A stretch of 64,000 nucleotides of DNA from a virus. Shown piece after piece: positions 1 to 64,000 of the stretch. The stretch lies in the IMG/VR virus record IMGVR_UViG_3300045988_115849, one strand, 5' to 3'. Both the position numbers and the translations under genes were made by a program. A model generated the notes under the pieces. The model saw only the letters and a list, made by a program, of their open reading frames with translations. It searched no databases and had not been told where the DNA came from. Each line of letters opens with the position of its first letter. Positions within the stretch are counted from its first letter, which is position 1.

Positions 1-2
1 AT

Positions 3-98
3 ACATCAGAAAAGATTCAAGGCGATACATCTGATCAGACAGGAAACTCGCCGATATTAGATGGATTGAATACAGACTCAAATAAGATTCAGGCATAA
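3..98 (+). CDS. 3' end of an upstream structural gene cut by the window edge (probably portal)
   Basis: Frame is open from the window edge to TAA 96-98 (..GDTSDQTGNSPILDGLNTDSNKIQA*). It lies directly upstream of the head-morphogenesis gene. The portal call is positional inference only. Confidence 0.35.
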   Translation, partial: TSEKIQGDTSDQTGNSPILDGLNTDSNKIQA

Positions 99-110
99 CA
101 GGAGAGAGAA

Positions 111-746
111 ATGTACTCAGCATTAAGTTTTGATGAATTGAATCAAATGGATATGAATACAAGGTCTATTCCGTATGAAAAGTATTTTGGAGAGATGGAA
201 CTTCCGAAAGAAGAAAAAGAGACAAGAATCAAACTGGCCGAGAATATGGAAGATGAATTTCTCTATGTCATGAGTCTTATGTTTACGTTGCAGAAATACC
301 CAACACCAAATTGGGAAACTGCAAGGCAAGAGTTTTTTGACAGATACAAGAAATCTTTGAATGGGTATGTTACACCAAATGAAAATTTTTTGGCGTACAT
401 GACAGCATTATCATATGAAGTTATAGATGCTACGAAAAGGAATATTGATGATCCTTATTACTTTTCACAGGATAGAGCAAAATTTATTTCTGAGAATGAA
501 AGTAATGTATCAAGAAGTTTTCAATACGACTTAGAAGCAATAGCACAAGGAAAAACAAAAAAACAGTGGGTTGCAATTATGGACAAGAAAACAAGGTCCA
601 CACATAGGTCCGCTGATGGAGAGATTATAGGAATAACAGAACCATTCATTGTGGGTGGTTCTTTATTAATGTACCCAAGGGATGTGTCTTTGGGCGCAAG
701 CTCATCTGAAATCGTAGGATGCAGATGCAGTGTTAAATACATATAG
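111..746 (+). CDS. Head morphogenesis / minor capsid protein (SPP1 gp7, Mu F-like domain)
   Basis: 211 aa. C-terminal region ..KTRSTHRSADGE..VGCRCSVKYI resembles the Mu F-like head morphogenesis domain. Position is between the putative portal and the scaffold. Confidence 0.8.
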   Translation: MYSALSFDELNQMDMNTRSIPYEKYFGEMELPKEEKETRIKLAENMEDEFLYVMSLMFTLQKYPTPNWETARQEFFDRYKKSLNGYVTPNENFLAYMTALSYEVIDATKRNIDDPYYFSQDRAKFISENESNVSRSFQYDLEAIAQGKTKKQWVAIMDKKTRSTHRSADGEIIGITEPFIVGGSLLMYPRDVSLGASSSEIVGCRCSVKYI

Positions 747-853
747 TCACAGAGAAGTGACGTTAATAAAACACGGTTGCTTAGAGAAAAGCAGAAAATA
801 AAACACAAATTTGATTGAGAGAGAACTCATAAAAACACAGGAAGGAATTTTAT

Positions 854-1498
854 ATGTTTTTTTATTATTTAAAAGGTAAACGTACTGGCAGCAGAGTTAG
901 ATTTGCAGATGCACCAGATGGTGGAGAAGGAGCGCAGGTCGGAAATCTTTCAGGCAATAATGGCGGTGGTTCTGGATCAACAGAAGATGAACCTAGCACA
1001 GATGAATTACTTGCTAAAATCGCACGATTAGAAGCTGAGGGATCAAAAAATAAAGCTGCATTAGATAAAGCCTTAAAGGAAAAAGGCGAGATCACAAAAC
1101 AGTACAGATCAACATTAACAGCGCAGGAACAGGCGGCGTTAGAAAAGAAAGAGGCTGACGAAGCTAAAGATGCAAGAATCGCTGAGTTAGAAACGAAAAT
1201 GCTGATTGGAGAATATACAGAAAGATGTATGGACCCTGAAATTGGCATGAGTAAAGATGCAGCGAAAAAATTTGCAGAGTCACTTGCAGGAAATGATATT
1301 GAATCAGCTTTTAAATGTCTTGCAGAACATATAAAAGTCACTAAATCCGATATGGAACAGGAATTTTACAAAAACAGAAAAAATATTAACGCCGGAAATG
1401 GAAATGCAAAAGAATCACTTGCAGTTGAAAAAGCAAAGGAATTTGCGAAGAACAAAAAAGCCGGAGTTAATGCAGATATATTAAAACATTACATGTAA
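854..1498 (+). CDS. Scaffolding protein
   Basis: 214 aa. Gly-rich N-terminus, then a long charged coiled-coil-like stretch (ELLAKIARLEAEGSKNKAALDKALKEKGE..). Sits in the scaffold position upstream of the capsid gene. Confidence 0.65.
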   Translation: MFFYYLKGKRTGSRVRFADAPDGGEGAQVGNLSGNNGGGSGSTEDEPSTDELLAKIARLEAEGSKNKAALDKALKEKGEITKQYRSTLTAQEQAALEKKEADEAKDARIAELETKMLIGEYTERCMDPEIGMSKDAAKKFAESLAGNDIESAFKCLAEHIKVTKSDMEQEFYKNRKNINAGNGNAKESLAVEKAKEFAKNKKAGVNADILKHYM

Positions 1499-1513
1499 GA
1501 AAGGAGACGTATC

Positions 1514-1903
1514 ATGGCAAGAGGAGATATGAAAGTAGATGTTCTTTCAGTTTCTAATGAAGTTGAAATTTTAAACAGAAAAGAATTTGAAGCAATTCCA
1601 AATACAGTAGACTTTGATGGTGTAGAAACCAAAGACGATTTAGGTAGAAAAGTTGTAAAAGCCGGTACTCCAATTGGAAAAGATGGAGCACCAATTAAAG
1701 CTACACCTTGGACTGGCGCTGTTGGAATTTTACTTCATGATGCTTATGAAACAAGACCGCAGCAGGCAGTTTTAAAGAAAGCATATGTAAATACGACAAG
1801 AGCACAGAAAAATTCTGGATTAACATATGATCTTGCATTAGTTACAGAGTTAGAAAAGTCTGGATGCAGAATCGTATTAGAAGAACCAGAAGTCTTAGCA
1901 TAA
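1514..1903 (+). CDS. Putative head decoration protein (lambda D-like position)
   Basis: 129 aa between scaffold and major capsid. SD GAAAGGAG. Motif VKAGTPIG..AVGILLHDA is reminiscent of decoration proteins. The call rests mainly on position. Confidence 0.45.
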   Translation: MARGDMKVDVLSVSNEVEILNRKEFEAIPNTVDFDGVETKDDLGRKVVKAGTPIGKDGAPIKATPWTGAVGILLHDAYETRPQQAVLKKAYVNTTRAQKNSGLTYDLALVTELEKSGCRIVLEEPEVLA

Positions 1904-1910
1904 GACAAAT

Positions 1911-1970
1911 ACCGGTTATTAGAAAAGATAGATAATCGCTAACCCTCAATAGTTACAGGGTAGAAAGGAG
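1911..1970 (+). promoter_or_regulatory. Conserved late-gene leader, copy 1 (two hairpins plus SD) upstream of the major capsid gene
   Basis: Hairpin CGGTTAT (1913-1919) / ATAATCG (1932-1938). Then CTAACCCT..AGGGT hairpin (1942-1946 / 1957-1961) and SD AAAGGAG. Positions 1935-1970 are identical to 5802-5837. Confidence 0.6.
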
Positions 1971-1976
1971 AACAAT

Positions 1977-3047
1977 ATGTTATTAACAGACGTTTTTTCA
2001 GCGGAAGCAGTAGCACTCGCTAGAACTTCTGATGTAAGTAATTCCATGGCATATGCCGGACTTGCTTTTTTCCCAAATAAAAAGAAAACTGGAATTGACC
2101 TGAAATGGATCAAAACACATAAAGGTCTTGGAGTTGCATTAAAACCATCTGCATTTGATGGTATGGCAACAATCCGTGCAAGAAAAGGATTCAAAGTGAC
2201 AAATGAAGAAATGCCACTTTTTCGTGAATCTATGGTTGTAAAAGAACAGGATTTAGCAGAGATCACAAGAGCTCAGGAATCCAATGATCCATACCTTAAT
2301 GAAGTTTTATCTCATATCTATGATGATACAAACGAGTTAATTGATGGTGCTGATATTGCAGCCGAACGCATGAGAATGCAGTTACTTGCACCAGTAGGCG
2401 GAGATATGAAAATTGTAATCGGTACAGCTGACAATGTAGCTTACAATTACAGTTATGATCCGAACGGCGATTGGAAAGCAAAACATTATGCATCTTTAGA
2501 AGGGACAAGCACATGGGATAAAGCGGATACATCCAAACCATTAAACGATATTCAGAAGGGTATTGATTACCTGACAAGTATCGGTGTCTCACCTATGTAT
2601 GCAATGATGACTTCAAAAACATTTAACTATCTGATTGAAAACTCTCAGATCAAAAATGCTATTATTACAATTTCTGGAAGAACAATTGATTTTGTATCTA
2701 AACAAGTTGTAAAAGAAGTGTTCCAGTCTCAGACAGGACTTATCCCAATTTTATACGATAAGAAGTTTGAGGACTATGACGGTAAAGATAAGAGCTTCTA
2801 TCCTGATGATTATGTAACAATCATCGGTGAAGGACAGCTTGGTAATACATGGTATGGAGTGACACCAGAGGAAAGAACATTACTTGGTGATCCTAGTGTA
2901 GATGTAAGTGTCCTTGATGATACAGGAGTTGCAATTGCTGTTAAATCTGAATACGGACCACCAGTATCTTATTCAACTACTGCTTCTCAGATTGTTCTCC
3001 CATCTTTTGAAGGCATGGACAGCATTTATGTTATGAAAGTAAAATAG
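1977..3047 (+). CDS. Major capsid protein (lambda gpE-like family)
   Basis: 356 aa with a strong SD. Sequence features (..SPMYAMMTSKTFNYLIENSQIKNAI.., C-terminal ..SIYVMKVK) resemble Phage_cap_E-type capsid proteins. Canonical position. Confidence 0.85.
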   Translation: MLLTDVFSAEAVALARTSDVSNSMAYAGLAFFPNKKKTGIDLKWIKTHKGLGVALKPSAFDGMATIRARKGFKVTNEEMPLFRESMVVKEQDLAEITRAQESNDPYLNEVLSHIYDDTNELIDGADIAAERMRMQLLAPVGGDMKIVIGTADNVAYNYSYDPNGDWKAKHYASLEGTSTWDKADTSKPLNDIQKGIDYLTSIGVSPMYAMMTSKTFNYLIENSQIKNAIITISGRTIDFVSKQVVKEVFQSQTGLIPILYDKKFEDYDGKDKSFYPDDYVTIIGEGQLGNTWYGVTPEERTLLGDPSVDVSVLDDTGVAIAVKSEYGPPVSYSTTASQIVLPSFEGMDSIYVMKVK

Positions 3048-3060
3048 GAGAAGTTGTATT

Positions 3061-3249
3061 ATGATTTATGATCATGTAGTAAATAAAAATGGTGTGTATT
3101 ATGCAGCTGGTGATGAGGTTCCGGAGGATAATGTTTCCACGGAACCTTCTGTAGAAGAATCTGTAAAAGAACAGGAAGTTCCTGTAAAAAGTGAAGAATC
3201 TACAGAAGAACCAGAAAAACCAAAAAGAGGAAGATCGCCGAAGAAATAA
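3061..3249 (+). CDS. Small acidic protein, unknown function
   Basis: 62 aa, SD TAGGAG, Glu/Pro/Ser-rich tail ending in a basic KPKRGRSPKK. Confidence 0.5.
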   Translation: MIYDHVVNKNGVYYAAGDEVPEDNVSTEPSVEESVKEQEVPVKSEESTEEPEKPKRGRSPKK

Positions 3250-3264
3250 AATGAGGTAAAAGAA

Positions 3265-3609
3265 ATGACAGAGGAAATATTGAATGAATTAATTGAATAT
3301 GCCGGAGATGATTATGAAGCAAATCAACAGTCATTTCTAAACTCATTGATTGAAGATGCAATAGAAGAAGTATGCTGTGCAATGTATCCCGGTGGATATG
3401 CTTCTGATAAAGAGTTTGAAAAACAGAAACAATCAGCTGTGAAACGATACAAAGGAAAAATAAAAAGGATAGCACAGTATCATTATGATAAACAAGGAAA
3501 AGAAGGCGTAGTCAGTTATTCAGAAAGCAGTACATCAGCTTCTTATGAAAATTCTGGAACACCTTCTAGTTATTTGAGAGGTATTATACCTGAATCAAAA
3601 ATTATCTAA
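3265..3609 (+). CDS. Head-tail connector protein (gp6-like)
   Basis: 114 aa. N-terminal ..LIEYAGDDYE..FLNSLIEDAIEEV.. resembles phage gp6-like head-tail connector proteins. Position is after the capsid gene. Confidence 0.55.
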   Translation: MTEEILNELIEYAGDDYEANQQSFLNSLIEDAIEEVCCAMYPGGYASDKEFEKQKQSAVKRYKGKIKRIAQYHYDKQGKEGVVSYSESSTSASYENSGTPSSYLRGIIPESKII

Positions 3610-3716
3610 GACGGTGCGTGATGTTTGAAAAGACCTCCTATTATACATCGCAGGGAGTGCTTAAGAAGGTGGTGGGGAAAGCACATTTTATGGAGGTTAT
3701 ATTAAATTGGAAATAA

Positions 3717-3751
3717 ACAGGACTTTTCTATTTTGCGAAGTCCTGTTTTTT
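3717..3751 (+). terminator. Intrinsic terminator inside the head-tail module
   Basis: Stem ACAGGACTT (3717-3725) / AAGTCCTGT (3738-3746) followed by a T-run. Confidence 0.65.
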
Positions 3752-3771
3752 ATGCCAGAAGGGAGTCTTCA

Positions 3772-4086
3772 TTGGATAGCGAACACTTTGTTGAAACAAA
3801 TACATTCGATGAGTTCAAAAGAAGAATTGAAGATGAAGATCATCGACAAAACAGACGAATAGAAGAGCTAGAAAAATTGGCAGAAGAAATACACACGCTT
3901 GCTAAAACATCGGCAGTTATGTGTGAAAAATTAATAAACATGAATGATAAGCTTGATACAGTAAACAAAGATGTTGAATCACTGAAATCAAAAGATGGTG
4001 AAACGTGGCGAAGAGTTGTATGGACAGTTATTGCTGCAATCTTAGGTATCGTTGTTGGATTCATATTTAAAGAAATAGGAATGTAG
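3772..4086 (+). CDS. XhlA-like membrane protein (coiled coil plus C-terminal TM)
   Basis: TTG start at 3772 after SD AAGGGAG. The tracked start 3733 lies inside the terminator hairpin. Coiled-coil-like segment (RRIEELEKLAEEIHTL..DVESLKSKDGETW) followed by the TM helix VVWTVIAAILGIVVGFIF, the layout of the XhlA family. Confidence 0.55.
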   Translation: MDSEHFVETNTFDEFKRRIEDEDHRQNRRIEELEKLAEEIHTLAKTSAVMCEKLINMNDKLDTVNKDVESLKSKDGETWRRVVWTVIAAILGIVVGFIFKEIGM

Positions 4087-4097
4087 GTGATTGTAAT

Positions 4098-4499
4098 ATG
4101 CGATCAAGGCAAAGAGACAAGCAAAATATATGGTTTTCGAAAATTTCAGAAAATCATGATGATATAGATACTGTCATTACTTATGAAAAGCCGATCATGA
4201 AAAAAATGACCGTATCATCTACAAGTGGTACTGCGGAAGAAATATCAGCGGGTATTGTTCCGAACTATGATCGCTATATTACAAGTTATGACAGATCGTT
4301 TTGCGATTATGCAGAAGAAGGTGTCGTATGTTGGGTGGATTCAGAACCAGAATTTAATCAAGATGGGTCATTGAGAATGGAAGATGATGAAATAACGCCA
4401 GTGACAATGCCAGATTATAAGATTTTGAAAATAATTGACACAAAAAAAGGAAATATCGCAAGGTATGGAATTAGCAAAATCAAAGGAGTGTATCAATGA
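4098..4499 (+). CDS. Putative head-tail joining / head closure protein
   Basis: 133 aa, SD present, position between connector and tail-completion genes. No diagnostic motif recognised. Confidence 0.4.
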   Translation: MRSRQRDKQNIWFSKISENHDDIDTVITYEKPIMKKMTVSSTSGTAEEISAGIVPNYDRYITSYDRSFCDYAEEGVVCWVDSEPEFNQDGSLRMEDDEITPVTMPDYKILKIIDTKKGNIARYGISKIKGVYQ

Positions 4500-5005
4500 G
4501 AATCAATATTGAGCTGAGTCAAAAAAGTATTCAATCAGCAATAAAGCAAATTGAAAATTGCAGAGATAAGCTTATTAGAAAAAACAGAGAATTTGTAAAG
4601 CGACTCGGAGAAGTTGGTATTCCTGTTATAGATTCTAATATAGCTGTTGCGGCGGGCGATTCAGACAAAACACATGATGCTTATATCAAAATCAATTCTT
4701 TTGGAGATTATGCACAAGCAACTTTGATCGTAAGTGGTAAGGATTTACTATTTATAGAGTTTGGTGCCGGTGTGCATTACAACGGAGCTGTTGGTAGCAG
4801 CCCTCATCCGTTGGGAGCATCAAAAGGATACACGATCGGTTCTTATGGAAAAGGCAATGGAAGTAAAGATGCTTGGTATTATTACGCTGATACAGGAGAA
4901 ATTGTAAAGTCGCAAGGTACACAAGCAACAATGCCAGTGTATAAAGCCGGCGTAGAAATGCGACAGCAGATGTTAAAGATAGCAAAGGAAGTATTTTCTT
5001 CTTAG
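4496..5005 (+). CDS. HK97 gp10-like tail component
   Basis: 169 aa. ATGA start/stop overlap with the upstream gene. The central FIEFGAGVHY motif resembles the HK97 gp10 family. Confidence 0.5.
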   Translation: MRINIELSQKSIQSAIKQIENCRDKLIRKNREFVKRLGEVGIPVIDSNIAVAAGDSDKTHDAYIKINSFGDYAQATLIVSGKDLLFIEFGAGVHYNGAVGSSPHPLGASKGYTIGSYGKGNGSKDAWYYYADTGEIVKSQGTQATMPVYKAGVEMRQQMLKIAKEVFSS

Positions 5006-5020
5006 AAAGGAAAGATTCAT

Positions 5021-5425
5021 ATGCCTGATACAGTAAAAAATCCAGTGTCCGATGTATATAAGCGTTGGAGTGCAGAAGTTAAAAAGGTTGTGGGTGATGG
5101 AAATTATTCATTCGAAAGAAGTCAAACTCTTGCAGCTAACAAAAAGATGTATGCGCAAATGTTTCTTATGGGTAATCCTGGGACACGTTGGGATATAGAA
5201 GGTGACGAAGTAGCTACAATCCCAAGTTTTCAAATTGATTGTTTTGCAACAGGAACAAAAAGTGTTGAAAAGGTATATCAGATTGACGATGCAAGTCACA
5301 GAGCAATGGTATCTATGGGATTTCAACGAACATATGGACCAGAACAGCAAGATAACACAGACAATAGTATAAAGCGTGTTGTAAGTCGTTATAGCAGAAT
5401 CTACACAGGTAATTTGTTGGAGTAA
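5021..5425 (+). CDS. Putative tail completion / tail terminator protein
   Basis: 134 aa, SD AAAGGAAAG, immediately upstream of the tail-tube region. Positional call. Confidence 0.35.
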   Translation: MPDTVKNPVSDVYKRWSAEVKKVVGDGNYSFERSQTLAANKKMYAQMFLMGNPGTRWDIEGDEVATIPSFQIDCFATGTKSVEKVYQIDDASHRAMVSMGFQRTYGPEQQDNTDNSIKRVVSRYSRIYTGNLLE

Positions 5426-5427
5426 AC

Positions 5428-5754
5428 ATGAATCTTATCTATTCAAAGAATGAATTTAACATATATAAATCAAATGATGATGGGTACATAGTGCATAACA
5501 CAAAAAAGAAATTTGCTGATGGTCATTCACACATCAGAACTTTTAATCAATCAAGATATATCGTTGAAATGGTTACACATAAAAGAGTACCTAACCATTT
5601 ATCAATATATTTGCTCACAAGCCTGATAAGAATTTCTAATGATGAGATTTATCAGGAAAAGATACAGGGATTAATTGATTCAAAGAAAAATAGAGGTCAA
5701 CGATTTTATACGAACAATATGAAAAATAAATATAAGTTTCAGAGAAATAGTTAA
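5428..5754 (+). CDS. Basic hypothetical protein (moron-like insert before the tail tube gene)
   Basis: 108 aa, SD GGAG. His-rich patch (IVHNTKKKFADGHSHIR) and a basic tail. No structural-protein character. Confidence 0.5.
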   Translation: MNLIYSKNEFNIYKSNDDGYIVHNTKKKFADGHSHIRTFNQSRYIVEMVTHKRVPNHLSIYLLTSLIRISNDEIYQEKIQGLIDSKKNRGQRFYTNNMKNKYKFQRNS

Positions 5755-5781
5755 TAACAGATATTTCTGTTTAGATATTAA

Positions 5782-5837
5782 ACCGGTCATGAAAAATCAT
5801 GATCGCTAACCCTCAATAGTTACAGGGTAGAAAGGAG
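5782..5837 (+). promoter_or_regulatory. Conserved late-gene leader, copy 2, upstream of the major tail gene
   Basis: Hairpin CGGTCATGA (5784-5792) / TCATGATCG (5797-5805) with an AAAA loop. Positions 5802-5837 are identical to 1935-1970. Confidence 0.6.
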
Positions 5838-5844
5838 TTTGATT

Positions 5845-6330
5845 ATGAGTGGTGTAGCCGGAATAAGTACAGTCGGTGTAAAAGTTGGATATGCAGTAGA
5901 AACTACAGCAGGAACAAAACCGGCAAAATTTAAACAGCTTCATCGTATCAATGCCACGGATGATATTGGAATTGATACAGAGACAATCGATGCATCAGCA
6001 TTAGAAGATGAAGTTGATAAAGAGATTGCAGGTAGAGGGTCAACAGGTGGAACATTTAATGTCACTGTCAACTTAACGAACGAGACAGTTAAAGAATGGG
6101 AAACTTTGATCAGTGAATACAAAACAGGAAAAGCAGCAGGAAAAGCCGTATGGTATGAAGAATATTACCCGGCACTTGATAAGGCATATTTCACAAAGAT
6201 TGAGCCACCAGCACAGTTACCTAAGCCGGGGCTTGATCAGAATGGATTAGCAACCGTTGAAATGACATTGACAATCAACGAGTATGTCGGTCTTGATACC
6301 GCAGTAGAACCAGACGATACAGAAGTGTAA
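5845..6330 (+). CDS. Major tail (tube) protein
   Basis: ATG at 5845 lies 7 nt after SD AAAGGAG. N-terminal ..GISTVGVKVGYAVETTAGTKPAKFKQL..IDASALED.. resembles TP901-1/phi13-type major tail proteins. Followed by chaperones and the tape measure. Confidence 0.8.
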   Translation: MSGVAGISTVGVKVGYAVETTAGTKPAKFKQLHRINATDDIGIDTETIDASALEDEVDKEIAGRGSTGGTFNVTVNLTNETVKEWETLISEYKTGKAAGKAVWYEEYYPALDKAYFTKIEPPAQLPKPGLDQNGLATVEMTLTINEYVGLDTAVEPDDTEV

Positions 6331-6352
6331 TTTGAATGAATAGGAGGCAAAC

Positions 6353-6832
6353 ATGTATAAAGTATTAAAAATTGGTGGAAAAGATTATAAGCTTGAATAC
6401 ACAGTTGAAGCATCATTATATGACGATTGTGTATCAAGCGTAACTTCATTGATGGTAGGAATCAGTGAATCAGAAGATAAAAATGATATTAAGAAGCTCG
6501 TAAAAGAAATTTCCAATATTCCAAAGACAACATTAATAATCTTTTATGCAGGGCTTCTTGAAGCACATGGACCAGAGGGAGATGGAACAGTTTCTGATCT
6601 TAAAGATGCAAAATCTCTTATTAGAACATATCTTGAAGAACATAAAGATGATGAAGATGGAAATTTCTATGGGATCATGACTCTTTGTATTGAAAAGATG
6701 GGCGAAGATAATTTTTTCGATCTAATCGGTCTGAACAAGATGTTAGGGATCGAACCAGAACAGAAGAAAGAACCAAAGAAACCTCAGGATCACAAAAAGA
6801 AAACAGCGAAAGCAGAAGTTACAGAGAAATAA
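6353..6832 (+). CDS. Tail assembly chaperone (gpG-like)
   Basis: 159 aa, acidic with a Lys-rich tail. Canonical position before the tape measure. The downstream ORF is open in the -1 frame. Confidence 0.75.
   Translation: MYKVLKIGGKDYKLEYTVEASLYDDCVSSVTSLMVGISESEDKNDIKKLVKEISNIPKTTLIIFYAGLLEAHGPEGDGTVSDLKDAKSLIRTYLEEHKDDEDGNFYGIMTLCIEKMGEDNFFDLIGLNKMLGIEPEQKKEPKKPQDHKKKTAKAEVTEK
6712..6718 (+). promoter_or_regulatory. Candidate -1 programmed frameshift heptamer T_TTT_TTC
   Basis: In the zero frame of 6353..6832 the codons are AAT TTT TTC. The -1 frame has a TAA at 6709-6711 and is then open from 6712 through 7197. Confidence 0.55.
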
Positions 6833-6843
6833 TACTTGATACA

Positions 6844-7197
6844 TTGTTTCCTCAGGCTGTAAAAGCCGGAATGACAAAAGATGAATTTTTTCACTCCACT
6901 CCAAAAGAAATTGGTGTATACATAAATGCATACAAAGAACAGAAAGAATATGAATTGAAAAGTACAAATTATCAATCATGGTTAACAGGTTCTTATGTGT
7001 TGCAAGCGATTAATTGTGCTTTTTCTAAAAATGGGAATTATCCAGAAAACCCATTGCTAAAAGAAGAAAAAAGTATTGAATCAATTGAAAAGAGAAGTGG
7101 AAGAAGTAAAGAAGAAATGCAACAAGAATTAAGACTTATGGAACTCAGAGTTATGCAAGCAAATGCAAATATAGAAAAGATAGGGGCAGACGAATGA
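6844..7197 (+). CDS. Tail assembly chaperone frameshift extension (gpT-like), probably made only as a G-T fusion
   Basis: Lies in the -1 frame relative to 6353..6832, with no convincing own SD or ATG. ..MTKDEFFHSTPKEIGVYINAYKEQKEYE.. resembles T-segments of Firmicute siphophages. Confidence 0.7.
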   Translation: MFPQAVKAGMTKDEFFHSTPKEIGVYINAYKEQKEYELKSTNYQSWLTGSYVLQAINCAFSKNGNYPENPLLKEEKSIESIEKRSGRSKEEMQQELRLMELRVMQANANIEKIGADE

Positions 7198-7216
7198 TTC
7201 TGCCCTTTATTTTTTT
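7184..7216 (+). terminator. Intrinsic terminator after the chaperone genes
   Basis: Stem GGGCAGA (7184-7190) / TCTGCCC (7199-7205) followed by TTTATTTTTTT. Confidence 0.65.
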
Positions 7217-7218
7217 AT

Positions 7219-7266
7219 ACCGGCTGACCGTATGAGATCAGCCGCTGACCTTATTAGTTGGAGGTG
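7219..7266 (+). promoter_or_regulatory. Conserved late-gene leader, copy 3, upstream of the tape measure gene
   Basis: Hairpin CGGCTGA (7221-7227) / TCAGCCG (7238-7244). Then CTGACCTT..GAGGT (7248-7252 / 7261-7265), which overlaps SD GGAGGTG. Confidence 0.55.
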
Positions 7267-7273
7267 AATTAAA

Positions 7274-10200
7274 ATGCCAGATAGTACAATAGAAACACTC
7301 GATATACAAGTGAAAAGTTCGACTGCCAGAGCTGTTACAGCACTTGATAATTTGGCAAACAAATTATATGACGTGAGCAAAGCATTTAAGTCCGTAGATA
7401 CTGGAAGTATGAGAAACTATTCTCGTGAGATAGGCAGGGTTTCTTCGTCTTTAAAATCAATGAGTGGTATCAAAATCAATGTACCTAAATTATCTGGTCT
7501 TAGTAAACAGTTACAGTCATTAACAAATGTTAATTTTACCGCCTTAAATGCAAGTTCAAAACCATTAAAAGAATTGGCTTCTGGACTGAATGCTTTAAAA
7601 GGCGTTTCAGGTGTTACGATACCAAAGCTAGATTATAAAAATATCAATTCAGTTTCCAAAGCAATTGAAAAGATAGGAAAATTAGATACTGGAAATATTC
7701 AAAATTCTGTGAATGGAATATCAAAAGTATCTCATGCAATGTCAGTTTTAAATAACGTTGATTTTAGCGACAGCAAAATATCTTCTGTTATTAACTCTAT
7801 CAGAAAATTAATGGCAGTTGATACAAAAGGTTTTGATACGCAGATTTTTGACAGTATTTATAAGTCTGTGTCTAAACTTGGAAATCTTCCGGATGTTTCA
7901 TCAAGTATCAATAGACTTGTTGCATCATTAGCTAGATTAATCAGTTCTGGAAATAATACTGGTATAGTTGCAAGTAAGCTTCCGGCGGTAGGAAATGCAA
8001 TAAAGCAAACTGCAAATAAATTAGCATCTGTTAAAGGTGTTGAAGAATCAATAAATCAATTCATATCAGCGTTAGCGAGTCTATCTTCTGCCGGCAAAAA
8101 AGTAGAATTAAGTGCTAACGGACTACAAATAATGGCAAAAGAACTTTTGTCATTTTTCAATACCATGTCTAAAGCACCGGCTGTTAGTAAGAATACAGTA
8201 GAAATGACAAAGGCGTTGGCACAATTAGCAGCATCAGGCGGTAGAGTTAGTAGTGCTGTCAATACAATGAATACTTCTTTCGGAAAATTAAAGAACGGAT
8301 TTTCTGAATTAGCAAGCTTAGCATCCAGAGCTGGGTCTGCTGTAAGTAGTGGTATTGGTAAAATGGTAAATGCTATTCGAAATATTGGGTCAGCAAGTGG
8401 AAGTATTTCAACCGTAAATTTCAGCTTAAAAAATCTTATTCAAACAGCTATTGGATTTAAGGCGGTACAAGCATTTGGACAATTTACAAAGGATGCAATA
8501 ACGTTAGGATCGGATATAACAGAAGCAGAAAACGTAATTGATGTTTCTTTTGGTAAATTAAAATACAAAGCGTATGATTTTGCTTCAACAGCTTCAAAGC
8601 AGTTTGGAGTATCTGAGTTGGCAGCTAAAAGATACACAGGAACCATAATGGCAATGTTGAAGTCATCAGGTGTCGCCCAAAATGCAGCATCCGACATGTC
8701 AGTAGCATTAGCCGGATTAGCGGGTGATATTGCATCTTTTTATAATATAGATACTGATACAGCATTTTATAAAATCAGGGCAGGTATTTCTGGTGAGATT
8801 GAACCATTAAAGCAATTAGGTATTAACATGTCTGTTGCAAATATGAGTGCTTATGCTTTGGCAAACGGAATTACAAAGTCGTGGACTTCTATGACTCAGG
8901 CAGAACAGGCTACATTGAGATATAACTATTTAATGTCTGTAACAAAAGATGCACAGGGCGATTTTGCTCGTACTGCCGGTACTTGGGCAAACCAAGTACG
9001 TTTATTAAAATTAAACATTCAGTCATTATCAGCTGTTATGGGTCAAGGAATTATTGCAGCTGTACTTCCGGCAATTAAAGCATTAAACGCTTTAATGAGC
9101 AGGCTTATGCAAGCAGCTAATATGTTCAGAAACTTTATGTATGTTCTGATGGGAAAAAAGATAAAAGGAGCAACAAAAGGTGTTGTAAATGATCTTGGTG
9201 GAGTTGGCGATTCTGCTACTGATCTTTCAGGACTTGGAAGTGCCGGAAACGATGCATCTAAAGGGATGAACAAAGCATCTAAGGCAGCGAAAGAATTAAA
9301 GAAGACCTTATCCGTTCTGCCGTTTGATGAATTGAATCAGTTGAATGACAATAAGCAATCAAGCGATACTGGATCTGGAGGAGGTGCAGGTGGTTCTGGA
9401 AGTGGCGGTGGAGTCGGCGGTGGAATTGGCGGACTCGGTGATTTGAGTGGTCTTGAAGATGAAGATTATGAAACACCAATTAGTCATTGGGCTTCAAGAA
9501 TCAGAAAAGCATTTCTTGATAATAATTGGTATGGTGTTGGCCGTGAGATCGCAAATATGTTAAATGCCGGTCTGCAATTAGCCTATGATGCACTTGATTG
9601 GAAGAATGTTGGCCCTAAAATCACATCATTTACAACAAAATTTACTCAGGCAATCAATGGATTCCTTGATAATTTCGATTTTAAGTTATTAGGTAAAGTA
9701 GTTGGTGCAGGGATTACGGATGTAGTGAGAGCATTTAATCAAATTGCATCTCCTGATGGTGGTATAAACTTCAAAACTCTAGGTACTGGCATTGCAGAAA
9801 GTTTAAAAGGAATGATTCAGGAAATTCCATGGACAGAGTTAGGAAATGCACTCGGAAACTATTTTATGATCTCATGGAGAATCTTAAACGGATTCTTGAA
9901 TCAATTAGCAGCAACAGATAATACAGGCTTAACAGGATTTCAGCAAATCGGCGTTGCTCTTGGAAAAGCTGTAAATGGTATGTTCCAATCCATCGACTTC
10001 GCAACTATCGCAGATACATTTGCAGTAGGAATCAATGGAGTTTTTTCTATACTTGGAAAAATCAATGAAACTGTACATTGGTCTGATATTGCAGCAAATA
10101 TTTCTCACGGGATTAATACTTTTATCACCGGAGTTAACTGGGAAGAAAATGGACAAATATTAAGCACTTTTGTAAAAAATCTTCTTGGAGTATTTTCACA

Positions 10201-11887
10201 GGTAGCGCAAAATACAGACTGGGCAGGACTTGGAAAAGGCATTGGAACATTCCTAAGTAGTATTGATTGGAGTGGAATATTCGGAGAAGTATTTACAACA
10301 ATCAAAACAATATTAGGTGGACTTATCTCAGGATTAGGAACCACAATCGAAGGAAAGTTTATTATAGCTTTTGGTGCTATTAAACTTGTTACAGCAGTGG
10401 ATAAAATTGTAAGCCCTATACTTTCGGCGTTTGGTTTAATACCTAAAGAAGTAGATGGATCGTCTTCTTTATTAATCATAGCATTAAAGAAAATGGCAGG
10501 AGCTTTTTCAAAATCTACATTAGGTACTGCGATTGGAACGTATGTTTTGGATGCGATTAGCCTTTTAAAAGGCATTCCGGGGAAGATTACAACAGATGTT
10601 GCACCGAAGATCGCGGAAGTTATTTCAACAAAATTATTTCCAAAAGCGGTTTCATTTGCAGGTGGAATTGTATCATGGGTAACAGGTACGTTTGCACCAG
10701 CTGTATCAGCTGCATTTAGCAGTGTTCTTGGCGTGCTGTTCTCACCGATTGGATTAGCTATAGTTGGAGTAATCGTTGGTGGATTTTTAATATACAAAAA
10801 CTGGGGTGCAATATCTAAGTTTATCGGAAACGTAAAAGAGAATATTGTGAATGGATTTAACAGCGCCGGAGAATGGTTAAAGGAAAAAGGGAAAAACCTT
10901 ATTGAAGGCTTGCGCAATGGATGGGAAAGTGCAAAATCTGGTTTCGGAACAGCTGTTAGCACAATCGGCAAATTTATTAAAGAGAAAGTTGGAAACGCCG
11001 GTGAATGGTTGAAAGAAAAAGGGCAGGATGCAGTCGAAGGTATCCGTAGTGGATGGGAGTCTGTAAAAGAAAGCAAAGTCGGTCAGGCAGCCGCAGGTAT
11101 CGGAAATTACATCAAAGGTAAAGTCACTGGTGCTGAGAATTGGTTGGTTGAAAAAGGTAAGCAAGCTGTCAATGGGATGAAAAACGGTTGGGAGAACGTG
11201 AAGAACGGAAACTTCCAATCAACCGTAAAAGGATTAAAGAGTTTTACGGTAAATACATTAGCAAACACATCTCCGGCAGCATGGTTGGTTGCCAAAGGAG
11301 CAGAAGCTATGAAAGGTATGCTTTCTGGATTAAAAGGAGATAAATGGACAGATGCTAGAAACTGGTTGAAAAAGTTACCGAGCAATGTAAAAAATGCCGT
11401 TGGAGATATGTATAAAGTTGGGCAAAATATCATTAAGCAGTTTATTAATGGTTTTAAATCTTTACGTATTCCAACACCTCATATTTCTTGGGGAACAAAA
11501 GACTTTAATTTTGGTGGAATGAGCTTAAGCATACCAACTAAATTTAAAGTAGATTGGTATAAAAAAGGTGGATTATTTGATTCTGCATCCGTGATCGGTG
11601 TCGGTGAAGCCGGATCAGAAGCTGTATTACCACTTGAAAATCCAAAAACTATGAAGATGATCGCAGATAGTATCGTTGGTAATTCCGGCGGTATGGTTGA
11701 TGAAAGTATCATTGCTGATGCTGTAGAACGTGGAGTAGTTGTTGCTATGATGAACAATAGCGGAAATCAACCAGATATAAACTTATACGCAACATTATAT
11801 ACAGAAGATAACGAAGTTCTTGCAAGGTCTGTTGCAAAAGGACAAGCAAGAAATAATTACAGATTAAAACCATCAAGTGCATATTGA
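7274..11887 (+). CDS. Tape measure protein
   Basis: 1537 aa, helical and Ala/Ser/Gly-rich. Contains a Gly-rich linker (SGGGAGGSGSGGGVGGGIGG), hydrophobic segments and C-terminal tandem repeats. Canonical position. Confidence 0.95.
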   Translation: MPDSTIETLDIQVKSSTARAVTALDNLANKLYDVSKAFKSVDTGSMRNYSREIGRVSSSLKSMSGIKINVPKLSGLSKQLQSLTNVNFTALNASSKPLKELASGLNALKGVSGVTIPKLDYKNINSVSKAIEKIGKLDTGNIQNSVNGISKVSHAMSVLNNVDFSDSKISSVINSIRKLMAVDTKGFDTQIFDSIYKSVSKLGNLPDVSSSINRLVASLARLISSGNNTGIVASKLPAVGNAIKQTANKLASVKGVEESINQFISALASLSSAGKKVELSANGLQIMAKELLSFFNTMSKAPAVSKNTVEMTKALAQLAASGGRVSSAVNTMNTSFGKLKNGFSELASLASRAGSAVSSGIGKMVNAIRNIGSASGSISTVNFSLKNLIQTAIGFKAVQAFGQFTKDAITLGSDITEAENVIDVSFGKLKYKAYDFASTASKQFGVSELAAKRYTGTIMAMLKSSGVAQNAASDMSVALAGLAGDIASFYNIDTDTAFYKIRAGISGEIEPLKQLGINMSVANMSAYALANGITKSWTSMTQAEQATLRYNYLMSVTKDAQGDFARTAGTWANQVRLLKLNIQSLSAVMGQGIIAAVLPAIKALNALMSRLMQAANMFRNFMYVLMGKKIKGATKGVVNDLGGVGDSATDLSGLGSAGNDASKGMNKASKAAKELKKTLSVLPFDELNQLNDNKQSSDTGSGGGAGGSGSGGGVGGGIGGLGDLSGLEDEDYETPISHWASRIRKAFLDNNWYGVGREIANMLNAGLQLAYDALDWKNVGPKITSFTTKFTQAINGFLDNFDFKLLGKVVGAGITDVVRAFNQIASPDGGINFKTLGTGIAESLKGMIQEIPWTELGNALGNYFMISWRILNGFLNQLAATDNTGLTGFQQIGVALGKAVNGMFQSIDFATIADTFAVGINGVFSILGKINETVHWSDIAANISHGINTFITGVNWEENGQILSTFVKNLLGVFSQVAQNTDWAGLGKGIGTFLSSIDWSGIFGEVFTTIKTILGGLISGLGTTIEGKFIIAFGAIKLVTAVDKIVSPILSAFGLIPKEVDGSSSLLIIALKKMAGAFSKSTLGTAIGTYVLDAISLLKGIPGKITTDVAPKIAEVISTKLFPKAVSFAGGIVSWVTGTFAPAVSAAFSSVLGVLFSPIGLAIVGVIVGGFLIYKNWGAISKFIGNVKENIVNGFNSAGEWLKEKGKNLIEGLRNGWESAKSGFGTAVSTIGKFIKEKVGNAGEWLKEKGQDAVEGIRSGWESVKESKVGQAAAGIGNYIKGKVTGAENWLVEKGKQAVNGMKNGWENVKNGNFQSTVKGLKSFTVNTLANTSPAAWLVAKGAEAMKGMLSGLKGDKWTDARNWLKKLPSNVKNAVGDMYKVGQNIIKQFINGFKSLRIPTPHISWGTKDFNFGGMSLSIPTKFKVDWYKKGGLFDSASVIGVGEAGSEAVLPLENPKTMKMIADSIVGNSGGMVDESIIADAVERGVVVAMMNNSGNQPDINLYATLYTEDNEVLARSVAKGQARNNYRLKPSSAY

Positions 11888-11926
11888 TTTGTGTAAAACT
11901 TTATGCTATGATGAATTTAAGTTAAG

Positions 11927-11986
11927 AGACATACACAGGATGCAAAGGTCATGAAGACCACACAATCCTGTGTATGTCTTTTTTTA
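11927..11986 (+). terminator. Intrinsic terminator after the tape measure gene
   Basis: 14-bp stem AGACATACACAGGA (11927-11940) / TCCTGTGTATGTCT (11966-11979) followed by a T-run. Confidence 0.75.
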
Positions 11987-11997
11987 TTTTAATAATT

Positions 11998-12067
11998 ACA
12001 GCAAACTAGCCATCGTGTGCCGGCGAAAAGAACGTCTTTCCTCGTGTACGTTCCGTTTGCTGTTTTT
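11998..12067 (+). terminator. Second terminator-like long stem-loop, part of the island leader
   Basis: Outer stem ACAGCAAAC (11998-12006) / GTTTGCTGT (12055-12063) plus a T-run. Inner hairpin GAACGT (12030-12035) / ACGTTC (12048-12053). Confidence 0.5.
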
Positions 12068-12122
12068 ATATTTTAACATGAGGGTGCACACGTTAATGTT
12101 CAAATAACCACGAGGTGATAAT

Positions 12123-13151
12123 ATGAGTAAGAAATTAGATTTATTTTTCAAAAGTAACGTATTAGTAATCAATCCTGATCTTGCAAAAATGATTGGCTTA
12201 AATGAAGCAATCGTTCTGAATCAAATCTATTATTGGATTTCCGTAAATAAAAAACAGAACAGAAATTTCCACGATGGTAAATATTGGTGCTATAACTCTA
12301 TCAGAGAGTGGCAGGAAGAAAATTTTCCGTTTTGGTCACATAAGACCGTTGAGCGTATTTTTTATAGTTTACGCAACAAGGGTCTTGTTTTAGTGGGAAA
12401 TTATAACAATCGTCGTAATGGTTCTACATCTACAAAGTGGTATACAGTAAACGATGAGGTTTTAGAAGAAATCATTGATCAGATTTTAGACGAACCAGAA
12501 TCAGACCATACAGTTAGACAGAATAACTTTGAAAGCGACAACTTGACCGAAGCATTACCAGAGACTAACACAGATATTAACAATGCTTTATCTAACGATA
12601 AAGATTATGCTTTTTTATCAACAGAAGATAAAGATAATAATGATGTGTGTAGAGATAAAAAAGACTTCATGCCTATTTCTGGGAGAAATAAGGTCAAAAT
12701 CATAAAGAGAAAGGGAAATAAAACTACTCTTAGTCAGACAATTGAAGATAAAATCCATTTAGGTTTTAGAGTCAATCAAGAGTTTGACGATGATTTGTAT
12801 AACAATTCAAAAGATGAATGTGTAATCGGAGATATTGTTAAATACTTTTTCAAAAAATATCAGTTGGAGAAAGGAACAGACCATCCAATGATCTCTGACG
12901 AAAAATGCGTAGAGTTGGTTGAGAAGTTTTATTTTGTTCCTGAGAATATGCAAGACACAGAACTGGATTTTGATTTATACAAACTTATGATTGATAAATA
13001 CTTTGCAACAGAATATGGCAAAAATAGCGGATTCACAATTAATTACCAGATCATGCACTTTATGAATTATAAAATCCGTGAAAATCTATTCTACAAAGTT
13101 CAGGATGAATACTATGACAATGTTAAGAGTGATTATCCTGTTGAGATATAG
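12123..13151 (+). CDS. Winged-helix DNA-binding protein (replication-initiator/DnaD-like N-terminus), accessory
   Basis: 342 aa, SD GAGGTG. N-terminal ..AIVLNQIYYWISVNKK..GKYWCYNSIREWQEENFPFWSHKTVERIFYSLRNKGLV.. resembles wHTH domains of plasmid/phage replication organizers. The location inside the tail module is atypical. Confidence 0.55.
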   Translation: MSKKLDLFFKSNVLVINPDLAKMIGLNEAIVLNQIYYWISVNKKQNRNFHDGKYWCYNSIREWQEENFPFWSHKTVERIFYSLRNKGLVLVGNYNNRRNGSTSTKWYTVNDEVLEEIIDQILDEPESDHTVRQNNFESDNLTEALPETNTDINNALSNDKDYAFLSTEDKDNNDVCRDKKDFMPISGRNKVKIIKRKGNKTTLSQTIEDKIHLGFRVNQEFDDDLYNNSKDECVIGDIVKYFFKKYQLEKGTDHPMISDEKCVELVEKFYFVPENMQDTELDFDLYKLMIDKYFATEYGKNSGFTINYQIMHFMNYKIRENLFYKVQDEYYDNVKSDYPVEI

Positions 13152-13178
13152 AATCATCAAAGAAAAGGAGAAGAAAAG

Positions 13179-13733
13179 ATGAAAAATACAACATGGAAAA
13201 TACCATTGATTGTTCTAGCTGCGATTGTAGCAATAGCGTTAGTTGGCATATTTATGATTCACATACCACAGAATCATGCAAATTCGATGGAAGAACAGAT
13301 AATGGAATCAAAGGCGGCAATTAACGTTCAGGAAAAGAGAAGACAGGATTTAGTGTATAATCTGGCAGACAGTGTGAAATCTTACAACAAACATGAAGCC
13401 GAAACACTGAAAAATATTGTTAAAGAGAGAAGTTCAAATACCGGGAAAATTGAAAGTACAGGTACAGCGATTGCAGCAATAAAAGAATCTTATCCAGAAT
13501 TAAAAGCTGACAAGAATTATCAACGGCTTATGAAAGAATTAGCAGTTACAGAGAATAAGATTTCTGACGTAAGAGACAATTACAATCAGCAGATCAAAGA
13601 ATACAACAGATATGTCGTGAACTTTCCAGTGAACTTTTTCTTGAAACTGTTAGGATACAAACAGAAAACATATCAATATTTAAAATTTGAGGATGCAACA
13701 GAGACAGCACCGCAGAATTTATTTAGTGAGTAG
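13179..13733 (+). CDS. lemA: LemA family membrane protein
   Basis: 184 aa. N-terminal TM (IPLIVLAAIVAIALVGIFMI), then ..AAINVQEKRRQDLVYNLADSVKSYNKHEAETLKNIVKERS.., matching the LemA family signature. Confidence 0.85.
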   Translation: MKNTTWKIPLIVLAAIVAIALVGIFMIHIPQNHANSMEEQIMESKAAINVQEKRRQDLVYNLADSVKSYNKHEAETLKNIVKERSSNTGKIESTGTAIAAIKESYPELKADKNYQRLMKELAVTENKISDVRDNYNQQIKEYNRYVVNFPVNFFLKLLGYKQKTYQYLKFEDATETAPQNLFSE

Positions 13734-13736
13734 CCT

Positions 13737-14489
13737 ATGAGAAAATTCAAAGGATTTCAGTTTGATACTTTTGAAATAACTCCACGAGAGATTATAGCAA
13801 GCGTTGTTATTGTTGGATTAATGTTTCTGATTGGCTTTACTATCAGTGGGAAAATTGATAATTACATCATGGATCAGAACGAAGAATATAATCGTGCTGC
13901 AAAAATTGAAAGCAATGATCTTTTTCAGTATGGGATGGAAACAGACTTGGGCAATGCATTTGTTTATGGGAAGATAGAGCCGGTTGATACAGTTACATAC
14001 AAAGAAATTGGTGGTAAGTATTATTATATCAGGAAGATCAGAGAAGAATATCGCAGACATGAAAAAACCGAAAGAGTTAAAGACAGCAAAGGAAAAGTTC
14101 ATTACAAAAAGAAAGTCTGGTATTCATGGGATGATGTATGGAGAGAAAGTAGGACTTGTAAAAAGATTAAATTTGCAGGCAAGAAATTCAAGGAAGATAA
14201 GATTAACTTCATGGGAGGTCATTATCTAAAAAGAATTTATCATACTTCTCGTGTCAGGTATGAATACTATGGTATGGAAGCAAAGCCCGTTAAGGGAACT
14301 GTTTACACAAAGCTAAAAAATAATACTATGACAAGCTGTGATTTGAATAAGTCAAATCTAAAAGACACAGTTGAATCATACAAAACAAGTGGTGGAGTTT
14401 GTAAAATTCTGTTTTGGGTATTCTGGATCACTGGGACAGGGTTAGCGGTGTTCGGATTTTATTATTTGGATAATCATTGGTTAGAGTAG
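13737..14489 (+). CDS. Two-TM membrane protein with a central beta-rich domain (GIDE-like layout)
   Basis: 250 aa. TM near the N-terminus (IIASVVIVGLMFLIGFTISG) and near the C-terminus (ILFWVFWITGTGLAVFGFYYL). The basic central domain and LemA adjacency recall bacterial LemA/GIDE-domain gene pairs. Family membership is unverified. Confidence 0.5.
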   Translation: MRKFKGFQFDTFEITPREIIASVVIVGLMFLIGFTISGKIDNYIMDQNEEYNRAAKIESNDLFQYGMETDLGNAFVYGKIEPVDTVTYKEIGGKYYYIRKIREEYRRHEKTERVKDSKGKVHYKKKVWYSWDDVWRESRTCKKIKFAGKKFKEDKINFMGGHYLKRIYHTSRVRYEYYGMEAKPVKGTVYTKLKNNTMTSCDLNKSNLKDTVESYKTSGGVCKILFWVFWITGTGLAVFGFYYLDNHWLE

Positions 14490-14500
14490 GAGGATATGAT

Positions 14501-14716
14501 ATGATCAAAAAAATTAGAAAAAATAAATTAGCTGTATCAATTATTGCAGTAATCTTGGGAATGATCATAGTTTTTGCGGTCAATTTTGGAATTGTCAATT
14601 TTGTTTTGTGGTTGCTACAGTTTATTGTTGCAAAGCCTTTGGTTGTGACATTAAAAGGAAAAGCAGCAGCTACTGTATTGTTAACACTTGTTGTACATAT
14701 TTTTAGCCGCAAATAA
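14501..14716 (+). CDS. Small multi-TM membrane protein
   Basis: ATG at 14501 lies 7 nt after SD AGGAGG. 71 aa, almost entirely hydrophobic (..LAVSIIAVILGMIIVFAVNFGIVNFVLWLLQFIV..). Confidence 0.5.
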   Translation: MIKKIRKNKLAVSIIAVILGMIIVFAVNFGIVNFVLWLLQFIVAKPLVVTLKGKAAATVLLTLVVHIFSRK

Positions 14717-14770
14717 GACCACATGATACACAATAAGACCAAAGAGTATTGTATAATATAAAATTATAAA

Positions 14771-14798
14771 ACGTCTATCGAGAACGATAGGCGTTTTT
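14771..14798 (+). terminator. Intrinsic terminator closing the accessory island
   Basis: Stem ACGTCTATCG (14771-14780) / CGATAGGCGT (14785-14794) with one G-U pair, then TTTTT. Confidence 0.7.
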
Positions 14799-14806
14799 GC
14801 AGTTTA

Positions 14807-14858
14807 TACGGTCAATAAAAGCGAAAATTGATCGCTAACCTTAAATAGTTGGAGGTGG
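14807..14858 (+). promoter_or_regulatory. Conserved late-gene leader, copy 4, upstream of the distal tail genes
   Basis: Hairpin CGGTCAAT (14809-14816) / ATTGATCG (14827-14834). Then CTAACCTT..GAGGT (14838-14842 / 14852-14856), which overlaps SD GGAGGTGG. Confidence 0.55.
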
Positions 14859-14865
14859 ATTTTTT

Positions 14866-15228
14866 ATGGCAGAACACATGATAGAAGTTAATGGTAAAGT
14901 AATGCCATGTCCAGCTTCTTATGAATGGTCATTGCAAGATGTATCAGCATCGGATTCAGGAAGAACAGATGATGCATTGATGCATAAAAATAGAAAAGCA
15001 CAGAAAAGAAAGTTGGCATTGAAATGGAATGCTAAAACACCAGATGTTACTTCTGAAATATTGAAAGCCTTTAATCCAGAATATGTAAAAGTAAGATATT
15101 GGGACATGATGGCAAATAAATATCAGACAAGAACATTTTACACAGGGGACAGAAAAGCACCTGTGAAATGGTGGATAAAAAATAAAAAAATTATAGAGAG
15201 TGTTTCTTTTGACATAATAGAGAGGTAA
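14866..15228 (+). CDS. Small tail component in the distal tail protein (Dit) position
   Basis: 120 aa, strong SD, between the tape measure region and the tail tip gene. Positional call. Confidence 0.4.
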   Translation: MAEHMIEVNGKVMPCPASYEWSLQDVSASDSGRTDDALMHKNRKAQKRKLALKWNAKTPDVTSEILKAFNPEYVKVRYWDMMANKYQTRTFYTGDRKAPVKWWIKNKKIIESVSFDIIER

Positions 15229-15231
15229 ATT

Positions 15232-18200
15232 ATGATCAACGTATCAAGTGAATTTAGAGATAAATTAAATAACGGAAATTGTAATTATCTTAGTTACGCA
15301 GATATTACGTTGAAAGACGGGACAACTCTAAATTTGACCAATGATGATATATGGAATGGCGGAGTTACGATTGAAGATGCAGTTTCAAGTGGAACTTTTG
15401 AAGTTGGATCAGTTGTTATCAATCAATGTACGATTGTGATAAATAATATCTATGATAAGTTTACAAAATATGACTTTAAAGAAGCTGTAGTGAGGGCGCA
15501 GTTAGGCACTGATTTGAACGAAACGGAATTTGATATAGATGCAGACGATGAAACGGAATCTTCGTATACACCACGAATTGAGAAAATAAAAAAAGGCGTA
15601 TATACAGTAGATGATACAAAATATAATGGATCAATTATAACACTTACATGCATAGATAATATGGGTAAGTTTGACAGGGCATATTCTGAAAGTAAGTTGG
15701 AGTATCCGGCAACATTAAAGACGATCGTTATGGATGCATGTGATATATGCGGAGTGACATTAAATACACCAGATTTTTCACATGGTGACTATATTATCAA
15801 TACAAGACCGACTGATGCTGCGGTAACATTTCGTGAAGTGATTGCTTGGTGCGGTCAAATCTCAGGAAATTACTGTAGGTGCAATGTCAATGGGCAGTTG
15901 GAATTAAAATGGTTCAATCAGAGTCTTTTAGAAAAAACACTTATAAATTTGATTCCTGACAGTTTGTTTGATGGTGGTATAACAAGTTGGAAAGCTGTAG
16001 ATGCAAAAATAGGAACGGACACAATTGAATATAAAGAAATGCTTTCAATCATCCCAAATGCAGGAAAAACAGGCTATGCAGTAGAAGCAGTTCCGAATCT
16101 TAAGTTGGCTACTAATTATACAATTGGTGGTCAATTTTTTATGCAGTATCCAGAAGATAACGATGTAGCAATCTTGAAGATTTTAAATGGAACAAAAGAA
16201 ATTGCAAGCAAAGAAATAGAATTAAATGACGGTTGGACTGGGTTCAAATTTGATTTTGTTTCAACATCACAGAATGTTTCTATCAACATTGGATTCAAAG
16301 GGGACAACACATTATATGTGTATAAACCTTATTTAGAAGAAAAAATACCAGATGAAATCTACCAATTTAATGGAGTATATAACTCTGATGTAGCTACAGA
16401 TGATGTAGTCATTACTGGCGTAAGAGTGATGGAAAAGAAAGATACTGAAAATAGCAGTGATGATTCTGATACTTCTGAGGGATCAGAAAACACGGCTTCT
16501 AGTGATGATGGATATATAAATTATCAGACTGGATCAGATGGATACCTTATTTCTATTGAAAATAATGAACTGATTAAAGATGGTGCCGGTCAAACGGTAT
16601 CTGGATTTTTGGGAGAACAGTTAATAGGATTTGCATTTCGGAAAGCTACGATCACACATATTAGTGATCCGACACTAGAAGCCGGAGATGTTGCAATTCT
16701 TACTGATTCAAAATTCGATCGTTACAAAATATTAGTATCATCAACAAAATTTAATACAAATAATTCTCAGACAACAAGTTCTAATGCTGAGAGTACAGAA
16801 AAAAATAGTGCTGTAAGATATTCCGCAGCGACCAAAAATTATGTGGAATACAGGAAGCAGATTGTACAAGAAAAAACAGACAGGCAAAAAGCATTAGATG
16901 AATTGAAAAACAGATTGAATAATTCTTCCGGAATTTATACAACAATCGAAAAAGATTCGGCAGGCGGACAGATTTTTTATCTGCACAATAAACCACAGCT
17001 AAAAGATTCCAATATGATCTGGAAAATGACAGCGGAAGCATGGGGCGTTTCTACAGATGGTGGGAAAACATACAATGCAGGAATGACGGTTGATGGAGAT
17101 ACAATTGTTAGATATTTAAAGGCTACAGGTCTTACAGCGGATGTGATCACGTCTGGAAGAATACAAGTAAAAGATTCTTTTGGAAATACGATTTTTTTGG
17201 TTGATATGGATACCGGCAAGGTTGTTATCAGTGGAGACAACATTTCTATTGGCGGAAAGATATTAACCGAAGAAATTGAGGATATAAAAAAGGCAGGAAA
17301 TCTAATCCTTAAGATGGATAACGAATACCAAGGTGTTAGTGTAGATCACGAGGGAAATTATGTGAAATTTCCAAAAGTGACGTTTACAGTACAGACGTTT
17401 TGGGGGCAGACAGATGTAACAAAAGATACTATCTTTTCATTTGCAAAATCTGACGGCGTAAACGGTACGTTTGACTCAAAGCAAAATATTTATACCGTCA
17501 CATCACTTGCAACAGACACTGGATGGATAGACGTTACAGCAAAGTATGTTACATACACCGCAAAGAAACGATTTAATATTGCTAAAGTTCGCGATGGTAG
17601 TCCGGGGAGAGTATATCTGTTGGAAACATCATCTTCTATATTGAAAAAATCACAGAATGGAGATGTAATACCGGACGAAATCACATTCAAAGCGTCATAT
17701 CGTGACGGTACAGAGTCAGCGAAAACAGAATATCAAGGAATCTTTGTGATAGAAGAGTCGAAAGATGGCAAGATATGGACCAAAACGTATGAAAGTTCGG
17801 AGAATGAAAGCACAATTACATTTCCGTTTTATAACTGTTTAGAAGTGACAACAGGGAATTATTTAAAAACAAATGCAGGGAGCATGATAGTTGTCAGTAA
17901 GAGGAACATGAAAGACATCATCTATGTACGATGCAGACTTTACACACCAGACAAAAAGATAATACTTGACGAAGAATCAATACCGTTGGTTATGGATGTA
18001 GAAGCATTGACTCATGAACAGATATTTAATCTGTTGACAAACGATGGAGCAATTAAAGGTATCTACAAAGAGGGAGACCAGTTGTATATATCCTTTACAT
18101 ACGCAAAAGGTGGAGAACTTGCACTTGGTGGAAAGAATAACGGCAATGGTGTCTTTAAGATGTATGACGAAAACAATAACGTTATCGGCACATGGGACAA

Positions 18201-18678
18201 GGACGGTATTAATGCCACAAAAGGTACATTTAGTGGAGAACTTAAGGCTGCGACTGGTACGTTTACAGGAGAACTAAACGGAGTCACTGGAACATTTAGT
18301 GGAGAGCTTAAAGCCGCATCTGGAACATTCAGTGGAATATGCTCGAATGTGGATAATGTATATACATCTAGTTTAAATCACGGTTGGGTCGAAATACTGA
18401 GGAATGGAGAAAGGACGGCATTTATGTCTGGTCGTGCAGTATACCAAAACAAATATGGGATGGCACTGCATGGGAAAAGCATTATCGTTCTTGGTTCTCC
18501 GGTTCTTGGAGTAACAGACTACAACGAAGATGGTGGAACAAATGAAGTTAGTATTGGTCAAACAGTTGAGATACCAATTGTTAAAAGCATATCAGCTACT
18601 TCAAACGGAATAATAAAATCAATGGTAAGTGGAAAGCTTATCTTTACAAAAGGGCTACTGACAAATTATTCAAAGTAA
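15232..18678 (+). CDS. Tail tip / tail-associated protein (prophage tail endopeptidase-type N-terminus)
   Basis: 1148 aa. N-terminal ..VSSEFRDKLNNGN..YADITLKDGTTLNLTNDDIW.. resembles the N-terminal region of phage minor structural/Tal proteins. C-terminal 11-aa GTFSGEL repeats. Confidence 0.75.
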   Translation: MINVSSEFRDKLNNGNCNYLSYADITLKDGTTLNLTNDDIWNGGVTIEDAVSSGTFEVGSVVINQCTIVINNIYDKFTKYDFKEAVVRAQLGTDLNETEFDIDADDETESSYTPRIEKIKKGVYTVDDTKYNGSIITLTCIDNMGKFDRAYSESKLEYPATLKTIVMDACDICGVTLNTPDFSHGDYIINTRPTDAAVTFREVIAWCGQISGNYCRCNVNGQLELKWFNQSLLEKTLINLIPDSLFDGGITSWKAVDAKIGTDTIEYKEMLSIIPNAGKTGYAVEAVPNLKLATNYTIGGQFFMQYPEDNDVAILKILNGTKEIASKEIELNDGWTGFKFDFVSTSQNVSINIGFKGDNTLYVYKPYLEEKIPDEIYQFNGVYNSDVATDDVVITGVRVMEKKDTENSSDDSDTSEGSENTASSDDGYINYQTGSDGYLISIENNELIKDGAGQTVSGFLGEQLIGFAFRKATITHISDPTLEAGDVAILTDSKFDRYKILVSSTKFNTNNSQTTSSNAESTEKNSAVRYSAATKNYVEYRKQIVQEKTDRQKALDELKNRLNNSSGIYTTIEKDSAGGQIFYLHNKPQLKDSNMIWKMTAEAWGVSTDGGKTYNAGMTVDGDTIVRYLKATGLTADVITSGRIQVKDSFGNTIFLVDMDTGKVVISGDNISIGGKILTEEIEDIKKAGNLILKMDNEYQGVSVDHEGNYVKFPKVTFTVQTFWGQTDVTKDTIFSFAKSDGVNGTFDSKQNIYTVTSLATDTGWIDVTAKYVTYTAKKRFNIAKVRDGSPGRVYLLETSSSILKKSQNGDVIPDEITFKASYRDGTESAKTEYQGIFVIEESKDGKIWTKTYESSENESTITFPFYNCLEVTTGNYLKTNAGSMIVVSKRNMKDIIYVRCRLYTPDKKIILDEESIPLVMDVEALTHEQIFNLLTNDGAIKGIYKEGDQLYISFTYAKGGELALGGKNNGNGVFKMYDENNNVIGTWDKDGINATKGTFSGELKAATGTFTGELNGVTGTFSGELKAASGTFSGICSNVDNVYTSSLNHGWVEILRNGERTAFMSGRAVYQNKYGMALHGKSIIVLGSPVLGVTDYNEDGGTNEVSIGQTVEIPIVKSISATSNGIIKSMVSGKLIFTKGLLTNYSK

Positions 18679-18691
18679 TGTAGGGGGATAT

Positions 18692-18979
18692 ATGAACATA
18701 GATATGACATTTTCCGTACTGTCGGAAAATCTTAGCACAAAAATAAATACAATCATCACAGAAGCAATGCAGAATGGTGCCACACTGGACGTTGTGGAAA
18801 TGTCCTTGATTAAGGTACATAACGATGTGCTGATGCAGAAAAACAGGCTGTATGCAGGGATGATAGAGCAACCTACTGAAAAAGAAATTGAGTTTAAAGA
18901 CCAGAAAGCATTGAAAGAGTTTTTGGAGAAATCTGGTGTAGAAGTAAAAGAGGTGGATGCAAATGGCAAAGATAAATGA
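18692..18979 (+). CDS. Hypothetical protein between tail tip and fibre
   Basis: 95 aa, SD GGGGGA. Overlaps the start of the fibre gene. Confidence 0.5.
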   Translation: MNIDMTFSVLSENLSTKINTIITEAMQNGATLDVVEMSLIKVHNDVLMQKNRLYAGMIEQPTEKEIEFKDQKALKEFLEKSGVEVKEVDANGKDK

Positions 18980-21900
18980 TTTACCGATATTGCCTAATCC
19001 GACAGAAGATATGTATTGTCTGGTTGGGAAAGATGATCTAAAGAAAGTACCATGGTCTGCGATTATGGGGCAGATTGGTTCCCCTTATGTTGCAACATCA
19101 ATATCACAAATGACAGATAAGACAAGGGTGTATGTCTATTATGGAGAAGAAAGTGGCTATATAAAAGGTAACTGGTACTATTGGAACGCCAATACATCAG
19201 CTTGGACTTCTGGGAAAAAGTATAACAGCGAGGGTATAGTTACAGATGAAACGCTTGCAGTACCTGGAAAGGCTGCGGATGCCAAAGCTACAGGCGATAA
19301 GATTAAAAAAACAAAAGAAGATTTAGAAAATGCATTAAAAGACATTGATGTTACAACAGACACAACCTTGACCAAAACTGGAAAAGCTGCGGATGCCAAA
19401 GCCACAGGAGATGCCATAAAAAAAGTAAAGGAAGATGTGGCGAACATTGATGTTGCTACAGATACAACACTTGCAGTATCTGGAAAGGCTGCGGATGCCA
19501 AAGCTACAGGCGATAAGATTAAAAAAATATCAGACGATTTAAAAAATACCATGCCATATTATCCAATCGCAACAGAAGAACAGGCAAGGGCAGGAGTAGA
19601 CGATACCGTTATGATGACTCCATTAAAAGTTGCTATGGCTTGCGAAGAATTTGGTGGCTCTGGTGGTGGCGGTGGAAACGTTAATGTCGCAACATTAAAA
19701 AGTAGCTTTACTGGTGGAAATTATGCGTATGGTTCGCCAATAGATATCCGCTATCGTTTTGCATCCCCAGTATCCGGAGATGGAACATTACATGTTATGG
19801 TGGATTCTGTCGAGACAGTTACAGAAACAGTACCGCAGGGAACAAACAGAGTCACACTAAACGATTTAAATAAAGGTAACCACACGATCACAATGTATGT
19901 TGTAGATGCGTCAGAAACATTTACAGATACACTTAGCTTTAGTGTCAGAGTTGGAACACTGGATATTACATCTACATTTGATGATAGTACAGACTTTAAC
20001 ATCGTAAATGTTATAAAAGTACCAATCACGATCGACACGATTTCTATTGACCCGATATATCTGGTACAGACGATTGATGGAGTAGAAACAAGACTTTCTG
20101 CACAAAACGGATACAACGTTATAACTCTGCCTACAATGAGTGCAGGGGCACATAAAGTATTGTTCCATGCGGAATCTGGTTCCTATAAATCACAGACATT
20201 AACATATAACATCATTATTGAAGATGCCGATAATCTGACGTTAATAACTGATTTTGACACAAAAACAATACAGTATAAAGATATGTTAGAAATCCCATAT
20301 CGAGTATCCATGAAAGGGCAGACAAAATTTACAGCTCAGTATTTTGTTGACGATACAGTTGTAAAAGAGGTTGAAATTCCATCTGGTACTAATGTTTGGG
20401 CCACAAGCACATTAGATATTGGTGCACATACTTTGAAAATCTTAGTCACAACAAAAGATGGAAGTAAATCTGCATACATTGAAGAAAACGTGATTGTGCA
20501 GGCAAGAGATTATACGCCAATGGAACCAGTAAAAGATGCTTCTTTGCTTTGTTGGTTTGATGCAACAGGAAGAACAAATCAAGATGTGGGTAAAGAAACA
20601 TGGACCGATAAATCTGGAAAAGGCGTTGTCGCAACACTGCACAACTTCAACTACAACACAAACGGTTGGGAAAACAATGCTCTGAAATGTAACGGACAGG
20701 CTTATGTAGAGATTGACTTAGAAGCGTTAGCTGATAATGCCCCATACGGAATGACAGTAGATATCCGATATAACACAAGAGATGTAGGTAACCAAGACGC
20801 GTGTGTATTAGAGATGAGAGGTAATGATACTTATAGTAAAGGTTTTGCAATAGATACTGAGTATATGTATATGAACTCTGCATCATCTCAGTTAAAGAGT
20901 ACGGTAGAACAAGATAGTATCTCAAAAGCAACTTTTGTTATTGATCGTGACAATAAGATTGCAAAAATCTATAACAACGGTGTTCTGACAGAAACATTCT
21001 TGATGCAGGACAGCGAAAATTTCACAAACAACACAAAGATATTCTTAGGAGCAAAACTTGAAACAGTCGATTCAAAATGGGTTCCTAATGTGTTCGGAAA
21101 CTGTGAGATTTATAGTTTTCGTGTGTATGCAAGAGCATTGGACAGTGAAGAAATTGTTAAAAACTTTGTAGCTGATATTCCAGATATGGACGAACAGCAA
21201 GCGAAATATCTTCTTAACTACGAAAACGCTATGCCTACGATGTATTTCTACGGAGATACATCAGCAATGACAAAAGAAAATAAAGTACCGCTTAGGATTA
21301 AATATATATCTGGTAATGCAGATGAATATGGAGCTTCTTTTGATTTAGAGAATTGTCAAGTTGGATGGCAGGGAACATCTTCCTTGCAGTACGCTGTAAA
21401 GAATTACAAAATCAAGTTAAAGAATCCAGATGGAAGTAAATATAAGTATAGTCCGTTCAAGAATGGGATCTTGGAAGATACATTCTGTCTGAAAGCGGAT
21501 TATATGGAAAGCTCGCACGCAAACAATACAGGTATGGCTAAATTTATCAATGACGAGTTATACGATACAAAAGTACCACCTCAGCAAACAAATAGTAAGG
21601 TCCGTACAGCGATCAACGGATTTCCAATCCAGTTATATATTGCAAAGGATTCTGCATCAACACCCGTGTATATGGGCGTATTTAATTTCAATCTTGATAA
21701 AGGATGTAACAAGTCATTTGGATTGGATAACGAGGTTACTGGACAGGAAAACTGTATGTCTTTTGAGGTATCATCAAACTCTGACACATCAGCAGGTGCC
21801 TTTAAAAATGATACAGATGAATCTTTACGTACAGACTTTGAATTGAGATATCCAGACGAAGATGATTGCACATCTGAACAGATTACTGAGAAGTACAACG

Positions 21901-24900
21901 TATTGAAAAGACTTGTTACTTGGGTAAAAAATGCAGATGAAACAACATTCAAAAACGAGTTAGAACAGTATTTCAACAAAGAATATCTACTCAAATATTT
22001 CTTGCAGGTACATCTATTCGGAATGGTTGACAACTTAGGTAAGAACATGATGTTAACCACATGGGACGGAAACATCTGGTATCCGCAGTTCTATGACCTC
22101 GATACACAGCTAGGTCTGGATAATACAGGATATTTGAAATTTTACAGTGACATTGATATCACAGAGGGTGTTTACAACACGTCTGGTTCTAAATTATGGA
22201 CGATGGTTGAAAATGTGTTTGTGGACGAATTATCTGCAATGTATAAGAAGCTTAGAACTTCTAAATATAGATTAGATAATATCTTGAAATACTGGTATGA
22301 CGGACAGGTAGCTCAAATCGGGGAACTTCAATATAACAAAGATATGGAAGCAAAATATATCAAGTTTAAGAACGATTACCTATTCATGCTACACGGCAGA
22401 AGAAGCGAGCATATGAAGAAATGGGTAAAAGAAAGACTGTTATATCTTGATACTATATACGGTTATGAAGAAGACACGAAAGAATCCATCACAATTCGTG
22501 CAAATACTACTGCAAACATCAATCTTGATATTCTTACATATTCCCCACAGTATCTGACAGTAAGGTGGAGAAATGGAGTAGAACAGAGGTTAAAAATCGG
22601 TCGTGATACTAACGGTATGATGAAAGCTACAAGATTTAACGGAACTCTTGCAACGGCAACGGACCAAGAAATCATCGTTTACAACGCAAAGCAGATTAAA
22701 AAGATTGACGGACTGACAAAAGCAAATCCATCAACATTAAACCTTGTAGAAGCAAGCCGATTGGTAGAGGTAGATTGTCAAAATGCGAAAGTGCTGAATG
22801 ATATTCGTCTGAACGAAAACAATAAGTTTATTTCAAAGATAAAACTGAACGGCTGTACAAAATTAGGAGATACATCCACAGGAAAATCGTCTGTATTGGA
22901 CTTATCAATGTTCGCAATGTTAAGCGAAGTTAATCTAAACGATACGTTACTTACGAATATCTTGTTCCCTACAAATGGATGTAACTTAAAGACACTACAG
23001 ATAAGATCAAGTAAATTACAATCATTGTCTTTGAAAAATATGCCATTGTTAGGGCAGTTATCTGTTAATAAAGATGCGATACTATCCGAGTTTACAGTTG
23101 AGAACTGCCCAGAAGCATATATGCGGTACGATGTGCAAAATGGAAGAAAAACGGTTCTTATAAGGTCAGAAACAATATCAATCAGTGGTTCTCCTAAATT
23201 GTTTGTGGATGATGATGTTGTATCAATAAATGTTCCTTCTACTGCTGGCGGTAATAATAATAATAATACACCATTGTTAAGAAATCTTAAGTTATGTGAT
23301 ATTGATAATATTCCTATATTGTTAATAAATGGTACAGGGGCACAAGGTAGTTATAAAGAAACGCACATTGAAACTTTCAAAATAGATTGTGGTATTGGAT
23401 TCTTGAGATTGTTAGGTATGGGATTCAAAACAATGCAAGAGCAGATGGATATTAACATGGAACGAGTTAAAGGTCTCATATTAAAAAGATTTACAAATAT
23501 CAGAAGTGTTCATTTAACATCAAAAATGAATGGCGTTTATATTGCTAGTCAAAATATTTGTGGAGAATCTTTTTTAAATGGATATTTTTATAATAATGTA
23601 TTTGGTGCTGGAACTTCCAGAGATGATGGAAATTATACTAATATGACGAAACTTGAGTCTATTTACATGGATGATGTGGAAGTGACCGATACTATAGATT
23701 TTTCAAATAATCCCAAAATGGGTATGTTAGCATTAGACGAAACTGTGATACCAGAATCAATCGGAAAAGTAATTGCGAACTGTGATTTTACAGCATATAA
23801 AACTCCAGAATGGATGTATAACGGATATAATGCCCGTTTCTACTTACCACCAATATTTGAGGTTGAGGGATGTATCAAGACTACGAGTGCTGATAAATTA
23901 TGGGCAAAAACAGTCTCAGATACGGCATATCCGCCACTTCGTAATTTTGAGAAATTGACGTTAGAGTTAGATGAGGATTTCAATAACTTAGAAAAGTTTT
24001 TCTATAAGTTCAAAGCCTTAGAGAAATTACCAGATTGCATCACGCCAGAGGTGATTGGTAAATGTACTCAAATAAATAACGCATTTGACGGATGTATATG
24101 TCTGTCTAATATCAATCGTTTAGAAGGTGCTGATATCGAAATTACCTCGGATGCAAATAAGTCAGTCGCAATGCGTGCGTTTTGCGATGTTAAAGGACCT
24201 TTCGCTCTTGGAAATATTTCCATTACCGGTAATACGATGAACGATGTGCAAAGTATGTTTCAAAATAGTGGCGTGACAAGCATTAGAAACATGGTTGTTA
24301 AATCGAAAACGAAAGATTATGCAGGTTACACATACGTATTTAATGGAGCGACAAAATTGCAACATATAGGTAACTTGCAAATTGATACAAGCGAGAACGC
24401 CAGAGCAAGTGTCGGCTGTATGTTTATGAATTGCGGGTTAACAGATTATTCGAATGTTCATCTACCATTGAATGTTGATATGGATCAGACTTTTGAAGGC
24501 AGTTCATTAGCGTCTATAGAATCCATTCCAGATTATAAAGAAGTAATAAGAACTGCAACATTGTTACAATCTACGTTTAGAAACACGCAAATAGAAAATG
24601 TACCGGACCTTGTGATAGATAACGCTACAACCATTAGATCTATGTTCAATGGTTGTAAAAAATTAAGAGAAGTTGCTAGTATTACAGGAAATGCTAACAT
24701 AACGAACATTACAGAGATATTTAGGGACTGTTATAAATTGGAACACATATCAAAAGTATCGTTCCCTAATATGCAAAAGTCAACAGATATGGCCAGTCAT
24801 TGTAATATACTTTATACGTCTGGAAAATCAAATTCAACTGGCCAGATTATCATTGATTATTTGAATTTGGGGAAAGCGTTAGCTATCAGTAAAAACGAAA

Positions 24901-25181
24901 TTACTAATAATGCATACGATGGTATGTTCCAATTCTTCCAATGTCCAACACCTGTTAAAATCAATTTCCAATGCGATATTGGAACGATTATTGAAAAAAC
25001 AGTTTGGTTAGGCAACATCAATGGTCTACCAGACGTAGAAACACTAAATAGCTTTGCAGACCACGCACTTACACTAGACAGTGCTTATACGTTAAAGGTT
25101 TCTAAAAATATCTATAGCTTATTTACATCGGAAATATTAGCTAAGTTATCAGCTAAAAACTGGACGATTGCATCAATGTAG
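18963..25181 (+). CDS. Giant tail fibre / receptor-binding protein: GKAADAKATGD repeats, Ig-like region, LamG, CotH-like and BspA-type LRR domains
   Basis: ATG at 18963 after SD GAGGTGG. LamG-like region ..WTDKSGKGVVATLHNF..FRVYARALDSEEIVKNF (about 20540-21170). CotH-like region ..GTSSLQYAVKNYKIKL..GKNMMLTTWDGNIWYPQFYDLDTQLG (about 21230-22460). C-terminal repeats of the F-x-x-C-x-x-L-x-x-I type (FDGCICLSNI, FNGCKKLREV, FRDCYKLEHI). Confidence 0.85.
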   Translation: MAKINDLPILPNPTEDMYCLVGKDDLKKVPWSAIMGQIGSPYVATSISQMTDKTRVYVYYGEESGYIKGNWYYWNANTSAWTSGKKYNSEGIVTDETLAVPGKAADAKATGDKIKKTKEDLENALKDIDVTTDTTLTKTGKAADAKATGDAIKKVKEDVANIDVATDTTLAVSGKAADAKATGDKIKKISDDLKNTMPYYPIATEEQARAGVDDTVMMTPLKVAMACEEFGGSGGGGGNVNVATLKSSFTGGNYAYGSPIDIRYRFASPVSGDGTLHVMVDSVETVTETVPQGTNRVTLNDLNKGNHTITMYVVDASETFTDTLSFSVRVGTLDITSTFDDSTDFNIVNVIKVPITIDTISIDPIYLVQTIDGVETRLSAQNGYNVITLPTMSAGAHKVLFHAESGSYKSQTLTYNIIIEDADNLTLITDFDTKTIQYKDMLEIPYRVSMKGQTKFTAQYFVDDTVVKEVEIPSGTNVWATSTLDIGAHTLKILVTTKDGSKSAYIEENVIVQARDYTPMEPVKDASLLCWFDATGRTNQDVGKETWTDKSGKGVVATLHNFNYNTNGWENNALKCNGQAYVEIDLEALADNAPYGMTVDIRYNTRDVGNQDACVLEMRGNDTYSKGFAIDTEYMYMNSASSQLKSTVEQDSISKATFVIDRDNKIAKIYNNGVLTETFLMQDSENFTNNTKIFLGAKLETVDSKWVPNVFGNCEIYSFRVYARALDSEEIVKNFVADIPDMDEQQAKYLLNYENAMPTMYFYGDTSAMTKENKVPLRIKYISGNADEYGASFDLENCQVGWQGTSSLQYAVKNYKIKLKNPDGSKYKYSPFKNGILEDTFCLKADYMESSHANNTGMAKFINDELYDTKVPPQQTNSKVRTAINGFPIQLYIAKDSASTPVYMGVFNFNLDKGCNKSFGLDNEVTGQENCMSFEVSSNSDTSAGAFKNDTDESLRTDFELRYPDEDDCTSEQITEKYNVLKRLVTWVKNADETTFKNELEQYFNKEYLLKYFLQVHLFGMVDNLGKNMMLTTWDGNIWYPQFYDLDTQLGLDNTGYLKFYSDIDITEGVYNTSGSKLWTMVENVFVDELSAMYKKLRTSKYRLDNILKYWYDGQVAQIGELQYNKDMEAKYIKFKNDYLFMLHGRRSEHMKKWVKERLLYLDTIYGYEEDTKESITIRANTTANINLDILTYSPQYLTVRWRNGVEQRLKIGRDTNGMMKATRFNGTLATATDQEIIVYNAKQIKKIDGLTKANPSTLNLVEASRLVEVDCQNAKVLNDIRLNENNKFISKIKLNGCTKLGDTSTGKSSVLDLSMFAMLSEVNLNDTLLTNILFPTNGCNLKTLQIRSSKLQSLSLKNMPLLGQLSVNKDAILSEFTVENCPEAYMRYDVQNGRKTVLIRSETISISGSPKLFVDDDVVSINVPSTAGGNNNNNTPLLRNLKLCDIDNIPILLINGTGAQGSYKETHIETFKIDCGIGFLRLLGMGFKTMQEQMDINMERVKGLILKRFTNIRSVHLTSKMNGVYIASQNICGESFLNGYFYNNVFGAGTSRDDGNYTNMTKLESIYMDDVEVTDTIDFSNNPKMGMLALDETVIPESIGKVIANCDFTAYKTPEWMYNGYNARFYLPPIFEVEGCIKTTSADKLWAKTVSDTAYPPLRNFEKLTLELDEDFNNLEKFFYKFKALEKLPDCITPEVIGKCTQINNAFDGCICLSNINRLEGADIEITSDANKSVAMRAFCDVKGPFALGNISITGNTMNDVQSMFQNSGVTSIRNMVVKSKTKDYAGYTYVFNGATKLQHIGNLQIDTSENARASVGCMFMNCGLTDYSNVHLPLNVDMDQTFEGSSLASIESIPDYKEVIRTATLLQSTFRNTQIENVPDLVIDNATTIRSMFNGCKKLREVASITGNANITNITEIFRDCYKLEHISKVSFPNMQKSTDMASHCNILYTSGKSNSTGQIIIDYLNLGKALAISKNEITNNAYDGMFQFFQCPTPVKINFQCDIGTIIEKTVWLGNINGLPDVETLNSFADHALTLDSAYTLKVSKNIYSLFTSEILAKLSAKNWTIASM
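19264..19526 (+). repeat. Three in-frame tandem repeats (114- and 102-nt periods) in the fibre N-terminus
   Basis: CTGGAAA(G/A)GCTGCGGATGCCAAAGC(T/C)ACAGG starts at 19264, 19378 and 19480. Copies 1 and 3 share an identical stretch of about 46 nt. Confidence 0.85.
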
Positions 25182-25193
25182 GAGGTGGTAGAA

Positions 25194-25547
25194 GTGAGAA
25201 CCGAAGTGAAAAACAATATCACGTATCTCTATCCAGACAGCGGAAAACGGTTGAAATTGTTAAATGGTACAGATACCTATAGTGTTTTGATTCTTGCAAA
25301 GGACGATACGCAAGACAATTACGAAGAGGTGGATTCTTTGTGGGAACCAGATTTACCAGAAACTGAAACAGTACCAGAAGTACCAGAAATAACACCGGAT
25401 GAAAACGGTAAGATAACCTACGAAGATGCACAAAAACTGGTAGATACAATAAAAGAAATGCAGTCACGAATGGTGGACATGCAGGAATCAAATACCATGC
25501 TGACAGAATGTATATTAGAAATGTCGGAAGTGGTGTATGATGCATAG
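25194..25547 (+). CDS. Acidic hypothetical protein downstream of the fibre
   Basis: GTG at 25194 lies 8 nt after SD AGGAGG. Acidic, with a Pro/Glu-rich linker (PDLPETETVPEVPEITPDE). Confidence 0.5.
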   Translation: MRTEVKNNITYLYPDSGKRLKLLNGTDTYSVLILAKDDTQDNYEEVDSLWEPDLPETETVPEVPEITPDENGKITYEDAQKLVDTIKEMQSRMVDMQESNTMLTECILEMSEVVYDA

Positions 25548-25587
25548 ATTAATACTTAAATTATTATACGGAAAGGAGGGCGAAACG

Positions 25588-25719
25588 ATGATGGCTATGT
25601 TATGGGCACAGCAGATTATGATTGGCAAAAAGACATATGCACAGGTACCAAAACTGTTAAAAGAGAAAGTAAAAGAAATATTAGTTGACAGTGGGTGCGA
25701 AGAACTAGCAACGGAATAA
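25588..25719 (+). CDS. Small conserved-looking protein upstream of the lysis cassette
   Basis: ATG at 25588 after SD AAGGAGGG. 43 aa (MMAMLWAQQIMIGKKTYAQVPKLLKEKVKEILVDSG..). Confidence 0.45.
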   Translation: MMAMLWAQQIMIGKKTYAQVPKLLKEKVKEILVDSGCEELATE

Positions 25720-25828
25720 AAAAACCCCCTACAGTTTGTAGGGGGAAAGTATAAAATTTGAAGATTAAGTATGAAAAAATCTTCAAATACATATTAACAT
25801 AAATTTCCACAAAAAGAAAGGAGAAACT

Positions 25829-26095
25829 ATGAATCTCAAATTACGTTTCAAAAATAAAGCAACATTAGTAGCATTGGCTTCTGCCTTAATCGCATTTATC
25901 TATCAGATTCTAGGCATCTTAGGTATCACAGCACCAATCGCACAGGATGCAGTATCACAGCTTGTAGGTATCATCCTTAATATCTTAGTGACTGTCGGGG
26001 TATTGGTGGACCCAACGACAAAGGGAATCGGGGATAGCGAGCTTGCAAAGAACAAGACGGATATTGCTGAGGTAATCGAATATAAGGAGGACTAA
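25829..26095 (+). CDS. Holin (phi LC3-type family)
   Basis: 88 aa. MNLKLRFKNKATLVALASALIAF..ILVTVGVLVDPTTKGIGDSE matches the phi LC3-family holin pattern. Directly precedes the endolysin. Confidence 0.8.
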   Translation: MNLKLRFKNKATLVALASALIAFIYQILGILGITAPIAQDAVSQLVGIILNILVTVGVLVDPTTKGIGDSELAKNKTDIAEVIEYKED

Positions 26096-26096
26096 T

Positions 26097-26852
26097 ATGG
26101 CAAATACGGTAGACAAGCTTCTTACAGTAGCTAAAAGAGAAGTCGGATACTTAGAGAAGAAAAGCAACAAGAATCTAAACAGCAAGACAAAAAACGCAGG
26201 TAGCAACAACTACACTAAGTATGGAGCATACTTTGGCATTAACGGTACCGATGCCTACTGGTGTGACATGTTCGTGGATTGGTGTATGGTGCAGGCATAC
26301 GGCAGGGATGTAGCAAAAAAACTCTTACATGGCTTTAGTGCATACACTCCAACATCAGCACAAAAATTTAAAGACAATGACCAGTGGCATAAAACACCGC
26401 GGATTGGAGACCAGATTTTCTTCAAGAACTCTCAGAGAATCTGCCACACTGGGATTGTGTATGCAGTAACTGATGAGATGGTGTTCACGATCGAGGGTAA
26501 CACAAGTAACGGAGAAGCAGTTATTCCAAACGGTGGTGCTGTATGCAAGAAATCCTACGCAAAGAGTAACAGCCGTATCGCAGGATATGGACGACCTAAA
26601 TATGATAACGTAAAAGTATCATACAGCATTGTAAAAAAGAACTCTTCTAAATCTGCGATCAAGTGGTTACAGAAAAAGCTGAACGCAAATTGTACATACG
26701 CAAACGAACATCCATTAGCTATTGATGGAATCTGGGGAGCAAAGACAACGCAAGCCTTGAAGAAATACTGGAAACAGTTAGGATGGAACACGTCTGGAAC
26801 ATATGCAGGAAAGAAAACTTGCACAGCTTTGAAAAAAAATCGAAAAAAGTAG
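26097..26852 (+). CDS. Endolysin: N-terminal CHAP/NlpC-P60-type peptidase plus C-terminal peptidoglycan-binding domain
   Basis: ..GYLEKKSN..YWCDMFVDWC..ICHTGIVYAV..EGNTS (Cys/His catalytic pattern). C-terminal ..IKWLQKKLN..LAIDGIWGAKTTQALKKYWKQLGW (PG_binding_1-like). Confidence 0.85.
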   Translation: MANTVDKLLTVAKREVGYLEKKSNKNLNSKTKNAGSNNYTKYGAYFGINGTDAYWCDMFVDWCMVQAYGRDVAKKLLHGFSAYTPTSAQKFKDNDQWHKTPRIGDQIFFKNSQRICHTGIVYAVTDEMVFTIEGNTSNGEAVIPNGGAVCKKSYAKSNSRIAGYGRPKYDNVKVSYSIVKKNSSKSAIKWLQKKLNANCTYANEHPLAIDGIWGAKTTQALKKYWKQLGWNTSGTYAGKKTCTALKKNRKK

Positions 26853-26881
26853 TTGCAATGTCGAAAATGATATGATATTAT
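26853..26881 (+). promoter_or_regulatory. SigmaA-type promoter reading into attP
   Basis: TTGCAA (26853-26858), 17-nt spacer, TATTAT (26876-26881), starting one base after the endolysin stop. Confidence 0.45.
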
Positions 26882-26969
26882 AAACAACGTTGAAGCGAGA
26901 ATGTTCCATTTTCGTTCCAACCAAAATTGAGAACAATAGAGTTTATGCGGTTTAACATAGATTTGATTC

Positions 26970-27016
26970 CTTGACTTTTAATCAAGTTGTCCGGGGTTCG
27001 AATCCCCGCACGCTCA
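26970..27016 (+). tRNA. Partial tRNA-Lys(UUU): anticodon arm to 3' acceptor strand only = probable attP core
   Basis: Anticodon stem CTTGA/TCAAG with loop CTTTTAA (anticodon TTT at 26977-26979). T-arm CGGGG-TTCGAAT-CCCCG. Acceptor 3' strand CACGCTC plus A. No D-arm and no matching 5' acceptor strand upstream. Confidence 0.7.
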
Positions 27017-27023
27017 CTAAAAA

Positions 27024-27065
27024 AGCACGGATGCCAGAAATGGCTTAAATCCGTGCTTTTCTTTT
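27024..27065 (+). terminator. Intrinsic terminator after the tRNA fragment
   Basis: Stem AGCACGGA (27024-27031) / TCCGTGCT (27050-27057) followed by TTTTCTTTT. Confidence 0.7.
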
Positions 27066-27203
27066 ATTTATGCGGTTTGCAGCGATTCCATCTATAAAAA
27101 ATATGGAACGCAAAAGTAACTGATTGTAACCGATTGTAACTGGTTGTATTTGTTCCATCGGTGTTCCAATGTTCCATTTGCGTTCCATGATTTCAAAAAA
27201 ATA

Positions 27204-28382
27204 TTAAGATACCATCTCACTACCTTGTTCCATTTTTTGTTCCATGCTTTGTTCCACTTTTTGTTCCAACGATAAGGCGTTATTGACAGCAGCAACACTA
27301 TCTTCTTTTTCAAGCATGATGTGGCTATAAACTTCTGCAACAACCTTTTCAGAGTCACCGACAAGCTCTGCAACTCTTTTAAAGCTGATAAGCGGAACTT
27401 GATAGCATAAGTTTGTACAGTAGTTGTGTCGGAAGATATGACTTGTTAGATCGACAATAGGAGCTTCACTGACTTCTTGCAGCGCTTTTAAAATTCTGCC
27501 CCACATTCTGCGATATCCACTCTTTGACATAGGTTTATAGTTTTGGTTGATAAATAAGTATTCCCTTTTTTCTTCTCTGAGTAGTTTGACATAATCTGCG
27601 ATCACGTCAAATACATTTGCAGGAATTGGAAGAACTCGTTCTCCATTTTCGATGTTTTTAACTGATTTTCGTTTTGGGATATTGTCTGAAATGTCGTGAG
27701 ATTTAAGTATTGATACCGTGTGGAATCGTAAGTCTATATCTGATTCTGTTAACGCCAGAGCTTCACCACAGCGTAATCCACAGCCATAAATGAGGTAAGT
27801 GTATACCATGTCCATCTGATACTTGTAGGATGCCTTAAAAACGGCGTTACGTTCGCTATGGGTCAATGGGCGTTTTTCTTTTGCTTTGTATTTTATCTTT
27901 TCTAATTTGTTAAATATGTCCTGATAACCTTGTGCCGGATAGATGTGATCACACACTGCGGATTCCATTACTTGACGGAAGGTCATAACAATCTGTTGTT
28001 GGGTCCTTAATTTGCCATCAGCATTGTTTAAAATCAATTGTAAATGGCTACGTTGTATATCTTGTAGCTTAACGTCTGTTAGTGGCTTAAAATGAACGTT
28101 AATAACATTGTCGTACATTTTAAGAGTATTGTTTGCCCTGTTGGACTTATATAAATTTTTCCATTGTTCACAGTATGCCATAAAAGACATATCTGTATTC
28201 ATAACAGCTTTTCGTTGATCACGGAGCTGTTCAAATTCTTTTACTTTTTTCTCTAAGTCACGGCTGCTTTGACGTGATCTTAAATGTTTATAATGTTTTT
28301 TGCCATTATCTTTGTATGTTCCATCCCATACATTTGTTGAATAGTAACCATCGGTGTCTTTTTTGTATTTTGCTTTAGCCAT
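27204..28382 (-). CDS. int: Tyrosine integrase
   Basis: Start MAKAKYKKD.. at 28382 after SD AAGGAG. C-terminal catalytic region ..GLRCGEALAL..HIFRHNYCT..VAEVYSHI (R..H-x-x-R..Y pattern). The C-terminal tail (EQKVEQSMEQKMEQ) is encoded by the GTTCCA repeats. Confidence 0.9.
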   Translation of the reverse strand: MAKAKYKKDTDGYYSTNVWDGTYKDNGKKHYKHLRSRQSSRDLEKKVKEFEQLRDQRKAVMNTDMSFMAYCEQWKNLYKSNRANNTLKMYDNVINVHFKPLTDVKLQDIQRSHLQLILNNADGKLRTQQQIVMTFRQVMESAVCDHIYPAQGYQDIFNKLEKIKYKAKEKRPLTHSERNAVFKASYKYQMDMVYTYLIYGCGLRCGEALALTESDIDLRFHTVSILKSHDISDNIPKRKSVKNIENGERVLPIPANVFDVIADYVKLLREEKREYLFINQNYKPMSKSGYRRMWGRILKALQEVSEAPIVDLTSHIFRHNYCTNLCYQVPLISFKRVAELVGDSEKVVAEVYSHIMLEKEDSVAAVNNALSLEQKVEQSMEQKMEQGSEMVS

Positions 28383-28484
28383 TGTATCACTCCTTAATTC
28401 TAAAAAATAGGTATAAAAATAACAGCTACGCAATTCCTAAAATTGGAATTTGCATAAAACGCAAAATGGTTAAAATTTTACGAC

Positions 28485-28513
28485 TTGCATAGCTGACTTG
28501 ATAATGATACAAT
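28485..28513 (+). promoter_or_regulatory. SigmaA-type promoter of the candidate sRNA
   Basis: TTGCAT (28485-28490), 17-nt spacer, TACAAT (28508-28513). Lies on the + strand between two minus-strand genes. Confidence 0.45.
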
Positions 28514-28519
28514 AAGTAT

Positions 28520-28592
28520 GGCTGTACAAAAGTATCAAAATCAAGACTTTTGGGAGATCGCACGCTTTGGCTGAGCTGTGCGGTCTTTTTTT
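28520..28592 (+). ncRNA. Candidate small RNA of about 73 nt (orphan promoter plus terminator)
   Basis: The promoter above is followed by a terminator: stem GATCGCAC (28556-28563) / GTGCGGTC (28578-28585), then seven T. The T-G pair is a wobble only on the + strand. No ORF. Ends are predicted, not mapped. Confidence 0.35.
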
Positions 28593-28594
28593 GT

Positions 28595-29278
28595 TTATTT
28601 TATTGTAACTTTGTATTTAGCTAATCTATAAAAGCTAATATTTCCGTTTTTGTATTGCACAGCTTCAACATAATGAGTTCCAGATTTTATCTGATTACCG
28701 GTAACCATAAGAGAAGCTTGAGCACCATAATTTACGTATGTTTCGTCTACCTTTTTACCGTCAATGTAAATTTTTACAGGAGTTTCTTCTGTCAAGTCAG
28801 TTATATAGTAATCAACATATCCAAAAGGAGTACCTTTATTAATTAACAAGACTGGGATTTTACCGTTTTCAGATGTTCCAGATGCTAAGTAAATATAAAA
28901 ATTACCAGTTCCGAAATCTCCTTGATTTTTTAAATATGGACTTCTGTTGGTTGAATTAACGTTGTTTTTTCGACTAACTTTAACTTTACATTTATATTTT
29001 TTCTTTCCAATCTTAGCTGTGATAGTCGCACTTCCTGCTTTCTTAGCAACAACTTTTCCATTCTTAGATACTGTTGCTACAGATTTTTTGCTACTAGACC
29101 ATTTAGGCTTTTTCTTTGTTCCTTTTACCTTTAATGTTTTAGACTGTCCAACAGTCAGTGTGATTTTTGAGTTGGAAATTTTAATCTTTGACTTTGCGTT
29201 AACTGATTCTAAATTTCCAAAAACACCAAGTGTGACAGCAAGTAAAAACACAGTTAATAATTTGCAGGCTTTTTTCAT
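28595..29278 (-). CDS. Secreted protein with a Big_2 (bacterial Ig-like) domain; lysogeny-module cargo
   Basis: Start MKKACKLLTVFLLAVTLGVFG..VNA (signal peptide) at 29278 after SD AGGAGGGG. ..KITLTVGQSKTLKVKG..WSSSKKSVATVSKNGKVVAKKAGSATITAKIGKKKYKCKVKV matches the Big_2 pattern. Confidence 0.75.
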   Translation of the reverse strand: MKKACKLLTVFLLAVTLGVFGNLESVNAKSKIKISNSKITLTVGQSKTLKVKGTKKKPKWSSSKKSVATVSKNGKVVAKKAGSATITAKIGKKKYKCKVKVSRKNNVNSTNRSPYLKNQGDFGTGNFYIYLASGTSENGKIPVLLINKGTPFGYVDYYITDLTEETPVKIYIDGKKVDETYVNYGAQASLMVTGNQIKSGTHYVEAVQYKNGNISFYRLAKYKVTIK

Positions 29279-29328
29279 AATACCCCTCCTTTTTACGGTG
29301 TATAACAAACAAATGACAAATAAAAAAA

Positions 29329-29760
29329 TTAAAGTCTCTTGAAGCTGACTAATCTTTCACCATATCCGGTTAATGACGATAGCTGTTCGAGAGTGTATCC
29401 CGGATGTTCGATAATCGTTTCATCTGGTATCAAAAGCTCCGCTGCAAAAGTATGAGCTTCAATTTCAACCTTGTTGCTGTAGAATTGTTCGCCATAGGAG
29501 AAGAAATAATAATCTCCGTCATGCAGTACGCAATGAGCTAATTCATGAGCAACTACAGCTTCTCGCATTTTTTCATCATCAATCCTATCATTTAAGTATA
29601 TAAATTTCTTGTCGCATATCTTCATGTGACATCCAGATAGTTCTCCTAAATCTCCGATTTGGATAATAACACCTAAGCTGTCTGCAAGCTGATATGGATT
29701 TCTTGTTTCGTATTTTTTAACCAAATCATGTACTAAATTTTTGATTTGATTCGGTCTCAT
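29329..29760 (-). CDS. ImmA/IrrE-family zinc metallopeptidase
   Basis: 143 aa with HEXXH (AHELAHCVLH). Immediately downstream of the XRE repressor, as in ImmR/ImmA modules. Confidence 0.85.
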   Translation of the reverse strand: MRPNQIKNLVHDLVKKYETRNPYQLADSLGVIIQIGDLGELSGCHMKICDKKFIYLNDRIDDEKMREAVVAHELAHCVLHDGDYYFFSYGEQFYSNKVEIEAHTFAAELLIPDETIIEHPGYTLEQLSSLTGYGERLVSFKRL

Positions 29761-29775
29761 ACATAACCCTCCTGT

Positions 29776-30147
29776 TTATTTTCTCATCATAGCCATGGAA
29801 ATCTCAACCTGTTTAAGCAAAAGCTCTTTTGTGTTATCGTCAATCGGTTGCCCGTCATAACGTAACGGTTGCATCTTTCCACTTTCTAGCAATTCTTTTA
29901 GTTCCTCAAATTTTTCTTTGAGATCGTCCGTGTTATCTTTCTCTTTTTGTCCATCCTCCTTTCCTGTCATCAAGTACTCAACAGACACACCGAAGAAGTC
30001 AGCGAGCTTTTGTAATCTCTCGACTTTTGGAGTACTGTTTTTCCATTTTGAAATTGAACCATTAGAAAAACCTAGTTGTTTTTCAAGCTTTCCTTGTGAT
30101 AATCCTTGTGACTTCCTAAGGCTTTCAATTCGCTCATAAATAGTCAT
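29776..30147 (-). CDS. XRE-family HTH repressor (CI/ImmR-like)
   Basis: 123 aa. N-terminal ..RIESLRKSQGLSQGKLEKQLGFSNGSISKWKNS.. HTH. Divergent from the cro-like gene. Confidence 0.85.
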   Translation of the reverse strand: MTIYERIESLRKSQGLSQGKLEKQLGFSNGSISKWKNSTPKVERLQKLADFFGVSVEYLMTGKEDGQKEKDNTDDLKEKFEELKELLESGKMQPLRYDGQPIDDNTKELLLKQVEISMAMMRK

Positions 30148-30167
30148 AGAATCTCCTTTCTAAGAAA

Positions 30168-30218
30168 TTACAGAAACTTTTCTGTAAAAAACGCTTGACA
30201 AACTAGAAAGTTTTCTAT
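30168..30218. promoter_or_regulatory. Operator palindromes of the immunity switch
   Basis: TTACAGAAACTTTTCTGTAA (30168-30187, perfect palindrome) and TAGAAAGTTTTCTA (30204-30217, inside the rightward promoter spacer). Further ACAGAAA half-sites at about 30235, 30254 and 30267. Confidence 0.65.
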
Positions 30219-30223
30219 ATAGT
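30195..30223 (+). promoter_or_regulatory. Rightward early promoter (PR-like)
   Basis: TTGACA (30195-30200), 17 nt, TATAGT (30218-30223). Confidence 0.65.
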
Positions 30224-30300
30224 AAAAGCATAGCACAGAAAACTTTCAGTAAAACAGAAAGCGGTCACAGAAAAAAATCTATATTTTATGTGGTAATTTA

Positions 30301-30329
30301 ATATTAGAATATTTTCTGCAAAAAGTCAA
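30301..30329 (-). promoter_or_regulatory. Leftward promoter toward the repressor operon
   Basis: On the minus strand: TTGACT (plus-strand coordinates 30324-30329), 17 nt, TAATAT (30301-30306). Confidence 0.5.
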
Positions 30330-30377
30330 TGGAAATACTGAATATTTTCTAATAAATAAAGAAAGGAGAGTAAGAAA

Positions 30378-30572
30378 TTGTATATTTATGACAAAATTAA
30401 AAAGATTTGCAAAGAAAAAGGTCTGTCAGTTACCTATGTTGAGAAAAAAGCAGAACTTGGAAATGGGCTGATTTCTAAATGGAATGACAGTGTACCAAGC
30501 GTTGCAAATTTGAAAAAAGTAGCGAGCATCTTAGAGGTCACTGTTGATGAACTAATAGGAGATGAGGAGTAA
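30378..30572 (+). CDS. Cro-like XRE-family HTH protein
   Basis: 64 aa. TTG start after SD AAAGGAGAG. ..IKKICKEKGLSVTYVEKKAELGNGLISKWN.. HTH. Confidence 0.8.
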   Translation: MYIYDKIKKICKEKGLSVTYVEKKAELGNGLISKWNDSVPSVANLKKVASILEVTVDELIGDEE

Positions 30573-30605
30573 CGGTTGATTATTTCTTATCTTAAAGGAA
30601 GAATA

Positions 30606-30830
30606 ATGAAATATGCAAAAAAGGTTATGAGAAAATCAGAACTCTGTGAGATGGGATTTCCTGAGGAATTTTTAGATTCAGCATACAGAGAATCAAATCA
30701 GAGTTTTGCACAAAAGATAAATCCATATAAAAAGAACTCTCCGATCATATTCGATACAGAAGAATTTGATAAATGGAGATTAAGGAAACTAAGAGATGAA
30801 AATAAAGCAATCCGAAGAGATTACTTTTAG
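30606..30830 (+). CDS. Small DNA-binding-like protein, possible excisionase
   Basis: ATG at 30606 after SD AAAGGAAG. 74 aa, basic C-terminus. The layout loosely recalls Tn916 Xis-type proteins. Function is uncertain. Confidence 0.35.
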   Translation: MKYAKKVMRKSELCEMGFPEEFLDSAYRESNQSFAQKINPYKKNSPIIFDTEEFDKWRLRKLRDENKAIRRDYF

Positions 30831-30854
30831 AAATCTTAAGTTGGAGGTGATCAA

Positions 30855-31601
30855 TTGGAAAAGTTAGAACAAACAATCAGTAGTGTTGAAGTAGCTGAAA
30901 TGATTGGGAAAGATCATAACAAATTATTAAGAGATATACGAAGCTACATTGATCAATTTTCACTGTCCAAAATTGGACAGTCAGATTTTTTCACTGATTC
31001 TACATATAAAAATGGAAGAGGTAAAGAATATCCCTGTTACCAAGTAACTAAAAAGGGATGTGAATTTATTGCTCATAAACTGACAGGGATTAAAGGTACT
31101 GAGTTTACAGCAAAGTATATCAATAAATTCCACGAAATGGAACGGATTATTACAGAACACGTTCCTCATGGGAAAGAACTGTTAGCACTGGCGGTTTTAG
31201 AAGCACAAAAGACAATAGAAGATTTACAGGCAAGCAATACAGTCTTATTAGAAGATAATGAACGTATGAAGCCAAAAGAGATTTTCGCTGATGCAGTAAC
31301 ATCAAGCAGAACATCTATATTAATTGGTGATCTAGCTAAATTGTTGAAACAAAATGGCATTGATACTGGGCAGAATCGACTCTTTGAGTGGATGAGAAAC
31401 AATGGATACTTGATAAAAGCACAAGGAAGCAACAGAAATATGCCGACACAGAGAAGCATGGAGATGGGATTGTTCCAAGTGAAAGAGAGTACCAGAATTG
31501 ACGGTAACGGATGCAATGTGGTAGTGAAAACTCCGAAAGTTACTGGCAAAGGTCAAATGTATTTCTTAAATAAGTTCTTAGAAAAGAAACCGGAGGAATA
31601 G
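30855..31601 (+). CDS. Rha-family regulatory protein fused to a KilA-C/ANT antirepressor C-terminal domain
   Basis: TTG start after SD GGAGGTG. N-terminal ..ISSVEVAEMIGKDHNKLLRDIRSY..YQVTKKGCEFIAHKLTG (Rha-like). C-terminal ..ILIGDLAKLLKQNGIDTGQNRLFEWMRNNGYL..VTGKGQMYF (ANT/KilA-C-like). Confidence 0.8.
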   Translation: MEKLEQTISSVEVAEMIGKDHNKLLRDIRSYIDQFSLSKIGQSDFFTDSTYKNGRGKEYPCYQVTKKGCEFIAHKLTGIKGTEFTAKYINKFHEMERIITEHVPHGKELLALAVLEAQKTIEDLQASNTVLLEDNERMKPKEIFADAVTSSRTSILIGDLAKLLKQNGIDTGQNRLFEWMRNNGYLIKAQGSNRNMPTQRSMEMGLFQVKESTRIDGNGCNVVVKTPKVTGKGQMYFLNKFLEKKPEE

Positions 31602-31602
31602 C

Positions 31603-32271
31603 ATGGAAGTTTTTGAAAGTCCGTTTGGAACAGAACTTAGGGCAGAGAAGCAGGATGGAGAATGGTTCTTTTGCTTACAAGATATTGGATATGGCATTGG
31701 AGTTATAAACTCCGGACAGATTAATAGCAGATTAAATCAGTCTGGCGTTAGAAAAATCAGTGCCAAAGACAGAAAAGGAACAATGCATAAATTATTGTTC
31801 GTAAATGAGTTCAATATGATGAAAGCAATCTTGAAAACCAAAGATAAAGATCATGATGATTTTTATTTTTGGATCGTGAGAGAAGTTCTTCCAGTATTGA
31901 AAAATGAAGATCAAGTTAAATTGCCAGACAATATTGAACAAAAGATAAAGCTTTTAGCACAGGGAGATGTGTTGTTAAGTGAGAGAGTCGGAAAGATTGA
32001 GACAAAGGTTGAAATTTTAGAAGACGAACTGCCACTCTTTGCATATGACATAGAAGAAATTCAGGAACATGCAGCAAGACACATCAAACAACTTCTTGGA
32101 GAAAAATATAAAGATAACAGCCTGAGGGCCAAAACATACATAAATCTTTATAAGAAGATCGAGGAAGAATTTAATGTTTACTGCTATAAAGGGTTAGCAA
32201 GAAAAAAATTGGCAGATGTTCACGAGTTTATAGATTGTTATAAAGGTGTGGAATATGAAGAAAGAAAATGA
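31603..32271 (+). CDS. BRO-N domain protein (antirepressor family)
   Basis: ..FGTELRAEKQDGEWFFCLQDIGYGIG..LLFVNEFNMMKAILKTK..FYFWIVREVLPVLK matches the BRO N-terminal domain pattern. Confidence 0.7.
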   Translation: MEVFESPFGTELRAEKQDGEWFFCLQDIGYGIGVINSGQINSRLNQSGVRKISAKDRKGTMHKLLFVNEFNMMKAILKTKDKDHDDFYFWIVREVLPVLKNEDQVKLPDNIEQKIKLLAQGDVLLSERVGKIETKVEILEDELPLFAYDIEEIQEHAARHIKQLLGEKYKDNSLRAKTYINLYKKIEEEFNVYCYKGLARKKLADVHEFIDCYKGVEYEERK

Positions 32272-32416
32272 AGCAGAAATCACATGGGATGAAATTTTGA
32301 AAAGGCACGCGGAATATATGAATAGCAAGAATAAGTTGGAAAAGATAATGTTCGTAACAATACTTATAAGATTCATAATATTTTGCCGGAAAAAGATAAA
32401 AGAGGTGAAACGATGA
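32255..32416 (+). CDS. Possible 53-aa protein with a hydrophobic C-terminal segment (below the ORF-track cutoff)
   Basis: ATG at 32255 after GGTGTGG. MKKENEAEITWDEILKRHAEYMNSKNKLEKIMFVTILIRFIIFCRKKIKEVKR. Its TGA overlaps the next ATG (ATGA). Confidence 0.3.
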   Translation: MKKENEAEITWDEILKRHAEYMNSKNKLEKIMFVTILIRFIIFCRKKIKEVKR

Positions 32417-32571
32417 AATTCAAAATGGCGTGCATAGTAATTGGAACATTATATATGTTTGGTACGGTTGGCAGTTTTGTTGATGGGGAATCGTTAAGCC
32501 TTCCTGTTGCATGTTTGCTTGGAGTGGCGGGTGCAATGTTACTGTTTGCCGGAATAAGAAAGGATAAATGA
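32413..32571 (+). CDS. Small two-TM membrane protein
   Basis: ATG at 32413 after SD AGAGGTG. 52 aa (MKFKMACIVIGTLYMFGTVGSF..ACLLGVAGAMLLFAGIRKDK). Confidence 0.45.
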   Translation: MKFKMACIVIGTLYMFGTVGSFVDGESLSLPVACLLGVAGAMLLFAGIRKDK

Positions 32572-32574
32572 AGG

Positions 32575-33183
32575 ATGAAAAATGATAAAAATTTTGTGAA
32601 CCTGAAAGGCACATTAGAAAAAGTGGATTATAGCCACCAATCAGGCGGAAGGATGTACTACAAAACGTACATTGATACGAGAAGAAAAAGCGGAACTGTT
32701 GACAGAGTTCCAGTTATTGTTTCAGAAGACCGTATGAACAATGCGGTAAGACAGGGAGCATACGTTGAAATTACCGGTGTATTTGCTTCAAGAAACAGAC
32801 CAGATGAAAATTCAGAAAAAAAACATTTGGATTTATTTGTAAATGCCAATGTTGTTGAAGAGGTAGAAGAGACAGAAGATTTAAACAAACTAGTTGTTGA
32901 AGGAACAGTTTGTAAGCCAACAGTAGGAAGGGTAACACCAGCAGGAAGAAAAGTTGCAGATATGTTTATCGCAGTAAACAGAAATAAGAGTTCTTATTAT
33001 TTCCCTTGCATCTTATGGGGAGATACTGCTGAGATTGCAAAAAAACTTGAAGTTGGAGAAAAAGTAAAACTTATCGGCAGGATTCAGAGTAGAAAGTATA
33101 CAAAAAAGATTTCTAAGAATGAATCAATTGAAAAAGAAGCTTACGAAATTTCTAGCAGTTGCTTAGAGGTAGTCAAATGTTGA
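32575..33183 (+). CDS. Putative ssDNA-binding protein with two OB-fold-like halves
   Basis: 202 aa. Two similar halves, each ending in ..V.(I/L).G....R... (YVEITGVFASRNR; KVKLIGRIQSRKY). Function inferred, not verified. Confidence 0.45.
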   Translation: MKNDKNFVNLKGTLEKVDYSHQSGGRMYYKTYIDTRRKSGTVDRVPVIVSEDRMNNAVRQGAYVEITGVFASRNRPDENSEKKHLDLFVNANVVEEVEETEDLNKLVVEGTVCKPTVGRVTPAGRKVADMFIAVNRNKSSYYFPCILWGDTAEIAKKLEVGEKVKLIGRIQSRKYTKKISKNESIEKEAYEISSSCLEVVKC

Positions 33184-33656
33184 AACGAAGAGATGTTGAA
33201 CAAAAAATGATAGACCTTAATTTCAATACAAGACTACTTGGATTTAAGTATTCAGTAGAAACAGTATTGATTTTTGACAAAAAAGGTACAGCTATTCCAA
33301 TGATGAAAGTTTATAAAGAGATCGCTGAAAAATACAACACAGATGCAAGAAGTGTTGAACGTGCAATGAGATTTTCTTATGACGATGTTATCAAACGATC
33401 AACGAACTGTGAGGAAGTGGAAAGATACATAGGTTATGACTCTATAGGAAGCGCAGCAACGCTTTCAAGAATGTATTACCGTTTGAAAGATGATCTTGAA
33501 AATAGGCAGAAGGACAAGCGGAAAGAATTGGAAAGTCTGGTAAGAAATGTTGTAAGAGAAGAGTTAAGAATACAATTAGGAGGTCAAAATGAAGCAGGTA
33601 GAATTGAAGACAATGTCGTTGGAAAACTTCAAGTGTTTTCAGGACAAAGAAATTAA
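33177..33656 (+). CDS. Spo0A C-terminal (DNA-binding) domain-like protein without a receiver domain
   Basis: ..LLGFKYSVETVLIF..MMKVYKEIAEKYNTDARSVERAMRFSY.. parallels the Spo0A_C signature (..[35 protein letters not shown]..). The start is uncertain (ATG 33177 or TTG 33159). Confidence 0.7.
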   Translation: MLKRRDVEQKMIDLNFNTRLLGFKYSVETVLIFDKKGTAIPMMKVYKEIAEKYNTDARSVERAMRFSYDDVIKRSTNCEEVERYIGYDSIGSAATLSRMYYRLKDDLENRQKDKRKELESLVRNVVREELRIQLGGQNEAGRIEDNVVGKLQVFSGQRN

Positions 33657-35619
33657 GTTTGACGGAGATACAAAAGTCTCTGGAAGAAATCAGGAAGGCA
33701 AGACCACAATCATGGATGCCTACTTTGACGTACTGACAGGAAAACTTTCAGACGGAACGATGCCGGACGGAGTTAGAAGAAAAGAGGACGGCAAAGAAGT
33801 AGATAAGGTAGACGTTATCCGACAGATAAGAGTTTCTATCAACGGTAAAGAATACGATCTGAAAAAGATCACAAAGCAGAAGTGGAAAAGACCACGAGGA
33901 ACGAAAGAAGAAGTCTTCACAGGCAATGAAACAACTTATGAGATTGACGAAGTACCTAAGAAGAAGAAAGAGTTTGATGAGTTTATCTCAGATAACTTTG
34001 ATCCTGAGACGTTACTTGTTTGTAGTAATCCAATTGTATTTTTAAATGCCTTGAGGAAGAATACGACAAATGCGAGAAAGATTCTTGAAAAAATGTCAGG
34101 TTTCGATCTAAGACAGTTCATCGAAGAAAATCCGCAGTATGAAAATGTATACAAAATGATTGAGAATCATACAGCGGATGAAATCTTGAAGAAGCTTAGA
34201 AAAGAGCTAAACATGAACGAAAAGAAGATTGATGAACAGAACACAAAGATTTCGTATGAAAGAAATCGCGAGGTTGATTTTGGAAACAAAACAGAGATCG
34301 AAAAGAAATTAAACGAAGCAAGAAGCAAACTTAATAAAGTAGAAGAACAGGAAGAAACACTTGCAAACTCATTTGCAGCATATGAAACAACATCGGATGA
34401 ATTGACTAAACTAAAACGTCAGAAAGATGAAATCTACAATGAAGCAAACAAAGAACTGACGGAAAAACGTTTTAAATTACGGTTTGATGAAGATAAATTG
34501 GAATGTAATCTTCAACATAAACGTGGTCTTTTAGAACAGGATGAATTTAAACTTTCTAACGATAAAAAGAAGATAAAACAGTGGGAAGAATATCTGAACA
34601 ATGCTAGAGAGAACTATAAAAAAACATTCAAAGAAGAATATCAAGATAATCAATCATCAGAAATTGAAAAAGAGGTATTCGATGATGATACAGCAATCTG
34701 CCCAACGTGCGGTCAGCGGCTTCCAGAAGATAAGATTGATCAGTTAAAAGCAGAATTTGAGGAAAATAAAAAAATAAGACTCTTGAAAGAGAAAGAAAAA
34801 GAAGATCTGTGGAAATCTGGAAAAGCCAAAAAGCTTAAAAGAATTACGGAAGATGGTAATATGTGCAAACAAAAAGTTGATTATTTTAAAGAAGATAAGA
34901 AGCTGATTGAAGAAGAAATTTCAAAAAATAAGCAAGCAATTTGTGATTACGAAAAAGAAATTGAGTCAATCAATGCAAAATTAGCTGATCTGCCAGAAGA
35001 AGTTGACATGTCCTCAAACGAAGAATACATCAAAGTTTTAAAAAGCATTGAAAATCTTGAAAATAAGATTGGATTGCTGAACAGCGGCAAAGAAAAAAGA
35101 AAACAGCTTTCAGAAGAAAAACAAAAATATTTTTCTGAAATTGCGAAACTTGAAGCTGAGTTACATAGTCTGGAAAATGCGAAAAAAGATAAAGAAAAGA
35201 GAATTGACAGTCTGGAAGAAGATTTAAAGGCGTTTTCACAGATTGGAGCTGATCTTGAAAGACAGATTGATGAATTATTAGAGTTTTCACTCAGGAAGAA
35301 TGAGTGTATCGCAGGAAAAATCAATCCATACTTCAAGCATCTTAATTTCCAGTTCTTAGATTATACCATTGAAGGAAATCCAGTGGAAACGTGTAAGATC
35401 ATGTGTCATGGGATTAATTATATGGACGGGCTGAATCATGGAGACAAGATTCTATGTGAAGCTGATATGGTAAGCGGATTCCAGAAGATGAACGATGTGA
35501 GACTGCCAATCTTTATTGATGATGCAGAAAGCCTTGATTCTGACAGGATTCCAGAGTTTGAACAGCAATTAATATTACTGATCAGAAGTGACAACGATTT
35601 AGAGGTGTCAAAACTATGA
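33589..35619 (+). CDS. SMC/Rad50/SbcC-like ATPase with a long coiled coil and a CxxC hook
   Basis: 676 aa, SD GGAGG. Walker A GRNQEGKTT, long Lys/Glu coiled coil, central CPTCGQRLP, C-terminal Walker B-like PIFIDDAESLD. Confidence 0.8.
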   Translation: MKQVELKTMSLENFKCFQDKEIKFDGDTKVSGRNQEGKTTIMDAYFDVLTGKLSDGTMPDGVRRKEDGKEVDKVDVIRQIRVSINGKEYDLKKITKQKWKRPRGTKEEVFTGNETTYEIDEVPKKKKEFDEFISDNFDPETLLVCSNPIVFLNALRKNTTNARKILEKMSGFDLRQFIEENPQYENVYKMIENHTADEILKKLRKELNMNEKKIDEQNTKISYERNREVDFGNKTEIEKKLNEARSKLNKVEEQEETLANSFAAYETTSDELTKLKRQKDEIYNEANKELTEKRFKLRFDEDKLECNLQHKRGLLEQDEFKLSNDKKKIKQWEEYLNNARENYKKTFKEEYQDNQSSEIEKEVFDDDTAICPTCGQRLPEDKIDQLKAEFEENKKIRLLKEKEKEDLWKSGKAKKLKRITEDGNMCKQKVDYFKEDKKLIEEEISKNKQAICDYEKEIESINAKLADLPEEVDMSSNEEYIKVLKSIENLENKIGLLNSGKEKRKQLSEEKQKYFSEIAKLEAELHSLENAKKDKEKRIDSLEEDLKAFSQIGADLERQIDELLEFSLRKNECIAGKINPYFKHLNFQFLDYTIEGNPVETCKIMCHGINYMDGLNHGDKILCEADMVSGFQKMNDVRLPIFIDDAESLDSDRIPEFEQQLILLIRSDNDLEVSKL

Positions 35620-35639
35620 TGTGATAATTGACTTCCTAA

Positions 35640-36125
35640 GCAAAGCAAAGGAAAAGTTAAGATGCGAAGAGAAAAGGAATAGCACGGAATTGTCAGGCAC
35701 CGAATTGGAATGGCGAGGAGTAGAAAAGTTTTGTTATGCAATGTGAAGGAAAAGCAATGATGAGTTTAGAGAAGCTTTGGAATAGCATGGTTCTGAACTG
35801 AATAGATACGACATGGAATAGAAATGTTTTGTTACGGAGCTGAATAGTGAAGGAATTGCATAGAGACGCATGGATTTGAGAAGAAAAGGCAAAGTAAAGA
35901 AATGACTGGATAATTATTTAGCTGAAATGTAGTGGCGTGGAGAGGAATAGAGTTGACATGATAAGGAATGGTAAAGAATGGAGATGTAAAGAATGGAGAT
36001 ATTGCGAAAAGGAAGGGAATAGAATTGATGCAATGTGCTTCGTTTGGCAAAGGACAAGCTCAGCGATCAGCAGAGTTGTGATGGAATAGCTACGTTCAGA
36101 GTGTTTAGAACATAAGAGCATAGCA
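35640..36125 (+). repeat. GA-rich, C-poor ORF-free region A with GAATAG iterons
   Basis: GGAATAG starts at 35676, 35779, 35815, 35944, 36016 and 36083. TGAATAG starts at 35799 and 35841. Perfect 15-nt tandem GTAAAGAATGGAGAT x2 at 35971-36000. Only one C in 35941-36000. Stops in all three + frames. Confidence 0.8.
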
Positions 36126-36161
36126 CCGAAAATGAAAACGTATTAAAAAGGAGAAAAAATA

Positions 36162-36782
36162 ATGAAAGAAATGAAAGTAAGATTAACATTTATTGAGGAA
36201 ATTTTAGGAACAGCAAGTAATGATAAGGAATTACATGCAGAGTACATTGCAAGCAAGGCACCTGATGCGATCAGTAAAAAAGAAGAGATTGAAGCAATTG
36301 GTGTTGAAGGCGTTATAGAAAAAGGAAAGACTGTATTTCCTAAAGATGAAAATGATAATCCATTTATCTATGATTACCAGATCAAAGGATTTTTCAAGAA
36401 CGCAGCAAAAGCATTCAACTATGTCAAGAAACTTGCAGCATACAAAACAAAGATTGACAATCTGATCTTCGTCAATGAACGAAAGATTCTGTTACAGATT
36501 CCAGAAGGAAAAGAAATGGGAAACTGCCAGAGACCATTAAGAGCGCAGACACCACAAGGAGAAAGAGTTGCACTTGCAAATAGTGATAGCTGTCCAGAAG
36601 GTACAGTTATTGAATTTACAGTAATGTCAATGGTTGATGATCTCATGGACAACGTGGAAATGTGGCTTGATTACGGAAAATTAAACGGAATTGGTCAGTG
36701 GCACAATAGCGGAAAAGGTCGCTTTGTGTGGGAGAAGCTTGACAAAAAAGGAAAAGTGATTGGCGGTAACAAGGAAGATTAA
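36162..36782 (+). CDS. Hypothetical protein upstream of RecT
   Basis: 206 aa, strong SD AAAGGAG. Motifs IKGFFKNAAKA and C-terminal GIGQWHNSGKGRFVWE. No family recognised with confidence. Confidence 0.6.
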   Translation: MKEMKVRLTFIEEILGTASNDKELHAEYIASKAPDAISKKEEIEAIGVEGVIEKGKTVFPKDENDNPFIYDYQIKGFFKNAAKAFNYVKKLAAYKTKIDNLIFVNERKILLQIPEGKEMGNCQRPLRAQTPQGERVALANSDSCPEGTVIEFTVMSMVDDLMDNVEMWLDYGKLNGIGQWHNSGKGRFVWEKLDKKGKVIGGNKED

Positions 36783-36842
36783 TTGATGTATTGAAAATTA
36801 GTTGAAGTAACAATTAAATTTTACATAGAAAGGTTGGTAAAA

Positions 36843-37763
36843 ATGGCAACAAAAACAGAGATTCAGGAACAGGGAAAAACTCAGGCAGCGGCAGTTATTA
36901 ACAATGCGTTCATTGATGGGTTAACAACACAACTTAATGAAAAGTGTAAATATGGAATGTCTTTTCCAAAAGACTACAATTTAGCAAATGCACTGACAGG
37001 TGCATATCTGGTATTAAAAGAAACTACAGACAGAAATAATAAGCCAATTTTAGAATCTTGCACACAGGCAAGTGTCGCAAACTCCTTAATGGATATGGCA
37101 ACTCTTGGTTTATCTGTACAGAAGAAACAGGGATACTTTATTGCTTATGGTAAGAAATGTTTATTCCAGAGATCATATTTTGGAAACGTGACAATTGCAA
37201 GAAGATATGGACTAGAAAAAATCAGTTCAGAAGTCATTTACGAAGGAGATCATTTCGAGTACGCAATTGTAGATGGAGAAAAAGTTCTCAAAGAACATAC
37301 TCAGGACTTTAACAACATTAACAACGACAAGATTGTTGGTGCTTACGCAGTTCTTACGATGAATGACGGACAAAAAATCTTAGAAGTAATGAACATTAAC
37401 CAGATTAAGCAGGCTTGGAAACAGGGATATGGATATCAAGAAGGTAAAGGAGTTCATGCTAAGTTTACAGACCAGATGGCCAAGAAAACAGTCATGAATC
37501 GTGCATTAAAGCAGATCATCAATACTCATGGAGATGCATTCGTTCAGGAAGCTGATGAAAGAACAGAGAAAATTCCAGAAGAGTCAGTAATTGAAGCTGA
37601 CGTAAGAGAAGATGTAGAGACAGGTTCTAATCAGGAAGAGTTTATTGTTGATGATGTTCAGGATACAGAAGAAGCTGTAGAAGAAGTCAAAAGTGCAGAT
37701 GATATTGCAGAAGAAGTAACAGAAGCTGATCTGCCGGACTTTATGGTTCAGGAAGATGAATAA
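36843..37763 (+). CDS. recT: RecT-family single-strand annealing recombinase
   Basis: ATG at 36843. ..SVANSLMDMATLGLSVQKKQGYFIAYGKKCLFQRSYFG.. and ..DQMAKKTVMNRALK.. match the RecT family pattern. Acidic C-terminal tail. Confidence 0.85.
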   Translation: MATKTEIQEQGKTQAAAVINNAFIDGLTTQLNEKCKYGMSFPKDYNLANALTGAYLVLKETTDRNNKPILESCTQASVANSLMDMATLGLSVQKKQGYFIAYGKKCLFQRSYFGNVTIARRYGLEKISSEVIYEGDHFEYAIVDGEKVLKEHTQDFNNINNDKIVGAYAVLTMNDGQKILEVMNINQIKQAWKQGYGYQEGKGVHAKFTDQMAKKTVMNRALKQIINTHGDAFVQEADERTEKIPEESVIEADVREDVETGSNQEEFIVDDVQDTEEAVEEVKSADDIAEEVTEADLPDFMVQEDE

Positions 37764-37837
37764 AATATTATTCTTCTGGTAGCAGTAACTTTAACTGATA
37801 GAATAAAAGCATTTGCAGATAAGAGAGTGGTGAGAAC

Positions 37838-38161
37838 ATGAAAATTTCAGAACTGCAATTAAATTGCAAATATGATGACAGCGTTATGGAAGAATTTAAA
37901 ACTTGTCACCCAAAGCAGATTATGAGCGAAGATATTCCAATTCCAATTTGGAAAATTATATATCGTTATAAAACTACTCGTGGTAACGACAGAACAGCAA
38001 CAAAATATATAATTTTAGAGGAATGTTCGTGGGATATGATTGACGATGAATTTCAACATTATATTGCTGAGTTCAATGAGAAACATCCAGAAAGAAAGCT
38101 ATCAAACGTAGAAATCCTTGATAGTGTATTTCTTGGAAAAGTATATATTCCACTTGAATAA
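37838..38161 (+). CDS. Hypothetical protein
   Basis: 107 aa, SD GGTGAG, co-directional and tightly packed. Confidence 0.5.
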   Translation: MKISELQLNCKYDDSVMEEFKTCHPKQIMSEDIPIPIWKIIYRYKTTRGNDRTATKYIILEECSWDMIDDEFQHYIAEFNEKHPERKLSNVEILDSVFLGKVYIPLE

Positions 38162-38358
38162 ATTTAAAAAATCAATTGTGATCAATTCCCTGTAAACAGG
38201 GTTGTATAGTGAGATGTCATGCATTACCCATGAAACATAGCGACAATGATGGCTAAAACGTAAAATCTTACGCCATGACCTAAGATAATTGGTTTCTAAG
38301 TATAAGATAAATACCTTTAACGGATGGGTAAAATCCAAAAGTTAAAGGAAGATTACAA
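38162..38358 (+). promoter_or_regulatory. 197-nt structured ORF-free leader with an SD-sequestering helix
   Basis: Hairpins CCCTG/CAGGG (38188-38201) and ATGGC..GCCAT enclosing CGTAA/TTACG (38249-38275). The helix CCTTTAAC (38314-38321) / GTTAAAGG (38341-38348) takes in the SD AAAGGAAG of the TTG start at 38359. Confidence 0.45.
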
Positions 38359-39639
38359 TTGAATCCAATCTATGATGGATATATTAATTTTTTAAGAGAA
38401 ATGTCTGGTGAAAAATTACCAGATTTAAAAGAAGGATATTTTTGGCTTAACAGACAGATTATTAAAGGATTTGACAAGCAAGGAAATATACATAAATTTT
38501 ACAAAGTTGTTGTTTCTAATGATTTAGAAGCTGTTGAAATTAAAAAACTAAAAACATATGAAAACGTACAGGATATAGATTTAATCAGTTGGAAAGAACT
38601 AATCGACTTAAATAAAGAACATTTAATTCAAATTGAATCTGAGTTATTGAATCTAATCAAAGAAAAGATGCAGAAATACGAGAACTATACTTCGATTATT
38701 CCTGTGTCAATGGGAAAAGATTCTATGGTTACATGTCATCTTGTGAGAAGTTTATATCCTGATACAAAAGCAATATTTAACAATACATCCTTAGATTGTG
38801 CAGACACATATCAAATGGTAAAAGAGTTTACGAATTGTGAAATCATGAATCCAGATAAAGGATTCTATCAATATGTAGCATCTAATCATATGATTCCAAC
38901 TAGATTTTCAAGATTCTGTTGCAGGATTTTCAAAACAGGCGTAATGATATCACAACTTGACCATAATCATCCGTATTTATTGTGGATGGGAATGAGAAAT
39001 GAAGAATCAAATACAAGAAGCTCTTATGAAGATGAATGGGTTAACAAATCTGAATGGGGTAAGACTTGTTGGAAAGGAATTTTACCTATTAGAAAATGGA
39101 CAGAGTTTGATGTCTGGTTGTATACGATATGGAAAGACATTACTGTTAATCCTAAATACAAGAAGGGCTATGCAAGAGTTGGCTGCCATTGTGCTTGTCC
39201 ATTTTATACAAAATCTACATGGATTCTTGATAAATACTGGTATCCAAAATCGTACAAAAGATGGAGAGAGATTCTTAGAGAAGATTTCATAAGCAATAAG
39301 AAATGGATTATTATGAATTGCACATTGGATGAATATTTAACGCAAGCTTGGAACGGTGGAACATTTAGGAATGAGCCAACAGAAGAAGTTATAAATGAGT
39401 TTGCTGAATATTTTGGTATTGATCAGAATGTGGCAATTAAATATTTTAACAAAGCATGTGATTGCTGCGGTAAAAGAATTAAACACAAAGAAGTTTTGAG
39501 TATGAATCTCAAATTACATGGTAGAAACATTGATAAATTCTATTGTAAGAAATGTCTTATGAAAGAATATAGTTGGGATTCTTGTGATTGGGACAAACAA
39601 ATTACAATGTTTAAACAATCAGGATGTGAGCTATTTTGA
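38359..39639 (+). CDS. PAPS-reductase-like PP-loop enzyme with a Cys-rich C-terminal domain (IbrA / DUF3440-like)
   Basis: 426 aa. PP-loop-like IIPVSMGKDSMV. C-terminal cysteine clusters (..CDCCGKRIKHKE..FYCKKCLMKEY..). No ParB-like partner gene is adjacent. Confidence 0.7.
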   Translation: MNPIYDGYINFLREMSGEKLPDLKEGYFWLNRQIIKGFDKQGNIHKFYKVVVSNDLEAVEIKKLKTYENVQDIDLISWKELIDLNKEHLIQIESELLNLIKEKMQKYENYTSIIPVSMGKDSMVTCHLVRSLYPDTKAIFNNTSLDCADTYQMVKEFTNCEIMNPDKGFYQYVASNHMIPTRFSRFCCRIFKTGVMISQLDHNHPYLLWMGMRNEESNTRSSYEDEWVNKSEWGKTCWKGILPIRKWTEFDVWLYTIWKDITVNPKYKKGYARVGCHCACPFYTKSTWILDKYWYPKSYKRWREILREDFISNKKWIIMNCTLDEYLTQAWNGGTFRNEPTEEVINEFAEYFGIDQNVAIKYFNKACDCCGKRIKHKEVLSMNLKLHGRNIDKFYCKKCLMKEYSWDSCDWDKQITMFKQSGCELF

Positions 39640-39655
39640 AAGGAGAATAACAAAC

Positions 39656-40321
39656 ATGGTAATTAATGGTAAAAAATTTAAAGAAGTAAATATTACAAAA
39701 GATGGAGAGCTGATCGTATCTATCGCAGATGGAGAACATGGAATCGTGCATAAAGATGATTACACAGTACAGCTTGTTGTAGAAGAAATTGGCATGACGT
39801 TTTCAGAAGCATTTAAAGCAATGAAAGCAGGAGCAAAAGTCAAACTTCCATCTTGGGGCGGATATTGGTACTGGGATACAGAAAAAGAAACTATCATGAT
39901 GCAGTGCAGACCGAAAGATACCGATAAGGGGCAAGGAGACTTATTAGACGTTAGGGAGACACAGAGAGTCGAATATACACTTTCTAACATTTTGTCTGAT
40001 GAATGGCTAATCGCAGATGAAACGAATTGTCCAGTTTTAGGCGGAGAAGCCACATTTGGATTTGGAGATGCTATCAAGTACGTGAAACGTGGACTTAAAG
40101 TTAAGAGAAAAGGATGGAACGGAAAGAATCAGTATATCCAGTTAGCAACAGGAATTTTATATAATACAGCAGACAAAACAATTGTTAATTGCGATCATGA
40201 AGCCATCGGAAATAAAGCAGTGGCATTTGCAGTGGCATTTGTGGGAACATCTGGTGTACAGATGGGGTGGTTAGCATCACAGGCTGATATGTTAGCAGAA
40301 GATTGGATGTTTGTAGATTAG
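39656..40321 (+). CDS. Tandem DUF2829 (Tad2-like) protein
   Basis: ATG at 39656 after SD AAAGGAGAA. Two halves: ..MTFSEAFKAMKAGAKVKLPSWGGYWYWD..LSDEWLIAD and ..FGFGDAIKYVKRGLKVKRKGWNGKNQYIQLA..MGWLASQADMLAEDWMFVD. The second carries the W-x-A-S-Q-x-D-x-L-A-E-D-W signature. Confidence 0.7.
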   Translation: MVINGKKFKEVNITKDGELIVSIADGEHGIVHKDDYTVQLVVEEIGMTFSEAFKAMKAGAKVKLPSWGGYWYWDTEKETIMMQCRPKDTDKGQGDLLDVRETQRVEYTLSNILSDEWLIADETNCPVLGGEATFGFGDAIKYVKRGLKVKRKGWNGKNQYIQLATGILYNTADKTIVNCDHEAIGNKAVAFAVAFVGTSGVQMGWLASQADMLAEDWMFVD

Positions 40322-40331
40322 GAGTTGATAT

Positions 40332-40628
40332 ATGAGTAAATATGTAAAGAAACCTGTTGTGGTAGAAGCTGTTAAATGGAATGGAAATAACATCGAAGAA
40401 GTAAAAGAATTTATGAAAGAACAACTTGATAAATTGCATTTTGAAAGCATGGATGCAAGTAATTTAGAAGAAGGAAAACTTTCAATGGTTGACTTTCTTG
40501 CGATTCAAACTCTTGAAGGTGTTATGACTGTATCAGACGGAGACTACATAATTAAGGGTGTTAATGGTGAGTTCTATCCATGTAAACCTGATATTTTCAA
40601 AAAAACATATGAACCATATAACGAATAA
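40332..40628 (+). CDS. Hypothetical protein
   Basis: 98 aa, SD TAGGAG. ..KKPVVVEAVKWNG..GDYIIKGVNGEFYPCKPDIFKKTYEPY, a pattern common in phage proteins of unknown function. Confidence 0.55.
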   Translation: MSKYVKKPVVVEAVKWNGNNIEEVKEFMKEQLDKLHFESMDASNLEEGKLSMVDFLAIQTLEGVMTVSDGDYIIKGVNGEFYPCKPDIFKKTYEPYNE

Positions 40629-40639
40629 AGGAGAAGAAA

Positions 40640-40903
40640 ATGGAAAGCAGAGAATTTTTAGCGGTATGCAAAGCCAAGATTGCAGATTATGTGAATGATC
40701 ATATTGATAAGACAGATCAGAAACATCTTACGATCAACGATGTATACGTTGTCTTGTATGCTAAGACATTACAGAATCATAAAGCGTTACTGAGTACAAC
40801 GTTATTAGACGGAATGTACTATGAAATGACATTCAACGGAGACAAGAGAGAGTTGTACATGGATGCTTACAAAAAGTGGGAAAACATCAAATTTGATATG
40901 TAG
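40640..40903 (+). CDS. Hypothetical protein
   Basis: 87 aa, SD AAAGGAGAAG. Confidence 0.5.
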   Translation: MESREFLAVCKAKIADYVNDHIDKTDQKHLTINDVYVVLYAKTLQNHKALLSTTLLDGMYYEMTFNGDKRELYMDAYKKWENIKFDM

Positions 40904-40912
40904 AGGTGGAAA

Positions 40913-41317
40913 ATGGTTGGTACTCTTGAAGAAATGAAAGACGATTTAGCAACAGTAACAGATTACACAAAAAACGGAGAGTGTTCGCAGTGCGGTAAGT
41001 GCTGCGCCAACCTTCTTCCGTTATCACTTGGAGAAGTTAACAGGATCAAAAGATATGTGAAAGAACACAATATCAAAGAAAATGTGCATAAACCACCAAT
41101 CGTAGGTAAATTTGTGGATATGACATGTCCATTTAGAGACGATGTCAGAAAGATTTGTACAATTTACGAAGTTAGACCGATGATCTGTAAAGATTTTAGA
41201 TGCGACAAGGCAGCAAAGGATATTCAGGCTTCTAAGAGATTGTATTATGCAAGAAGAAATCCAGTGGACTTAAGAAAGGAAATATTCAGAAATGTCAATG
41301 TGGCTAAAAGTAATTAA
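40913..41317 (+). CDS. YkgJ-type cysteine-cluster (CxxCxxCC) protein
   Basis: 134 aa. CSQCGKCCANLLPLS plus downstream Cys residues (..MTCPF..ICTIYEVRPMICKDFRC). Confidence 0.65.
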   Translation: MVGTLEEMKDDLATVTDYTKNGECSQCGKCCANLLPLSLGEVNRIKRYVKEHNIKENVHKPPIVGKFVDMTCPFRDDVRKICTIYEVRPMICKDFRCDKAAKDIQASKRLYYARRNPVDLRKEIFRNVNVAKSN

Positions 41318-42092
41318 CACAGGAAGTCAGTATGGTAATTGCTATGCATTAATGAGTGGAGATGGAGAAATCTTATTGCTTGACTGCGGATGTAAATTTA
41401 AAGACATTCTAAGGGGAATTAATTATAGGATAGCAGATGTGGCAGGGTGTTTATTGACTCATATCCACGGAGATCATGCAAAATCATATAAAAATCTTAC
41501 TAAGAATGGAATAGCAATATACAGCAATAATGAGACAGTAGAACATTTTGGAGCATATGATCCAATAGAATATTTTGATCTTGGAATTGGTGGAATGATA
41601 GGAAAAAAAGAAAGAAAGCCGTTTGAGTGTGGAAGTTTCAATGTGATTCCGTTCTATCTGCCACACACAACAAAAGACAAAGATACTGGGGAAATCATAC
41701 CGTGTCCAAACTTTGGATATTTTATACAACACAAGGACATGGGAAGTCTAGTATACATGACGGATTTTGAATACCCTACACTATCTTTTAGATCGGCGAA
41801 AATCAATCATCTTCTATGTGAAGTTAATTACTGTGAGGAATTTGTTGATAAATCGGCAGCAAACTTTGAACATCGACTCAAAGGACATTTATCTTTTGAG
41901 ACATTCAAAGAAAAGGTTTTGAAACAGAATATGACAGATGCATTAAAAACAGTAACGATTTGTCACTTAAGTGATGCAGCAGCCGATGAACAAATGATTC
42001 TAAATCAAACAAAAGAGATTACAGGAAATGACATTGAAGTTAACATTGCTAAAAGATCATTATGTGTAAATCTAAATTACATACCGTTTTGA
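41292..42092 (+). CDS. Metallo-beta-lactamase-fold hydrolase (probable nuclease of the recombination module)
   Basis: 266 aa. ..LLLDCGCKF.. and the HxHxDH motif (LLTHIHGDHAKS). Confidence 0.75.
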   Translation: MSMWLKVINTGSQYGNCYALMSGDGEILLLDCGCKFKDILRGINYRIADVAGCLLTHIHGDHAKSYKNLTKNGIAIYSNNETVEHFGAYDPIEYFDLGIGGMIGKKERKPFECGSFNVIPFYLPHTTKDKDTGEIIPCPNFGYFIQHKDMGSLVYMTDFEYPTLSFRSAKINHLLCEVNYCEEFVDKSAANFEHRLKGHLSFETFKEKVLKQNMTDALKTVTICHLSDAAADEQMILNQTKEITGNDIEVNIAKRSLCVNLNYIPF

Positions 42093-42320
42093 TTAGTGTT
42101 GAAAAAGAAAAGATATGACATGAAACGGAATAGCGAGGAAAGGTTTTGCTTGGAAATGGCATGGCGTGGATAAGTGACGATATGAGCAGAGATGTGATGA
42201 CAAGGAAAGGTATAGAGCAGTTAGGGAATAGCAATGCGTAGATAAGTGTTATGATGCAATGGATATGAGAAGAATAGAGTTGAGATGGAATTGCATAGAG
42301 TAGAATAGTTCAGAGAAAGG
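42093..42320 (+). repeat. GA-rich, C-poor ORF-free region B, paralogous to region A
   Basis: GGAATAG starts at 42127 and 42225. AGAATAG starts at 42271 and 42302. Shared blocks with region A: GAATAGAGTTGA(C/G)ATG, GGAATTGCATAGAG, GGCGTGGA. Confidence 0.75.
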
Positions 42321-42327
42321 AAATAAT

Positions 42328-42486
42328 ATGTTTTGGTTAGTTTGGTTAGGAATTGGATTGTATGGAATGATTCCTATAGTGATTTTTGTTTTAACACTTA
42401 AGATTTATATTAAAAATGTTGAGACAGAAAAAAGAATTAAAAAGATAATGAATGGAATCTGTATTTTATCTAATAAAAAGTGGTGA
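42328..42486 (+). CDS. Small TM protein (52 aa, below the ORF-track cutoff)
   Basis: ATG at 42328 after SD AGAAAGGAAA. MFWLVWLGIGLYGMIPIVIFVLTLKIYIKNVETEKRIKKIMNGICILSNKKW. Confidence 0.4.
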   Translation: MFWLVWLGIGLYGMIPIVIFVLTLKIYIKNVETEKRIKKIMNGICILSNKKW

Positions 42487-42556
42487 TGCATCACAGTATC
42501 ACAAAAGATTCGATGATGGATGATGGTAAAATATAGGTAGAAAGGACGAATGATAC

Positions 42557-43123
42557 ATGATTATTGGAGTAGACAAAGCGCAAAAAGCAGGAAAACATAA
42601 TCTTAAACACAACATGTTAAAAAATCGCGGCCATAAGCTTGTTGATATTCCATGTCCAGTAGGAGATTACATAGAGATAACACCAGAAATTCAGGAAGTT
42701 ATCGAAAGACGTGGGGACAAGCTAAAAAAAATGGACTTGATCGGCTGCATTGATAAATCTGTTGATACAAAAAAAGATTGTCAAGAATTGTACCAGTGTT
42801 TAGTGAAGTCACATAAGAGATTTTCAGATTCTTGCTTTTTGGCAAGCAATAATGGTATTAAGCTGTATATTCTCGTTGAGAATAAAGACGGTGTTACTAG
42901 TATTGATACGTTTGGAAGATGGAAGAATGAGAGTTGTTGGAAACGTTATTTCGTAAACAAGAGACGTTGCGAGAATAAAGGAGAAAAGCCACCAAAGGAA
43001 CCATGCAAGCCGTCTCAATTAAAGCAGATCATGAACACAATGAATAAAAAATATGGAGTAGAGTTTTTGTTTTGCAGACCAGAAAAGGCAGCAGAAAAAA
43101 TCGAAGAACTACTTTCTGAATAG
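42557..43123 (+). CDS. Putative nuclease (ERCC4 / PD-(D/E)XK-like motifs)
   Basis: 188 aa. ..PCPVGDYIEI.. and ..SVDTKKDCQELYQCL.. loosely resemble the GDY...E/D-x-K core of ERCC4-type nucleases. Unverified. Confidence 0.35.
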   Translation: MIIGVDKAQKAGKHNLKHNMLKNRGHKLVDIPCPVGDYIEITPEIQEVIERRGDKLKKMDLIGCIDKSVDTKKDCQELYQCLVKSHKRFSDSCFLASNNGIKLYILVENKDGVTSIDTFGRWKNESCWKRYFVNKRRCENKGEKPPKEPCKPSQLKQIMNTMNKKYGVEFLFCRPEKAAEKIEELLSE

Positions 43124-43194
43124 CATTTCTACAAATGATACACGGGCACGTCAGCCCACCTAAAATCAAATGAAAATTAAATAGAGGTAATCTT

Positions 43195-43968
43195 ATGTCT
43201 GATAAAAAATATTATTATCTGAGATTGAAAGATTTTTTAGACACAGAAGAATTTAAAATCTTAGAATCTCAGGAAGACGGATATTTGTATTCTAATATTC
43301 TTATGAAAATGTATCTTATCAGCTTAAAGAAGAGTGAAAGATTGGCATTAAATGGCATGATTCCATACGATGTAGACATGATTGCGACTTTAACAGAGCA
43401 TTGTGTTGAAGTTGTAAAAGAAGCACTGAAACATCTTGTGAAGTTAGGGCTGATTGAAATGTTAAGCGCAGGAGCTGTCTATATGATGGATGTTCAAAAC
43501 TATGTGTGTCAATCATCAAATACGGAATACAAATCAAAAGAAGAAAAAGCAGATGTTGAAGAATATAAGCCAAAGAAAGAAACGGCAAGAGAACGAATTG
43601 ATTACGCAAGAATCGTTGATAAATACAATGAAATTTGTAAATCGTATTCAAGGGTTACTAGATTGTCCAAGAGAAGAAAAGACACGATCAGAGCAAGATT
43701 TAACGCCGGTTATACATATGAAGATTTTGAAAAGGCATTTGAAATAGTGGAAGAATCTGATTTTCTTAAAGGAAAAAACAATAGAAATTGGTGTGCAAAC
43801 TTTGATTGGATATGCAACGACACAAATTTAGCGAAAATCTTAGACGGAAATTACGCAAACAGGAAGGATGATAAATATGGAAGGAATGGAGAAGATCATA
43901 GAAAATCTTCATTCGCTGAAAAAGCAATCGAACTTGGGGCAGCCGACACAGATTTCAAAGGATTCTGA
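43195..43968 (+). CDS. Phage replisome organizer (N-terminal organizer domain plus conserved phage C-terminal domain)
   Basis: MSDKKYYYLRLKDFLDTEEFKILESQEDGYLYSNILMKMYL.. and C-terminal ..RRKDTIRARFNAGYTYEDFEKAFEIVEESDFLKGKNNRNWCANFDWI.. match the two known replisome-organizer regions. Confidence 0.8.
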   Translation: MSDKKYYYLRLKDFLDTEEFKILESQEDGYLYSNILMKMYLISLKKSERLALNGMIPYDVDMIATLTEHCVEVVKEALKHLVKLGLIEMLSAGAVYMMDVQNYVCQSSNTEYKSKEEKADVEEYKPKKETARERIDYARIVDKYNEICKSYSRVTRLSKRRKDTIRARFNAGYTYEDFEKAFEIVEESDFLKGKNNRNWCANFDWICNDTNLAKILDGNYANRKDDKYGRNGEDHRKSSFAEKAIELGAADTDFKGF

Positions 43969-44707
43969 TGTATGTCCGCTATGCAATGGTACTGGTTGGA
44001 TTCCTGTTGAAAAAGACGGAGAAACAGTGTTTAGAGAGTGCAAATGCAGGCAAGAACAGATTAATCACAATAGATTGAAATTTGCAAATGTACCTGAACC
44101 ATTTAGAAACTTAAAATTAGCTGATTTTAATATTGCTTATTATAAGGAAGAAAAAAATAAGAAATTGGTCAGGATTGCTTGTAAGATTATCAAAAATTAC
44201 ATTGATAACTTCCAGACGTTTCAAGGAAAGGGAGTTGGATTGTACATCTATTCAAAAACAAAAGGTTCTGGAAAAACAAGAATGGCTGCAAGTATGGCAA
44301 ATCAGTTTTTGGCTGATGGCCACAGAGTAAAATTTGCAACTTCAAGTGAAATCATAGAACAGATCAAAAAAACATGGGACCAAGACAGCAAAATAAGTGA
44401 AAGAGATTTGTTGGCTGATCTGAAAGATGTAGAAATTCTAATCATAGATGATTTCGGAGCAGAAAAAAACAGCACTTGGATTAATGATAAATTTTACCAG
44501 ATCGTTAATTACAGATACATAAACAAACTGGTAACGATTTATACAAGCAATTATACAGAGAATGAAGTTCAGTACAATGAACGAATTTCAAGTCGAATAA
44601 AAGAATGTTCGTATAGTGTGCAGTTTCCTGAGGAAAGCGTCAGGGACCATATATACGAACAGAGAAACAATGAGATGATCAAAAAAATATTGGAAGGTGA
44701 GGTGTAA
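43877..44707 (+). CDS. DnaC/IstB-like helicase loader ATPase
   Basis: ATG at 43877 after SD AGGAAGG. N-terminal CPLCNGTGW..CKC zinc motif, Walker A KTKGSGKTRMA, Walker B ILIIDDFG. Confidence 0.85.
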   Translation: MEGMEKIIENLHSLKKQSNLGQPTQISKDSDVCPLCNGTGWIPVEKDGETVFRECKCRQEQINHNRLKFANVPEPFRNLKLADFNIAYYKEEKNKKLVRIACKIIKNYIDNFQTFQGKGVGLYIYSKTKGSGKTRMAASMANQFLADGHRVKFATSSEIIEQIKKTWDQDSKISERDLLADLKDVEILIIDDFGAEKNSTWINDKFYQIVNYRYINKLVTIYTSNYTENEVQYNERISSRIKECSYSVQFPEESVRDHIYEQRNNEMIKKILEGEV

Positions 44708-44709
44708 AA

Positions 44710-45144
44710 GTGGGGAAAAGGTTTACAAACGAGCAACGCCAAGAAGCTGTGAACAAATTTTCTAGCGGAGAATTAACTTTAAAAGAGACTGCTAAAAAAT
44801 ACGGCGTAACAGAAACGACAATCCTTAACTGGAAAAAGAAACTTCCGGTAAGAAACAGGATTTCAAGGTTTGATGTTTCTGACAAGGTTGAAATCATCAC
44901 ATACAGAATGTCAGGCCATACGCTTGCAGAAACATCAGCGAAATACAATGTATCAGAATGTAGCATCAGGTTATTTGAAAAAGAATACGGTGTATCCGAG
45001 TCAGCTAAAGATGCAAGGAAAAATATGAGAGCAAAAAAGGAATTAGCTGATATGTCAGCAAGGAAAGCTAGGAAGAAACAAAAAAGAACAGTATGGATCA
45101 GATGTACAGCTTCTTCCGGATACTGGAAAACAAAATACATTTAA
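44710..45144 (+). CDS. Double-HTH DNA-binding protein (IS3 OrfA-like HTH repeats)
   Basis: GTG start after SD GAGGTG. Two repeats: ..LTLKETAKKYGVTETTILNWKKK.. and ..HTLAETSAKYNVSECSIRLFEKEY.. Confidence 0.55.
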   Translation: MGKRFTNEQRQEAVNKFSSGELTLKETAKKYGVTETTILNWKKKLPVRNRISRFDVSDKVEIITYRMSGHTLAETSAKYNVSECSIRLFEKEYGVSESAKDARKNMRAKKELADMSARKARKKQKRTVWIRCTASSGYWKTKYI

Positions 45145-45155
45145 AAAAGAATCGT

Positions 45156-45275
45156 CAGACAGTTTGCAGCTGCACCTATAAAAATAAATATAAGAAACCT
45201 AAAAATCAAAGATTGTTGTTAAGTAAATAAATAAAAGCCGTAGTTCATAAATGGGTGCAGCTTCAAGCTGTTTGG
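45156..45275 (+). repeat. 21-bp imperfect inverted repeat enclosing a 77-nt AT-rich loop
   Basis: CAGACAGTTTGCAGCTGCACC (45156-45176) pairs with GGTGCAGCTTCAAGCTGTTTG (45254-45274). Two G-U wobbles and one C-U mismatch when read as + strand RNA. Confidence 0.6.
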
Positions 45276-45307
45276 CGTAGAAATAATTTTAAGAAGGAGA
45301 TAATAAA

Positions 45308-45931
45308 ATGGCAAAATTTAATATTGAAGTAGAACTTGATTGGATGGAAGAGGATTCCTATTCAATTGACGAGGAATTAAAAGAGAGAATTGTTGAAGGC
45401 TTGGAAGATGCACTTCTTCAGAAAGCAACGCATGAAGCATTGAAAATGGTTGATGCAAAGATTGCAGAGAAAGTTAAAGAATCAGAAGAGACAATCAATA
45501 AAGCAATCAATAAATTTATCGAAAATGTATGCTCTGAAAAGATTAATAATATTCAGATTCCTGAAAAATCAAGTGATTGGAGTGATAAAATCACATATTA
45601 TTCATTATCCGAATATGTAGGAATGCAATTTGAAAGTTTCATTACACAGAAAAGATATGATAAAGATGGAAATTATCAAGACTGGGGAAGTAATCGGTAT
45701 TCAGCAGCAGATCTACTTACAACAAAATATCTAAAAAGAGAGCTTGACGATAAGATCGGTAACATGATTCAGAGAGCAAAACACGAAGTAGAAGTTGATA
45801 TTGTTAAATCATTAGAACAGAAACTAAAAGAGAATCTTGCAAAAGACACTATTGAAAAGATGAATATTCCAGAGGTTTTGAAAAAGTTACAGTCAGATAA
45901 TCTAGGAACGATTGAAGAAAAGGAGCGATAG
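45308..45931 (+). CDS. Acidic coiled-coil hypothetical protein
   Basis: 207 aa, SD AGAAGGAG. Confidence 0.55.
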   Translation: MAKFNIEVELDWMEEDSYSIDEELKERIVEGLEDALLQKATHEALKMVDAKIAEKVKESEETINKAINKFIENVCSEKINNIQIPEKSSDWSDKITYYSLSEYVGMQFESFITQKRYDKDGNYQDWGSNRYSAADLLTTKYLKRELDDKIGNMIQRAKHEVEVDIVKSLEQKLKENLAKDTIEKMNIPEVLKKLQSDNLGTIEEKER

Positions 45932-46180
45932 ATGGGTGCTATTTTGACGTACGAAGAAGTTGAGAAGCTTGAATTAGCTAAAGGATATTCTTGGAGAATA
46001 GAAGGTGTGTGTCCTGATCTAGTCGTTGTTAAAAATGACAATGGAAATCTTATTTTTTTTGATATAGACAAAAATGAAATTCGAAGCGAACTTATAAAAG
46101 CAAGAATGAGTTTTGACCAGTCGGTGGCTATAGCTCACATTATTGTCAGAAAAAATCAATCAAAGATCGAGAATAAATAA
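45932..46180 (+). CDS. Hypothetical protein
   Basis: 82 aa, SD AAAGGAG, start abuts the upstream stop. Confidence 0.5.
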   Translation: MGAILTYEEVEKLELAKGYSWRIEGVCPDLVVVKNDNGNLIFFDIDKNEIRSELIKARMSFDQSVAIAHIIVRKNQSKIENK

Positions 46181-46189
46181 TTAAAAATA

Positions 46190-46294
46190 CTTTTCTGGTT
46201 TGATTCTCTACCCAAAGCAACAATTAATCCATATGTTTTTGAATTTGCATACTATTTTTCATTCACATTTGGGTAGGGAGTCAAGCCAGAAAAG
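46190..46294 (+). repeat. 27-bp fully paired hairpin (three U-G wobbles, + strand only) with a 51-nt loop
   Basis: CTTTTCTGGTTTGATTCTCTACCCAAA (46190-46216) pairs with TTTGGGTAGGGAGTCAAGCCAGAAAAG (46268-46294). All three non-Watson-Crick positions are T-G on the + strand, which would be A-C mismatches on the - strand. Confidence 0.7.
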
Positions 46295-46439
46295 GCTTGT
46301 TGCATCGGGATTATATACCACGACAAAGTAGCAGTAAACATATTTTTTTAATCATGCATCCTGAGCAACGCATAAGAAACAAATTAATTTCCGATTATTT
46401 AACGCCCGGCTTTATGTCGGGCAGAAAGGAGACTATTAA

Positions 46440-46667
46440 ATGAAATTTAAATTTAAGAAAGAATTAGATTATGTCGTTGGGCATTTAAGATATGGACATA
46501 TTGAAGGAATTGTTGAAGCAGACAACTTAGAAGAAGCAAAAAAGAAGTTAGAGGAATACGAGAAAGAAGATTTACTTTGTGATTTTGGAAAAGTAGTTAT
46601 TGATGATTATAGCTGTGAAGGCTTTGAAAAGAGCAGCACACCAGCAAGAATTATAGAGGATGAATAA
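46440..46667 (+). CDS. Hypothetical protein
   Basis: 75 aa, SD GAAAGGAG. Confidence 0.5.
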   Translation: MKFKFKKELDYVVGHLRYGHIEGIVEADNLEEAKKKLEEYEKEDLLCDFGKVVIDDYSCEGFEKSSTPARIIEDE

Positions 46668-46683
46668 AAGGATGTGATTTTTC

Positions 46684-47268
46684 ATGGATTTAGAGAAAAT
46701 GAAGCAGAAATTCAAAGATCATAAAGCTACATTTACTGATTACGGAAACATAAAAATATTAGACTTCAAGAAACCAAACAGTACAGAGTATAGAATCCGC
46801 TTTCTTTTTGAAGAAGACTATTGCAGATTACACATTTCAGGCGATTTAGGTCAGTTGGTTGCAACTAATTATCGCAATATGTGTTGGAATGGATTTAATG
46901 ATTTTGTAGAAGATGTTGGATATTTTGAGGAAAAGATAGATTGTCATGACAGACATATTTACTTATATGATGAAGAACAAACTCGAAAAGACGTTGCACA
47001 GTATGTAGAAGAAAATGACCTTTATTTTGAAATTGATGACCAATATCCATTTAAATCAAAAGAAGAAATAATGGAAGAGTTTTTATCAGATGTACTATAT
47101 GATTTTTCAGAAGAAACAGGGATTGGAAACGAAGGTCAAGAAAAGTTATTGGAATTAGATACAGATATTTATTTGGAGACTTCAAATCTTGGAATTAAAC
47201 CAACAGGAATACTTGATCTATACATGTTGGCTTTCAAGTTAGCAAAAGAACAGTTGGATAGCAAATAA
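46684..47268 (+). CDS. Hypothetical protein
   Basis: 194 aa acidic protein. Weak SD. Co-directional packing. Confidence 0.5.
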   Translation: MDLEKMKQKFKDHKATFTDYGNIKILDFKKPNSTEYRIRFLFEEDYCRLHISGDLGQLVATNYRNMCWNGFNDFVEDVGYFEEKIDCHDRHIYLYDEEQTRKDVAQYVEENDLYFEIDDQYPFKSKEEIMEEFLSDVLYDFSEETGIGNEGQEKLLELDTDIYLETSNLGIKPTGILDLYMLAFKLAKEQLDSK

Positions 47269-47287
47269 AAATGTAGGAGGAAGAGAA

Positions 47288-47530
47288 ATGGAGATACAGT
47301 ATATATCAGAAGTTCACGGAGAAGCAACGATTACATTAACAGAAAAAGAATTATTCATGATTGCAGCGGCATTAGAAAGCAAAGAAAAAATATATGGAGG
47401 AAAGGAAATGTATCATAAACTTTGCGCACAATTAATTACCGCTAAGTCCATATGCAAATATGGTCGTATAGATGCTTCTTATTTTCAAGAGATTACAGAA
47501 CATATGGAATCGTCAAAACAAAATTGTTAA
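47288..47530 (+). CDS. Hypothetical protein
   Basis: 80 aa, SD TAGGAGGAAG. Confidence 0.5.
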   Translation: MEIQYISEVHGEATITLTEKELFMIAAALESKEKIYGGKEMYHKLCAQLITAKSICKYGRIDASYFQEITEHMESSKQNC

Positions 47531-47545
47531 TGGGGGTATTCACTA

Positions 47546-47938
47546 ATGAAAATTTATAACATAATCACAGAACAAGTCGTAAATTCAGAAAAAATAGAAG
47601 AACTAGATGATCGTTTTGAACTAACAGATGTTAGATCGTACGAAAAAACAATCAAATGTTATTTTAAGCCGACTTGGAGAGAAGCTGATAGCAAAGAAAA
47701 GCTTTTGAAAAATATCGCAGAGTGTCTCAACAACATTACAGTAAACAATGTTTTGAGGATTGTTGAAATTGCGCGTCCAGGCGACATTCTGTTTGGAGTT
47801 AAATTAGAACATTTTGAAAACAGAAGGGTTTTAAGATACAGCAAGTTAACTAATAAAATATTAATTGATGGATGGTACATAAAAGATAATGACCTTGAAG
47901 CAGCATTAAAAAGATATTTGGCATATAAGGAGAACTAA
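47546..47938 (+). CDS. Hypothetical protein
   Basis: 130 aa, SD GGGGGT. Confidence 0.5.
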   Translation: MKIYNIITEQVVNSEKIEELDDRFELTDVRSYEKTIKCYFKPTWREADSKEKLLKNIAECLNNITVNNVLRIVEIARPGDILFGVKLEHFENRRVLRYSKLTNKILIDGWYIKDNDLEAALKRYLAYKEN

Positions 47939-47940
47939 CT

Positions 47941-48219
47941 ATGAAAAAGAAATTATTAGCGATCACATTAAGCACATTGGTTTTAACAGGAATGACAGGT
48001 TGTGCATCCTTTAGTCGTGGATGGGTAGACCTTAAATCTGACATGAACAACGGATTAGAAAGAACCATTGTAGTATATACAGCAGACGGGCAGAAGATTG
48101 CAAGCTACAAGGGAAAGATTGACATTCAAGATAGTGATGGATTCATCAAGTTTGACTATAAAGGTAAGAGATACATCTACTACAACTGTTTTGTAGAGAG
48201 TATCGCAGATATTGATTAG
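47941..48219 (+). CDS. Small lipoprotein
   Basis: 92 aa, SD AAGGAG. Signal peptide with lipobox (MKKKLLAITLSTLVLTGMTGC). Confidence 0.65.
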   Translation: MKKKLLAITLSTLVLTGMTGCASFSRGWVDLKSDMNNGLERTIVVYTADGQKIASYKGKIDIQDSDGFIKFDYKGKRYIYYNCFVESIADID

Positions 48220-48236
48220 AAGTACAGGAAAAGGAA

Positions 48237-48755
48237 GTGGAGAAAATGGGAATTAAAAATCTAACAGAAGCAGAAGAAAAAGAGTTTTACAGGCTTGTTG
48301 GGAAGATAAATGGAGAAGAACCAGACAAGAAACAGGATGCAAAGGTAAAGAAACCAGAGTATGGGGATACGGTTTATTACATTAATTATATTGGAAGAAT
48401 CAGAAAAAGGACATGGATTAATGATGAAGACGATCTTGATATGTGGGAATTAGGAAACATCTTTTTCACAAAAAAAGAAGCGGAATTTGCCAGAGAGAAA
48501 AGAAAAGTAGAAGTTGAGCTTGAACGGTATGCAAAGGAGCATAATGGTCCGATACGCAGTGATAGTTTTTACCTTTTATATAACAATGAAGATGGTGGAA
48601 AACTTGATTATGATGTGTGGAGCGTTTGTAAACCACAGGGAGGGGTGCAGTTTGCATCAAAACAACTTGTATTTGATGCAATTGAAGCAGTAGGAAAAGA
48701 AAGAATCTTGAAATATTTGTTCGATGTAGATTGCGAGGAGGAAACAAATGATTAA
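48237..48755 (+). CDS. Hypothetical protein
   Basis: 172 aa. Start ambiguous (GTG 48237 or ATG 48246). Confidence 0.5.
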   Translation: MEKMGIKNLTEAEEKEFYRLVGKINGEEPDKKQDAKVKKPEYGDTVYYINYIGRIRKRTWINDEDDLDMWELGNIFFTKKEAEFAREKRKVEVELERYAKEHNGPIRSDSFYLLYNNEDGGKLDYDVWSVCKPQGGVQFASKQLVFDAIEAVGKERILKYLFDVDCEEETND

Positions 48756-49002
48756 CAGTAATATCTTAAAAACTTGGAACGAAGAAAGAATTAAATATCA
48801 GATACGATATGCAAAAAGTTGTGCTAAATATCACAAATACCCTGAGAATTTAGATAACAAAGGACATATGCATGAACAGAGTTGGGTGTTGATTAATGTT
48901 TTTGGGCTATCAGCAAAACAAGTCGAAGAAGTAGAACGAGAGGATGGTTTTACAACAGAGGATATCCTTAGCCCTGAATTTGAAAGGTGGTGTCGCTTAT
49001 GA
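48748..49002 (+). CDS. Hypothetical protein
   Basis: 84 aa, SD GAGGAGG. Overlaps the upstream stop. Confidence 0.5.
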   Translation: MINSNILKTWNEERIKYQIRYAKSCAKYHKYPENLDNKGHMHEQSWVLINVFGLSAKQVEEVEREDGFTTEDILSPEFERWCRL

Positions 49003-49445
49003 ATTTAGAAGAAGCTATCATATTTGCAAATAATATGACAAAAACAAAGTATCATCATGGAATGGTTCAAATGGGAAACCTTAATGACGATGAAGCAAAT
49101 TTCTATTTTGAAGAAGCAAAAAGTTATAAACAGCTTGCGAAGTGGTTGGAAGAACTGAAAGAGTTGAGGAAATACAAAGAAAAATACCGATGGCATGATC
49201 TAAGAAAGAATCCTGACGATCTGCCAGACGTAGAACATCGAAGAAAGGCATATTTCCATGTAGTACAAGCAGGCAAAGAAGCAAGACCAGCAATATTACA
49301 GTATAAAAAGGAGTTTGGATTTGGAATTTACAACGAATTTGGCAATGGTCCAAAATTTACAGGTATAGATACAGACCTTGTAGCACCAGTCGTAGCATGG
49401 AAAGAAATTGAAGAATTTGAAAGCGAGGAAGAAAATGAAGATTAA
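48999..49445 (+). CDS. Hypothetical protein
   Basis: ATG at 48999 after SD AAAGGTGG. 148 aa. Confidence 0.5.
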   Translation: MNLEEAIIFANNMTKTKYHHGMVQMGNLNDDEANFYFEEAKSYKQLAKWLEELKELRKYKEKYRWHDLRKNPDDLPDVEHRRKAYFHVVQAGKEARPAILQYKKEFGFGIYNEFGNGPKFTGIDTDLVAPVVAWKEIEEFESEEENED

Positions 49446-49662
49446 TGCAAAACAACCAAGTATTAAAACATACACATTAAGTCACTTCAAAATTGGAGAG
49501 GTGTGTATGGGTGTGAGAGATGAACATTATTATCTTGTAGTTAAATCAGAAAAAGAAAAGAAACAGCTTGTTGATTTGACAGAAAACGAGATTATAAGAG
49601 ATGCAGGATACATGAGATTTATACCGGCGACAGCAGAACTTAATATCAAGGATGTGGGGTAA
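49435..49662 (+). CDS. Hypothetical protein
   Basis: ATG at 49435 after SD GAGGAAG. 75 aa. Confidence 0.45.
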   Translation: MKINAKQPSIKTYTLSHFKIGEVCMGVRDEHYYLVVKSEKEKKQLVDLTENEIIRDAGYMRFIPATAELNIKDVG

Positions 49663-49669
49663 AAGAAAA

Positions 49670-49846
49670 ATGCCAGTAGCAAGATGTAAATGTTGCAATA
49701 GCTTGTTATTCAATGAAGATGTTGGAAGAGAGTATATACAAATAAATTCCGACATGAAAATACAAAGCAAATTCATTTGTCTTAAATGTGAAATGGAGTT
49801 AAGAAAAGAAGATTTCTTTGAGCCATACAGAAGCATGATGAAGTAA
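49670..49846 (+). CDS. Small zinc-ribbon-like protein
   Basis: 58 aa. CKCCNS ... CLKCE cysteine pairs. Confidence 0.45.
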   Translation: MPVARCKCCNSLLFNEDVGREYIQINSDMKIQSKFICLKCEMELRKEDFFEPYRSMMK

Positions 49847-49858
49847 AGGAGAAAAGCA

Positions 49859-50080
49859 ATGAAAATAGTTGATATCAACACATTAAAAGGTTCAGACAGG
49901 CACGGCAGTTGTGTAGAGTGTGAAAAAGATTTTACAGAAGATAAAGGAATGAAAAGAATCGTTTTCGGCACAGATCAGAAGCGTACAATCTTCTTGTGTG
50001 ACAAATGCTACCACGATTTTTTGCAAGAAATGATCAGGAGAGAATTAAAGGGAATGAGGGTTGAGATATGCAGAAAATAA
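49859..50080 (+). CDS. Small zinc-ribbon-like protein (paralogue of 51740..51967)
   Basis: 73 aa, SD AAAGGAG. ..KGSDRHGSCVECEKDFTEDKGMKRIVF..CDKCYHDFLQEM. Confidence 0.55.
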   Translation: MKIVDINTLKGSDRHGSCVECEKDFTEDKGMKRIVFGTDQKRTIFLCDKCYHDFLQEMIRRELKGMRVEICRK

Positions 50081-50286
50081 CAAAATGCCCATACTGTGGA
50101 AGTGATCTTGGAATGTTTGCAAAGTTTAAAGCAAATGGAACTGACATATATAGCTTTGATGGAAAAATGGAAAGCAGTGAAGTCATGGATTACTTTAGTT
50201 ATAACAAAACAATGAGATGTATGGACTGCAGCAAACGTATTATGAGCTACGAAGAATTTAAACGTGATTATTATGTTGAAGATTAG
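50068..50286 (+). CDS. Small zinc-ribbon-like protein
   Basis: 72 aa. CPYCGS ... CMDCSKRI. Confidence 0.5.
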   Translation: MQKITKCPYCGSDLGMFAKFKANGTDIYSFDGKMESSEVMDYFSYNKTMRCMDCSKRIMSYEEFKRDYYVED

Positions 50287-50315
50287 AAACATGATGAAGT
50301 AAAGGAGAAAAAACA

Positions 50316-50570
50316 ATGAAAATATATTCACATCGTTCAGACAAAGATGTAGATCATCTTAGATTTGATATGAAAATGGGTGGCGTAGTTTTAAGTTTTA
50401 GAAGAAGCGGAGAAGAACAAACAATGAATCCGCAAAACATGGCTCGTATAATTTTTGATGATACATGCGAAATAGACACCTTCATTATGGCATTGACTAA
50501 ACTAAAGAAAATTGCAGCGGATCACTACGGGGATTGGATGGCTAGTAACGCGATAGGAGAATACTTATGA
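50316..50570 (+). CDS. Hypothetical protein
   Basis: 84 aa, SD AAAGGAG. Confidence 0.5.
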   Translation: MKIYSHRSDKDVDHLRFDMKMGGVVLSFRRSGEEQTMNPQNMARIIFDDTCEIDTFIMALTKLKKIAADHYGDWMASNAIGEYL

Positions 50571-50944
50571 CAATTAATGAAATAATAACTCAGAGATTTC
50601 AATGCAACTTATATGAACGTATTAAAGAGTCAAACATTCCTATTGAACAATTAGACGTAAGTTTCAAAGGAGAAAAGGCATTTATAAGAGATAAAATAGC
50701 AGGACGTATCGTTGGAGAAGTTGATGTGAAGATTACTATGGAACGATATGAACCTAAAAAAATGACAAGAAGTGAAGTGGAAAAAGCTATACTTGCTTAC
50801 TGCGACCCTGTTGCCACACCATGCAAAGAATGCAAATGTTATAAAAAATGTGTAAAAAGGATGCCGTTTGAATGGTTAAGTAACGAGGGGTTACAAGAAT
50901 ATTATGAATTTTTGTATGGAATCAAAGTGGAGGTAAAGGAATGA
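50567..50944 (+). CDS. Hypothetical protein with a YC-x-C-x2-C-x-C module
   Basis: 125 aa, ATGA overlap. ..ILAYCDPVATPCKECKCYKKC.. Confidence 0.5.
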   Translation: MTINEIITQRFQCNLYERIKESNIPIEQLDVSFKGEKAFIRDKIAGRIVGEVDVKITMERYEPKKMTRSEVEKAILAYCDPVATPCKECKCYKKCVKRMPFEWLSNEGLQEYYEFLYGIKVEVKE

Positions 50945-51309
50945 CAATAGCACAGCAGGTAGCACACGATTTTTTAGAAAGCATAGAAAAGATGATCACG
51001 GCAAATAAATTAGATGTTGGAGTATTGGATACGAAAGTTTCTTATCAATCTTGCGAAGAAGCAATGATGAGCGTGACTGATACAAAAACAGGTTCTATTA
51101 TTGCAACAATGAGATTGAATGTAAATACAAGCAAATTAAAAAGAGAAATGCAGGAAAAAGAATTAGAAAACTATTGTCGTAAAAGAATCTGCCCTATTTG
51201 CATTTTTAAAGGGCAAGAACCGTGCATAATGAGAAAAATTAAATATGGAACAGCTACGAACGAAGAAGTAGAGGAAAGCTATAGAAAGGCGTTATGTGAT
51301 AAAAAATGA
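50941..51309 (+). CDS. Hypothetical protein with a YC-x-C-x2-C-x-C module
   Basis: 122 aa, ATGA overlap. ..LENYCRKRICPICIFKGQEPC.. Confidence 0.5.
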   Translation: MTIAQQVAHDFLESIEKMITANKLDVGVLDTKVSYQSCEEAMMSVTDTKTGSIIATMRLNVNTSKLKREMQEKELENYCRKRICPICIFKGQEPCIMRKIKYGTATNEEVEESYRKALCDKK

Positions 51310-51701
51310 CAAGAGAACAGATGATAGATGTGTTAGAAGATTACTGCAACAAAAATATATGTGTTTCATGTAAACTTCGTCATGCATGTGAAAGTAAAAA
51401 GGATTTTCCTGATATGATTGACGAAGAAATGGAAGATTATGTGAGTTACATTAAAGAAAAAAACACAGATGTAGAATCACAAAATGAGTGTGAATTGGAG
51501 GAAAAGAAAATGGAGCAGGTAAAAGTTTTGAAAGAAGTAACAAGAATTATTTATCCTAACAGGATGGATGAAGTGATCCCGATAAAAGAATTTGTGAAAA
51601 ATATTACAGATAAAGGATATAAAGTAATGATTAAAAGAGAAAATGTTATCAGTGGAAAGTATGACGTTGTTATTTATGAAGAAGAGGAGCTGAAAGAATA
51701 G
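51306..51701 (+). CDS. Hypothetical protein with a YC-x-C-x2-C-x-C module
   Basis: 131 aa, ATGA overlap. ..VLEDYCNKNICVSCKLRHAC.. Confidence 0.5.
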   Translation: MTREQMIDVLEDYCNKNICVSCKLRHACESKKDFPDMIDEEMEDYVSYIKEKNTDVESQNECELEEKKMEQVKVLKEVTRIIYPNRMDEVIPIKEFVKNITDKGYKVMIKRENVISGKYDVVIYEEEELKE

Positions 51702-51739
51702 CTAGTCAGTCTATGGTTGAATAAAGGAGATTCAAATAA

Positions 51740-51967
51740 ATGAAAACAGCTAAACTTTTAGAATTTAAGGGAGTCGATAAATGGAAATGTGTAAAATGCG
51801 GAAAGGATTCTACAGAAGATAAATATATGCGTAAAATCGTTTTTGAAAATAACGACGATAAAAGCCGTATAGTTCAGTTAAGCACAACAGTATGTCAAGA
51901 CTGTCTAAACAATATGCTTGATCTTATTGGAAACTACTTAAATTCTGGTGGAAGGATACCATGGTGA
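51740..51967 (+). CDS. Small zinc-ribbon-like protein (paralogue of 49859..50080)
   Basis: 75 aa, SD AAAGGAG. ..KGVDKWKCVKCGKDSTEDKYMRKIVF..CQDCLNNMLD. Confidence 0.55.
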   Translation: MKTAKLLEFKGVDKWKCVKCGKDSTEDKYMRKIVFENNDDKSRIVQLSTTVCQDCLNNMLDLIGNYLNSGGRIPW

Positions 51968-51971
51968 GATT

Positions 51972-52247
51972 ATGAACAAACGTCAGGCGAAAAAGAAGAG
52001 GGACAAGCTAATAATAGCAGGAGGAACGCATAAAGGAGCAAGACTTAAGAAAAGGAACGACAAGAAAATTTGGGGGATATTAAAGAAAAATTTCGGCAAC
52101 TGCGAAAAATTAAGATCACTAACTATTTATAATCAACGTAAAAAAACAGAAGCTATTACACTGAAAAATGGGAGGAAGAAAATTTGTACGAGGAGTGTAG
52201 AAATTGCAGACATAAATATTCTGCACTCGAATGTGAATTATGTGTAG
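51972..52247 (+). CDS. Basic hypothetical protein
   Basis: ATG at 51972 after GGTGAG. MNKRQAKKKRDK.. Its 3' part overlaps an alternative mini-ORF (52184..52285). Confidence 0.4.
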   Translation: MNKRQAKKKRDKLIIAGGTHKGARLKKRNDKKIWGILKKNFGNCEKLRSLTIYNQRKKTEAITLKNGRKKICTRSVEIADINILHSNVNYV

Positions 52248-52285
52248 ATTTTGATATGTATGAAGGAACTATTTACGGAAAGTAA
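52184..52285 (+). CDS. Possible 33-aa zinc-ribbon mini-protein (below the ORF-track cutoff)
   Basis: TTG at 52184 lies 8 nt after GGAGG. MYEECRNCRHKYSALECELCVDFDMYEGTIYGK, with two CxxC pairs. Confidence 0.3.
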   Translation: MYEECRNCRHKYSALECELCVDFDMYEGTIYGK

Positions 52286-52301
52286 AAGGAAGGAGGTTTA
52301 T

Positions 52302-52682
52302 ATGGCTAAAAAATATTACTCATGGGCGACAGAAAAATACAGCGATAATTACAGCGAGGCTTTTGAAACAATAGAGGAATGCATTAAAGAAGCGAAAAAT
52401 ATGGGATGTGAAGTAGATACAGTTATCTGGATTGGAAGAGTAGAAGAAGTGGATATAAGACAGGTATGCCTAACAATCATACTAGAAGATTTACACAATA
52501 CTCTATGTGATGATGTAGGAGAAGTTGCCGAAGATTGGTACATAGAAGATATAGATAATAAAGAAGCCTATGAAAAGTGCGAAAATGCTATAAATGATCT
52601 AGTTGTTAAGTTCATCGAAGAAAACGGCATGAAACCGACTTTTTCAAAAGTTACAGATATAAAGCCGTACTTTATCAAGTAG
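52302..52682 (+). CDS. Hypothetical protein
   Basis: ATG at 52302 after strong SD AAGGAAGGAGG. 126 aa, acidic. Confidence 0.55.
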   Translation: MAKKYYSWATEKYSDNYSEAFETIEECIKEAKNMGCEVDTVIWIGRVEEVDIRQVCLTIILEDLHNTLCDDVGEVAEDWYIEDIDNKEAYEKCENAINDLVVKFIEENGMKPTFSKVTDIKPYFIK

Positions 52683-52694
52683 GGGGTGCATTTA

Positions 52695-52901
52695 GTGAAA
52701 GAGAAAATATTCTATGTATGTGAAGAGTGCGGACTAAAATACGAAGATAAAGAAAGAGCATTAAAGTGTGAAAATGGACACCCGAAGAAATTAGAAATTG
52801 TTAAAAAGATGTATTGGCCGAGTGAATCGGTGCCAATGCATCTTAAAATTCGAACGGAAACAGGTGAAACGTTTATGTATTGCAGAGAGACTAGGAGGTA
52901 A
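52695..52901 (+). CDS. Small zinc-ribbon-like protein
   Basis: GTG at 52695 after GGGGGTG. ..YVCEECGLKYEDKERALKCENGH.. Confidence 0.45.
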   Translation: MKEKIFYVCEECGLKYEDKERALKCENGHPKKLEIVKKMYWPSESVPMHLKIRTETGETFMYCRETRR

Positions 52902-52909
52902 ATCAACAC

Positions 52910-53149
52910 ATGACAACAGTAGAAAAGATTAATTATATGATCGCATGTTTACAGATAGCTAAAGAAGAAGCTGAATATCTGGAACATTATAAAGAACGAG
53001 AGCAAAAAGTTTCAGAAGATCACGACAAATGGTGGTCTTGGTACTGTAAAAACAGAGTGCCAAACAAAGCATTGATCAAAGACAACCTAAGAAACGCAGC
53101 ACGAACAGGATTTGTTGTTGCAAAAATGGTAGAAAAGAATGGTAACTAA
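52910..53149 (+). CDS. Hypothetical protein
   Basis: 79 aa, SD TAGGAGG. Confidence 0.5.
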   Translation: MTTVEKINYMIACLQIAKEEAEYLEHYKEREQKVSEDHDKWWSWYCKNRVPNKALIKDNLRNAARTGFVVAKMVEKNGN

Positions 53150-53516
53150 GGAAGAAAAGATAAAAGCATTAAGAGAATATTGTCATTACTATAACTATGG
53201 TAAATGCTGTGAAACGTGCAGATGTCATTCTGTATGTGATGGACCATTAGGGAATTTTGAATTTATGGATAATGGCGTGTTGAACAAATGTTACGAAGTA
53301 ATTATTAAAGAAAAAAAGAAAGGGAACAAAATGATGATCAGAAGAAAAGTTGGAACAAACTTCTTACATACAGACACAGGCAGTGATTTTAATATTATCG
53401 AACATCTTTCAAAAGATGGATACGACGTTGATTATGAAGTGATTGACTGTGAAGGTGGTAAGAAAAAGATTTGCGCTACAATTTATGAGAAAATCGAGGT
53501 GGAAGATGAACGATAA
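53139..53516 (+). CDS. Hypothetical protein with a YC-x-C-x2-C-x-C module
   Basis: 125 aa. ..ALREYCHYYNYGKCCETCRCHSVC.. Confidence 0.5.
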   Translation: MVTKEEKIKALREYCHYYNYGKCCETCRCHSVCDGPLGNFEFMDNGVLNKCYEVIIKEKKKGNKMMIRRKVGTNFLHTDTGSDFNIIEHLSKDGYDVDYEVIDCEGGKKKICATIYEKIEVEDER

Positions 53517-54141
53517 ATCAAGTGTAACGAATTACAAAGTAAGTAAAATAAAAGTTCTTTATGCAAAAATTAACGAAAGAACTATACATAATCAAAGATA
53601 TTTTGAAATTTTGTATAAAGAAGTTGGCAAAGATTACGAATGTGTAGGGCATGGATCATTTTATTTAAGCACGGTACAGGAATGGCTTGAAATGTATTTT
53701 GAAATTGTAGGCGAAGAACAGGATAGGAGAACAAAAATGACAGGTAATGAATATCAGAACTTAGCAATGCGAACTAATGACGGATTAGGAATAGAAAGAA
53801 TAATGAATATGGCTGATAATTTAGAACAGGGAGTAGAGGACAACGTACCAGACACAGGGATTGACTTGGGTGGAATTATTAACGGCTTATTCGGATTATC
53901 TGGAGAAGTTGGAGAACTTACTGACATGGTTAAAAAATGGATATTCCATGAAAGTAATTTTGACGAGGAACACGCAAAAAAAGAACTAGGAGACGTTATG
54001 TGGTATGTAGCTATGATCTGTGAATCGTTCGGATGGAGTCTGGATGAGATCATGCAGATGAACATTGACAAGCTAAAGAAAAGATACCCTGATGGATTTG
54101 ACACAGAGAGAGCCAACAACAGAAGTCCTGAGGATGTGTAG
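53506..54141 (+). CDS. mazG: MazG-like nucleoside triphosphate pyrophosphohydrolase with an N-terminal extension
   Basis: ATG at 53506 after SD GAGGTGG. ..EYQNLAMRT..GLSGEVGELTDMVKKWIFH..EHAKKELGDVMWYVAMICESFGWSLDEIMQMNIDKLKKRYPDGF matches the MazG/NTP-PPase fold signature. Confidence 0.8.
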   Translation: MNDKSSVTNYKVSKIKVLYAKINERTIHNQRYFEILYKEVGKDYECVGHGSFYLSTVQEWLEMYFEIVGEEQDRRTKMTGNEYQNLAMRTNDGLGIERIMNMADNLEQGVEDNVPDTGIDLGGIINGLFGLSGEVGELTDMVKKWIFHESNFDEEHAKKELGDVMWYVAMICESFGWSLDEIMQMNIDKLKKRYPDGFDTERANNRSPEDV

Positions 54142-54142
54142 A

Positions 54143-54580
54143 ATGTATCTGTATAGTGGTATGGAAGTTGCTTCTTGTGTGTTGGAATTTAGCAACAAAT
54201 ACAAATGCGAAATCACTAATTTGATGCTGCAAAATATTCTGTATTACATCCAACTTAATTTCCTTAAGAAATATCATGAACCGATTTTCTCTGATGATAT
54301 TCTTGCATTAAGATTCGGACCGTGTGTTCAAGATGTATACGATAGATTCAATGTATTTACTAGATTTCCTATATATTGTCCAGATATTGAGTCTTGCATA
54401 GATGATATTGAAGTTTGTATATTAATTCATCAGGTCGTGAATGCATGTACGTTTTTGGAAGGTTGGCAATTGGCAGAAAGAGCGCAGAAAAAAGGCGGAC
54501 CATGGCATCAAACTTTTTGGAATAGAAGAAAAGTTATTCCTATTGAAGTGATGAAAAAATATGTAGAAGAAAAGGAGTGA
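54143..54580 (+). CDS. Panacea (DUF4065, SocA/GepA-like) domain protein
   Basis: ATG at 54143, 2 nt after the MazG stop. ..ITNLMLQNILYYIQLNFLKKYHEPIFSDDILALRFGPCVQDVYDRF.. parallels the DUF4065 pattern (KLQKLLYY.Q...L...G.PLF.....AW..GPV....Y). Confidence 0.7.
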   Translation: MYLYSGMEVASCVLEFSNKYKCEITNLMLQNILYYIQLNFLKKYHEPIFSDDILALRFGPCVQDVYDRFNVFTRFPIYCPDIESCIDDIEVCILIHQVVNACTFLEGWQLAERAQKKGGPWHQTFWNRRKVIPIEVMKKYVEEKE

Positions 54581-54584
54581 TCTT

Positions 54585-54881
54585 ATGTTAGCAGCAGCGT
54601 ATATTATCGGACTTTTAATCGGATTTATTCTATGCGCGGTAATGTATACAGCAAAGCACATAAACGATATAGAAGTTCCAATAAAACAACATATGGACAT
54701 GACAAATCTGCTGTATCATACACCGGTCATGTATCGGTGGTACAGTCTTAAAGGAAAACCAGAAATGCACTTTTATTGTTCACGGTGTTCAGGAGAAGTT
54801 GCGCCGTGGCAAGAAACTTGTAAATGCGGAAATAAATTAGACTGGGGAGAAAGTGAGGACTTAAGTGTTAATAAAAATTGA
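54585..54881 (+). CDS. Membrane-anchored zinc-ribbon protein
   Basis: 98 aa. N-terminal TM (AAAYIIGLLIGFILCAVMY). C-terminal CSRCSG..CKCGN. Lies 4 nt after the Panacea gene. Confidence 0.55.
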   Translation: MLAAAYIIGLLIGFILCAVMYTAKHINDIEVPIKQHMDMTNLLYHTPVMYRWYSLKGKPEMHFYCSRCSGEVAPWQETCKCGNKLDWGESEDLSVNKN

Positions 54882-55077
54882 TGATGCAACGGCTATAAAT
54901 ATGCAACATGCCGTTAGGTTATATGTTTCTGAATCAGTAAATGGATATGAGGTAAGTTGTGTGACATTATATAATGTATACACTATCAAGAAATGTGAAA
55001 CAAGAGAAGAAGCAATAAAAGTGTTGGAGAAAATACTTAATCAGTACGACAGAGGACAAAGGGTTATCAAGTTATAA
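54865..55077 (+). CDS. Hypothetical protein
   Basis: 70 aa. GTG start after SD GTGAGGA. Confidence 0.45.
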   Translation: MLIKIDDATAINMQHAVRLYVSESVNGYEVSCVTLYNVYTIKKCETREEAIKVLEKILNQYDRGQRVIKL

Positions 55078-55090
55078 AGGAGTGCTATAA

Positions 55091-55303
55091 ATGAATAACA
55101 AAAAAGAAATAAAGGAAAATGACAGCCAATCTTTAGCACTTGCAAACACCGTAAGAGTTTGGGAACAACCAGAAGATATTAGTAAGATTGAATCTAAAAA
55201 AGAAATAGATGATATTATCAAAGAAATTTTAGATAAAGCACCGAAACATCCTAAGGCAACAGGTTATCTAAGAATGAAAGAGGAACGTTATCATGAGAAG
55301 TAA
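55091..55303 (+). CDS. Hypothetical protein
   Basis: 70 aa, SD AAAGGAG. Confidence 0.5.
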   Translation: MNNKKEIKENDSQSLALANTVRVWEQPEDISKIESKKEIDDIIKEILDKAPKHPKATGYLRMKEERYHEK

Positions 55304-55571
55304 ATACTTTAACAACAGACAAGTACCTGTACAACAACGCAGGGTTAAGAATCGCAGGGATGCAGACAAACTAATACATAGCAGTTACACAGCTTTTCTT
55401 TTGCTAGGAATCATGGCATTAAGAAATAAATTTGACTTTGGTAGTGCAAGGATAGAGCGTTGGATTGATGAAATCAACGATCTAAGAGACAGTTACGAAA
55501 AAGGTTATATAAGTGTTCAGGACCTGCAGAAAACTATCAAGGAAGAAACAGGAATCGAGATAAAATTTTAA
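55293..55571 (+). CDS. Hypothetical protein
   Basis: 92 aa, SD GAGGAA. Basic N-terminus. Confidence 0.5.
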   Translation: MRSKYFNNRQVPVQQRRVKNRRDADKLIHSSYTAFLLLGIMALRNKFDFGSARIERWIDEINDLRDSYEKGYISVQDLQKTIKEETGIEIKF

Positions 55572-55630
55572 TACGTTTGTTATTCTATGAAATATATTTG
55601 TATGCAATACATAGAAGGAGCAGAAATAAA

Positions 55631-56092
55631 ATGGTTGATATAGGAAATAACATAAAGGAAATTAGAATTAGAAGAGGATTATCGCAAAGAGAGTTAGGAA
55701 AACGTCTTGGTGTATCGGCACAAGCAATTTCACTCTACGAAAAAAACGCAAGAAGATTGACATTAACAAAGATAGATGAGATTGCGGAAGCTTTAAACTG
55801 TGGACGATTTGATATATTTAAAAGTGTTATAGATCCATCTAATATAAAACTTAACGATGAACTTATTAATAATGCATTAGAATCATGTAAAGCGCTTGCA
55901 AGCACAGCGACAGATGCAGTTATAATAGCGGCGTTGTTACAACTTATGTCATATAGAGCTACTGGTCTAGCACCTGATCAAGTGGATGAGATGAAAGATG
56001 AGCTCGATTATTATAAAGATGAATACAATGATATTCAGGCAAGATATGATAAGTTATTTCATCATATGGAGGAATTAGGATGTCAGATATAG
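55631..56092 (+). CDS. XRE-family HTH regulator with a helical C-terminal domain
   Basis: ATG at 55631 after SD AGAAGGAG. ..IKEIRIRRGLSQRELGKRLGVSAQAISLYEKN.. C-terminal ..YRATGLAPDQVDEMKDEL.. Confidence 0.75.
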   Translation: MVDIGNNIKEIRIRRGLSQRELGKRLGVSAQAISLYEKNARRLTLTKIDEIAEALNCGRFDIFKSVIDPSNIKLNDELINNALESCKALASTATDAVIIAALLQLMSYRATGLAPDQVDEMKDELDYYKDEYNDIQARYDKLFHHMEELGCQI

Positions 56093-56142
56093 AAGATGCT
56101 TTAAGGAACATACTTTACAACTAACCGCCAATAAGGTTTGCA

Positions 56143-56496
56143 TTGGAAGGACTTCTTGAAGAAGAAACAGGATTAACGCCGGATGAAATAAAGTACGCAA
56201 GAGAATCAATGAAATTAGAACTAGAGAGGAGAAAAACGAAAATGTTTGAAGTAAAAGTTGATACTGAGACAATTAAGCATGTCATGGATGCTTGCAAAAC
56301 TGAGAAAGCATTAAACCAACACGGAGTTGTGATCTATAACTGTCTGAAAGAACTTTTAGAGTACAGAGAAACGGAATTGACACCAGATAAGATTAGAGAA
56401 ATGGATAAACTGTATCTTGAAAAGTGCCAAGAAGTCAATTCTTTAGTAGCAGCATGTGAAAAATTAGAAGGGAGAAAACAATATGAGAGCAAGTGA
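56143..56496 (+). CDS. Hypothetical protein with TGLTPD-type repeats; N-terminus possibly interrupted by an in-frame TAA
   Basis: TTG at 56143 with a weak SD. In frame with a 14-codon mini-ORF (ATG 56080, strong SD GGAGGA) that ends at TAA 56122-56124. Confidence 0.5.
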   Translation: MEGLLEEETGLTPDEIKYARESMKLELERRKTKMFEVKVDTETIKHVMDACKTEKALNQHGVVIYNCLKELLEYRETELTPDKIREMDKLYLEKCQEVNSLVAACEKLEGRKQYESK

Positions 56497-56695
56497 TTGT
56501 CCGTGTTTAGGATGCACGCCGGAGACAGGCAGACATTCAGAGTGTCACTCAAGTTGTGCCGGATATAAAAGCTTCTTGGATAAATATAAGAAAGAGAAGA
56601 AGAAAGAAAAAGAAATGAATATGAGTTATTATTCAGAAGAAAAAGCAAAAAATGTAAGAAAAAATCTTTTAAGGGCGAAAAGAGGTAGGAAATAA
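56483..56695 (+). CDS. Cys/His-rich basic small protein
   Basis: 70 aa, SD GAAGGGAG. ..CPCLGCTPETGRHSECHSSCAGY.. then a Lys-rich tail. Confidence 0.5.
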   Translation: MRASDCPCLGCTPETGRHSECHSSCAGYKSFLDKYKKEKKKEKEMNMSYYSEEKAKNVRKNLLRAKRGRK

Positions 56696-56970
56696 TGAAA
56701 AGAGAAGATTTTACAGCAATGATTCCTGAAAATGATAAATATGTTGGTAGTAACATATATTTAAATGGGAAGAATGCAGGATTCGAGGAGTGCTTACAAA
56801 TGATAAAAGAAAATATGGATAATTTGAAGTGTTCTAATTGCAAATATTTTTCAAAAATCAAAAACTTAAAAGATGGTACTTGTCAGAAATGGAAAGCACG
56901 ATGTGGTGGTCAGCGTGTTAATTCAGAAGATTTTTGCTCTGATTTCGAGAAGAAAATTGACACGGATTGA
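56695..56970 (+). CDS. Cys-rich small protein; last gene of the early operon
   Basis: 91 aa, SD GAGGTAGG. ..CSNCKYF..GTCQKWKARCGG..FCSDF.. Confidence 0.5.
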   Translation: MKREDFTAMIPENDKYVGSNIYLNGKNAGFEECLQMIKENMDNLKCSNCKYFSKIKNLKDGTCQKWKARCGGQRVNSEDFCSDFEKKIDTD

Positions 56971-57041
56971 TTGATGAATTATAATTAATATATCTTTAAT
57001 TTATTCCGAAGTGAAAAATAAACAGTAACTTTAGAAGTTTT

Positions 57042-57074
57042 GGCACGATCATTTGGCTAGGTCGTGCCTTTTTT
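57042..57074 (+). terminator. Intrinsic terminator ending the long rightward operon
   Basis: Stem GGCACGA (57042-57048) / TCGTGCC (57062-57068) followed by TTTTTT. Confidence 0.75.
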
Positions 57075-57103
57075 CATATCAATAATAGTGAAAAAGATGG
57101 CAA

Positions 57104-57889
57104 TTATTTTCCATCCGTCTTTGAGTTTTTATTGAATTTTTTCCATCTTTCCGGATATACTTCTTGGAACCATTCAAGAAAATTTCCAAACAGAGCATCT
57201 TCGGCTTCTTTTCTTACTGCGGCTGCATCTTCTATATTATTGTATCTTCCTAAATGGTATGTTTTGCCTTTAAATACTATTGTAGCGGCCCATTTTCGCC
57301 GATTTTTGTCCCAACTAACACCACAAACTCCAGATGTGTTATTCCGTAACATTTTTCTAGGTTTGATTGATATAATGGATGTATTTTCTATATATCCTTG
57401 TTCACATGTTTCCGCAGCCTTTTTGAGGTTTTCTCTGGCACTTCTTTGATGTGAGCAACCACAAGACATTTGTTTGTAAAACAGTCCGGCAGGAACTAGG
57501 TAGTGATTTCCACAAGAACATTCGCATTCCCATTTGTACCGATTTCCAATCCTTATTTGTTTAATTGCTTTACAGCCATAATCGTTAATTTTACCAGTAA
57601 GATCAGTTGGCTTATAGTGATTAGCTTCGGCAAAACATCCGCAAGATTGAGTTCGACCAGATGTTAGAGCATCGTATCTTACAGTTTTTGTATTTCCACA
57701 TTCACATTTGCAAATGGCATAAACTTTTCCTTTTTTTCTATAAGCATCTATGATAGTTAATTTTCCCCACTTTTCTCCATTAAATTCATTTGTATATTGT
57801 GGTGCGTTTTTGCATTCTTCGGAGCAATATTTTGCACTTGGTGCCCCATCAAAAGTCTTTCCACAGACAACGCATTCTTTTAAAGACAC
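57104..57889 (-). CDS. AP2-domain DNA-binding protein with CxCxCG...SCGC zinc-repeat modules
   Basis: N-terminal CVVCGKTF..YCSEEC. Repeats AICKCECGNTKTV..SCGC and WECECSCGNHYLV..SCGC. C-terminal ..SGVCGVSWDKNRRKWAATIVFKGKTYHLGRYNNIEDAAAVRKEAE (AP2 pattern). Start is GTG 57889 or TTG 57895. Confidence 0.75.
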   Translation of the reverse strand: MSLKECVVCGKTFDGAPSAKYCSEECKNAPQYTNEFNGEKWGKLTIIDAYRKKGKVYAICKCECGNTKTVRYDALTSGRTQSCGCFAEANHYKPTDLTGKINDYGCKAIKQIRIGNRYKWECECSCGNHYLVPAGLFYKQMSCGCSHQRSARENLKKAAETCEQGYIENTSIISIKPRKMLRNNTSGVCGVSWDKNRRKWAATIVFKGKTYHLGRYNNIEDAAAVRKEAEDALFGNFLEWFQEVYPERWKKFNKNSKTDGK

Positions 57890-57915
57890 AAACAACCACT
57901 CCTTCCTTTTGATAA

Positions 57916-57944
57916 ATTATACATACTATAACAAATATGGTCAA
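57916..57944 (-). promoter_or_regulatory. SigmaA-type promoter for the minus-strand AP2 gene
   Basis: On the minus strand: TTGACC (plus-strand coordinates 57939-57944), 17 nt, TATAAT (57916-57921). Confidence 0.6.
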
Positions 57945-57982
57945 TGTCGTAGCTAAAATTAGAAATATTTTTTTGCATCAAA

Positions 57983-58011
57983 TTGACAAAAATCTAACGT
58001 TAATATACTAT
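57983..58011 (+). promoter_or_regulatory. SigmaA-type promoter for 58052..59008
   Basis: TTGACA (57983-57988), 17 nt, TACTAT (58006-58011). Confidence 0.5.
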
Positions 58012-58051
58012 AAAAACAGGCATTAATAAAACTAATATGTGAGGTGCAAGT

Positions 58052-58324
58052 ATGGCTTTTGTTAATAAAAATGAAGGATATATCAGCTATGAGTGTTCTG
58101 AGTTGATAGAAGAATTGACGCAGGATATTGTAGAATTTGGAAGCTCTAAGATTGTTGCTGTATGGTGCAAAGAGATTCAAGGAACTACTGTTTATACAAA
58201 CTATGATTATATTACCGAGAATCAACCAATTGATGAATCTGAACTAGAACAAGGAGAATATTTAAAGGAAATGACAATGGGTGCGTTACTGACAGCCTTA
58301 GAAGCACAAAATGCAATGTTATAA
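58052..58324 (+). CDS. Acidic hypothetical protein
   Basis: 90 aa, SD GAGGTG. Between the two AP2 paralogues. Confidence 0.5.
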   Translation: MAFVNKNEGYISYECSELIEELTQDIVEFGSSKIVAVWCKEIQGTTVYTNYDYITENQPIDESELEQGEYLKEMTMGALLTALEAQNAML

Positions 58325-58345
58325 AATAATTTAGGGAGTGGTTTT

Positions 58346-59008
58346 ATGCCAATGGATTGGCTTGGCTCTGTTGGAAAGACAGTAAATGGATACAGAATAT
58401 TGGAAGCATATAAAAAGAACGGAAAAACTATGATTAAAGCTGAATGTCCTAAATGTGGAAGACAGTACAATGTTGGATATGATGCTATGAGTAGGAAGAA
58501 ACCTTGCATTTGCTGTAACAAAAACAGGATGAAAGATATTACCGGTCAGCGATTCGGAAGGCTTATTGCTTTAGAACCTGTCGGAAGGTCAAACAATGGC
58601 GGAGCCGTAATATGGCTTTGCCAATGTGATTGCGGTAACACGACAAAAGTTGAACAAGGTAAATTAGCAATAGGAGCTGTCAAAAGTTGTGGGTGCTTAA
58701 AGAATGAAGCAGAGAAAAAGCAAGGTGATAGGCTTATTCAGGAAACCATGAAAACGTGTGTTGACGGGACCAATATTAAGAATTTATCATCGAAAGTAGG
58801 CAAATCAAATACATCTGGAATACGTGGAGTCAGTTGGAACAAAAGACGTAAGAAATGGCAAGCATATATAATGTTTAAAAAGAAGATGTATCATCTTGGA
58901 ATGTATGATAAAAAAGAGGATGCTGCAAAAGCAAGAAAAGAAGCAGAAGATAAGTATTTTAACGCATTTCTTGATGAATATAACAAAAATATGAATAACA
59001 TTGACTAA
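58346..59008 (+). CDS. AP2-domain DNA-binding protein with zinc-repeat modules (paralogue of 57104..57889)
   Basis: ..AECPKCGRQYNV..PCICC, WLCQCDCGNTTKV..SCGC. C-terminal ..SGIRGVSWNKRRKKWQAYIMFKKKMYHLGMYDKKEDAAKARKEAE. Confidence 0.75.
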   Translation: MPMDWLGSVGKTVNGYRILEAYKKNGKTMIKAECPKCGRQYNVGYDAMSRKKPCICCNKNRMKDITGQRFGRLIALEPVGRSNNGGAVIWLCQCDCGNTTKVEQGKLAIGAVKSCGCLKNEAEKKQGDRLIQETMKTCVDGTNIKNLSSKVGKSNTSGIRGVSWNKRRKKWQAYIMFKKKMYHLGMYDKKEDAAKARKEAEDKYFNAFLDEYNKNMNNID

Positions 59009-59071
59009 ATTAAGAAAACATAGTAATATAATAGTACAAACAACCACAATATATATTCCAAGGACGTAAAA

Positions 59072-59101
59072 GGATCAGAGATTTTTTCTCTGGTCCTTTT
59101 T
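59072..59101 (+). terminator. Intrinsic terminator
   Basis: Stem GGATCAGAG (59072-59080) / CTCTGGTCC (59088-59096) with one wobble, then TTTTT. Confidence 0.65.
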
Positions 59102-59154
59102 CCTGTAAATAAAATTATCTTTTTGCTACCATAAAAATAAGGAGGGCAGAAAGA

Positions 59155-59808
59155 ATGATACATACAGCATTTGATGTAATGAAAGAATATATGATCACAG
59201 GTGCGAAACTGGACGGTAAATATCAGTTTCCAGTTATACCGGCTGCATTTTATGAACCGTTTGATACGATAGATTTTGCAGACAGCTTTAAGCGGTCAAT
59301 CAAAAATTATCGAGAATTGAACGTTAATTTTTATATACATGATAATGCGTTTGAAAGAGTGTATGCTAATCCTGATAGATACTTAGATCACTTAAGATGC
59401 TTTCACAGCGTGTGTGGATTAGACTACAGCATAGCTTCTGGCGAACAAGGAATGCCATTTGCAATGCAAATCTGGAATAAGTATAGAAATCATGCACTAA
59501 CATATTATCTTGGCTTAAATGGAGTAAAAATGATTCCAAATATCAGTATACTATCAGAGGATTGTTGGGACTGGTGTTTTGATGGATATACCATAGGCAG
59601 CAATGTTGCGTGCAGCACAAACGGTAGAATGAAATCTAAGGCATCAAGGATTGATTTTTGTAACGGGTTCTATGAGATGTGCCGAAGATTACAGCCTAAC
59701 AAGGTTATTATCGTTGGAAGACTGCCAAAAGAACTAAAGTCAGAAGTTCCGATCATAAATTTAAAAAGTAGAAATCAGTTAATGGAAGAAAGATTGGGTA
59801 GAAAATAA
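59155..59808 (+). CDS. DUF4417-like protein
   Basis: 217 aa, SD AAGGAGGG. ..NFYIHDNAFERVYANPDRY..GLDYSI..PFAMQIWNKYRNHALTYYLGLNGVKMIPN.. resembles DUF4417 as I recall the family. Unverified. Confidence 0.55.
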   Translation: MIHTAFDVMKEYMITGAKLDGKYQFPVIPAAFYEPFDTIDFADSFKRSIKNYRELNVNFYIHDNAFERVYANPDRYLDHLRCFHSVCGLDYSIASGEQGMPFAMQIWNKYRNHALTYYLGLNGVKMIPNISILSEDCWDWCFDGYTIGSNVACSTNGRMKSKASRIDFCNGFYEMCRRLQPNKVIIVGRLPKELKSEVPIINLKSRNQLMEERLGRK

Positions 59809-59954
59809 TGGGAACATCAACACAATATACGAGTGTCAGGAAGAAAAACGAACGCAGTAAGCAGAAGCAGAGAAGACAGCGGTTGAATGGATTGGTTCAG
59901 AACAGGAACCAAAGAAAGCAAAAAAATAAAGACGATTCATTAAATGTTTTGTGA
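59808..59954 (+). CDS. Possible 48-aa highly basic peptide (below the ORF-track cutoff)
   Basis: ATG at 59808 overlaps the TAA of the upstream gene by 1 nt. MGTSTQYTSVRKKNERSKQKQRRQRLNGLVQNRNQRKQKNKDDSLNVL. Confidence 0.35.
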   Translation: MGTSTQYTSVRKKNERSKQKQRRQRLNGLVQNRNQRKQKNKDDSLNVL

Positions 59955-60328
59955 TTAGCAAAATAGCTAACACCGATTTTAACGGCGTAGAATATTTTGT
60001 GCAAATTTCACAAACAAAAATTTTCGTCTCATGAGCAACTTTTCCCACCCGCTTTTCGGTCCAGATTTTGGGTGGATTTTTCCAGTTGGAAATATTTAGA
60101 ATCCAAAAATTTTGAGATTTTTTTGGAATTTTTTTCAATTTTAAATGCAAGTAAAAATTTGGAAACTGCTCTTGAATGGGCAGAAAACCAGAATTTTTTT
60201 GTATACTTCCAATTTTTTACTATTGGACATGTTGCACAAAATCAAACTAGATCCGGCAACGTTTAAAAAATTGTATAATAAACGCAAGTATACGATTATA
60301 TATTACCACGAATTTTGCAATAGCACAA

Positions 60329-60358
60329 TAAAAAAAGACGGTTCGCACCGTCTTTTTT
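60329..60358. terminator. Bidirectional intrinsic terminator
   Basis: A-run, stem GACGGT (60337-60342) / ACCGTC (60347-60352), T-run. Confidence 0.7.
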
Positions 60359-60369
60359 AGTTTCTTCTA

Positions 60370-60576
60370 TTATATGCTGTTTTTTCGTTCGCTTTTTTCT
60401 TTGATCGCTTCTATTATATACGCCGATAACGACATACCGCAAGCATCCGCGTATTTTTTTACTTCTTCTTTATAGCCTTTTGGCGCTAGTATGTTGATTC
60501 TATCATAATTTTTTTTCTGGTACTTATTACTTGCAACAGTTCTTGCATTTTTTCCGTCTTCTCTTTTTCTTGGCAT
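60370..60576 (-). CDS. Ribbon-helix-helix (Arc/CopG-like) DNA-binding protein
   Basis: 68 aa. ..KYQKKNYDRINILAPKGYKEEVKKYADACGMSLSAYIIEAIKEK.. fits the RHH beta-strand plus two-helix pattern. Confidence 0.7.
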   Translation of the reverse strand: MPRKREDGKNARTVASNKYQKKNYDRINILAPKGYKEEVKKYADACGMSLSAYIIEAIKEKSERKNSI

Positions 60577-60604
60577 TTGTGCACCTCCTTAAATAGTATA
60601 CATT

Positions 60605-60633
60605 ATTATATCATTTTTGTTATACGTGTGCAA
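60605..60633 (-). promoter_or_regulatory. SigmaA-type promoter of the RHH gene
   Basis: On the minus strand: TTGCAC (plus-strand coordinates 60628-60633), 17 nt, TATAAT (60605-60610). Confidence 0.6.
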
Positions 60634-60657
60634 CTATACAAAATGTACAATAAAATC

Positions 60658-60723
60658 TTATAAGTGTACACTTATATTTGTATAATATTACATATTGTTA
60701 TTGTACGTGTACACTGATATAAT
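60658..60723 (+). promoter_or_regulatory. Two tandem rightward promoters, each with a GTGTACAC palindrome in the spacer
   Basis: TTATAA (60658-60663), 17 nt, TATAAT (60681-60686), with GTGTACAC at 60664-60671. TTGTTA (60695-60700), 17 nt, TATAAT (60718-60723), with GTGTACAC at 60707-60714. Confidence 0.6.
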
Positions 60724-60769
60724 AATATCAAGTTAAGAGATCAGATCACAAATGAGGAGGTACAACGAT

Positions 60770-61243
60770 ATGAAATATTTTACAGCAAAAAATCTTGAGG
60801 AATTAAGAAAAGAATATAAGAAGCTGATGATAAAAAATCATCCTGACAATGGCGGAGACGTTGCAGCATGTCAGGAGATCACAGCAGAATACAAGAAACT
60901 ATTTGACATGTTCAAAGCAGGGCAGACACCAGACGAAGAGCAGAAAAATAAATACGACTACAAAACAGACGAAGCACTAAGAAACGTTATTAATAATATA
61001 GTTTCTTTCGATGGTGTCAACATTGAGGTTGTAGGCTCTTGGATTTGGGTAGATGGTAACACATTTACATATAAAGAAGAGTTGAAAAAACTCGGCTTTA
61101 AATGGTCCAAGAATCGTAAAAAGTGGCATTTTAGCACGGAACCATCCGGAAAGTGGCATAAAAAGAAAATGTCTTTCGAAGACATTCAGAAAAAATATGG
61201 AAGTGAAAAAGTTAAAACTTGCGCATCTGCAAGAATCGCATAA
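60770..61243 (+). CDS. J-domain protein with an unknown C-terminal domain
   Basis: ATG at 60770 after SD GAGGAGG. ..LRKEYKKLMIKNHPDNGGD.. (HPD motif). C-terminal ..VVGSWIWVDGNTFTYKEELKKLGFKWSKNRKKWHF. Confidence 0.8.
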   Translation: MKYFTAKNLEELRKEYKKLMIKNHPDNGGDVAACQEITAEYKKLFDMFKAGQTPDEEQKNKYDYKTDEALRNVINNIVSFDGVNIEVVGSWIWVDGNTFTYKEELKKLGFKWSKNRKKWHFSTEPSGKWHKKKMSFEDIQKKYGSEKVKTCASARIA

Positions 61244-61262
61244 ATAGAAAGAAGGTATAAAA

Positions 61263-61646
61263 ATGAATAATAAATCATTAAGAAAATTAGAAAATGACTT
61301 AGGGGTAGCAGTAGAAACAAAAAAATACACGTATGGTGGAAATGTGTATTTTATAGGATTTGATAATTCTGAAGAATATTACAAAAATCATAAATACGTT
61401 TATGATTTTGCAAAACGTCACAAAATGCACTTAGAAAGAAACTGTTACGCGTGGAGTTTTTCGCTAGAGAATAAAAAGAGTAGAGAAATAAGACTAAAAA
61501 AATGTGAAAAAATTAATTTTTTAAATCATATTTTCGAAAAAGTATATCACGAAACAAAAAACGGAGACAAAGCAAAACAGGCACAGATAAATTTTGTAAA
61601 CGATCATGAAGAGTACAAAGAAGCATTCGAAGCTTTTTATTCATAA
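61263..61646 (+). CDS. Hypothetical protein
   Basis: 127 aa, SD AGAAGG. Confidence 0.5.
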   Translation: MNNKSLRKLENDLGVAVETKKYTYGGNVYFIGFDNSEEYYKNHKYVYDFAKRHKMHLERNCYAWSFSLENKKSREIRLKKCEKINFLNHIFEKVYHETKNGDKAKQAQINFVNDHEEYKEAFEAFYS

Positions 61647-61661
61647 TAGGGAGGGGACAAA

Positions 61662-62156
61662 ATGAAAAATTATAAACTAGAGAAGATAAAAGAAGAACTT
61701 GCAAGAAGCCTTGCAAGAGATCAAGAACTTTTACGACTTTGGGAAGCTGTCGAGTATAAGACAAAAAAGGACGGGCAGCCGTTCAAACTAGTTTCAAAAA
61801 GCTTCGAAAATACAACATACAGGAAAGCGAGCTATGGAAACTATTATATATTAGAAGTTTCTTCCCTCAGTAGCGATCTTGGATATATTAACGACTGGGT
61901 ACGATTAGAAGAGTACAGAACGAAGGAAAAAATAACAGACGTAGAAAAAATCAAAGAAATGATTGAAAAGAAAAAGCGGTATTTTAGAAACGAGATAATG
62001 AAAGAAAAAAGCCGTTTGAATAAATTAGATCATGCGTTTGTAGAGTTTGAAATGGCATACACTAAAGCGCTCGGACAACTGGCGTATGATCTCGGTTGTA
62101 CAAAAAAATTCGATAGTTTGTTTTATCGAATTACAAAAATTGTAACTGATAATTAA
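61662..62156 (+). CDS. Hypothetical protein
   Basis: 164 aa, SD GGGAGGGG. Confidence 0.5.
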   Translation: MKNYKLEKIKEELARSLARDQELLRLWEAVEYKTKKDGQPFKLVSKSFENTTYRKASYGNYYILEVSSLSSDLGYINDWVRLEEYRTKEKITDVEKIKEMIEKKKRYFRNEIMKEKSRLNKLDHAFVEFEMAYTKALGQLAYDLGCTKKFDSLFYRITKIVTDN

Positions 62157-62199
62157 AAAAAGATCTGGGATAACTTACACGTTCCCAGATCTTTTTTTT
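62155..62199. terminator. Bidirectional intrinsic terminator
   Basis: A-run, stem AGATCTGGGA (62161-62170) / TCCCAGATCT (62183-62192), T-run. Overlaps the 3' end of the minus-strand gene. Confidence 0.7.
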
Positions 62200-62420
62200 A
62201 TTGTTATCTCGTAATCATATCCCATGATAGACAAAAATTTTTTTAGATCACTTAAAGAAATTTTTTTATTATTAAATTTATTATTCAGTTGCTGCGGCGT
62301 GGAAAGTCCTAGAAGTTTAGAAGCTTCTAACATTGTAAGTCCGTTCTTTTTTAGCAATTCTTTATATATTTCTTTTAGCTGTTTGTTATCTTCATAAGAA
62401 AAATTTATACCATAGTCCAT
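62175..62420 (-). CDS. Small HTH DNA-binding protein
   Basis: 81 aa. ..LKKNGLTMLEASKLLGLSTPQQLNNKFNNKK.. HTH-like. Confidence 0.6.
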   Translation of the reverse strand: MDYGINFSYEDNKQLKEIYKELLKKNGLTMLEASKLLGLSTPQQLNNKFNNKKISLSDLKKFLSIMGYDYEITIKKRSGNV

Positions 62421-62452
62421 TTTTTACACCTCGATTCTATTTAGTTTAAACT

Positions 62453-62532
62453 ATTATAATTTAAAAATGATAGAAAGTCAAACGAAAAAAGTTTATTTTA
62501 ATATTGACATATAAACAAAAATCATTTATAAT
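62453..62532. promoter_or_regulatory. Divergent near-consensus promoters with AAACGAAAAA direct repeats
   Basis: Minus strand: TTGACT (62476-62481), 17 nt, TATAAT (62453-62458). Plus strand: TTGACA (62504-62509), 17 nt, TATAAT (62527-62532). AAACGAAAAA at 62480-62489 and 62545-62554. Confidence 0.7.
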
Positions 62533-62577
62533 TCAAGTAAAGATAAACGAAAAACATTTATAAAAAGGAGTGCTATT

Positions 62578-63654
62578 ATGAAATATTTTAAAAACTGCAA
62601 AACATTAAAAGAACTGAAAGACACATATAAAAAATTACTGAAAGAGAACCACCCAGACAACGGCGGCGATCTGGAAGTTATGAAAGAAATCAACGTTCAA
62701 TTCGATTCTGCTTTTCCGATTTTTAGAGATCAGGCAGCAAAAGAAGCAGCGGAGCCGGAAGAAGTAAAAAAAGAAACTGCGGAAAATGTAAGGCGACATT
62801 TTTACACGGCTTTCGGTTGGGAAGGCTCTAGATATGATTCTAGTTTGACTCTTAAAGAGATAGCGAAAATTGTACGCGGATACGTGAAAAAGAAATATCC
62901 AACTTGTAAATTTAGCGTTAGAACGTCATATGGCAGCATGTGTCAATCTTTAATTGTTAAATTATTAGAGTTTCCGCAACAAATGTTCATGACAGCCGAA
63001 GAACTAAAAGAAATCTGGTATACACCGTTTTCATATGTGGATAGCGAAGGAAAGACGGTAACAACTACTGCTATCAGTGACACAATACAAGAATTATTTA
63101 ATAAAATGCAAAGAAATTACGTTTTAAAAAATGAAGATTTTACACAGGAAGAATTTTTGAATTGTTACACGGAAACAGTATTTGAAAAAGGACAATTCTT
63201 TTACGGTGTTCCAACAGAATATTTCAAAAGCGTAGTTGATGATGTAAACGCCTTTATTGCTTCATACAACTATGACGACTCCGACGGCATGATTGATTAT
63301 TTTAGTTGTAATTTTTACGACGGTAAAGTAAGTTACAATGATTGTAAATTTGTTCCAAAAACTGCGAGAATTAAAAACAAAAATGCGACACCGGCAGCAA
63401 AGACAAAGAAAAAACAGGATAAAAAAGAACAGGGAGCAAAACAGATTGAAAAAGTAACGGAAGTTACTTATAAGATCACAAAAGGCGAAGACACGCGCGA
63501 TATGTCCGAGTTGTGGGTGGTAAGAATCAATGAAAATCTAAATAAACAAGATTACATTGAACAGAATAAAAAAATGCGTGATCTTGGCGGCTATTATAGT
63601 AAATTTAAGCATGGATTTATATTTAGATATGATCCAAGCGAAAAATTAGCATAG
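62578..63654 (+). CDS. J-domain protein fused to a large unknown domain (polyvalent-protein-like)
   Basis: ..LKDTYKKLLKENHPDNGGD.. (HPD motif), then ..HFYTAFGWEGSRYDSSLTLKEIAKIVRGYVKKKYPTCKFSVRTSYGSMCQSLIVKL.. The C-terminal ..WVVRINENL..GGYYSKFKHGFIFRYDP echoes the C-terminus of 60770..61243. Confidence 0.75.
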   Translation: MKYFKNCKTLKELKDTYKKLLKENHPDNGGDLEVMKEINVQFDSAFPIFRDQAAKEAAEPEEVKKETAENVRRHFYTAFGWEGSRYDSSLTLKEIAKIVRGYVKKKYPTCKFSVRTSYGSMCQSLIVKLLEFPQQMFMTAEELKEIWYTPFSYVDSEGKTVTTTAISDTIQELFNKMQRNYVLKNEDFTQEEFLNCYTETVFEKGQFFYGVPTEYFKSVVDDVNAFIASYNYDDSDGMIDYFSCNFYDGKVSYNDCKFVPKTARIKNKNATPAAKTKKKQDKKEQGAKQIEKVTEVTYKITKGEDTRDMSELWVVRINENLNKQDYIEQNKKMRDLGGYYSKFKHGFIFRYDPSEKLA

Positions 63655-63867
63655 GAGGACGGAAAAAAATTCCAATCCAAAATCGCAAACAATACTTGCA
63701 GTGATTACTGCCGGCACAAACAAGCGCAGATCAGAAACGCAAGGGCACGGATTAACCGGGGCGAGAAAACAAATCTTGATAGATTGTTAAAAGAAAGAGA
63801 CGAGTATAGAAACAAAGTAAATGATAATAAAGGAGGGGACACATTGGGACCGGATCAGGAAAAATAA
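63655..63867 (+). pseudogene. Start-less 70-codon ORF in frame with the preceding gene after its TAG (remnant of a zinc-ribbon gene, or a readthrough extension)
   Basis: The frame opens at TAG 63652-63654 and runs to TAA 63865-63867 (EDGKKFQSKIANNTCSDYCRHKQAQIRNARAR..). No ATG/GTG/TTG near its 5' end. It resembles the second half of the CxxCGxxF..YCSxxC motif seen at the N-terminus of 57104..57889. Confidence 0.4.
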
Positions 63868-63880
63868 GAATAAAATCTTA

Positions 63881-63910
63881 AAGAAGTTCTTTATTGAGCT
63901 TCTTTTTTTT
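63881..63910 (+). terminator. Intrinsic terminator
   Basis: Stem AAGAAGTTC (63881-63889) / GAGCTTCTT (63896-63904) with one wobble, then a T-run. Confidence 0.65.
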
Positions 63911-64000
63911 GTGCGACTTTTTAAACGTCACGACGTTTTTTTAGTCGTAAAATTATAAAGATTTTATAAATTTTTATTGACGATCTAAAGCCGAAACATA

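Follow-up and report, generated by a model that had tools for sequence, protein, structure and literature searches.

Short RNA elements that act on a nearby gene are known from several phages and bacteria. Firmicutes attenuator and translational leaders, such as the ANTAR targets, the RAT sites of LicT and SacY, PyrR sites and small riboswitches, place a short sensor directly 5' of an expression platform. The lambda nut (boxA/boxB) and HK022 put sites are cis-acting nascent-RNA elements for processive antitermination, and put RNA consists of two hairpins with a short linker between them. In the Mu Com/mom system, a late phage gene has its SD and start codon occluded by a structure, and a protein binds the hairpin immediately 5' of it. 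Cluster K mycobacteriophages carry SAS/ESAS, a multi-copy motif immediately 5' of some start codons that combines an inverted repeat, a variable spacer and a conserved SD-containing block; no function has been assigned to it, and it has been proposed to bind a partner encoded by host or phage (PMC3203893). Finally, Fremin et al. 2023 (PMC10690425) list unnamed 64-86-nt structured-RNA candidates from Blautia, Ruminococcus and Lachnospiraceae phages that are highly expressed in gut small-RNA data.

The element described here is a module of two hairpins, H1 and H2, that we analysed in a viral window, which is the whole 64-kb stretch of DNA under study. Like the Firmicutes leaders, it is a short structure directly 5' of an expression platform, and in a variant of relatives (class III, below) an antiterminator opposes an intrinsic terminator in which the SD is sequestered as well. 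However, the element lacks an Rfam match, its sensor hairpins do not overlap the terminator, one phage late region can hold as many as four dispersed copies as well as tandem arrays, and its partner is unidentified. ANTAR targets likewise have two adjacent hairpins, but the element does not meet their AxxGxx hexaloop rule, with loops of 4-11 nt in H1 and 9-10 nt in H2. Like the nut and put sites, it combines hairpins with a conserved linear block, is present several times per genome and starts a unit 5' of terminators. In contrast to those sites, the CG of its CGCU is paired, its H2 loop is not a GNRA-like pentaloop, its copies abut SDs in the late structural region of phages with Gram-positive hosts, and no N-like protein was identified for it. 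With Mu Com/mom it shares a hairpin just 5' of an SD-occluding structure in a late gene, although the Mu system has a single site at one gene. No Com-like protein was demonstrated for the element, as small zinc-ribbon ORFs 5' of the large terminase (TerL) gene match Cys_rich_KTR only below threshold and are inconsistently present. The SAS/ESAS motifs are similarly multi-copy and start-codon-proximal, with an inverted repeat and SD block, but ESAS arms are conserved in sequence (17-bp consensus) whereas those of the element covary, SAS lies in the non-structural genome half and is unrelated in sequence and host phylum, and no terminator-coupled variant is described (PMC3203893). The candidates of Fremin et al. 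2023 (PMC10690425) come from the same source data (IMG/VR phages) and hosts, and that paper links them neither to particular genes nor to terminators and gives no structure-function analysis.

A covariance model based on 11 diverse copies, applied to the entire window without filters, found exactly four copies, all on the plus strand, with scores of 50-60 bits (E-values 4e-12 to 4.5e-15) and a next best match of 10.9 bits. This four-copy match is far beyond chance and establishes the positions of the copies (Table 1), which are those where the original prediction had placed a leader ending at a ribosome-binding site (1911-1970, 5782-5837, 7219-7266 and 14807-14858). The predicted details of pairing were also recovered, namely the H1 stems CGGTTAT(T)/(G)ATAATCG, CGGTCATGA/TCATGATCG, CGGCTGA/TCAGCCG and CGGTCAAT/ATTGATCG, a third H1 pair that is G-T in all copies but copy 3, H2 arms of ACCCT/AGGGT in copies 1-2 and ACCTT/GAGGT in copies 3-4, and the use of the SD GGAGGT as the H2 3' arm in the latter two. 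Copies 1 and 2 indeed share an identical 36-nt block (1935-1970 and 5802-5837), from which a 34-mer gave two exact matches where none was expected.

Table 1. Copies of the element in the window, with neighbouring genes and terminators
Feature	Position	Strand	Details
Copy 1, class II	1908-1963	+	60.0 bits; predicted fold has both hairpins
Copy 1 H1	1913-1920 with 1931-1938	+	
Copy 1 linker	1939-1941	+	CUA
Copy 1 H2	1942-1946 with 1957-1961	+	
Copy 1 SD	1964-1970	+	AAAGGAG, begins 3 nt past H2; start codon 1977
Major capsid protein gene, 3' of copy 1	1977-3047	+	phrog_29, E = 1.3e-51
Copy 2, class II	5779-5830	+	59.1 bits
Copy 2 H1	5784-5792 with 5797-5805	+	
Copy 2 H2	5809-5813 with 5824-5828	+	
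Copy 2 SD	5831-5837	+	ATG 5845
Major tail (tube)-like gene, 3' of copy 2	5845-6330	+	161 aa; weak phrog_158/290 match
Intrinsic terminator directly 5' of copy 3	7182-7216	+	9-bp G+C-rich stem and T-run
Copy 3, class I	7216-7267	+	49.7 bits
Copy 3 H1	7221-7227 with 7238-7244	+	third pair G-C
Copy 3 H2	7248-7252 with 7261-7265	+	
Copy 3 SD	7260-7265	+	GGAGGU, H2 3' arm; ATG 7274
Tape measure protein gene, 3' of copy 3	7274-11887	+	phrog_1535, E = 4e-92, plus other tape-measure families
Terminator-type hairpin directly 5' of copy 4	14768-14798	+	13 bp including A/U extension, then UUUUU
Copy 4, class I	14804-14858	+	58.1 bits
Copy 4 H1	14809-14816 with 14827-14834	+	
Copy 4 H2	14838-14842 with 14851-14855	+	
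Copy 4 SD	14850-14855	+	GGAGGU, H2 3' arm; ATG 14866
First gene after copy 4	14866-15228	+	120-aa DUF6711/phrog_1194 protein
Second gene after copy 4	15232-18678	+	1148-aa tail protein

Among the downstream genes named in the prediction, the major head and tape measure genes were supported by profile matches and the tail-tube gene only weakly, the tube-like gene being homologous to genes 3' of the motif in many prophages; the "distal-tail" label of the fourth is a positional inference and not an annotation. Both terminators said to precede copies 3 and 4 proved real. The first (hairpin 7182-7207 with its T-run, -14.1 kcal/mol, z = -4.2) closes a tube/chaperone block, and the second (-16.1 kcal/mol, z = -6.0) closes an inserted LemA-containing block. 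An extended -10-like TGTATAAT lies at 14750-14757, near the terminator of copy 4.

Beyond the window, the element was found in related IMG/VR phages, in prophages of Lachnospiraceae/Clostridia and in metagenomes of the human gut, which establishes its host range, and homologues amounted to 142 distinct sequences. No match to it was found in Rfam 15, in keeping with its not having been recognised as a named motif. Over approximately 52 nt, it comprises a 5' flank A-C, H1, a linker C-U-R, H2 and a 3' flank A-G. The sequence of H1 (7-9 bp) is free apart from its base, which is fixed as C-G, G-C and G·U, and H2 has a base of (A-U), C-G and C-G, two free inner pairs and the loop N-A-A-N-A-R-U-U-R. 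Structure and covariation were demonstrated in 47 distinct IMG/VR sequences, in which 95.2% of cells were paired, double changes occurred at 10 of 13 pairs, and the covariation score was 0.567 versus 0.185 for shuffles (0/500 reached 0.567; slid controls, <=0.09). An independent set of 68 metagenome sequences behaved similarly (91.4% paired; score 0.401 versus 0.129). Across all 142 sequences, H1 was 98-99% paired, its pairs 1-7 were 98.6-100% paired with <=6 pair types per position, compensatory double changes were found at six of the eight H1 pairs, and H2 covaried at its inner pairs. Thus the search of related phages and prophages supported the claim that pairing rather than sequence is conserved, as expected of an RNA element.

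Strand also bears on the nature of the element. All matches were on the coding strand, H1 pair 3 is G·U in 122 of the 142 sequences, and many further G·U pairs occur in H2 and in the terminator helix of class III; the complementary strand would have A·C mismatches in place of these conserved pairs, and therefore the structure belongs to the sense RNA. Judged from sequence, the structure is under selection and acts as RNA, not DNA. We therefore consider it most improbable, and already disfavoured, that the element is a selfish or recombinogenic intergenic repeat or a DNA-level site (promoter or operator) without RNA function. The identical 36-nt block, the H1 often common to copies of one genome, which suggests gene conversion, and the location at mosaic module boundaries would fit such a repeat, but the deep covariation, the A·C mismatches and the strict orientation with the genes do not. 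The conserved blocks lie 20-27 nt apart because H1 loop length varies, and this variable spacing excludes a bipartite promoter. The suggestion of a late-promoter signal is likewise unsupported, given this spacing and the covarying stems, and a transcript starting 3' of the element would be without an SD.

It is also very unlikely that the element is a small self-cleaving ribozyme, or another self-processing RNA, by which the polycistronic late transcript would be cut into its cassettes. Arrays of hammerhead and twister ribozymes are known from clostridial prophage operons. In favour of this reading, the conserved core of the element is compact, at about 50 nt, and lies between genes of long operons, sometimes in tandem, and its loop AAAUAGUU is reminiscent of a pistol-ribozyme linker. 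However, no Rfam ribozyme family matched even at E <= 10, the element lacks the multi-helix junction or internal loop of known small ribozymes, and mutual information revealed no pairing partners beyond the H1 and H2 helices, hence no pseudoknot or tertiary covariation.

We sorted 97 contexts into three classes, which demonstrate coupling of the module to SDs and terminators. In class I (window copies 3-4) the SD is the 3' arm of H2, and in class II (copies 1-2) it follows H2 by 3 nt with a conserved UAG-AAAGGAG. Class III, found in relatives before the TerL or tape-measure gene, has a third hairpin, H3, that competes with a strong terminator burying the SD: the H3 3' arm doubles as the 5' arm of the intrinsic terminator, the SD lies inside the terminator 3' arm, and the H3 5' arm GCAGAGG mimics the SD-side arm GCGGAGG. 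Pairing was 97% for the 11-bp terminator helix and 94% for H3, and the minimum-energy fold contains H1, H2 and a 13-14-bp terminator with the SD (z -2.8 to -3.7), followed by a U-tract and then the start codon. The class III site lies between highly variable upstream genes and TerL, about 3-45 nt from the upstream stop codon, and therefore transcription must enter from upstream, meeting the gate. Some class III elements precede tRNA genes with no ORF.

More generally, the module usually begins either 0-10 nt past the stop codon of the gene upstream or immediately behind the U-tract of a terminator, with an intrinsic terminator 5' of it in about a quarter of contexts. This placement would suit a passive cassette boundary, a 5' stabiliser or processing site without a dedicated factor, which, lacking 5'-end data in its support, we regard as unlikely though not negligible. 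A host endonuclease (RNase Y type) would cut the long late transcript in the AU-rich stretch 5' of H1, the upstream terminator hairpin would protect the 3' end of the upstream fragment, and H1/H2 at the new 5' end would stop 5'-exonuclease (RNase J) and shield the SD from the sequence 5' of it, so that mRNA stability and translation rate would be set separately for each cassette. Such 5' stem-loop and SD-like stabilisers are already established in Firmicutes (ermC, aprE, cryIIIA STAB-SD and phage SP82). It also fits that the open-SD class II form stands before the genes of the most abundant proteins (capsid, tube) and that up to three tandem modules occur at the tube gene, as in Blautia producta DSM 2950 and one Lachnoclostridium assembly, which have triple copies ahead of the major tail gene. 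One of the highly expressed short structured RNAs of Blautia/Ruminococcus phages described by Fremin et al. 2023 could conceivably be the element. However, structure alone would suffice for a stabiliser, which leaves unexplained why roughly 25 bases are almost invariant at the helix junction and in the H2 loop, where the conserved primary sequence of the 142 sequences clusters; this pattern is typical of a recognition surface and would be unneeded for a mere hairpin. Competition between H3 and the SD-burying terminator in class III also points to a switch.

Processive antitermination, which we consider rather improbable, would account for several copies along an operon of >25 kb with strong internal terminators. 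The module in the nascent RNA, by itself or together with a small phage protein, would modify RNA polymerase for read-through of late-region terminators, and successive copies would reload the modification. Its two hairpins with a short linker resemble put RNA, the class III module lies immediately 5' of a terminator at the late-gene entrance with little promoter room, and elements without an adjacent ORF and in tandem exist. We also count in its favour phage SPP1, in which late gene clusters are bounded by terminators and no late promoters were found (PMC6316719). However, the class III SD would stay locked in its helix if read-through were the only effect, window-type phages have their first terminator before TerL and thus ahead of all modules, the tight relation to the SD, including UAG-AAAGGAG, is not required by the mechanism, and the nut features are unmet in the paired CG of CGCU and the 9-10-nt H2 loop.

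Although translational gating, antitermination, and processing or stabilisation all remain possible functions, the terminator-coupled variant in relatives moves weight toward a regulatory gate. Our preferred explanation, held tentatively in the absence of expression data, is a factor-recognised RNA that stands at the head of the capsid, tail-tube, tape-measure and tail-tip cassettes of late genes, and in relatives also of TerL, and gates translation or termination. A trans-acting factor, likelier a protein than a small ligand and either phage- or host-encoded, would recognise the folded module and set the state of the adjoining platform, which in the window would be the ribosome-binding site itself and in relatives H3, acting as antiterminator and anti-sequestor, with a default fold that is OFF. 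The existence of this factor, its type and whether its binding turns expression on or off are only inferred. Tandem triple copies are as expected for multiple binding sites.

Several observations count against the factor-recognised gate. No recognisable RNA-binding protein was found among the ~65 window ORFs by Pfam and PHROG scans, an Ltr-like activator of relatives is also present in the motif-less clade, and H3 shows only one-sided (wobble) changes without double compensation. The gate also lacks a consistent direction of control unless further assumptions are made, as one factor would hide the class I SD and could expose that of class III, where it could protect H3 when bound. In addition, a terminator upstream of the module cannot be influenced by it, which counts against the gate, as do the class III elements before tRNA genes and the upstream members of tandem arrays, which adjoin no SD.

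A sister clade (57% capsid identity) is without the element and has plain SDs; the element is dispensable there and therefore represents an accessory regulatory layer, not basic gene structure. Taken together, we conclude that the element is an undescribed family common to many phages of Lachnospiraceae gut bacteria, for which the net result of the proposed gate would be coordinated post-initiation control of entry to each late cassette.

The original prediction of a leader with two hairpins, present in four copies, was borne out by the window sequence, which contains all four copies as described. The block said to be shared by copies 1 and 2 is identical between 1935-1970 and 5802-5837, and a 34-mer from it occurs exactly twice versus zero expected. 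The terminators claimed directly 5' of copies 3 and 4 are strong terminator-type hairpins (-14.1 and -16.1 kcal/mol, z-scores of -4.2 and -6.0), each followed by a U-run, and the criterion for an intrinsic terminator, a stable G+C-containing hairpin with an immediate U-tract, is met upstream of both copies. The short core CGCTRACCYT alone was not significant, with 10 matches at no more than one mismatch versus 4.7 expected; what stands out is the whole element rather than this core. Eleven sequences, the four window copies and seven divergent relatives, went into a covariance model of the module (R1), with which we searched the full 64 kb without filters. R1 matched the window exactly four times, with scores of 49.7-60.0 bits and always on the plus strand, and the next best match scored 10.9 bits. 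Homologous copies with covariation occur in related phages and prophages.

The window represents a temperate siphovirus of ~35% G+C, for which no close annotated phage was found: megablast against INPHARED gave no match to the window, and for its capsid protein identity was at most 71% with an unannotated faecal phage and 43% with a phage of [Clostridium] innocuum. The positions of the copies and of other features are collected in the table. The moron-like insert also encodes a DnaD/replication-initiator-like 342-aa ORF and a phrog_3886 protein. Of the two anti-defence candidates, one contains a Tad2-like (Thoeris anti-defence 2) domain (PF11195, 2e-24), and the other has a metallo-beta-lactamase fold and, below the Pfam cutoff, a weak anti-Pycsar Apyc1 match. 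The MazG, SocA/Panacea and HNH genes lie in the early/late junction region.

Locations of module copies and other features in the window and in related loci (L-numbers)
Feature	Sequence	Position	Strand	Description
Module copy 1	Window	1908-1963	+	Followed by major head protein gene
Module copy 2	Window	5779-5830	+	Followed by gene for 161-aa major-tail-like protein
Module copy 3	Window	7216-7267	+	Followed by tape measure protein gene
Module copy 4	Window	14804-14858	+	Followed by genes for DUF6711 120-aa protein, then 1148-aa tail protein
Head and tail genes	Window	0-25 kb
Moron-like insert	Window	12123-14798		Between tape-measure and tail-tip genes
LemA-family protein	Window	13179-13733		Within moron-like insert
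Small membrane ORF	Window	14501-14716		Within moron-like insert
Extended -10-like TGTATAAT	Window	14750-14757		3' end of moron-like insert
Bidirectional-type terminator	Window	14768-14798		Follows the -10-like sequence
Endolysin	Window	~26 kb
Integrase	Window	27.2-28.4 kb	-
Repressor-type genes	Window		-
Early genes	Window	from 30.5 kb onward
Early protein like Spo0A C-terminal domain; 426-aa PAPS-reductase-domain protein	Window	33159-33656; 38359-39639		Spo0A-like match: PF08769, 1.5e-8
Candidate anti-defence genes	Window	39584-40321; 41292-42092
MazG-domain protein; SocA/Panacea antitoxin-domain protein; two HNH endonuclease genes	Window	53443-54141; 54092-54580; 57104-57895 (-); 58346-59008		HNH genes on opposite strands
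Stretch directly upstream of window start	L115	1-8024		IMG/VR relative
tRNA genes	L115	1950-2023; 3661-3736 (tRNA-Arg ACG)		Flank gene for 486-aa DUF2828/DUF7788 protein (PHROGs label 'RNA-binding protein')
Three tandem modules	L240	5478-5662	-	Blautia producta DSM 2950, NZ_CP039126; ~66 nt apart, 5' of major tail gene
Three tandem modules	L205	1193-1379	-	~66 nt apart, 5' of major tail gene
Class III element without following ORF	L223	1466-1914

Covariation supports both hairpins. Across 47 distinct IMG/VR sequences, 95.2% of cells were paired, 10 of the 13 pairs carried changes on both sides (in 113 cells), and the covariation score was 0.567 versus 0.185 for shuffles, none of 500 of which reached it, and at most 0.089 with slid partners. 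An independent set of 68 distinct metagenome sequences was 91.4% paired, with a covariation of 0.401 versus 0.129. These alignments were fitted to the model, which biases them toward structure; the effect is large nonetheless, and sequences that a simple stem search yielded show these stems without any alignment. Among the 142 distinct motif sequences gathered overall, pairs 1-7 of the first hairpin (H1) were paired in 98.6-100%. Pair 1 changed from C-G to U-A 11 times, pair 3 was G·U in 122 sequences, A-U in 12 and G-C in six, and pairs 4-8 each used four to six pair types; the two inner pairs of the second hairpin (H2) used U-A, G-C, U-G, A-U and C-G. The conserved G·U would become A·C mismatches on the opposite strand, which indicates that the folded species is the sense RNA. 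That the module is merely a selfish or DNA-level repeat is the explanation to which we give the least credence of all.

Near-invariant bases fall in three clusters, namely the junction (A-C before H1, the CGG/UCG base, CUR and ACC...GGY), the 9-10-nt loop of H2 (N-A-A-N-A-R-U-U-R) and a 3' A-G, and the H1 loop has 4-11 nt with the consensus AAAUGGA. Mutual information over 91 sequences, flanks included, revealed no pairing partners beyond the two helices, which speaks against pairing of the 5' flank with the H2 loop, kissing between the H1 and H2 loops and an enclosing P0 helix. A P0-like pairing in copy 2 and an alternative fold of copy 4 are not conserved, and an alternative UAAC/GUUA pairing within H2 fails by inspection in variants with a CUC linker. 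We also rejected an antisense partner, because the exact reverse complement AGGGTTAGCG at 14438-14447 lies within a coding region, is expected by chance and lacks motif context. We regard self-cleavage, by which the module would act as a ribozyme, as very improbable: neither the core and pseudoknot of pistol or another small self-cleaving ribozyme (no Rfam match) nor loop-to-flank covariation was found.

The module is widespread among relatives. Scanning IMG/VR for an exact pattern gave 107 stretches, and a scan of metagenomes for one module sub-type returned at least 120, with the named contigs from human-gut assemblies; together with these, the module occurs in ~30 assemblies of bacterial genomes and in dozens of contigs from IMG/VR. 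In a scan of one genome per species, true matches came almost only from Lachnospiraceae and other Clostridia, including Blautia producta DSM 2950, Lachnospira, Acetatifactor and Ruminococcus. A search with the capsid protein found three clades, at 99%, ~57% and ~50% identity. Loci of the 99% and ~50% clades each have three or four R1 matches, in every case on the gene strand, and the ~57% clade (L123-L171) has no R1 match, its capsid gene lying 3' of a plain TAA-AAAAAGGAGG. These sister phages of ~88 kb have the orthologous capsid gene and an Ltr-like gene, and the module is wholly absent; they lend themselves naturally to comparison when a co-occurring factor is sought. The module marks the same cassette starts (large terminase (TerL), capsid, tube, tape measure and tail tip) across phages whose proteins are only ~50% identical. 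We conclude that it is a real, widespread structured RNA family that is functionally undescribed.

A start codon follows every terminal copy 3', except for some elements of the class termed III below that have tRNA genes instead. The genes downstream encode large terminase, major capsid, major tail, tape measure and large tail/host-specificity proteins and a few unknowns, and the module usually starts 0-10 nt past the upstream stop codon. The 97 contexts sort into three classes. In class II, which includes copies 1 and 2 and precedes capsid and tube genes and some tape-measure genes, H2 is followed by UAG and the Shine-Dalgarno sequence (SD) AAAGGAG. In class I, which includes copies 3 and 4 and precedes tape-measure and tail-tip genes, the SD is itself the 3' arm of H2. 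Class III lies mostly before TerL, and directly after its H1 and H2 comes GGCAGAG..., which forms the 5' strand of a third hairpin (H3).

H3 shares its 3' arm (CUCUGC or CUUCUGC) with a hairpin of 11-14 bp, where it makes up part of the 5' arm; the 3' arm of this second hairpin, GYGGAGGUGYC, contains the SD and is followed by a run of U5-7 and the start codon; with such helices and U-runs, this hairpin meets the intrinsic terminator criterion. Pairing reaches 97% in the terminator helix, which has many wobble changes and a single double change, and 94% in H3, where the changes are one-sided only. In 90 further sequences, H3 spans 5-8 bp and the outer terminator pairs exchange G-C for A-U. The minimum-energy fold from RNAfold consists of H1, H2 and the terminator, which suggests that both transcription and translation are OFF by default. 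Exclusive antiterminator/terminator or SD-sequestering helices beside a conserved sensor, as in riboswitch-like leaders, were found in class III relatives only, and exclusive antiterminator/terminator helices were not seen in the window's own four copies. Before TerL, class III elements lie only ~3-45 nt past the stop codons of many unrelated genes, which implies that transcription must enter from upstream and meet the gate. At L115, the TerL ATG is directly preceded by a hairpin and U7, with no two-hairpin module there. Class III elements without a following ORF, as at L223, occur likewise at L230, L257, L262, L287 and L329; elements of this type have a promoter-like TTGACA...TAAAT and two tRNA genes downstream, and a truncated Cys-rich-KTR-like mini-ORF ending in CPICGGKTRTKN-stop upstream.

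Stems that covary, junction and loop sequences that are kept, contact of the module with the SD in classes I and II, and the mutually exclusive antiterminator/terminator arrangement of class III speak for a regulatory RNA that is recognised, and not for a hairpin alone. This favors a gate that depends on a factor and acts on translation and termination where each late cassette starts, a reading that we hold only tentatively, short of an even chance, and whose factor is unidentified. A factor on the folded module would leave the class I SD hidden and could clamp the base of H3, exposing the class III SD. The direction of control therefore remains open, as binding would hide the SD in class I and could expose it in class III. 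A more specific and rather doubtful possibility is a hitherto unknown late-gene switch of gut Clostridia phages. In it, the folded module at the entry to each structural-gene cassette would be bound by a metabolite or by a factor, as yet unidentified, of phage or host, and binding would turn a terminator/SD-sequestering leader from default OFF to ON. Late development would then be timed by antitermination at the RNA level, instead of or besides promoter activation of the Ltr type.

An intrinsic terminator lies directly 5' of the module in about one-quarter of contexts, including copies 3 and 4, which suggests that cassettes tend to run from module to terminator. This adjacency to terminators, and that to stop codons, would also fit a passive processing or 5'-stabiliser boundary, as would the tandem copies on the most abundant protein, which as triplets precede the major tail gene in Blautia producta and in a Lachnoclostridium assembly; the arrays of L240 and L205 have a terminator and a conserved ~100-nt leader upstream. 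However, a passive boundary leaves the sequence conservation and the class III switch unexplained, and we consider it unlikely. The original prediction had also offered a late-promoter signal, which did not survive on grounds of spacing, covariation, G·U pairs, SD position and a promoter scan. A sigma-70-type or activator-dependent promoter has blocks at fixed spacing, whereas the distance from CCGG to CGCU ranges between ~20 and 27 nt; a promoter would place the transcript start downstream with the SD included, whereas the class I SD lies within the element; and the scan found no promoter site at any of the four window copies.

The view that the element is not a named motif held up, as neither Rfam 15 nor the literature provided a relevant match or description. 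Rfam 15 gave no match in the window at gathering thresholds and, at E <= 10, none overlapping the four copies; seven related loci matched tRNAs only, and the tandem array gave a single chance match of 15 bits. A literature search found no description of the module, and the Minerva UG27 ncRNA arrays belong to another system. ANTAR targets are tandem hexaloop hairpins with A at position 1 and G at position 4, whereas the module has loops of 9-10 nt in H2 and 4-11 nt in H1; the 3' half of the second ANTAR hairpin overlaps the 5' arm of the terminator, whereas the class III terminator overlaps the separate H3 and not H2.

Processive antitermination through nut- or put-like sites would fit the multi-copy layout among internal terminators and the elements without ORFs. 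A lambda nut site combines a single-stranded boxA (CGCUCUUUA-like) with a boxB hairpin bearing a 5-nt GNRA-like loop, which the module does not match: the CG of CGCU forms the two basal H1 pairs (100% and 99% paired), and H2 has ACC at its base and a loop of 9-10 nt. HK022 put is defined by two stem-loops upstream of the terminators that it suppresses and by a change to RNA polymerase in cis that needs no factor. Two stem-loops are present in the module; class III modules lie directly upstream of their terminator, and window copies 3 and 4 directly downstream of theirs. The locked SD and the tight relation to the SD are not explained by such antitermination, which we judge a weaker candidate than the passive boundary.

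The closest phenomenological analogue, by analogy only, is the SAS/ESAS of Cluster K mycobacteriophages, a 13-bp GGGATAGGAGCCC at a distance of 3-8 bp from the start codon, to which a 17-bp inverted repeat of conserved sequence may be added (PMC3203893). The module has another consensus, its stems covary whereas the SAS/ESAS arms are conserved in sequence, and genome location and host also differ. Fremin et al. 2023 reported 10,006 unnamed candidate structured RNAs from IMG/VR, including highly expressed 64-86-nt candidates from phages of Blautia, Ruminococcus and Lachnospiraceae whose function was not analysed (PMC10690425), and the module may be among these. Taken together, the module lacks what defines ANTAR targets, nut sites, known ribozymes or any Rfam family, and it works most like protein- or ligand-controlled Firmicutes leaders or phage nut/put sites. 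A cis-regulatory leader RNA is known as a kind; novelty lies in the fold, the distribution and the presumed partner. The distribution is unusual in being multi-copy and at cassette starts within phage late regions, and a terminator-coupled variant exists.

No candidate for the partner withstood scrutiny. A scan of ~65 window ORFs against Pfam or PHROGs detected no recognisable RNA-binding domain, and the gene context, which comprises structural genes only, gave no hint of a ligand. The Ltr-like Sigma70_r4/DUF1492 gene is found in the motif-less clade too, and its family consists of DNA-binding late activators (PMC3753634); at L115, an Ltr-like gene (weak Sigma70_r4/DUF1492 match) lies between TerL and portal, not upstream of terS. 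Zinc-ribbon ORFs 5' of TerL scored below threshold and are inconsistently present. The phrog_850 'RNA-binding protein' of relatives is confined to the window-type group, and its gene's neighbour is an ordinary tRNA-Arg, not a Y-RNA-like sequence. CsrA was rejected because GGA, which occurs in many H1 loops, is absent from the window copies and many others.

To our knowledge, little is known of the timing and balance of late genes in temperate phages of Lachnospiraceae, a dominant human-gut family. The tandem form of the module is present in a prophage of Blautia producta DSM 2950, a cultivable strain in which the question of late-gene control by the module is therefore directly testable. The covariance model offers a sensitive marker of late-gene cassette boundaries in gut viromes, and the module is a compact candidate part for expression control in Clostridia. 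If the proposed late-gene switch is true, it would be a counterpart of lambda N/Q logic that is Gram-positive and based on RNA structure, and both its RNA fold and its partner would be new. As a factor-controlled switch, the module would define a new RNA-protein or RNA-ligand pair and would provide a mechanism for the long-noted puzzle of terminator-bounded late clusters without evident promoters in Firmicutes siphophages.

Follow-up and report, generated by a model that had tools for sequence, protein, structure and literature searches.

Phage-encoded exclusion proteins, including T4 Imm and Sp, lactococcal Sie2009, Ltp, and HK97 gp15, are small membrane proteins or lipoproteins that are expressed early or from the prophage and are highly variable. 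Cellular lemA genes often adjoin membrane-protease (htpX) or TPM-domain genes. In contrast, the phage LemA proteins considered here are always paired with p3886, a member of PHROG 3886 that is confined to phages and prophages. A phage role for LemA was not found in the literature searched, in line with the preliminary description of this DNA. The pair was analyzed in a stretch of 64,000 nucleotides (IMG/VR record IMGVR_UViG_3300045988_115849; here, the window), whose carrier is a temperate siphophage of gut Bacillota. There, LemA and p3886 belong to a four-gene block that is very probably an accessory island of two units, one of them an obligate LemA-p3886 pair.

Layout and boundaries of the block

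The block (12123-14716) is preceded by the tape measure gene (TMP; stop at 11887) and followed by a DUF6711 gene (14866) that occupies the Dit position. Its four genes are all located on the plus strand and are separated by 27, 3, and 11 nt (Table 1). The preliminary description had reported this nonstructural block, with a terminator at each end and a repeated late leader downstream; the coordinates, both hairpins, and the leader repeat were all recovered. The GC content of the island (0.33 to 0.34) is close to that of its flanks (0.34 to 0.375) and hence not deviant.

Table 1. Predicted features of the block and its boundaries (positions in the window)
Feature	Position	Strand	Description
Promoter-like site	11884-11912	+	TTGATT-17 nt-TGcTATGAT; candidate, from sequence only
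Terminator T1	11924-11986	+	15- to 18-bp stem (11924-11982), inner mini-hairpin in the loop, then T run
Weak second promoter-like site	12045-12072	+	TGTACG-16-TATATT, inside the CTGTTTTTATA block; putative
wHTH protein	12123-13151	+	342 aa
LemA family protein	13179-13733	+	184 aa
PHROG 3886 protein (p3886)	13737-14489	+	250 aa
Small hydrophobic protein	14501-14716	+	71 aa; GGAGG ribosome-binding site 8 nt upstream
Terminator T2	14768-14798		13-bp stem (14768-14797), AGAA loop, TTTTT after; A run on opposite side
Late leader, third copy	14809-14855	+	CGGTCAnnAAAA...GATCGCTAACCTTAAATAGTTGGAGG, immediately 5' of the DUF6711 gene
DUF6711 gene, Dit position	14866-15228		Third late-leader copy immediately upstream

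The fold z-scores of the two hairpins are -5.5 for T1 (segment 11915-12125) and -3.9 for T2. Owing to its long loop, T1 escaped a simple terminator scanner, which reported T2 on the minus strand as well. As a hairpin with a T run also directly follows the TMP gene in the island-free relatives L022 and L020, T1 is a property of the junction and not of the island.

Promoter prediction gave a less clear picture than the terminators. The top sigma-70-like match within 11860-12125 shares bases with the TMP stop codon (TGA, 11885-11887) and is oriented such that transcription from it would run directly into T1. A counterpart (TTGATT-17-TGtTATTAT), followed by a long hairpin and T run, is present upstream of the wHTH homologues of the related phages L021 and L130, where it is kept although the surrounding sequence has diverged. 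Between T1 and the first gene, no convincing sigma-70 promoter was found; the only candidate is the weak site at 12045-12072. The CTGTTTTTATA block that contains it is invariant in a three-way alignment of the window, L021, and L130, and the latter two have a better -35 element (TTGATA/TTGATG) 17 nt before this site. The sole good promoter-like site of the island is thus located upstream of T1, and the proposal that the island is autonomous from late transcription is conjectural.

The late leader itself is nonrandom, as the repeat ATCGCTAACCnTnAATAGTT has three matches where 0.03 is expected. These lie at 1935, 5802, and 14831, the first two preceding the major head (1977) and major tail (5839) genes and the third the Dit-position gene. 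The copy at the island, previously counted as the fourth, is therefore one of three.

The position of the genes between tail genes could suggest that their products belong to the tail or virion, or assist in assembly, and are expressed late together with the tail genes. LemA homologues indeed carry the label "virion structural protein" in RefSeq and PHROG. However, the original GenBank records of these phages give no more than "LemA family protein," so that the structural label appears to stem from annotation transfer. In addition, the proteins are membrane anchored, a strong terminator separates the TMP gene from the island, the island proteins are missing from relatives whose TMP, Dit, and Tal are homologous, and the pair lies far from structural genes in other phages. 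A virion role is hence very improbable.

The TMP-Dit junction in related phages and the wHTH gene

The four genes are present at this site in each of the 15 close relatives. In contrast, the TMP gene abuts the Dit gene, with no island in between, in L020, L022, L023, and L029 to L032, in which Dit is 51 to 63% identical. Other relatives have different contents at the junction: L130 carries the wHTH gene alone, L021 the wHTH gene and a secreted Big_2 (Ig-domain) protein, and L026 a Zn-ribbon protein, YjcQ, a SocA/Panacea antitoxin-domain protein, and a transmembrane (TM) protein, which together resemble a Panacea toxin-antitoxin-like set. The accessory DNA is present, absent, or replaced at one site, as the preliminary description had anticipated, which argues that the TMP-Dit junction is a cargo hotspot.

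The wHTH protein consists of a winged-helix domain (residues ~1 to 123), a disordered linker (126 to 201), and a helical C-terminal domain without a match. Its N-terminal part alone matches two PHROGs of DnaD-like/replication-initiator type (phrog_6493, 3.3e-32; phrog_11233, 1.5e-27). Pfam gave no match for this protein or for any of the 19 family members. For the AF2 model of the N-terminal domain, the best Foldseek match is the RepA_N initiator winged helix (4PQL/5KBJ), with probabilities of 0.99 to 1.0 against 4PQL, 4PT7, and 5KBJ, yet E values of only 1e-2 to 5e-2. An N-terminal winged-helix DNA-binding domain of the DnaD-like/RepA_N type is thus supported by a profile match and a weak fold match, and to this extent the label "replication-organizer-like" is apt. 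It does not extend to the rest of the protein: neither the DnaD/DnaB_2 (PF07261) nor the Phg_2220_C (PF09524) C-terminal domain occurs in the 19 family members, no helicase-loader partner lies beside the gene, and the gene is not part of the replication module. That module of the phage contains a DnaD-like replisome organizer (43195-43968), which forms a pair with a DnaC-like protein (the pair spans 43195-44707) and shows no similarity to the wHTH protein. Compared with RepA_N/DnaD-like organizers, the wHTH protein therefore shares the N-terminal domain (by profile at 3.3e-32, weakly by fold) and differs in its C-terminal domain and genomic place. It is probably a regulator or interference factor rather than the replication initiator of the phage.

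The wHTH protein is 98 to 99% conserved across the 15 close relatives, and its homologues at the junction of L130 and L021 are full length. In related phages, the gene recurs at this junction. Full-length homologues also occur at ordinary early and lysogeny-type positions: in L132, beside a Peptidase_S24-domain (CI/LexA-type) protein in the vicinity of the endolysin gene, and in L133, preceding the terminase. Beyond the phage group of the window, the wHTH gene shows no linkage to the LemA pair. Given these separate distributions, the block is best read as two units, the wHTH gene and LemA plus p3886, and not as the single cassette first described.

One could also regard the wHTH gene and its upstream region as the core, or what is left, of a small element, mobile or replicative, that targets the TMP-Dit junction and brings cargo along, with the LemA pair as a passenger that has no site-specific role. 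The initiator-like N-terminal domain, the promoter-like site and hairpin kept upstream of the gene in three diverged phages, and the different cargo 3' of the gene in the window and in L021 are consistent with such an element. However, no recombinase, repeat boundary, or iteron array was found, nor were local repeats; the loader partner and initiator-type C-terminal domain are missing as described above, and the gene is also found at ordinary positions. We consider this origin improbable.

The LemA-p3886 pair and its variation

The 184-aa protein was previously called a clear LemA family member, and this assignment stands. It matches Pfam PF04011 with an E value of 1.6e-30 (106.3 bits against a gathering cutoff of 26.2; model positions 3 to 146 of 149) and PDB entry 2ETD, a solved LemA structure, with an E value of 1.6e-25, and a partial NCBIfam match to MamQ was obtained as well (3.3e-17). 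An N-terminal TM helix (residues ~8 to 26; hydropathy averaged over 19 residues peaks at 2.97 for the segment that begins at residue 8) is followed by a helical-bundle domain. Among 42 LemA homologues, the part that precedes the TM helix has a net charge of +2.45 and the part that follows it one of -1.0. By this positive-inside count, the protein is probably oriented N-in/C-out, with its domain outside.

Its partner p3886 matches phrog_3886 over the full profile (1.7e-67; residues 7 to 250 against positions 1 to 263 of 263), a family that comprises 960 clusters at 50% identity; no match was found in Pfam, NCBIfam, PADLOC, or PDB. The AF2 model, which is of moderate confidence (pLDDT of 69), contains a helix (16 to 52), a beta-rich middle (73 to 204), and a second helix (208 to 249). 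The middle is basic and lies between TM helices, and the ends carry the conserved motifs EITxREI(L/I)AS and FYY(L/I)DNxWLE. Charge counts are ambiguous, weakly favoring N-in with the middle domain out. Foldseek returned uncharacterized giant-virus proteins of similar length (TM-score of 0.35 to 0.47), which may reflect the same general architecture.

The architecture of p3886 had led to its description as GIDE-like. The model supports this order of TM helix, beta-rich middle, and TM helix, which p3886 shares with GIDE/MUL1 and which is not diagnostic. However, p3886 lacks a RING domain and a significant PDB fold match, and PF12483 matched none of 30 family members (the window protein and 29 homologues) at an E value of ≤5, so that its sequence gives no support to membership in GIDE. 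One phage homologue is annotated as "RING-type E3 ubiquitin transferase."

LemA is encoded immediately 5' of p3886 in approximately 60 of 63 loci from bacterial genomes and without exception in the phage loci examined. In the bacterial genomes, the genes nearby match phage families of helicases, methyltransferases, HNH proteins, and terminases. The two-TM partner thus belongs to a phage/prophage family and is not the common bacterial LemA partner it was taken for. Conservation of the pair extends over an entire genus of strictly lytic Enterococcus myophages, and in 85- to 166-kb gut phage contigs the pair is located among ligase, RNR, NadR, and helicase genes. It also occurs in Lysinibacillus phages and in Latilactobacillus and Lactococcus phages, where the p3886 partners are remote homologues (hhalign probabilities of 99.3% and 98.8%, respectively). 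In temperate phages, it usually ends the early operon, just 5' of RinA/HNH/terminase genes, and carriers other than the window phage mostly have it in the early/replication region and not at a moron site. Taken together, the distribution indicates that temperate as well as virulent Bacillota phages carry LemA-p3886 as an obligate membrane module of two genes. The early and replication clusters (ligase, RNR, helicase) fit exclusion and a role in the phage's own lytic cycle equally well.

The 71-aa protein has two to three hydrophobic segments and no family match in Pfam, PHROG, or NCBIfam. Homologues (42 to 50% identity) are encoded 0.4 to 3.3 kb 3' of the LemA pair in the 85- to 166-kb gut phage contigs, and the protein is absent beside the pair in other phages. 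Its link to the pair is hence loose.

Among near-identical phages, LemA alleles are ~82%, 93%, or 97 to 100% identical. Nucleotide diversity reaches 0.10 in LemA and 0.15 to 0.18 in the p3886 middle, versus 0.01 to 0.03 in the wHTH and Dit genes. These two segments are the most variable DNA of the 7 kb compared, with similar diversity in the C-terminal block of TMP (10839-11588). In the variable alleles, dS is 0.37 to 0.51, versus 0.05 to 0.09 in the flanks, which points to alleles that are old and imported. The dN/dS ratio is below 1 overall: 0.58 in the p3886 middle, 0.07 in its N-terminal part, and 0.04 to 0.17 in whole-gene comparisons. Relative to the window protein, a sibling p3886 allele has TM ends that are 100% and 91% identical and a middle that is 53 to 60% identical; the allele of a large phage (157-kb contig) shows the reverse, with a middle that is 85 to 92% and TM ends that are 47 to 60% identical. 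LemA and p3886 alleles reassort freely among relatives. Since the TMP block is similarly diverse, mosaicism is not unique to the LemA pair, and frequent recombination in the phage group alone may explain the mosaic alleles.

Possible functions and comparison with known systems

We propose that the island is a moron-type accessory block of two independent units at the TMP-Dit cargo hotspot, namely, the wHTH gene and LemA-p3886 together with the small hydrophobic protein. LemA and p3886 would reside in the cytoplasmic membrane and expose, on its outer face, a helical bundle and a beta domain, respectively. There, they could alter the membrane or the entry site such that the DNA of later-arriving phages is kept out, with specificity set by the exchangeable p3886 middle domain and the LemA ectodomain. 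In most carriers, the pair would be made early in lytic infection. In the window phage, the prophage may be a further source, as T1 uncouples the module from the tail operon; the occurrence of the pair in strictly lytic phages and in early/replication clusters argues that prophage expression cannot be the general logic of the module. This account of a two-unit moron-type island with an exclusion pair is tentative, with a probability somewhat short of even. Superinfection exclusion at the membrane, taken by itself, is a slightly more doubtful claim and nevertheless the most likely function of the pair. No superinfection-exclusion annotation was found among the PHROG or Pfam matches of the four proteins.

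A role in the carrier's own lytic cycle is possible, at odds just below those of exclusion. As an envelope-management module, the pair could remodel or stabilize the host membrane, e.g., to delay premature lysis or depolarization, counter membrane-acting abortive-infection effectors, or anchor replication or assembly, and its place in the tail region of the window phage would be incidental. Conservation in a strictly lytic genus, the company of replication and metabolic genes in large contigs, and the position at the end of the early operon in temperate phages agree with this role, as does the inclusion in the LemA family of MamQ, a magnetosome membrane protein. The htpX/TPM neighbors of cellular lemA suggest envelope homeostasis as well. 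However, the pair is dispensable, being absent from related phages with homologous tail genes, LemA is present in only 38 of 50,697 phage records, and housekeeping does not predict exposed domains that are swapped between alleles.

The island could alternatively serve prophage defense or abortive infection, with membrane-protein effectors that kill or arrest the cell upon infection by a second phage and the wHTH protein as sensor or regulator. A terminator-bounded unit with several membrane proteins is reminiscent of many defense islands; moreover, toxin-antitoxin-type cargo (SocA/Panacea plus a TM protein) occupies the same junction in L026, and the wHTH homologue of L132 adjoins the Peptidase_S24-domain protein. 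Against this stand the PADLOC-DB v2 search, in which the four proteins gave only a chance-level Cas5 match (E = 0.0094) and no known defense family, the lack of linkage between the wHTH gene and the pair elsewhere, and the frequency of the pair in virulent phages, in which abortive infection makes little sense. Defense is accordingly an improbable function, though less so than the mobile-element origin.

Under the exclusion reading, a broader and rather speculative claim would be that LemA-p3886 is an unrecognized, widespread two-component system of Bacillota phages that controls passage across the host membrane both during infection and afterward, i.e., exclusion or entry control, and whose outward-facing specificity domain is swapped by recombination between unrelated phages of the same host. 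If true, this claim would also offer the first mechanistic handle on the large and functionally obscure LemA family (PF04011).

Like phage morons and hotspots of the Hendrix type, the island is nonstructural, terminator flanked, and present, absent, or replaced inside an otherwise syntenic late operon. It differs from classical morons in that no clear promoter could be assigned to it and its base composition is not deviant, and the LemA pair differs from a classical lysogenic-conversion gene in that it mostly resides in early/replication clusters and in virulent phages. With the exclusion proteins T4 Imm and Sp, Sie2009, S. thermophilus Ltp, and HK97 gp15, the pair shares no sequence or profile similarity, and it comprises two or three components. 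The likeness is one in kind only: the pair is likewise membrane anchored, nonessential, and variable, and, as these proteins are, it is carried by temperate and virulent phages.

A terminator-bounded island at the TMP-Dit junction

The window comprises the genome of a temperate siphophage, in which the structural genes are followed by the endolysin, integrase and ImmA-like protease genes and then by an early module encoding, among others, anti-repressors and SbcC-like and RecT-like proteins. A megablast search of positions 7000 to 19000 against 50,697 phage records returned zero matches and hence no close sequenced relative. In gut metagenomes, the prophage lies within contigs as long as 1.2 Mb. 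Four tightly packed plus-strand ORFs separate the stop codon of the tape measure (TMP) gene (11887) from the DUF6711 gene that occupies the Dit position; they encode a winged-helix (wHTH) protein, a LemA protein, a PHROG 3886 protein (p3886) and a small transmembrane (TM) protein. These genes, their coordinates and the terminators on both sides (T1 and T2) are as reported in the preliminary description.

Genes and signals in the window and, where indicated, in two related IMG/VR loci
Feature	Position	Strand	Remarks
Structural genes	~1 to 25 kb
Major head gene	1977
Major tail gene	5839
TMP (tape measure)	7274-11887
wHTH ORF	12123-13151	+	342 aa
LemA ORF	13179-13733	+	184 aa
p3886 ORF	13737-14489	+	250 aa
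Small protein ORF	14501-14716	+	71 aa
DUF6711 gene	14866-15228		Dit position
Tal (tail protein)	15232-18678
Fibre protein	18957-25181		2074 aa
Endolysin	26097
Integrase	27204-28433	-
ImmA-like protease			after structural genes, before early module
Early module			after endolysin, integrase and ImmA-like protease
DnaD-like replisome organizer and DnaC-like loader	43195-44707		early module
T1	11924-11986		long hairpin and T run after TMP gene; fold z -5.5 vs shuffled controls
T2	14768-14798		hairpin and T run after fourth ORF; fold z -3.9 vs shuffled controls
Promoter-like site and hairpin, window	11884-11986
Promoter-like site and hairpin, L021	5057-5190
Promoter-like site and hairpin, L130	6692-6790
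Late leader copies	1934-1970, 5801-5837, 14830-14855

Comparison with related IMG/VR loci marks the junction as variable. All four genes occupy the same place in 15 of 15 phages with an at least 98% identical Dit. Among more distant relatives (Dit 51-63% identical), TMP abuts Dit in L022, L023 and L029 to L032, while a single small ORF separates them in L020. The L130 junction holds only a wHTH homologue (35% identical), and that of L021 a wHTH homologue, a 110-aa ORF and a secreted Big_2 protein, also between terminators. In L026 (IMGVR_UViG_3300024326_000027), the junction (5706-7855) encodes a Zn-ribbon protein, YjcQ (2.9e-23), a SocA/Panacea antitoxin-domain protein (1.5e-21) and a TM protein, which probably form a Panacea-type toxin-antitoxin or defence set. 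Since the cargo differs or is missing among relatives, the junction is an accessory-gene hotspot, which is now documented for this lineage and can aid mining for accessory and defence genes. The block is thus real, accessory and terminator-bounded. T1 is not specific to the island, as a hairpin and T run directly follow the TMP gene in the island-less L022 and L020 as well. Moreover, wHTH recurs at the junction independently of the LemA pair, and the two units that make up the island have evolved separately.

No convincing promoter was found between T1 and the first island gene. A promoter-like sequence (TTGATT-17-TGnTAT(G/T)AT) overlaps the TMP stop codon in the window as well as in L021 and L130 and runs straight into the long hairpin terminator, with a conserved 'CTGTTTTTATA' block 3' of the hairpin, upstream of wHTH. 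The position of site and hairpin is kept in these three diverged phages, only where the wHTH gene comes next, and the arrangement may represent an attenuator, a small RNA of ~65-100 nt or two separate signals.

A conserved late leader (~40-60 nt) lies before each of three genes, those for the major head and major tail proteins and the one in the Dit position, giving three matches versus 0.03 expected by chance, where four copies had been counted earlier. The third copy lies directly after T2, and CGGTCAnnAAAA is present ~20 nt upstream of two copies, at 5784 and 14809. The leader is missing in the more distant relatives L021 and L130. It could be an RNA-level element or serve a phage-encoded factor as a late promoter. 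An Rfam search of positions 11500 to 15300 at E ≤ 1 gave zero matches, including for 14809-14855, the sole leader copy covered, so that no described RNA corresponds to the region upstream of wHTH or to the late leader.

Downstream, the C-terminal part of Tal contains in-frame tandem 33-nt repeats (GTFSGELKAA-like units, 18223-18336), and the fibre protein contains in-frame tandem repeats of ~100-114 nt ('GKAADAKATGD(K/A)IKK' units, 19241-19547). A minus-strand gene with the integrase on one side and the ImmA-like protease on the other (28595-29308) encodes a 237-aa Ig-like domain protein, with PHROG matches to Ig-domain structural and tail proteins; as part of the lysogeny module, and encoded on the lysogeny strand, it is a candidate lysogenic-conversion surface protein. 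The early region encodes a PAPS reductase-like protein (phrog_424, 5e-30; 38359-39639) followed by an overlapping phrog_1048 protein (39584-40321), which may be a DNA-modification or anti-restriction pair. It also contains a 56-nt direct repeat (77% identity), with copies 1.9 kb apart in opposite coding contexts (49910-49965 and 51788-51843), that may mark paralogous small Cys-rich genes.

Proteins encoded by the island

The N-terminal winged helix of the wHTH protein is related to DnaD-like and replication-initiator PHROGs (3.3e-32) and weakly resembles the RepA_N initiator fold (4PQL, 5KBJ). Beyond it, a disordered linker leads to a C-terminal helical domain, for which the fold search gave no match; the search matched the generic winged helix alone, and no fitting Pfam family was found. 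A Rep-like mobile element, to which these initiator similarities would point, is a less likely explanation of the island. The protein was also rejected as the replication initiator of the phage, which has a complete DnaD-like and DnaC-like pair, unrelated in sequence, in its early module. Full-length homologues occur in L132, adjoining a Peptidase_S24-domain (CI/LexA-type) protein near the endolysin gene, and in L133, in the early region before the terminase.

The second protein is a clear LemA member (PF04011, 1.6e-30; PDB 2ETD, 1.6e-25), as initially assigned, and partially matches the magnetosome protein MamQ. Across 42 homologues, net charge averages +2.45 in the short N-terminal tail and -1.0 in the 15 residues after the TM helix, which by the positive-inside rule suggests that the helical domain lies outside the membrane. 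LemA is a very common family of membrane proteins with, to our knowledge, no assigned molecular function, yet it is scarce in sequenced phages (38 of 50,697 records). The preliminary description knew of no phage role for it, and the literature searched likewise yielded neither a study nor a role; one paper confuses phage LemA with the unrelated Pseudomonas LemA/GacS sensor kinase. PHROG 1383 is labelled 'virion structural protein', as are LemA genes in RefSeq NC_029009 and NC_048087, whereas the same genes read 'LemA family protein' in the GenBank originals KP339049 and MH880817. The label, which traces to RefSeq re-annotation, was discarded as evidence and looks like annotation drift rather than a proteomic result. 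A virion component, as the label would have it, is among the less likely readings.

p3886 matches PHROG 3886 end to end (1.7e-67) and has zero matches in Pfam, NCBIfam, PADLOC and PDB sequences. The AF2 model (pLDDT 69) predicts a TM helix, a beta-rich middle and a second TM helix; the middle domain is strongly basic (39 K/R versus 26 D/E). The earlier term 'GIDE-like' therefore fits the architecture, but the sequence does not bear it out: even with the cut-off relaxed to E ≤ 5, 0 of 30 family members matched the GIDE profile. Of the models proposed for the island proteins, LemA was the sole Pfam match, with none for GIDE, TPM, DUF2207 or DnaD/HTH_36. A fold search against the PDB found nothing significant (best E 9e-3, TM-score below 0.3), and the viral structure library BFVD returned other uncharacterized viral proteins, similar in length. 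When 1.84 billion representative proteins were scanned in full with HMMER, 960 clusters fell in the family at E ≤ 1e-3; of the best 150, the majority are 226-294 aa long. Members of the family share invariant membrane-proximal motifs at both ends, EITxREI(L/I)AS and FYY(L/I)DNxWLE.

The 71-aa protein is hydrophobic and has no family match. Its association with LemA-p3886 is confined to this phage group and to the large phage contigs (85-166 kb); it was rejected as a fixed third component, the downstream ORFs in other carriers being unrelated soluble proteins.

Distribution and allelic variation of the LemA-p3886 pair

In all phage loci examined, LemA and p3886 are neighbouring genes, and the pair usually occupies the early/replication cluster. 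The pair is present in Lysinibacillus phage LC76P1 and in 22 Enterococcus myophage records, most of ~150 kb; in EFDG1 (Schiekvirus), the one Enterococcus myophage examined, the pair (AJP61388 and AJP61387) adjoins RNR, NrdH, dNK and NadR genes. In gut phage contigs of 85-166 kb it lies between the DNA ligase and RNR genes, and in two contigs of human-gut phages a short way upstream of long ORFs that stand where terminase and portal genes would be expected. In Latilactobacillus phage TMW 1.46 P1 and Lactococcus phage PLg-TB25, the pair forms the last early genes, followed by RinA, HNH and terminase (PMC5431838). Here, the partner is a remote p3886 homologue (hhalign probability 99.3% and 98.8%, respectively).

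One-per-species bacterial genomes contained 63 loci, mostly in Lachnospiraceae and other Clostridia, with LemA directly upstream of p3886 in ~60 of them and truncated contigs as the exceptions. Full-length identity of p3886 homologues in GTDB genomes is only 37-53%, and two fragmentary matches score higher. Around the bacterial loci, neighbouring genes match helicase, methyltransferase, HNH and terminase families of phages, which argues that p3886 is a phage/prophage family and not a general bacterial LemA partner, contrary to the 'common bacterial' pairing first proposed.

In a 7-kb alignment of the window and 15 close relatives, nucleotide diversity is 0.01-0.03 in wHTH and Dit, rising to 0.10 in the soluble domain of LemA and to 0.15-0.18 in the middle of p3886. 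The sole comparable block is the TMP C terminus (~0.10), where positions 10839 to 11588 are allelic in near-identical phages (79-81% versus 99% amino acid identity; dS 0.42); recombination hotspots thus extend beyond the LemA pair in this phage group. The variable alleles have a dS of 0.37-0.51 versus 0.05-0.09 in the flanks, indicating old divergence and import by recombination. In no pairwise comparison does dN/dS reach 1; it is 0.12-0.17 overall, rising to 0.58 in the middle of p3886 and to 0.75 in the TM segment of LemA. Positive selection was accordingly rejected, the diversity reflecting imported old, high-dS alleles and not recent adaptive substitutions.

Relative to the window protein, p3886 alleles are mosaics. 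The TM ends of sibling allele P0004 are 100% and 91% identical to it and the middle (the domain at residues ~93-215) only 53-60%, while the large-phage allele P0002, from a 157-kb contig, is 85-92% identical in the middle and only 47-60% at the TM ends. Most combinations of LemA and p3886 alleles occur among relatives, so the variable parts need not match each other. LemA-p3886 is an obligate gene pair specific to phages and prophages, with exchangeable exposed domains that are swapped at the domain level between co-resident phages.

Possible function of the pair

Superinfection exclusion is the mechanism that we prefer, tentatively and as a possibility short of even. LemA and p3886 would form a membrane complex through the conserved TM and end motifs, with both soluble domains facing outward. 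The variable domains would then contact something itself variable, such as incoming phages, the host surface or entry components. The main alternative, that the pair serves the carrier phage's own lytic cycle in envelope management, we consider only slightly less likely; this role would accord equally well with where the pair usually lies, amid replication genes, and with the link of the LemA family to MamQ. Abortive-infection defence, another reading of a membrane-acting phage cassette, seems less likely.

The cargo is catalogued as PHROG 1383 and PHROG 3886 but lacks characterization in the literature searched. What is new here is that phage LemA is an obligate pair with a phage-specific partner and that the pair shows domain swapping. 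Both temperate and virulent phages carry the pair, with hosts in Lachnospiraceae, Enterococcus, Lactococcus, Latilactobacillus and Lysinibacillus, and homologous pairs in the Enterococcus Schiekvirus genus and in Latilactobacillus and Lactococcus prophages, whose hosts are cultivable, make its function testable. If the pair is an exclusion or entry-control system, it would represent a new family in gut phage-phage competition; if it supports the lytic cycle of the carrier phage, the island would be an ordinary mosaic rearrangement. The finding is a solid lead for experiments and not a demonstrated new system.

The island itself is of a known kind: it is moron-type and lies at a variable junction within the late operon of a phage. 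Superinfection exclusion has an established profile, set by T4 Imm and Sp, Sie2009, Ltp and HK97 gp15. The LemA-p3886 pair resembles these dispensable, highly variable membrane proteins of virulent and temperate phages, also in their early or uncoupled transcription units.
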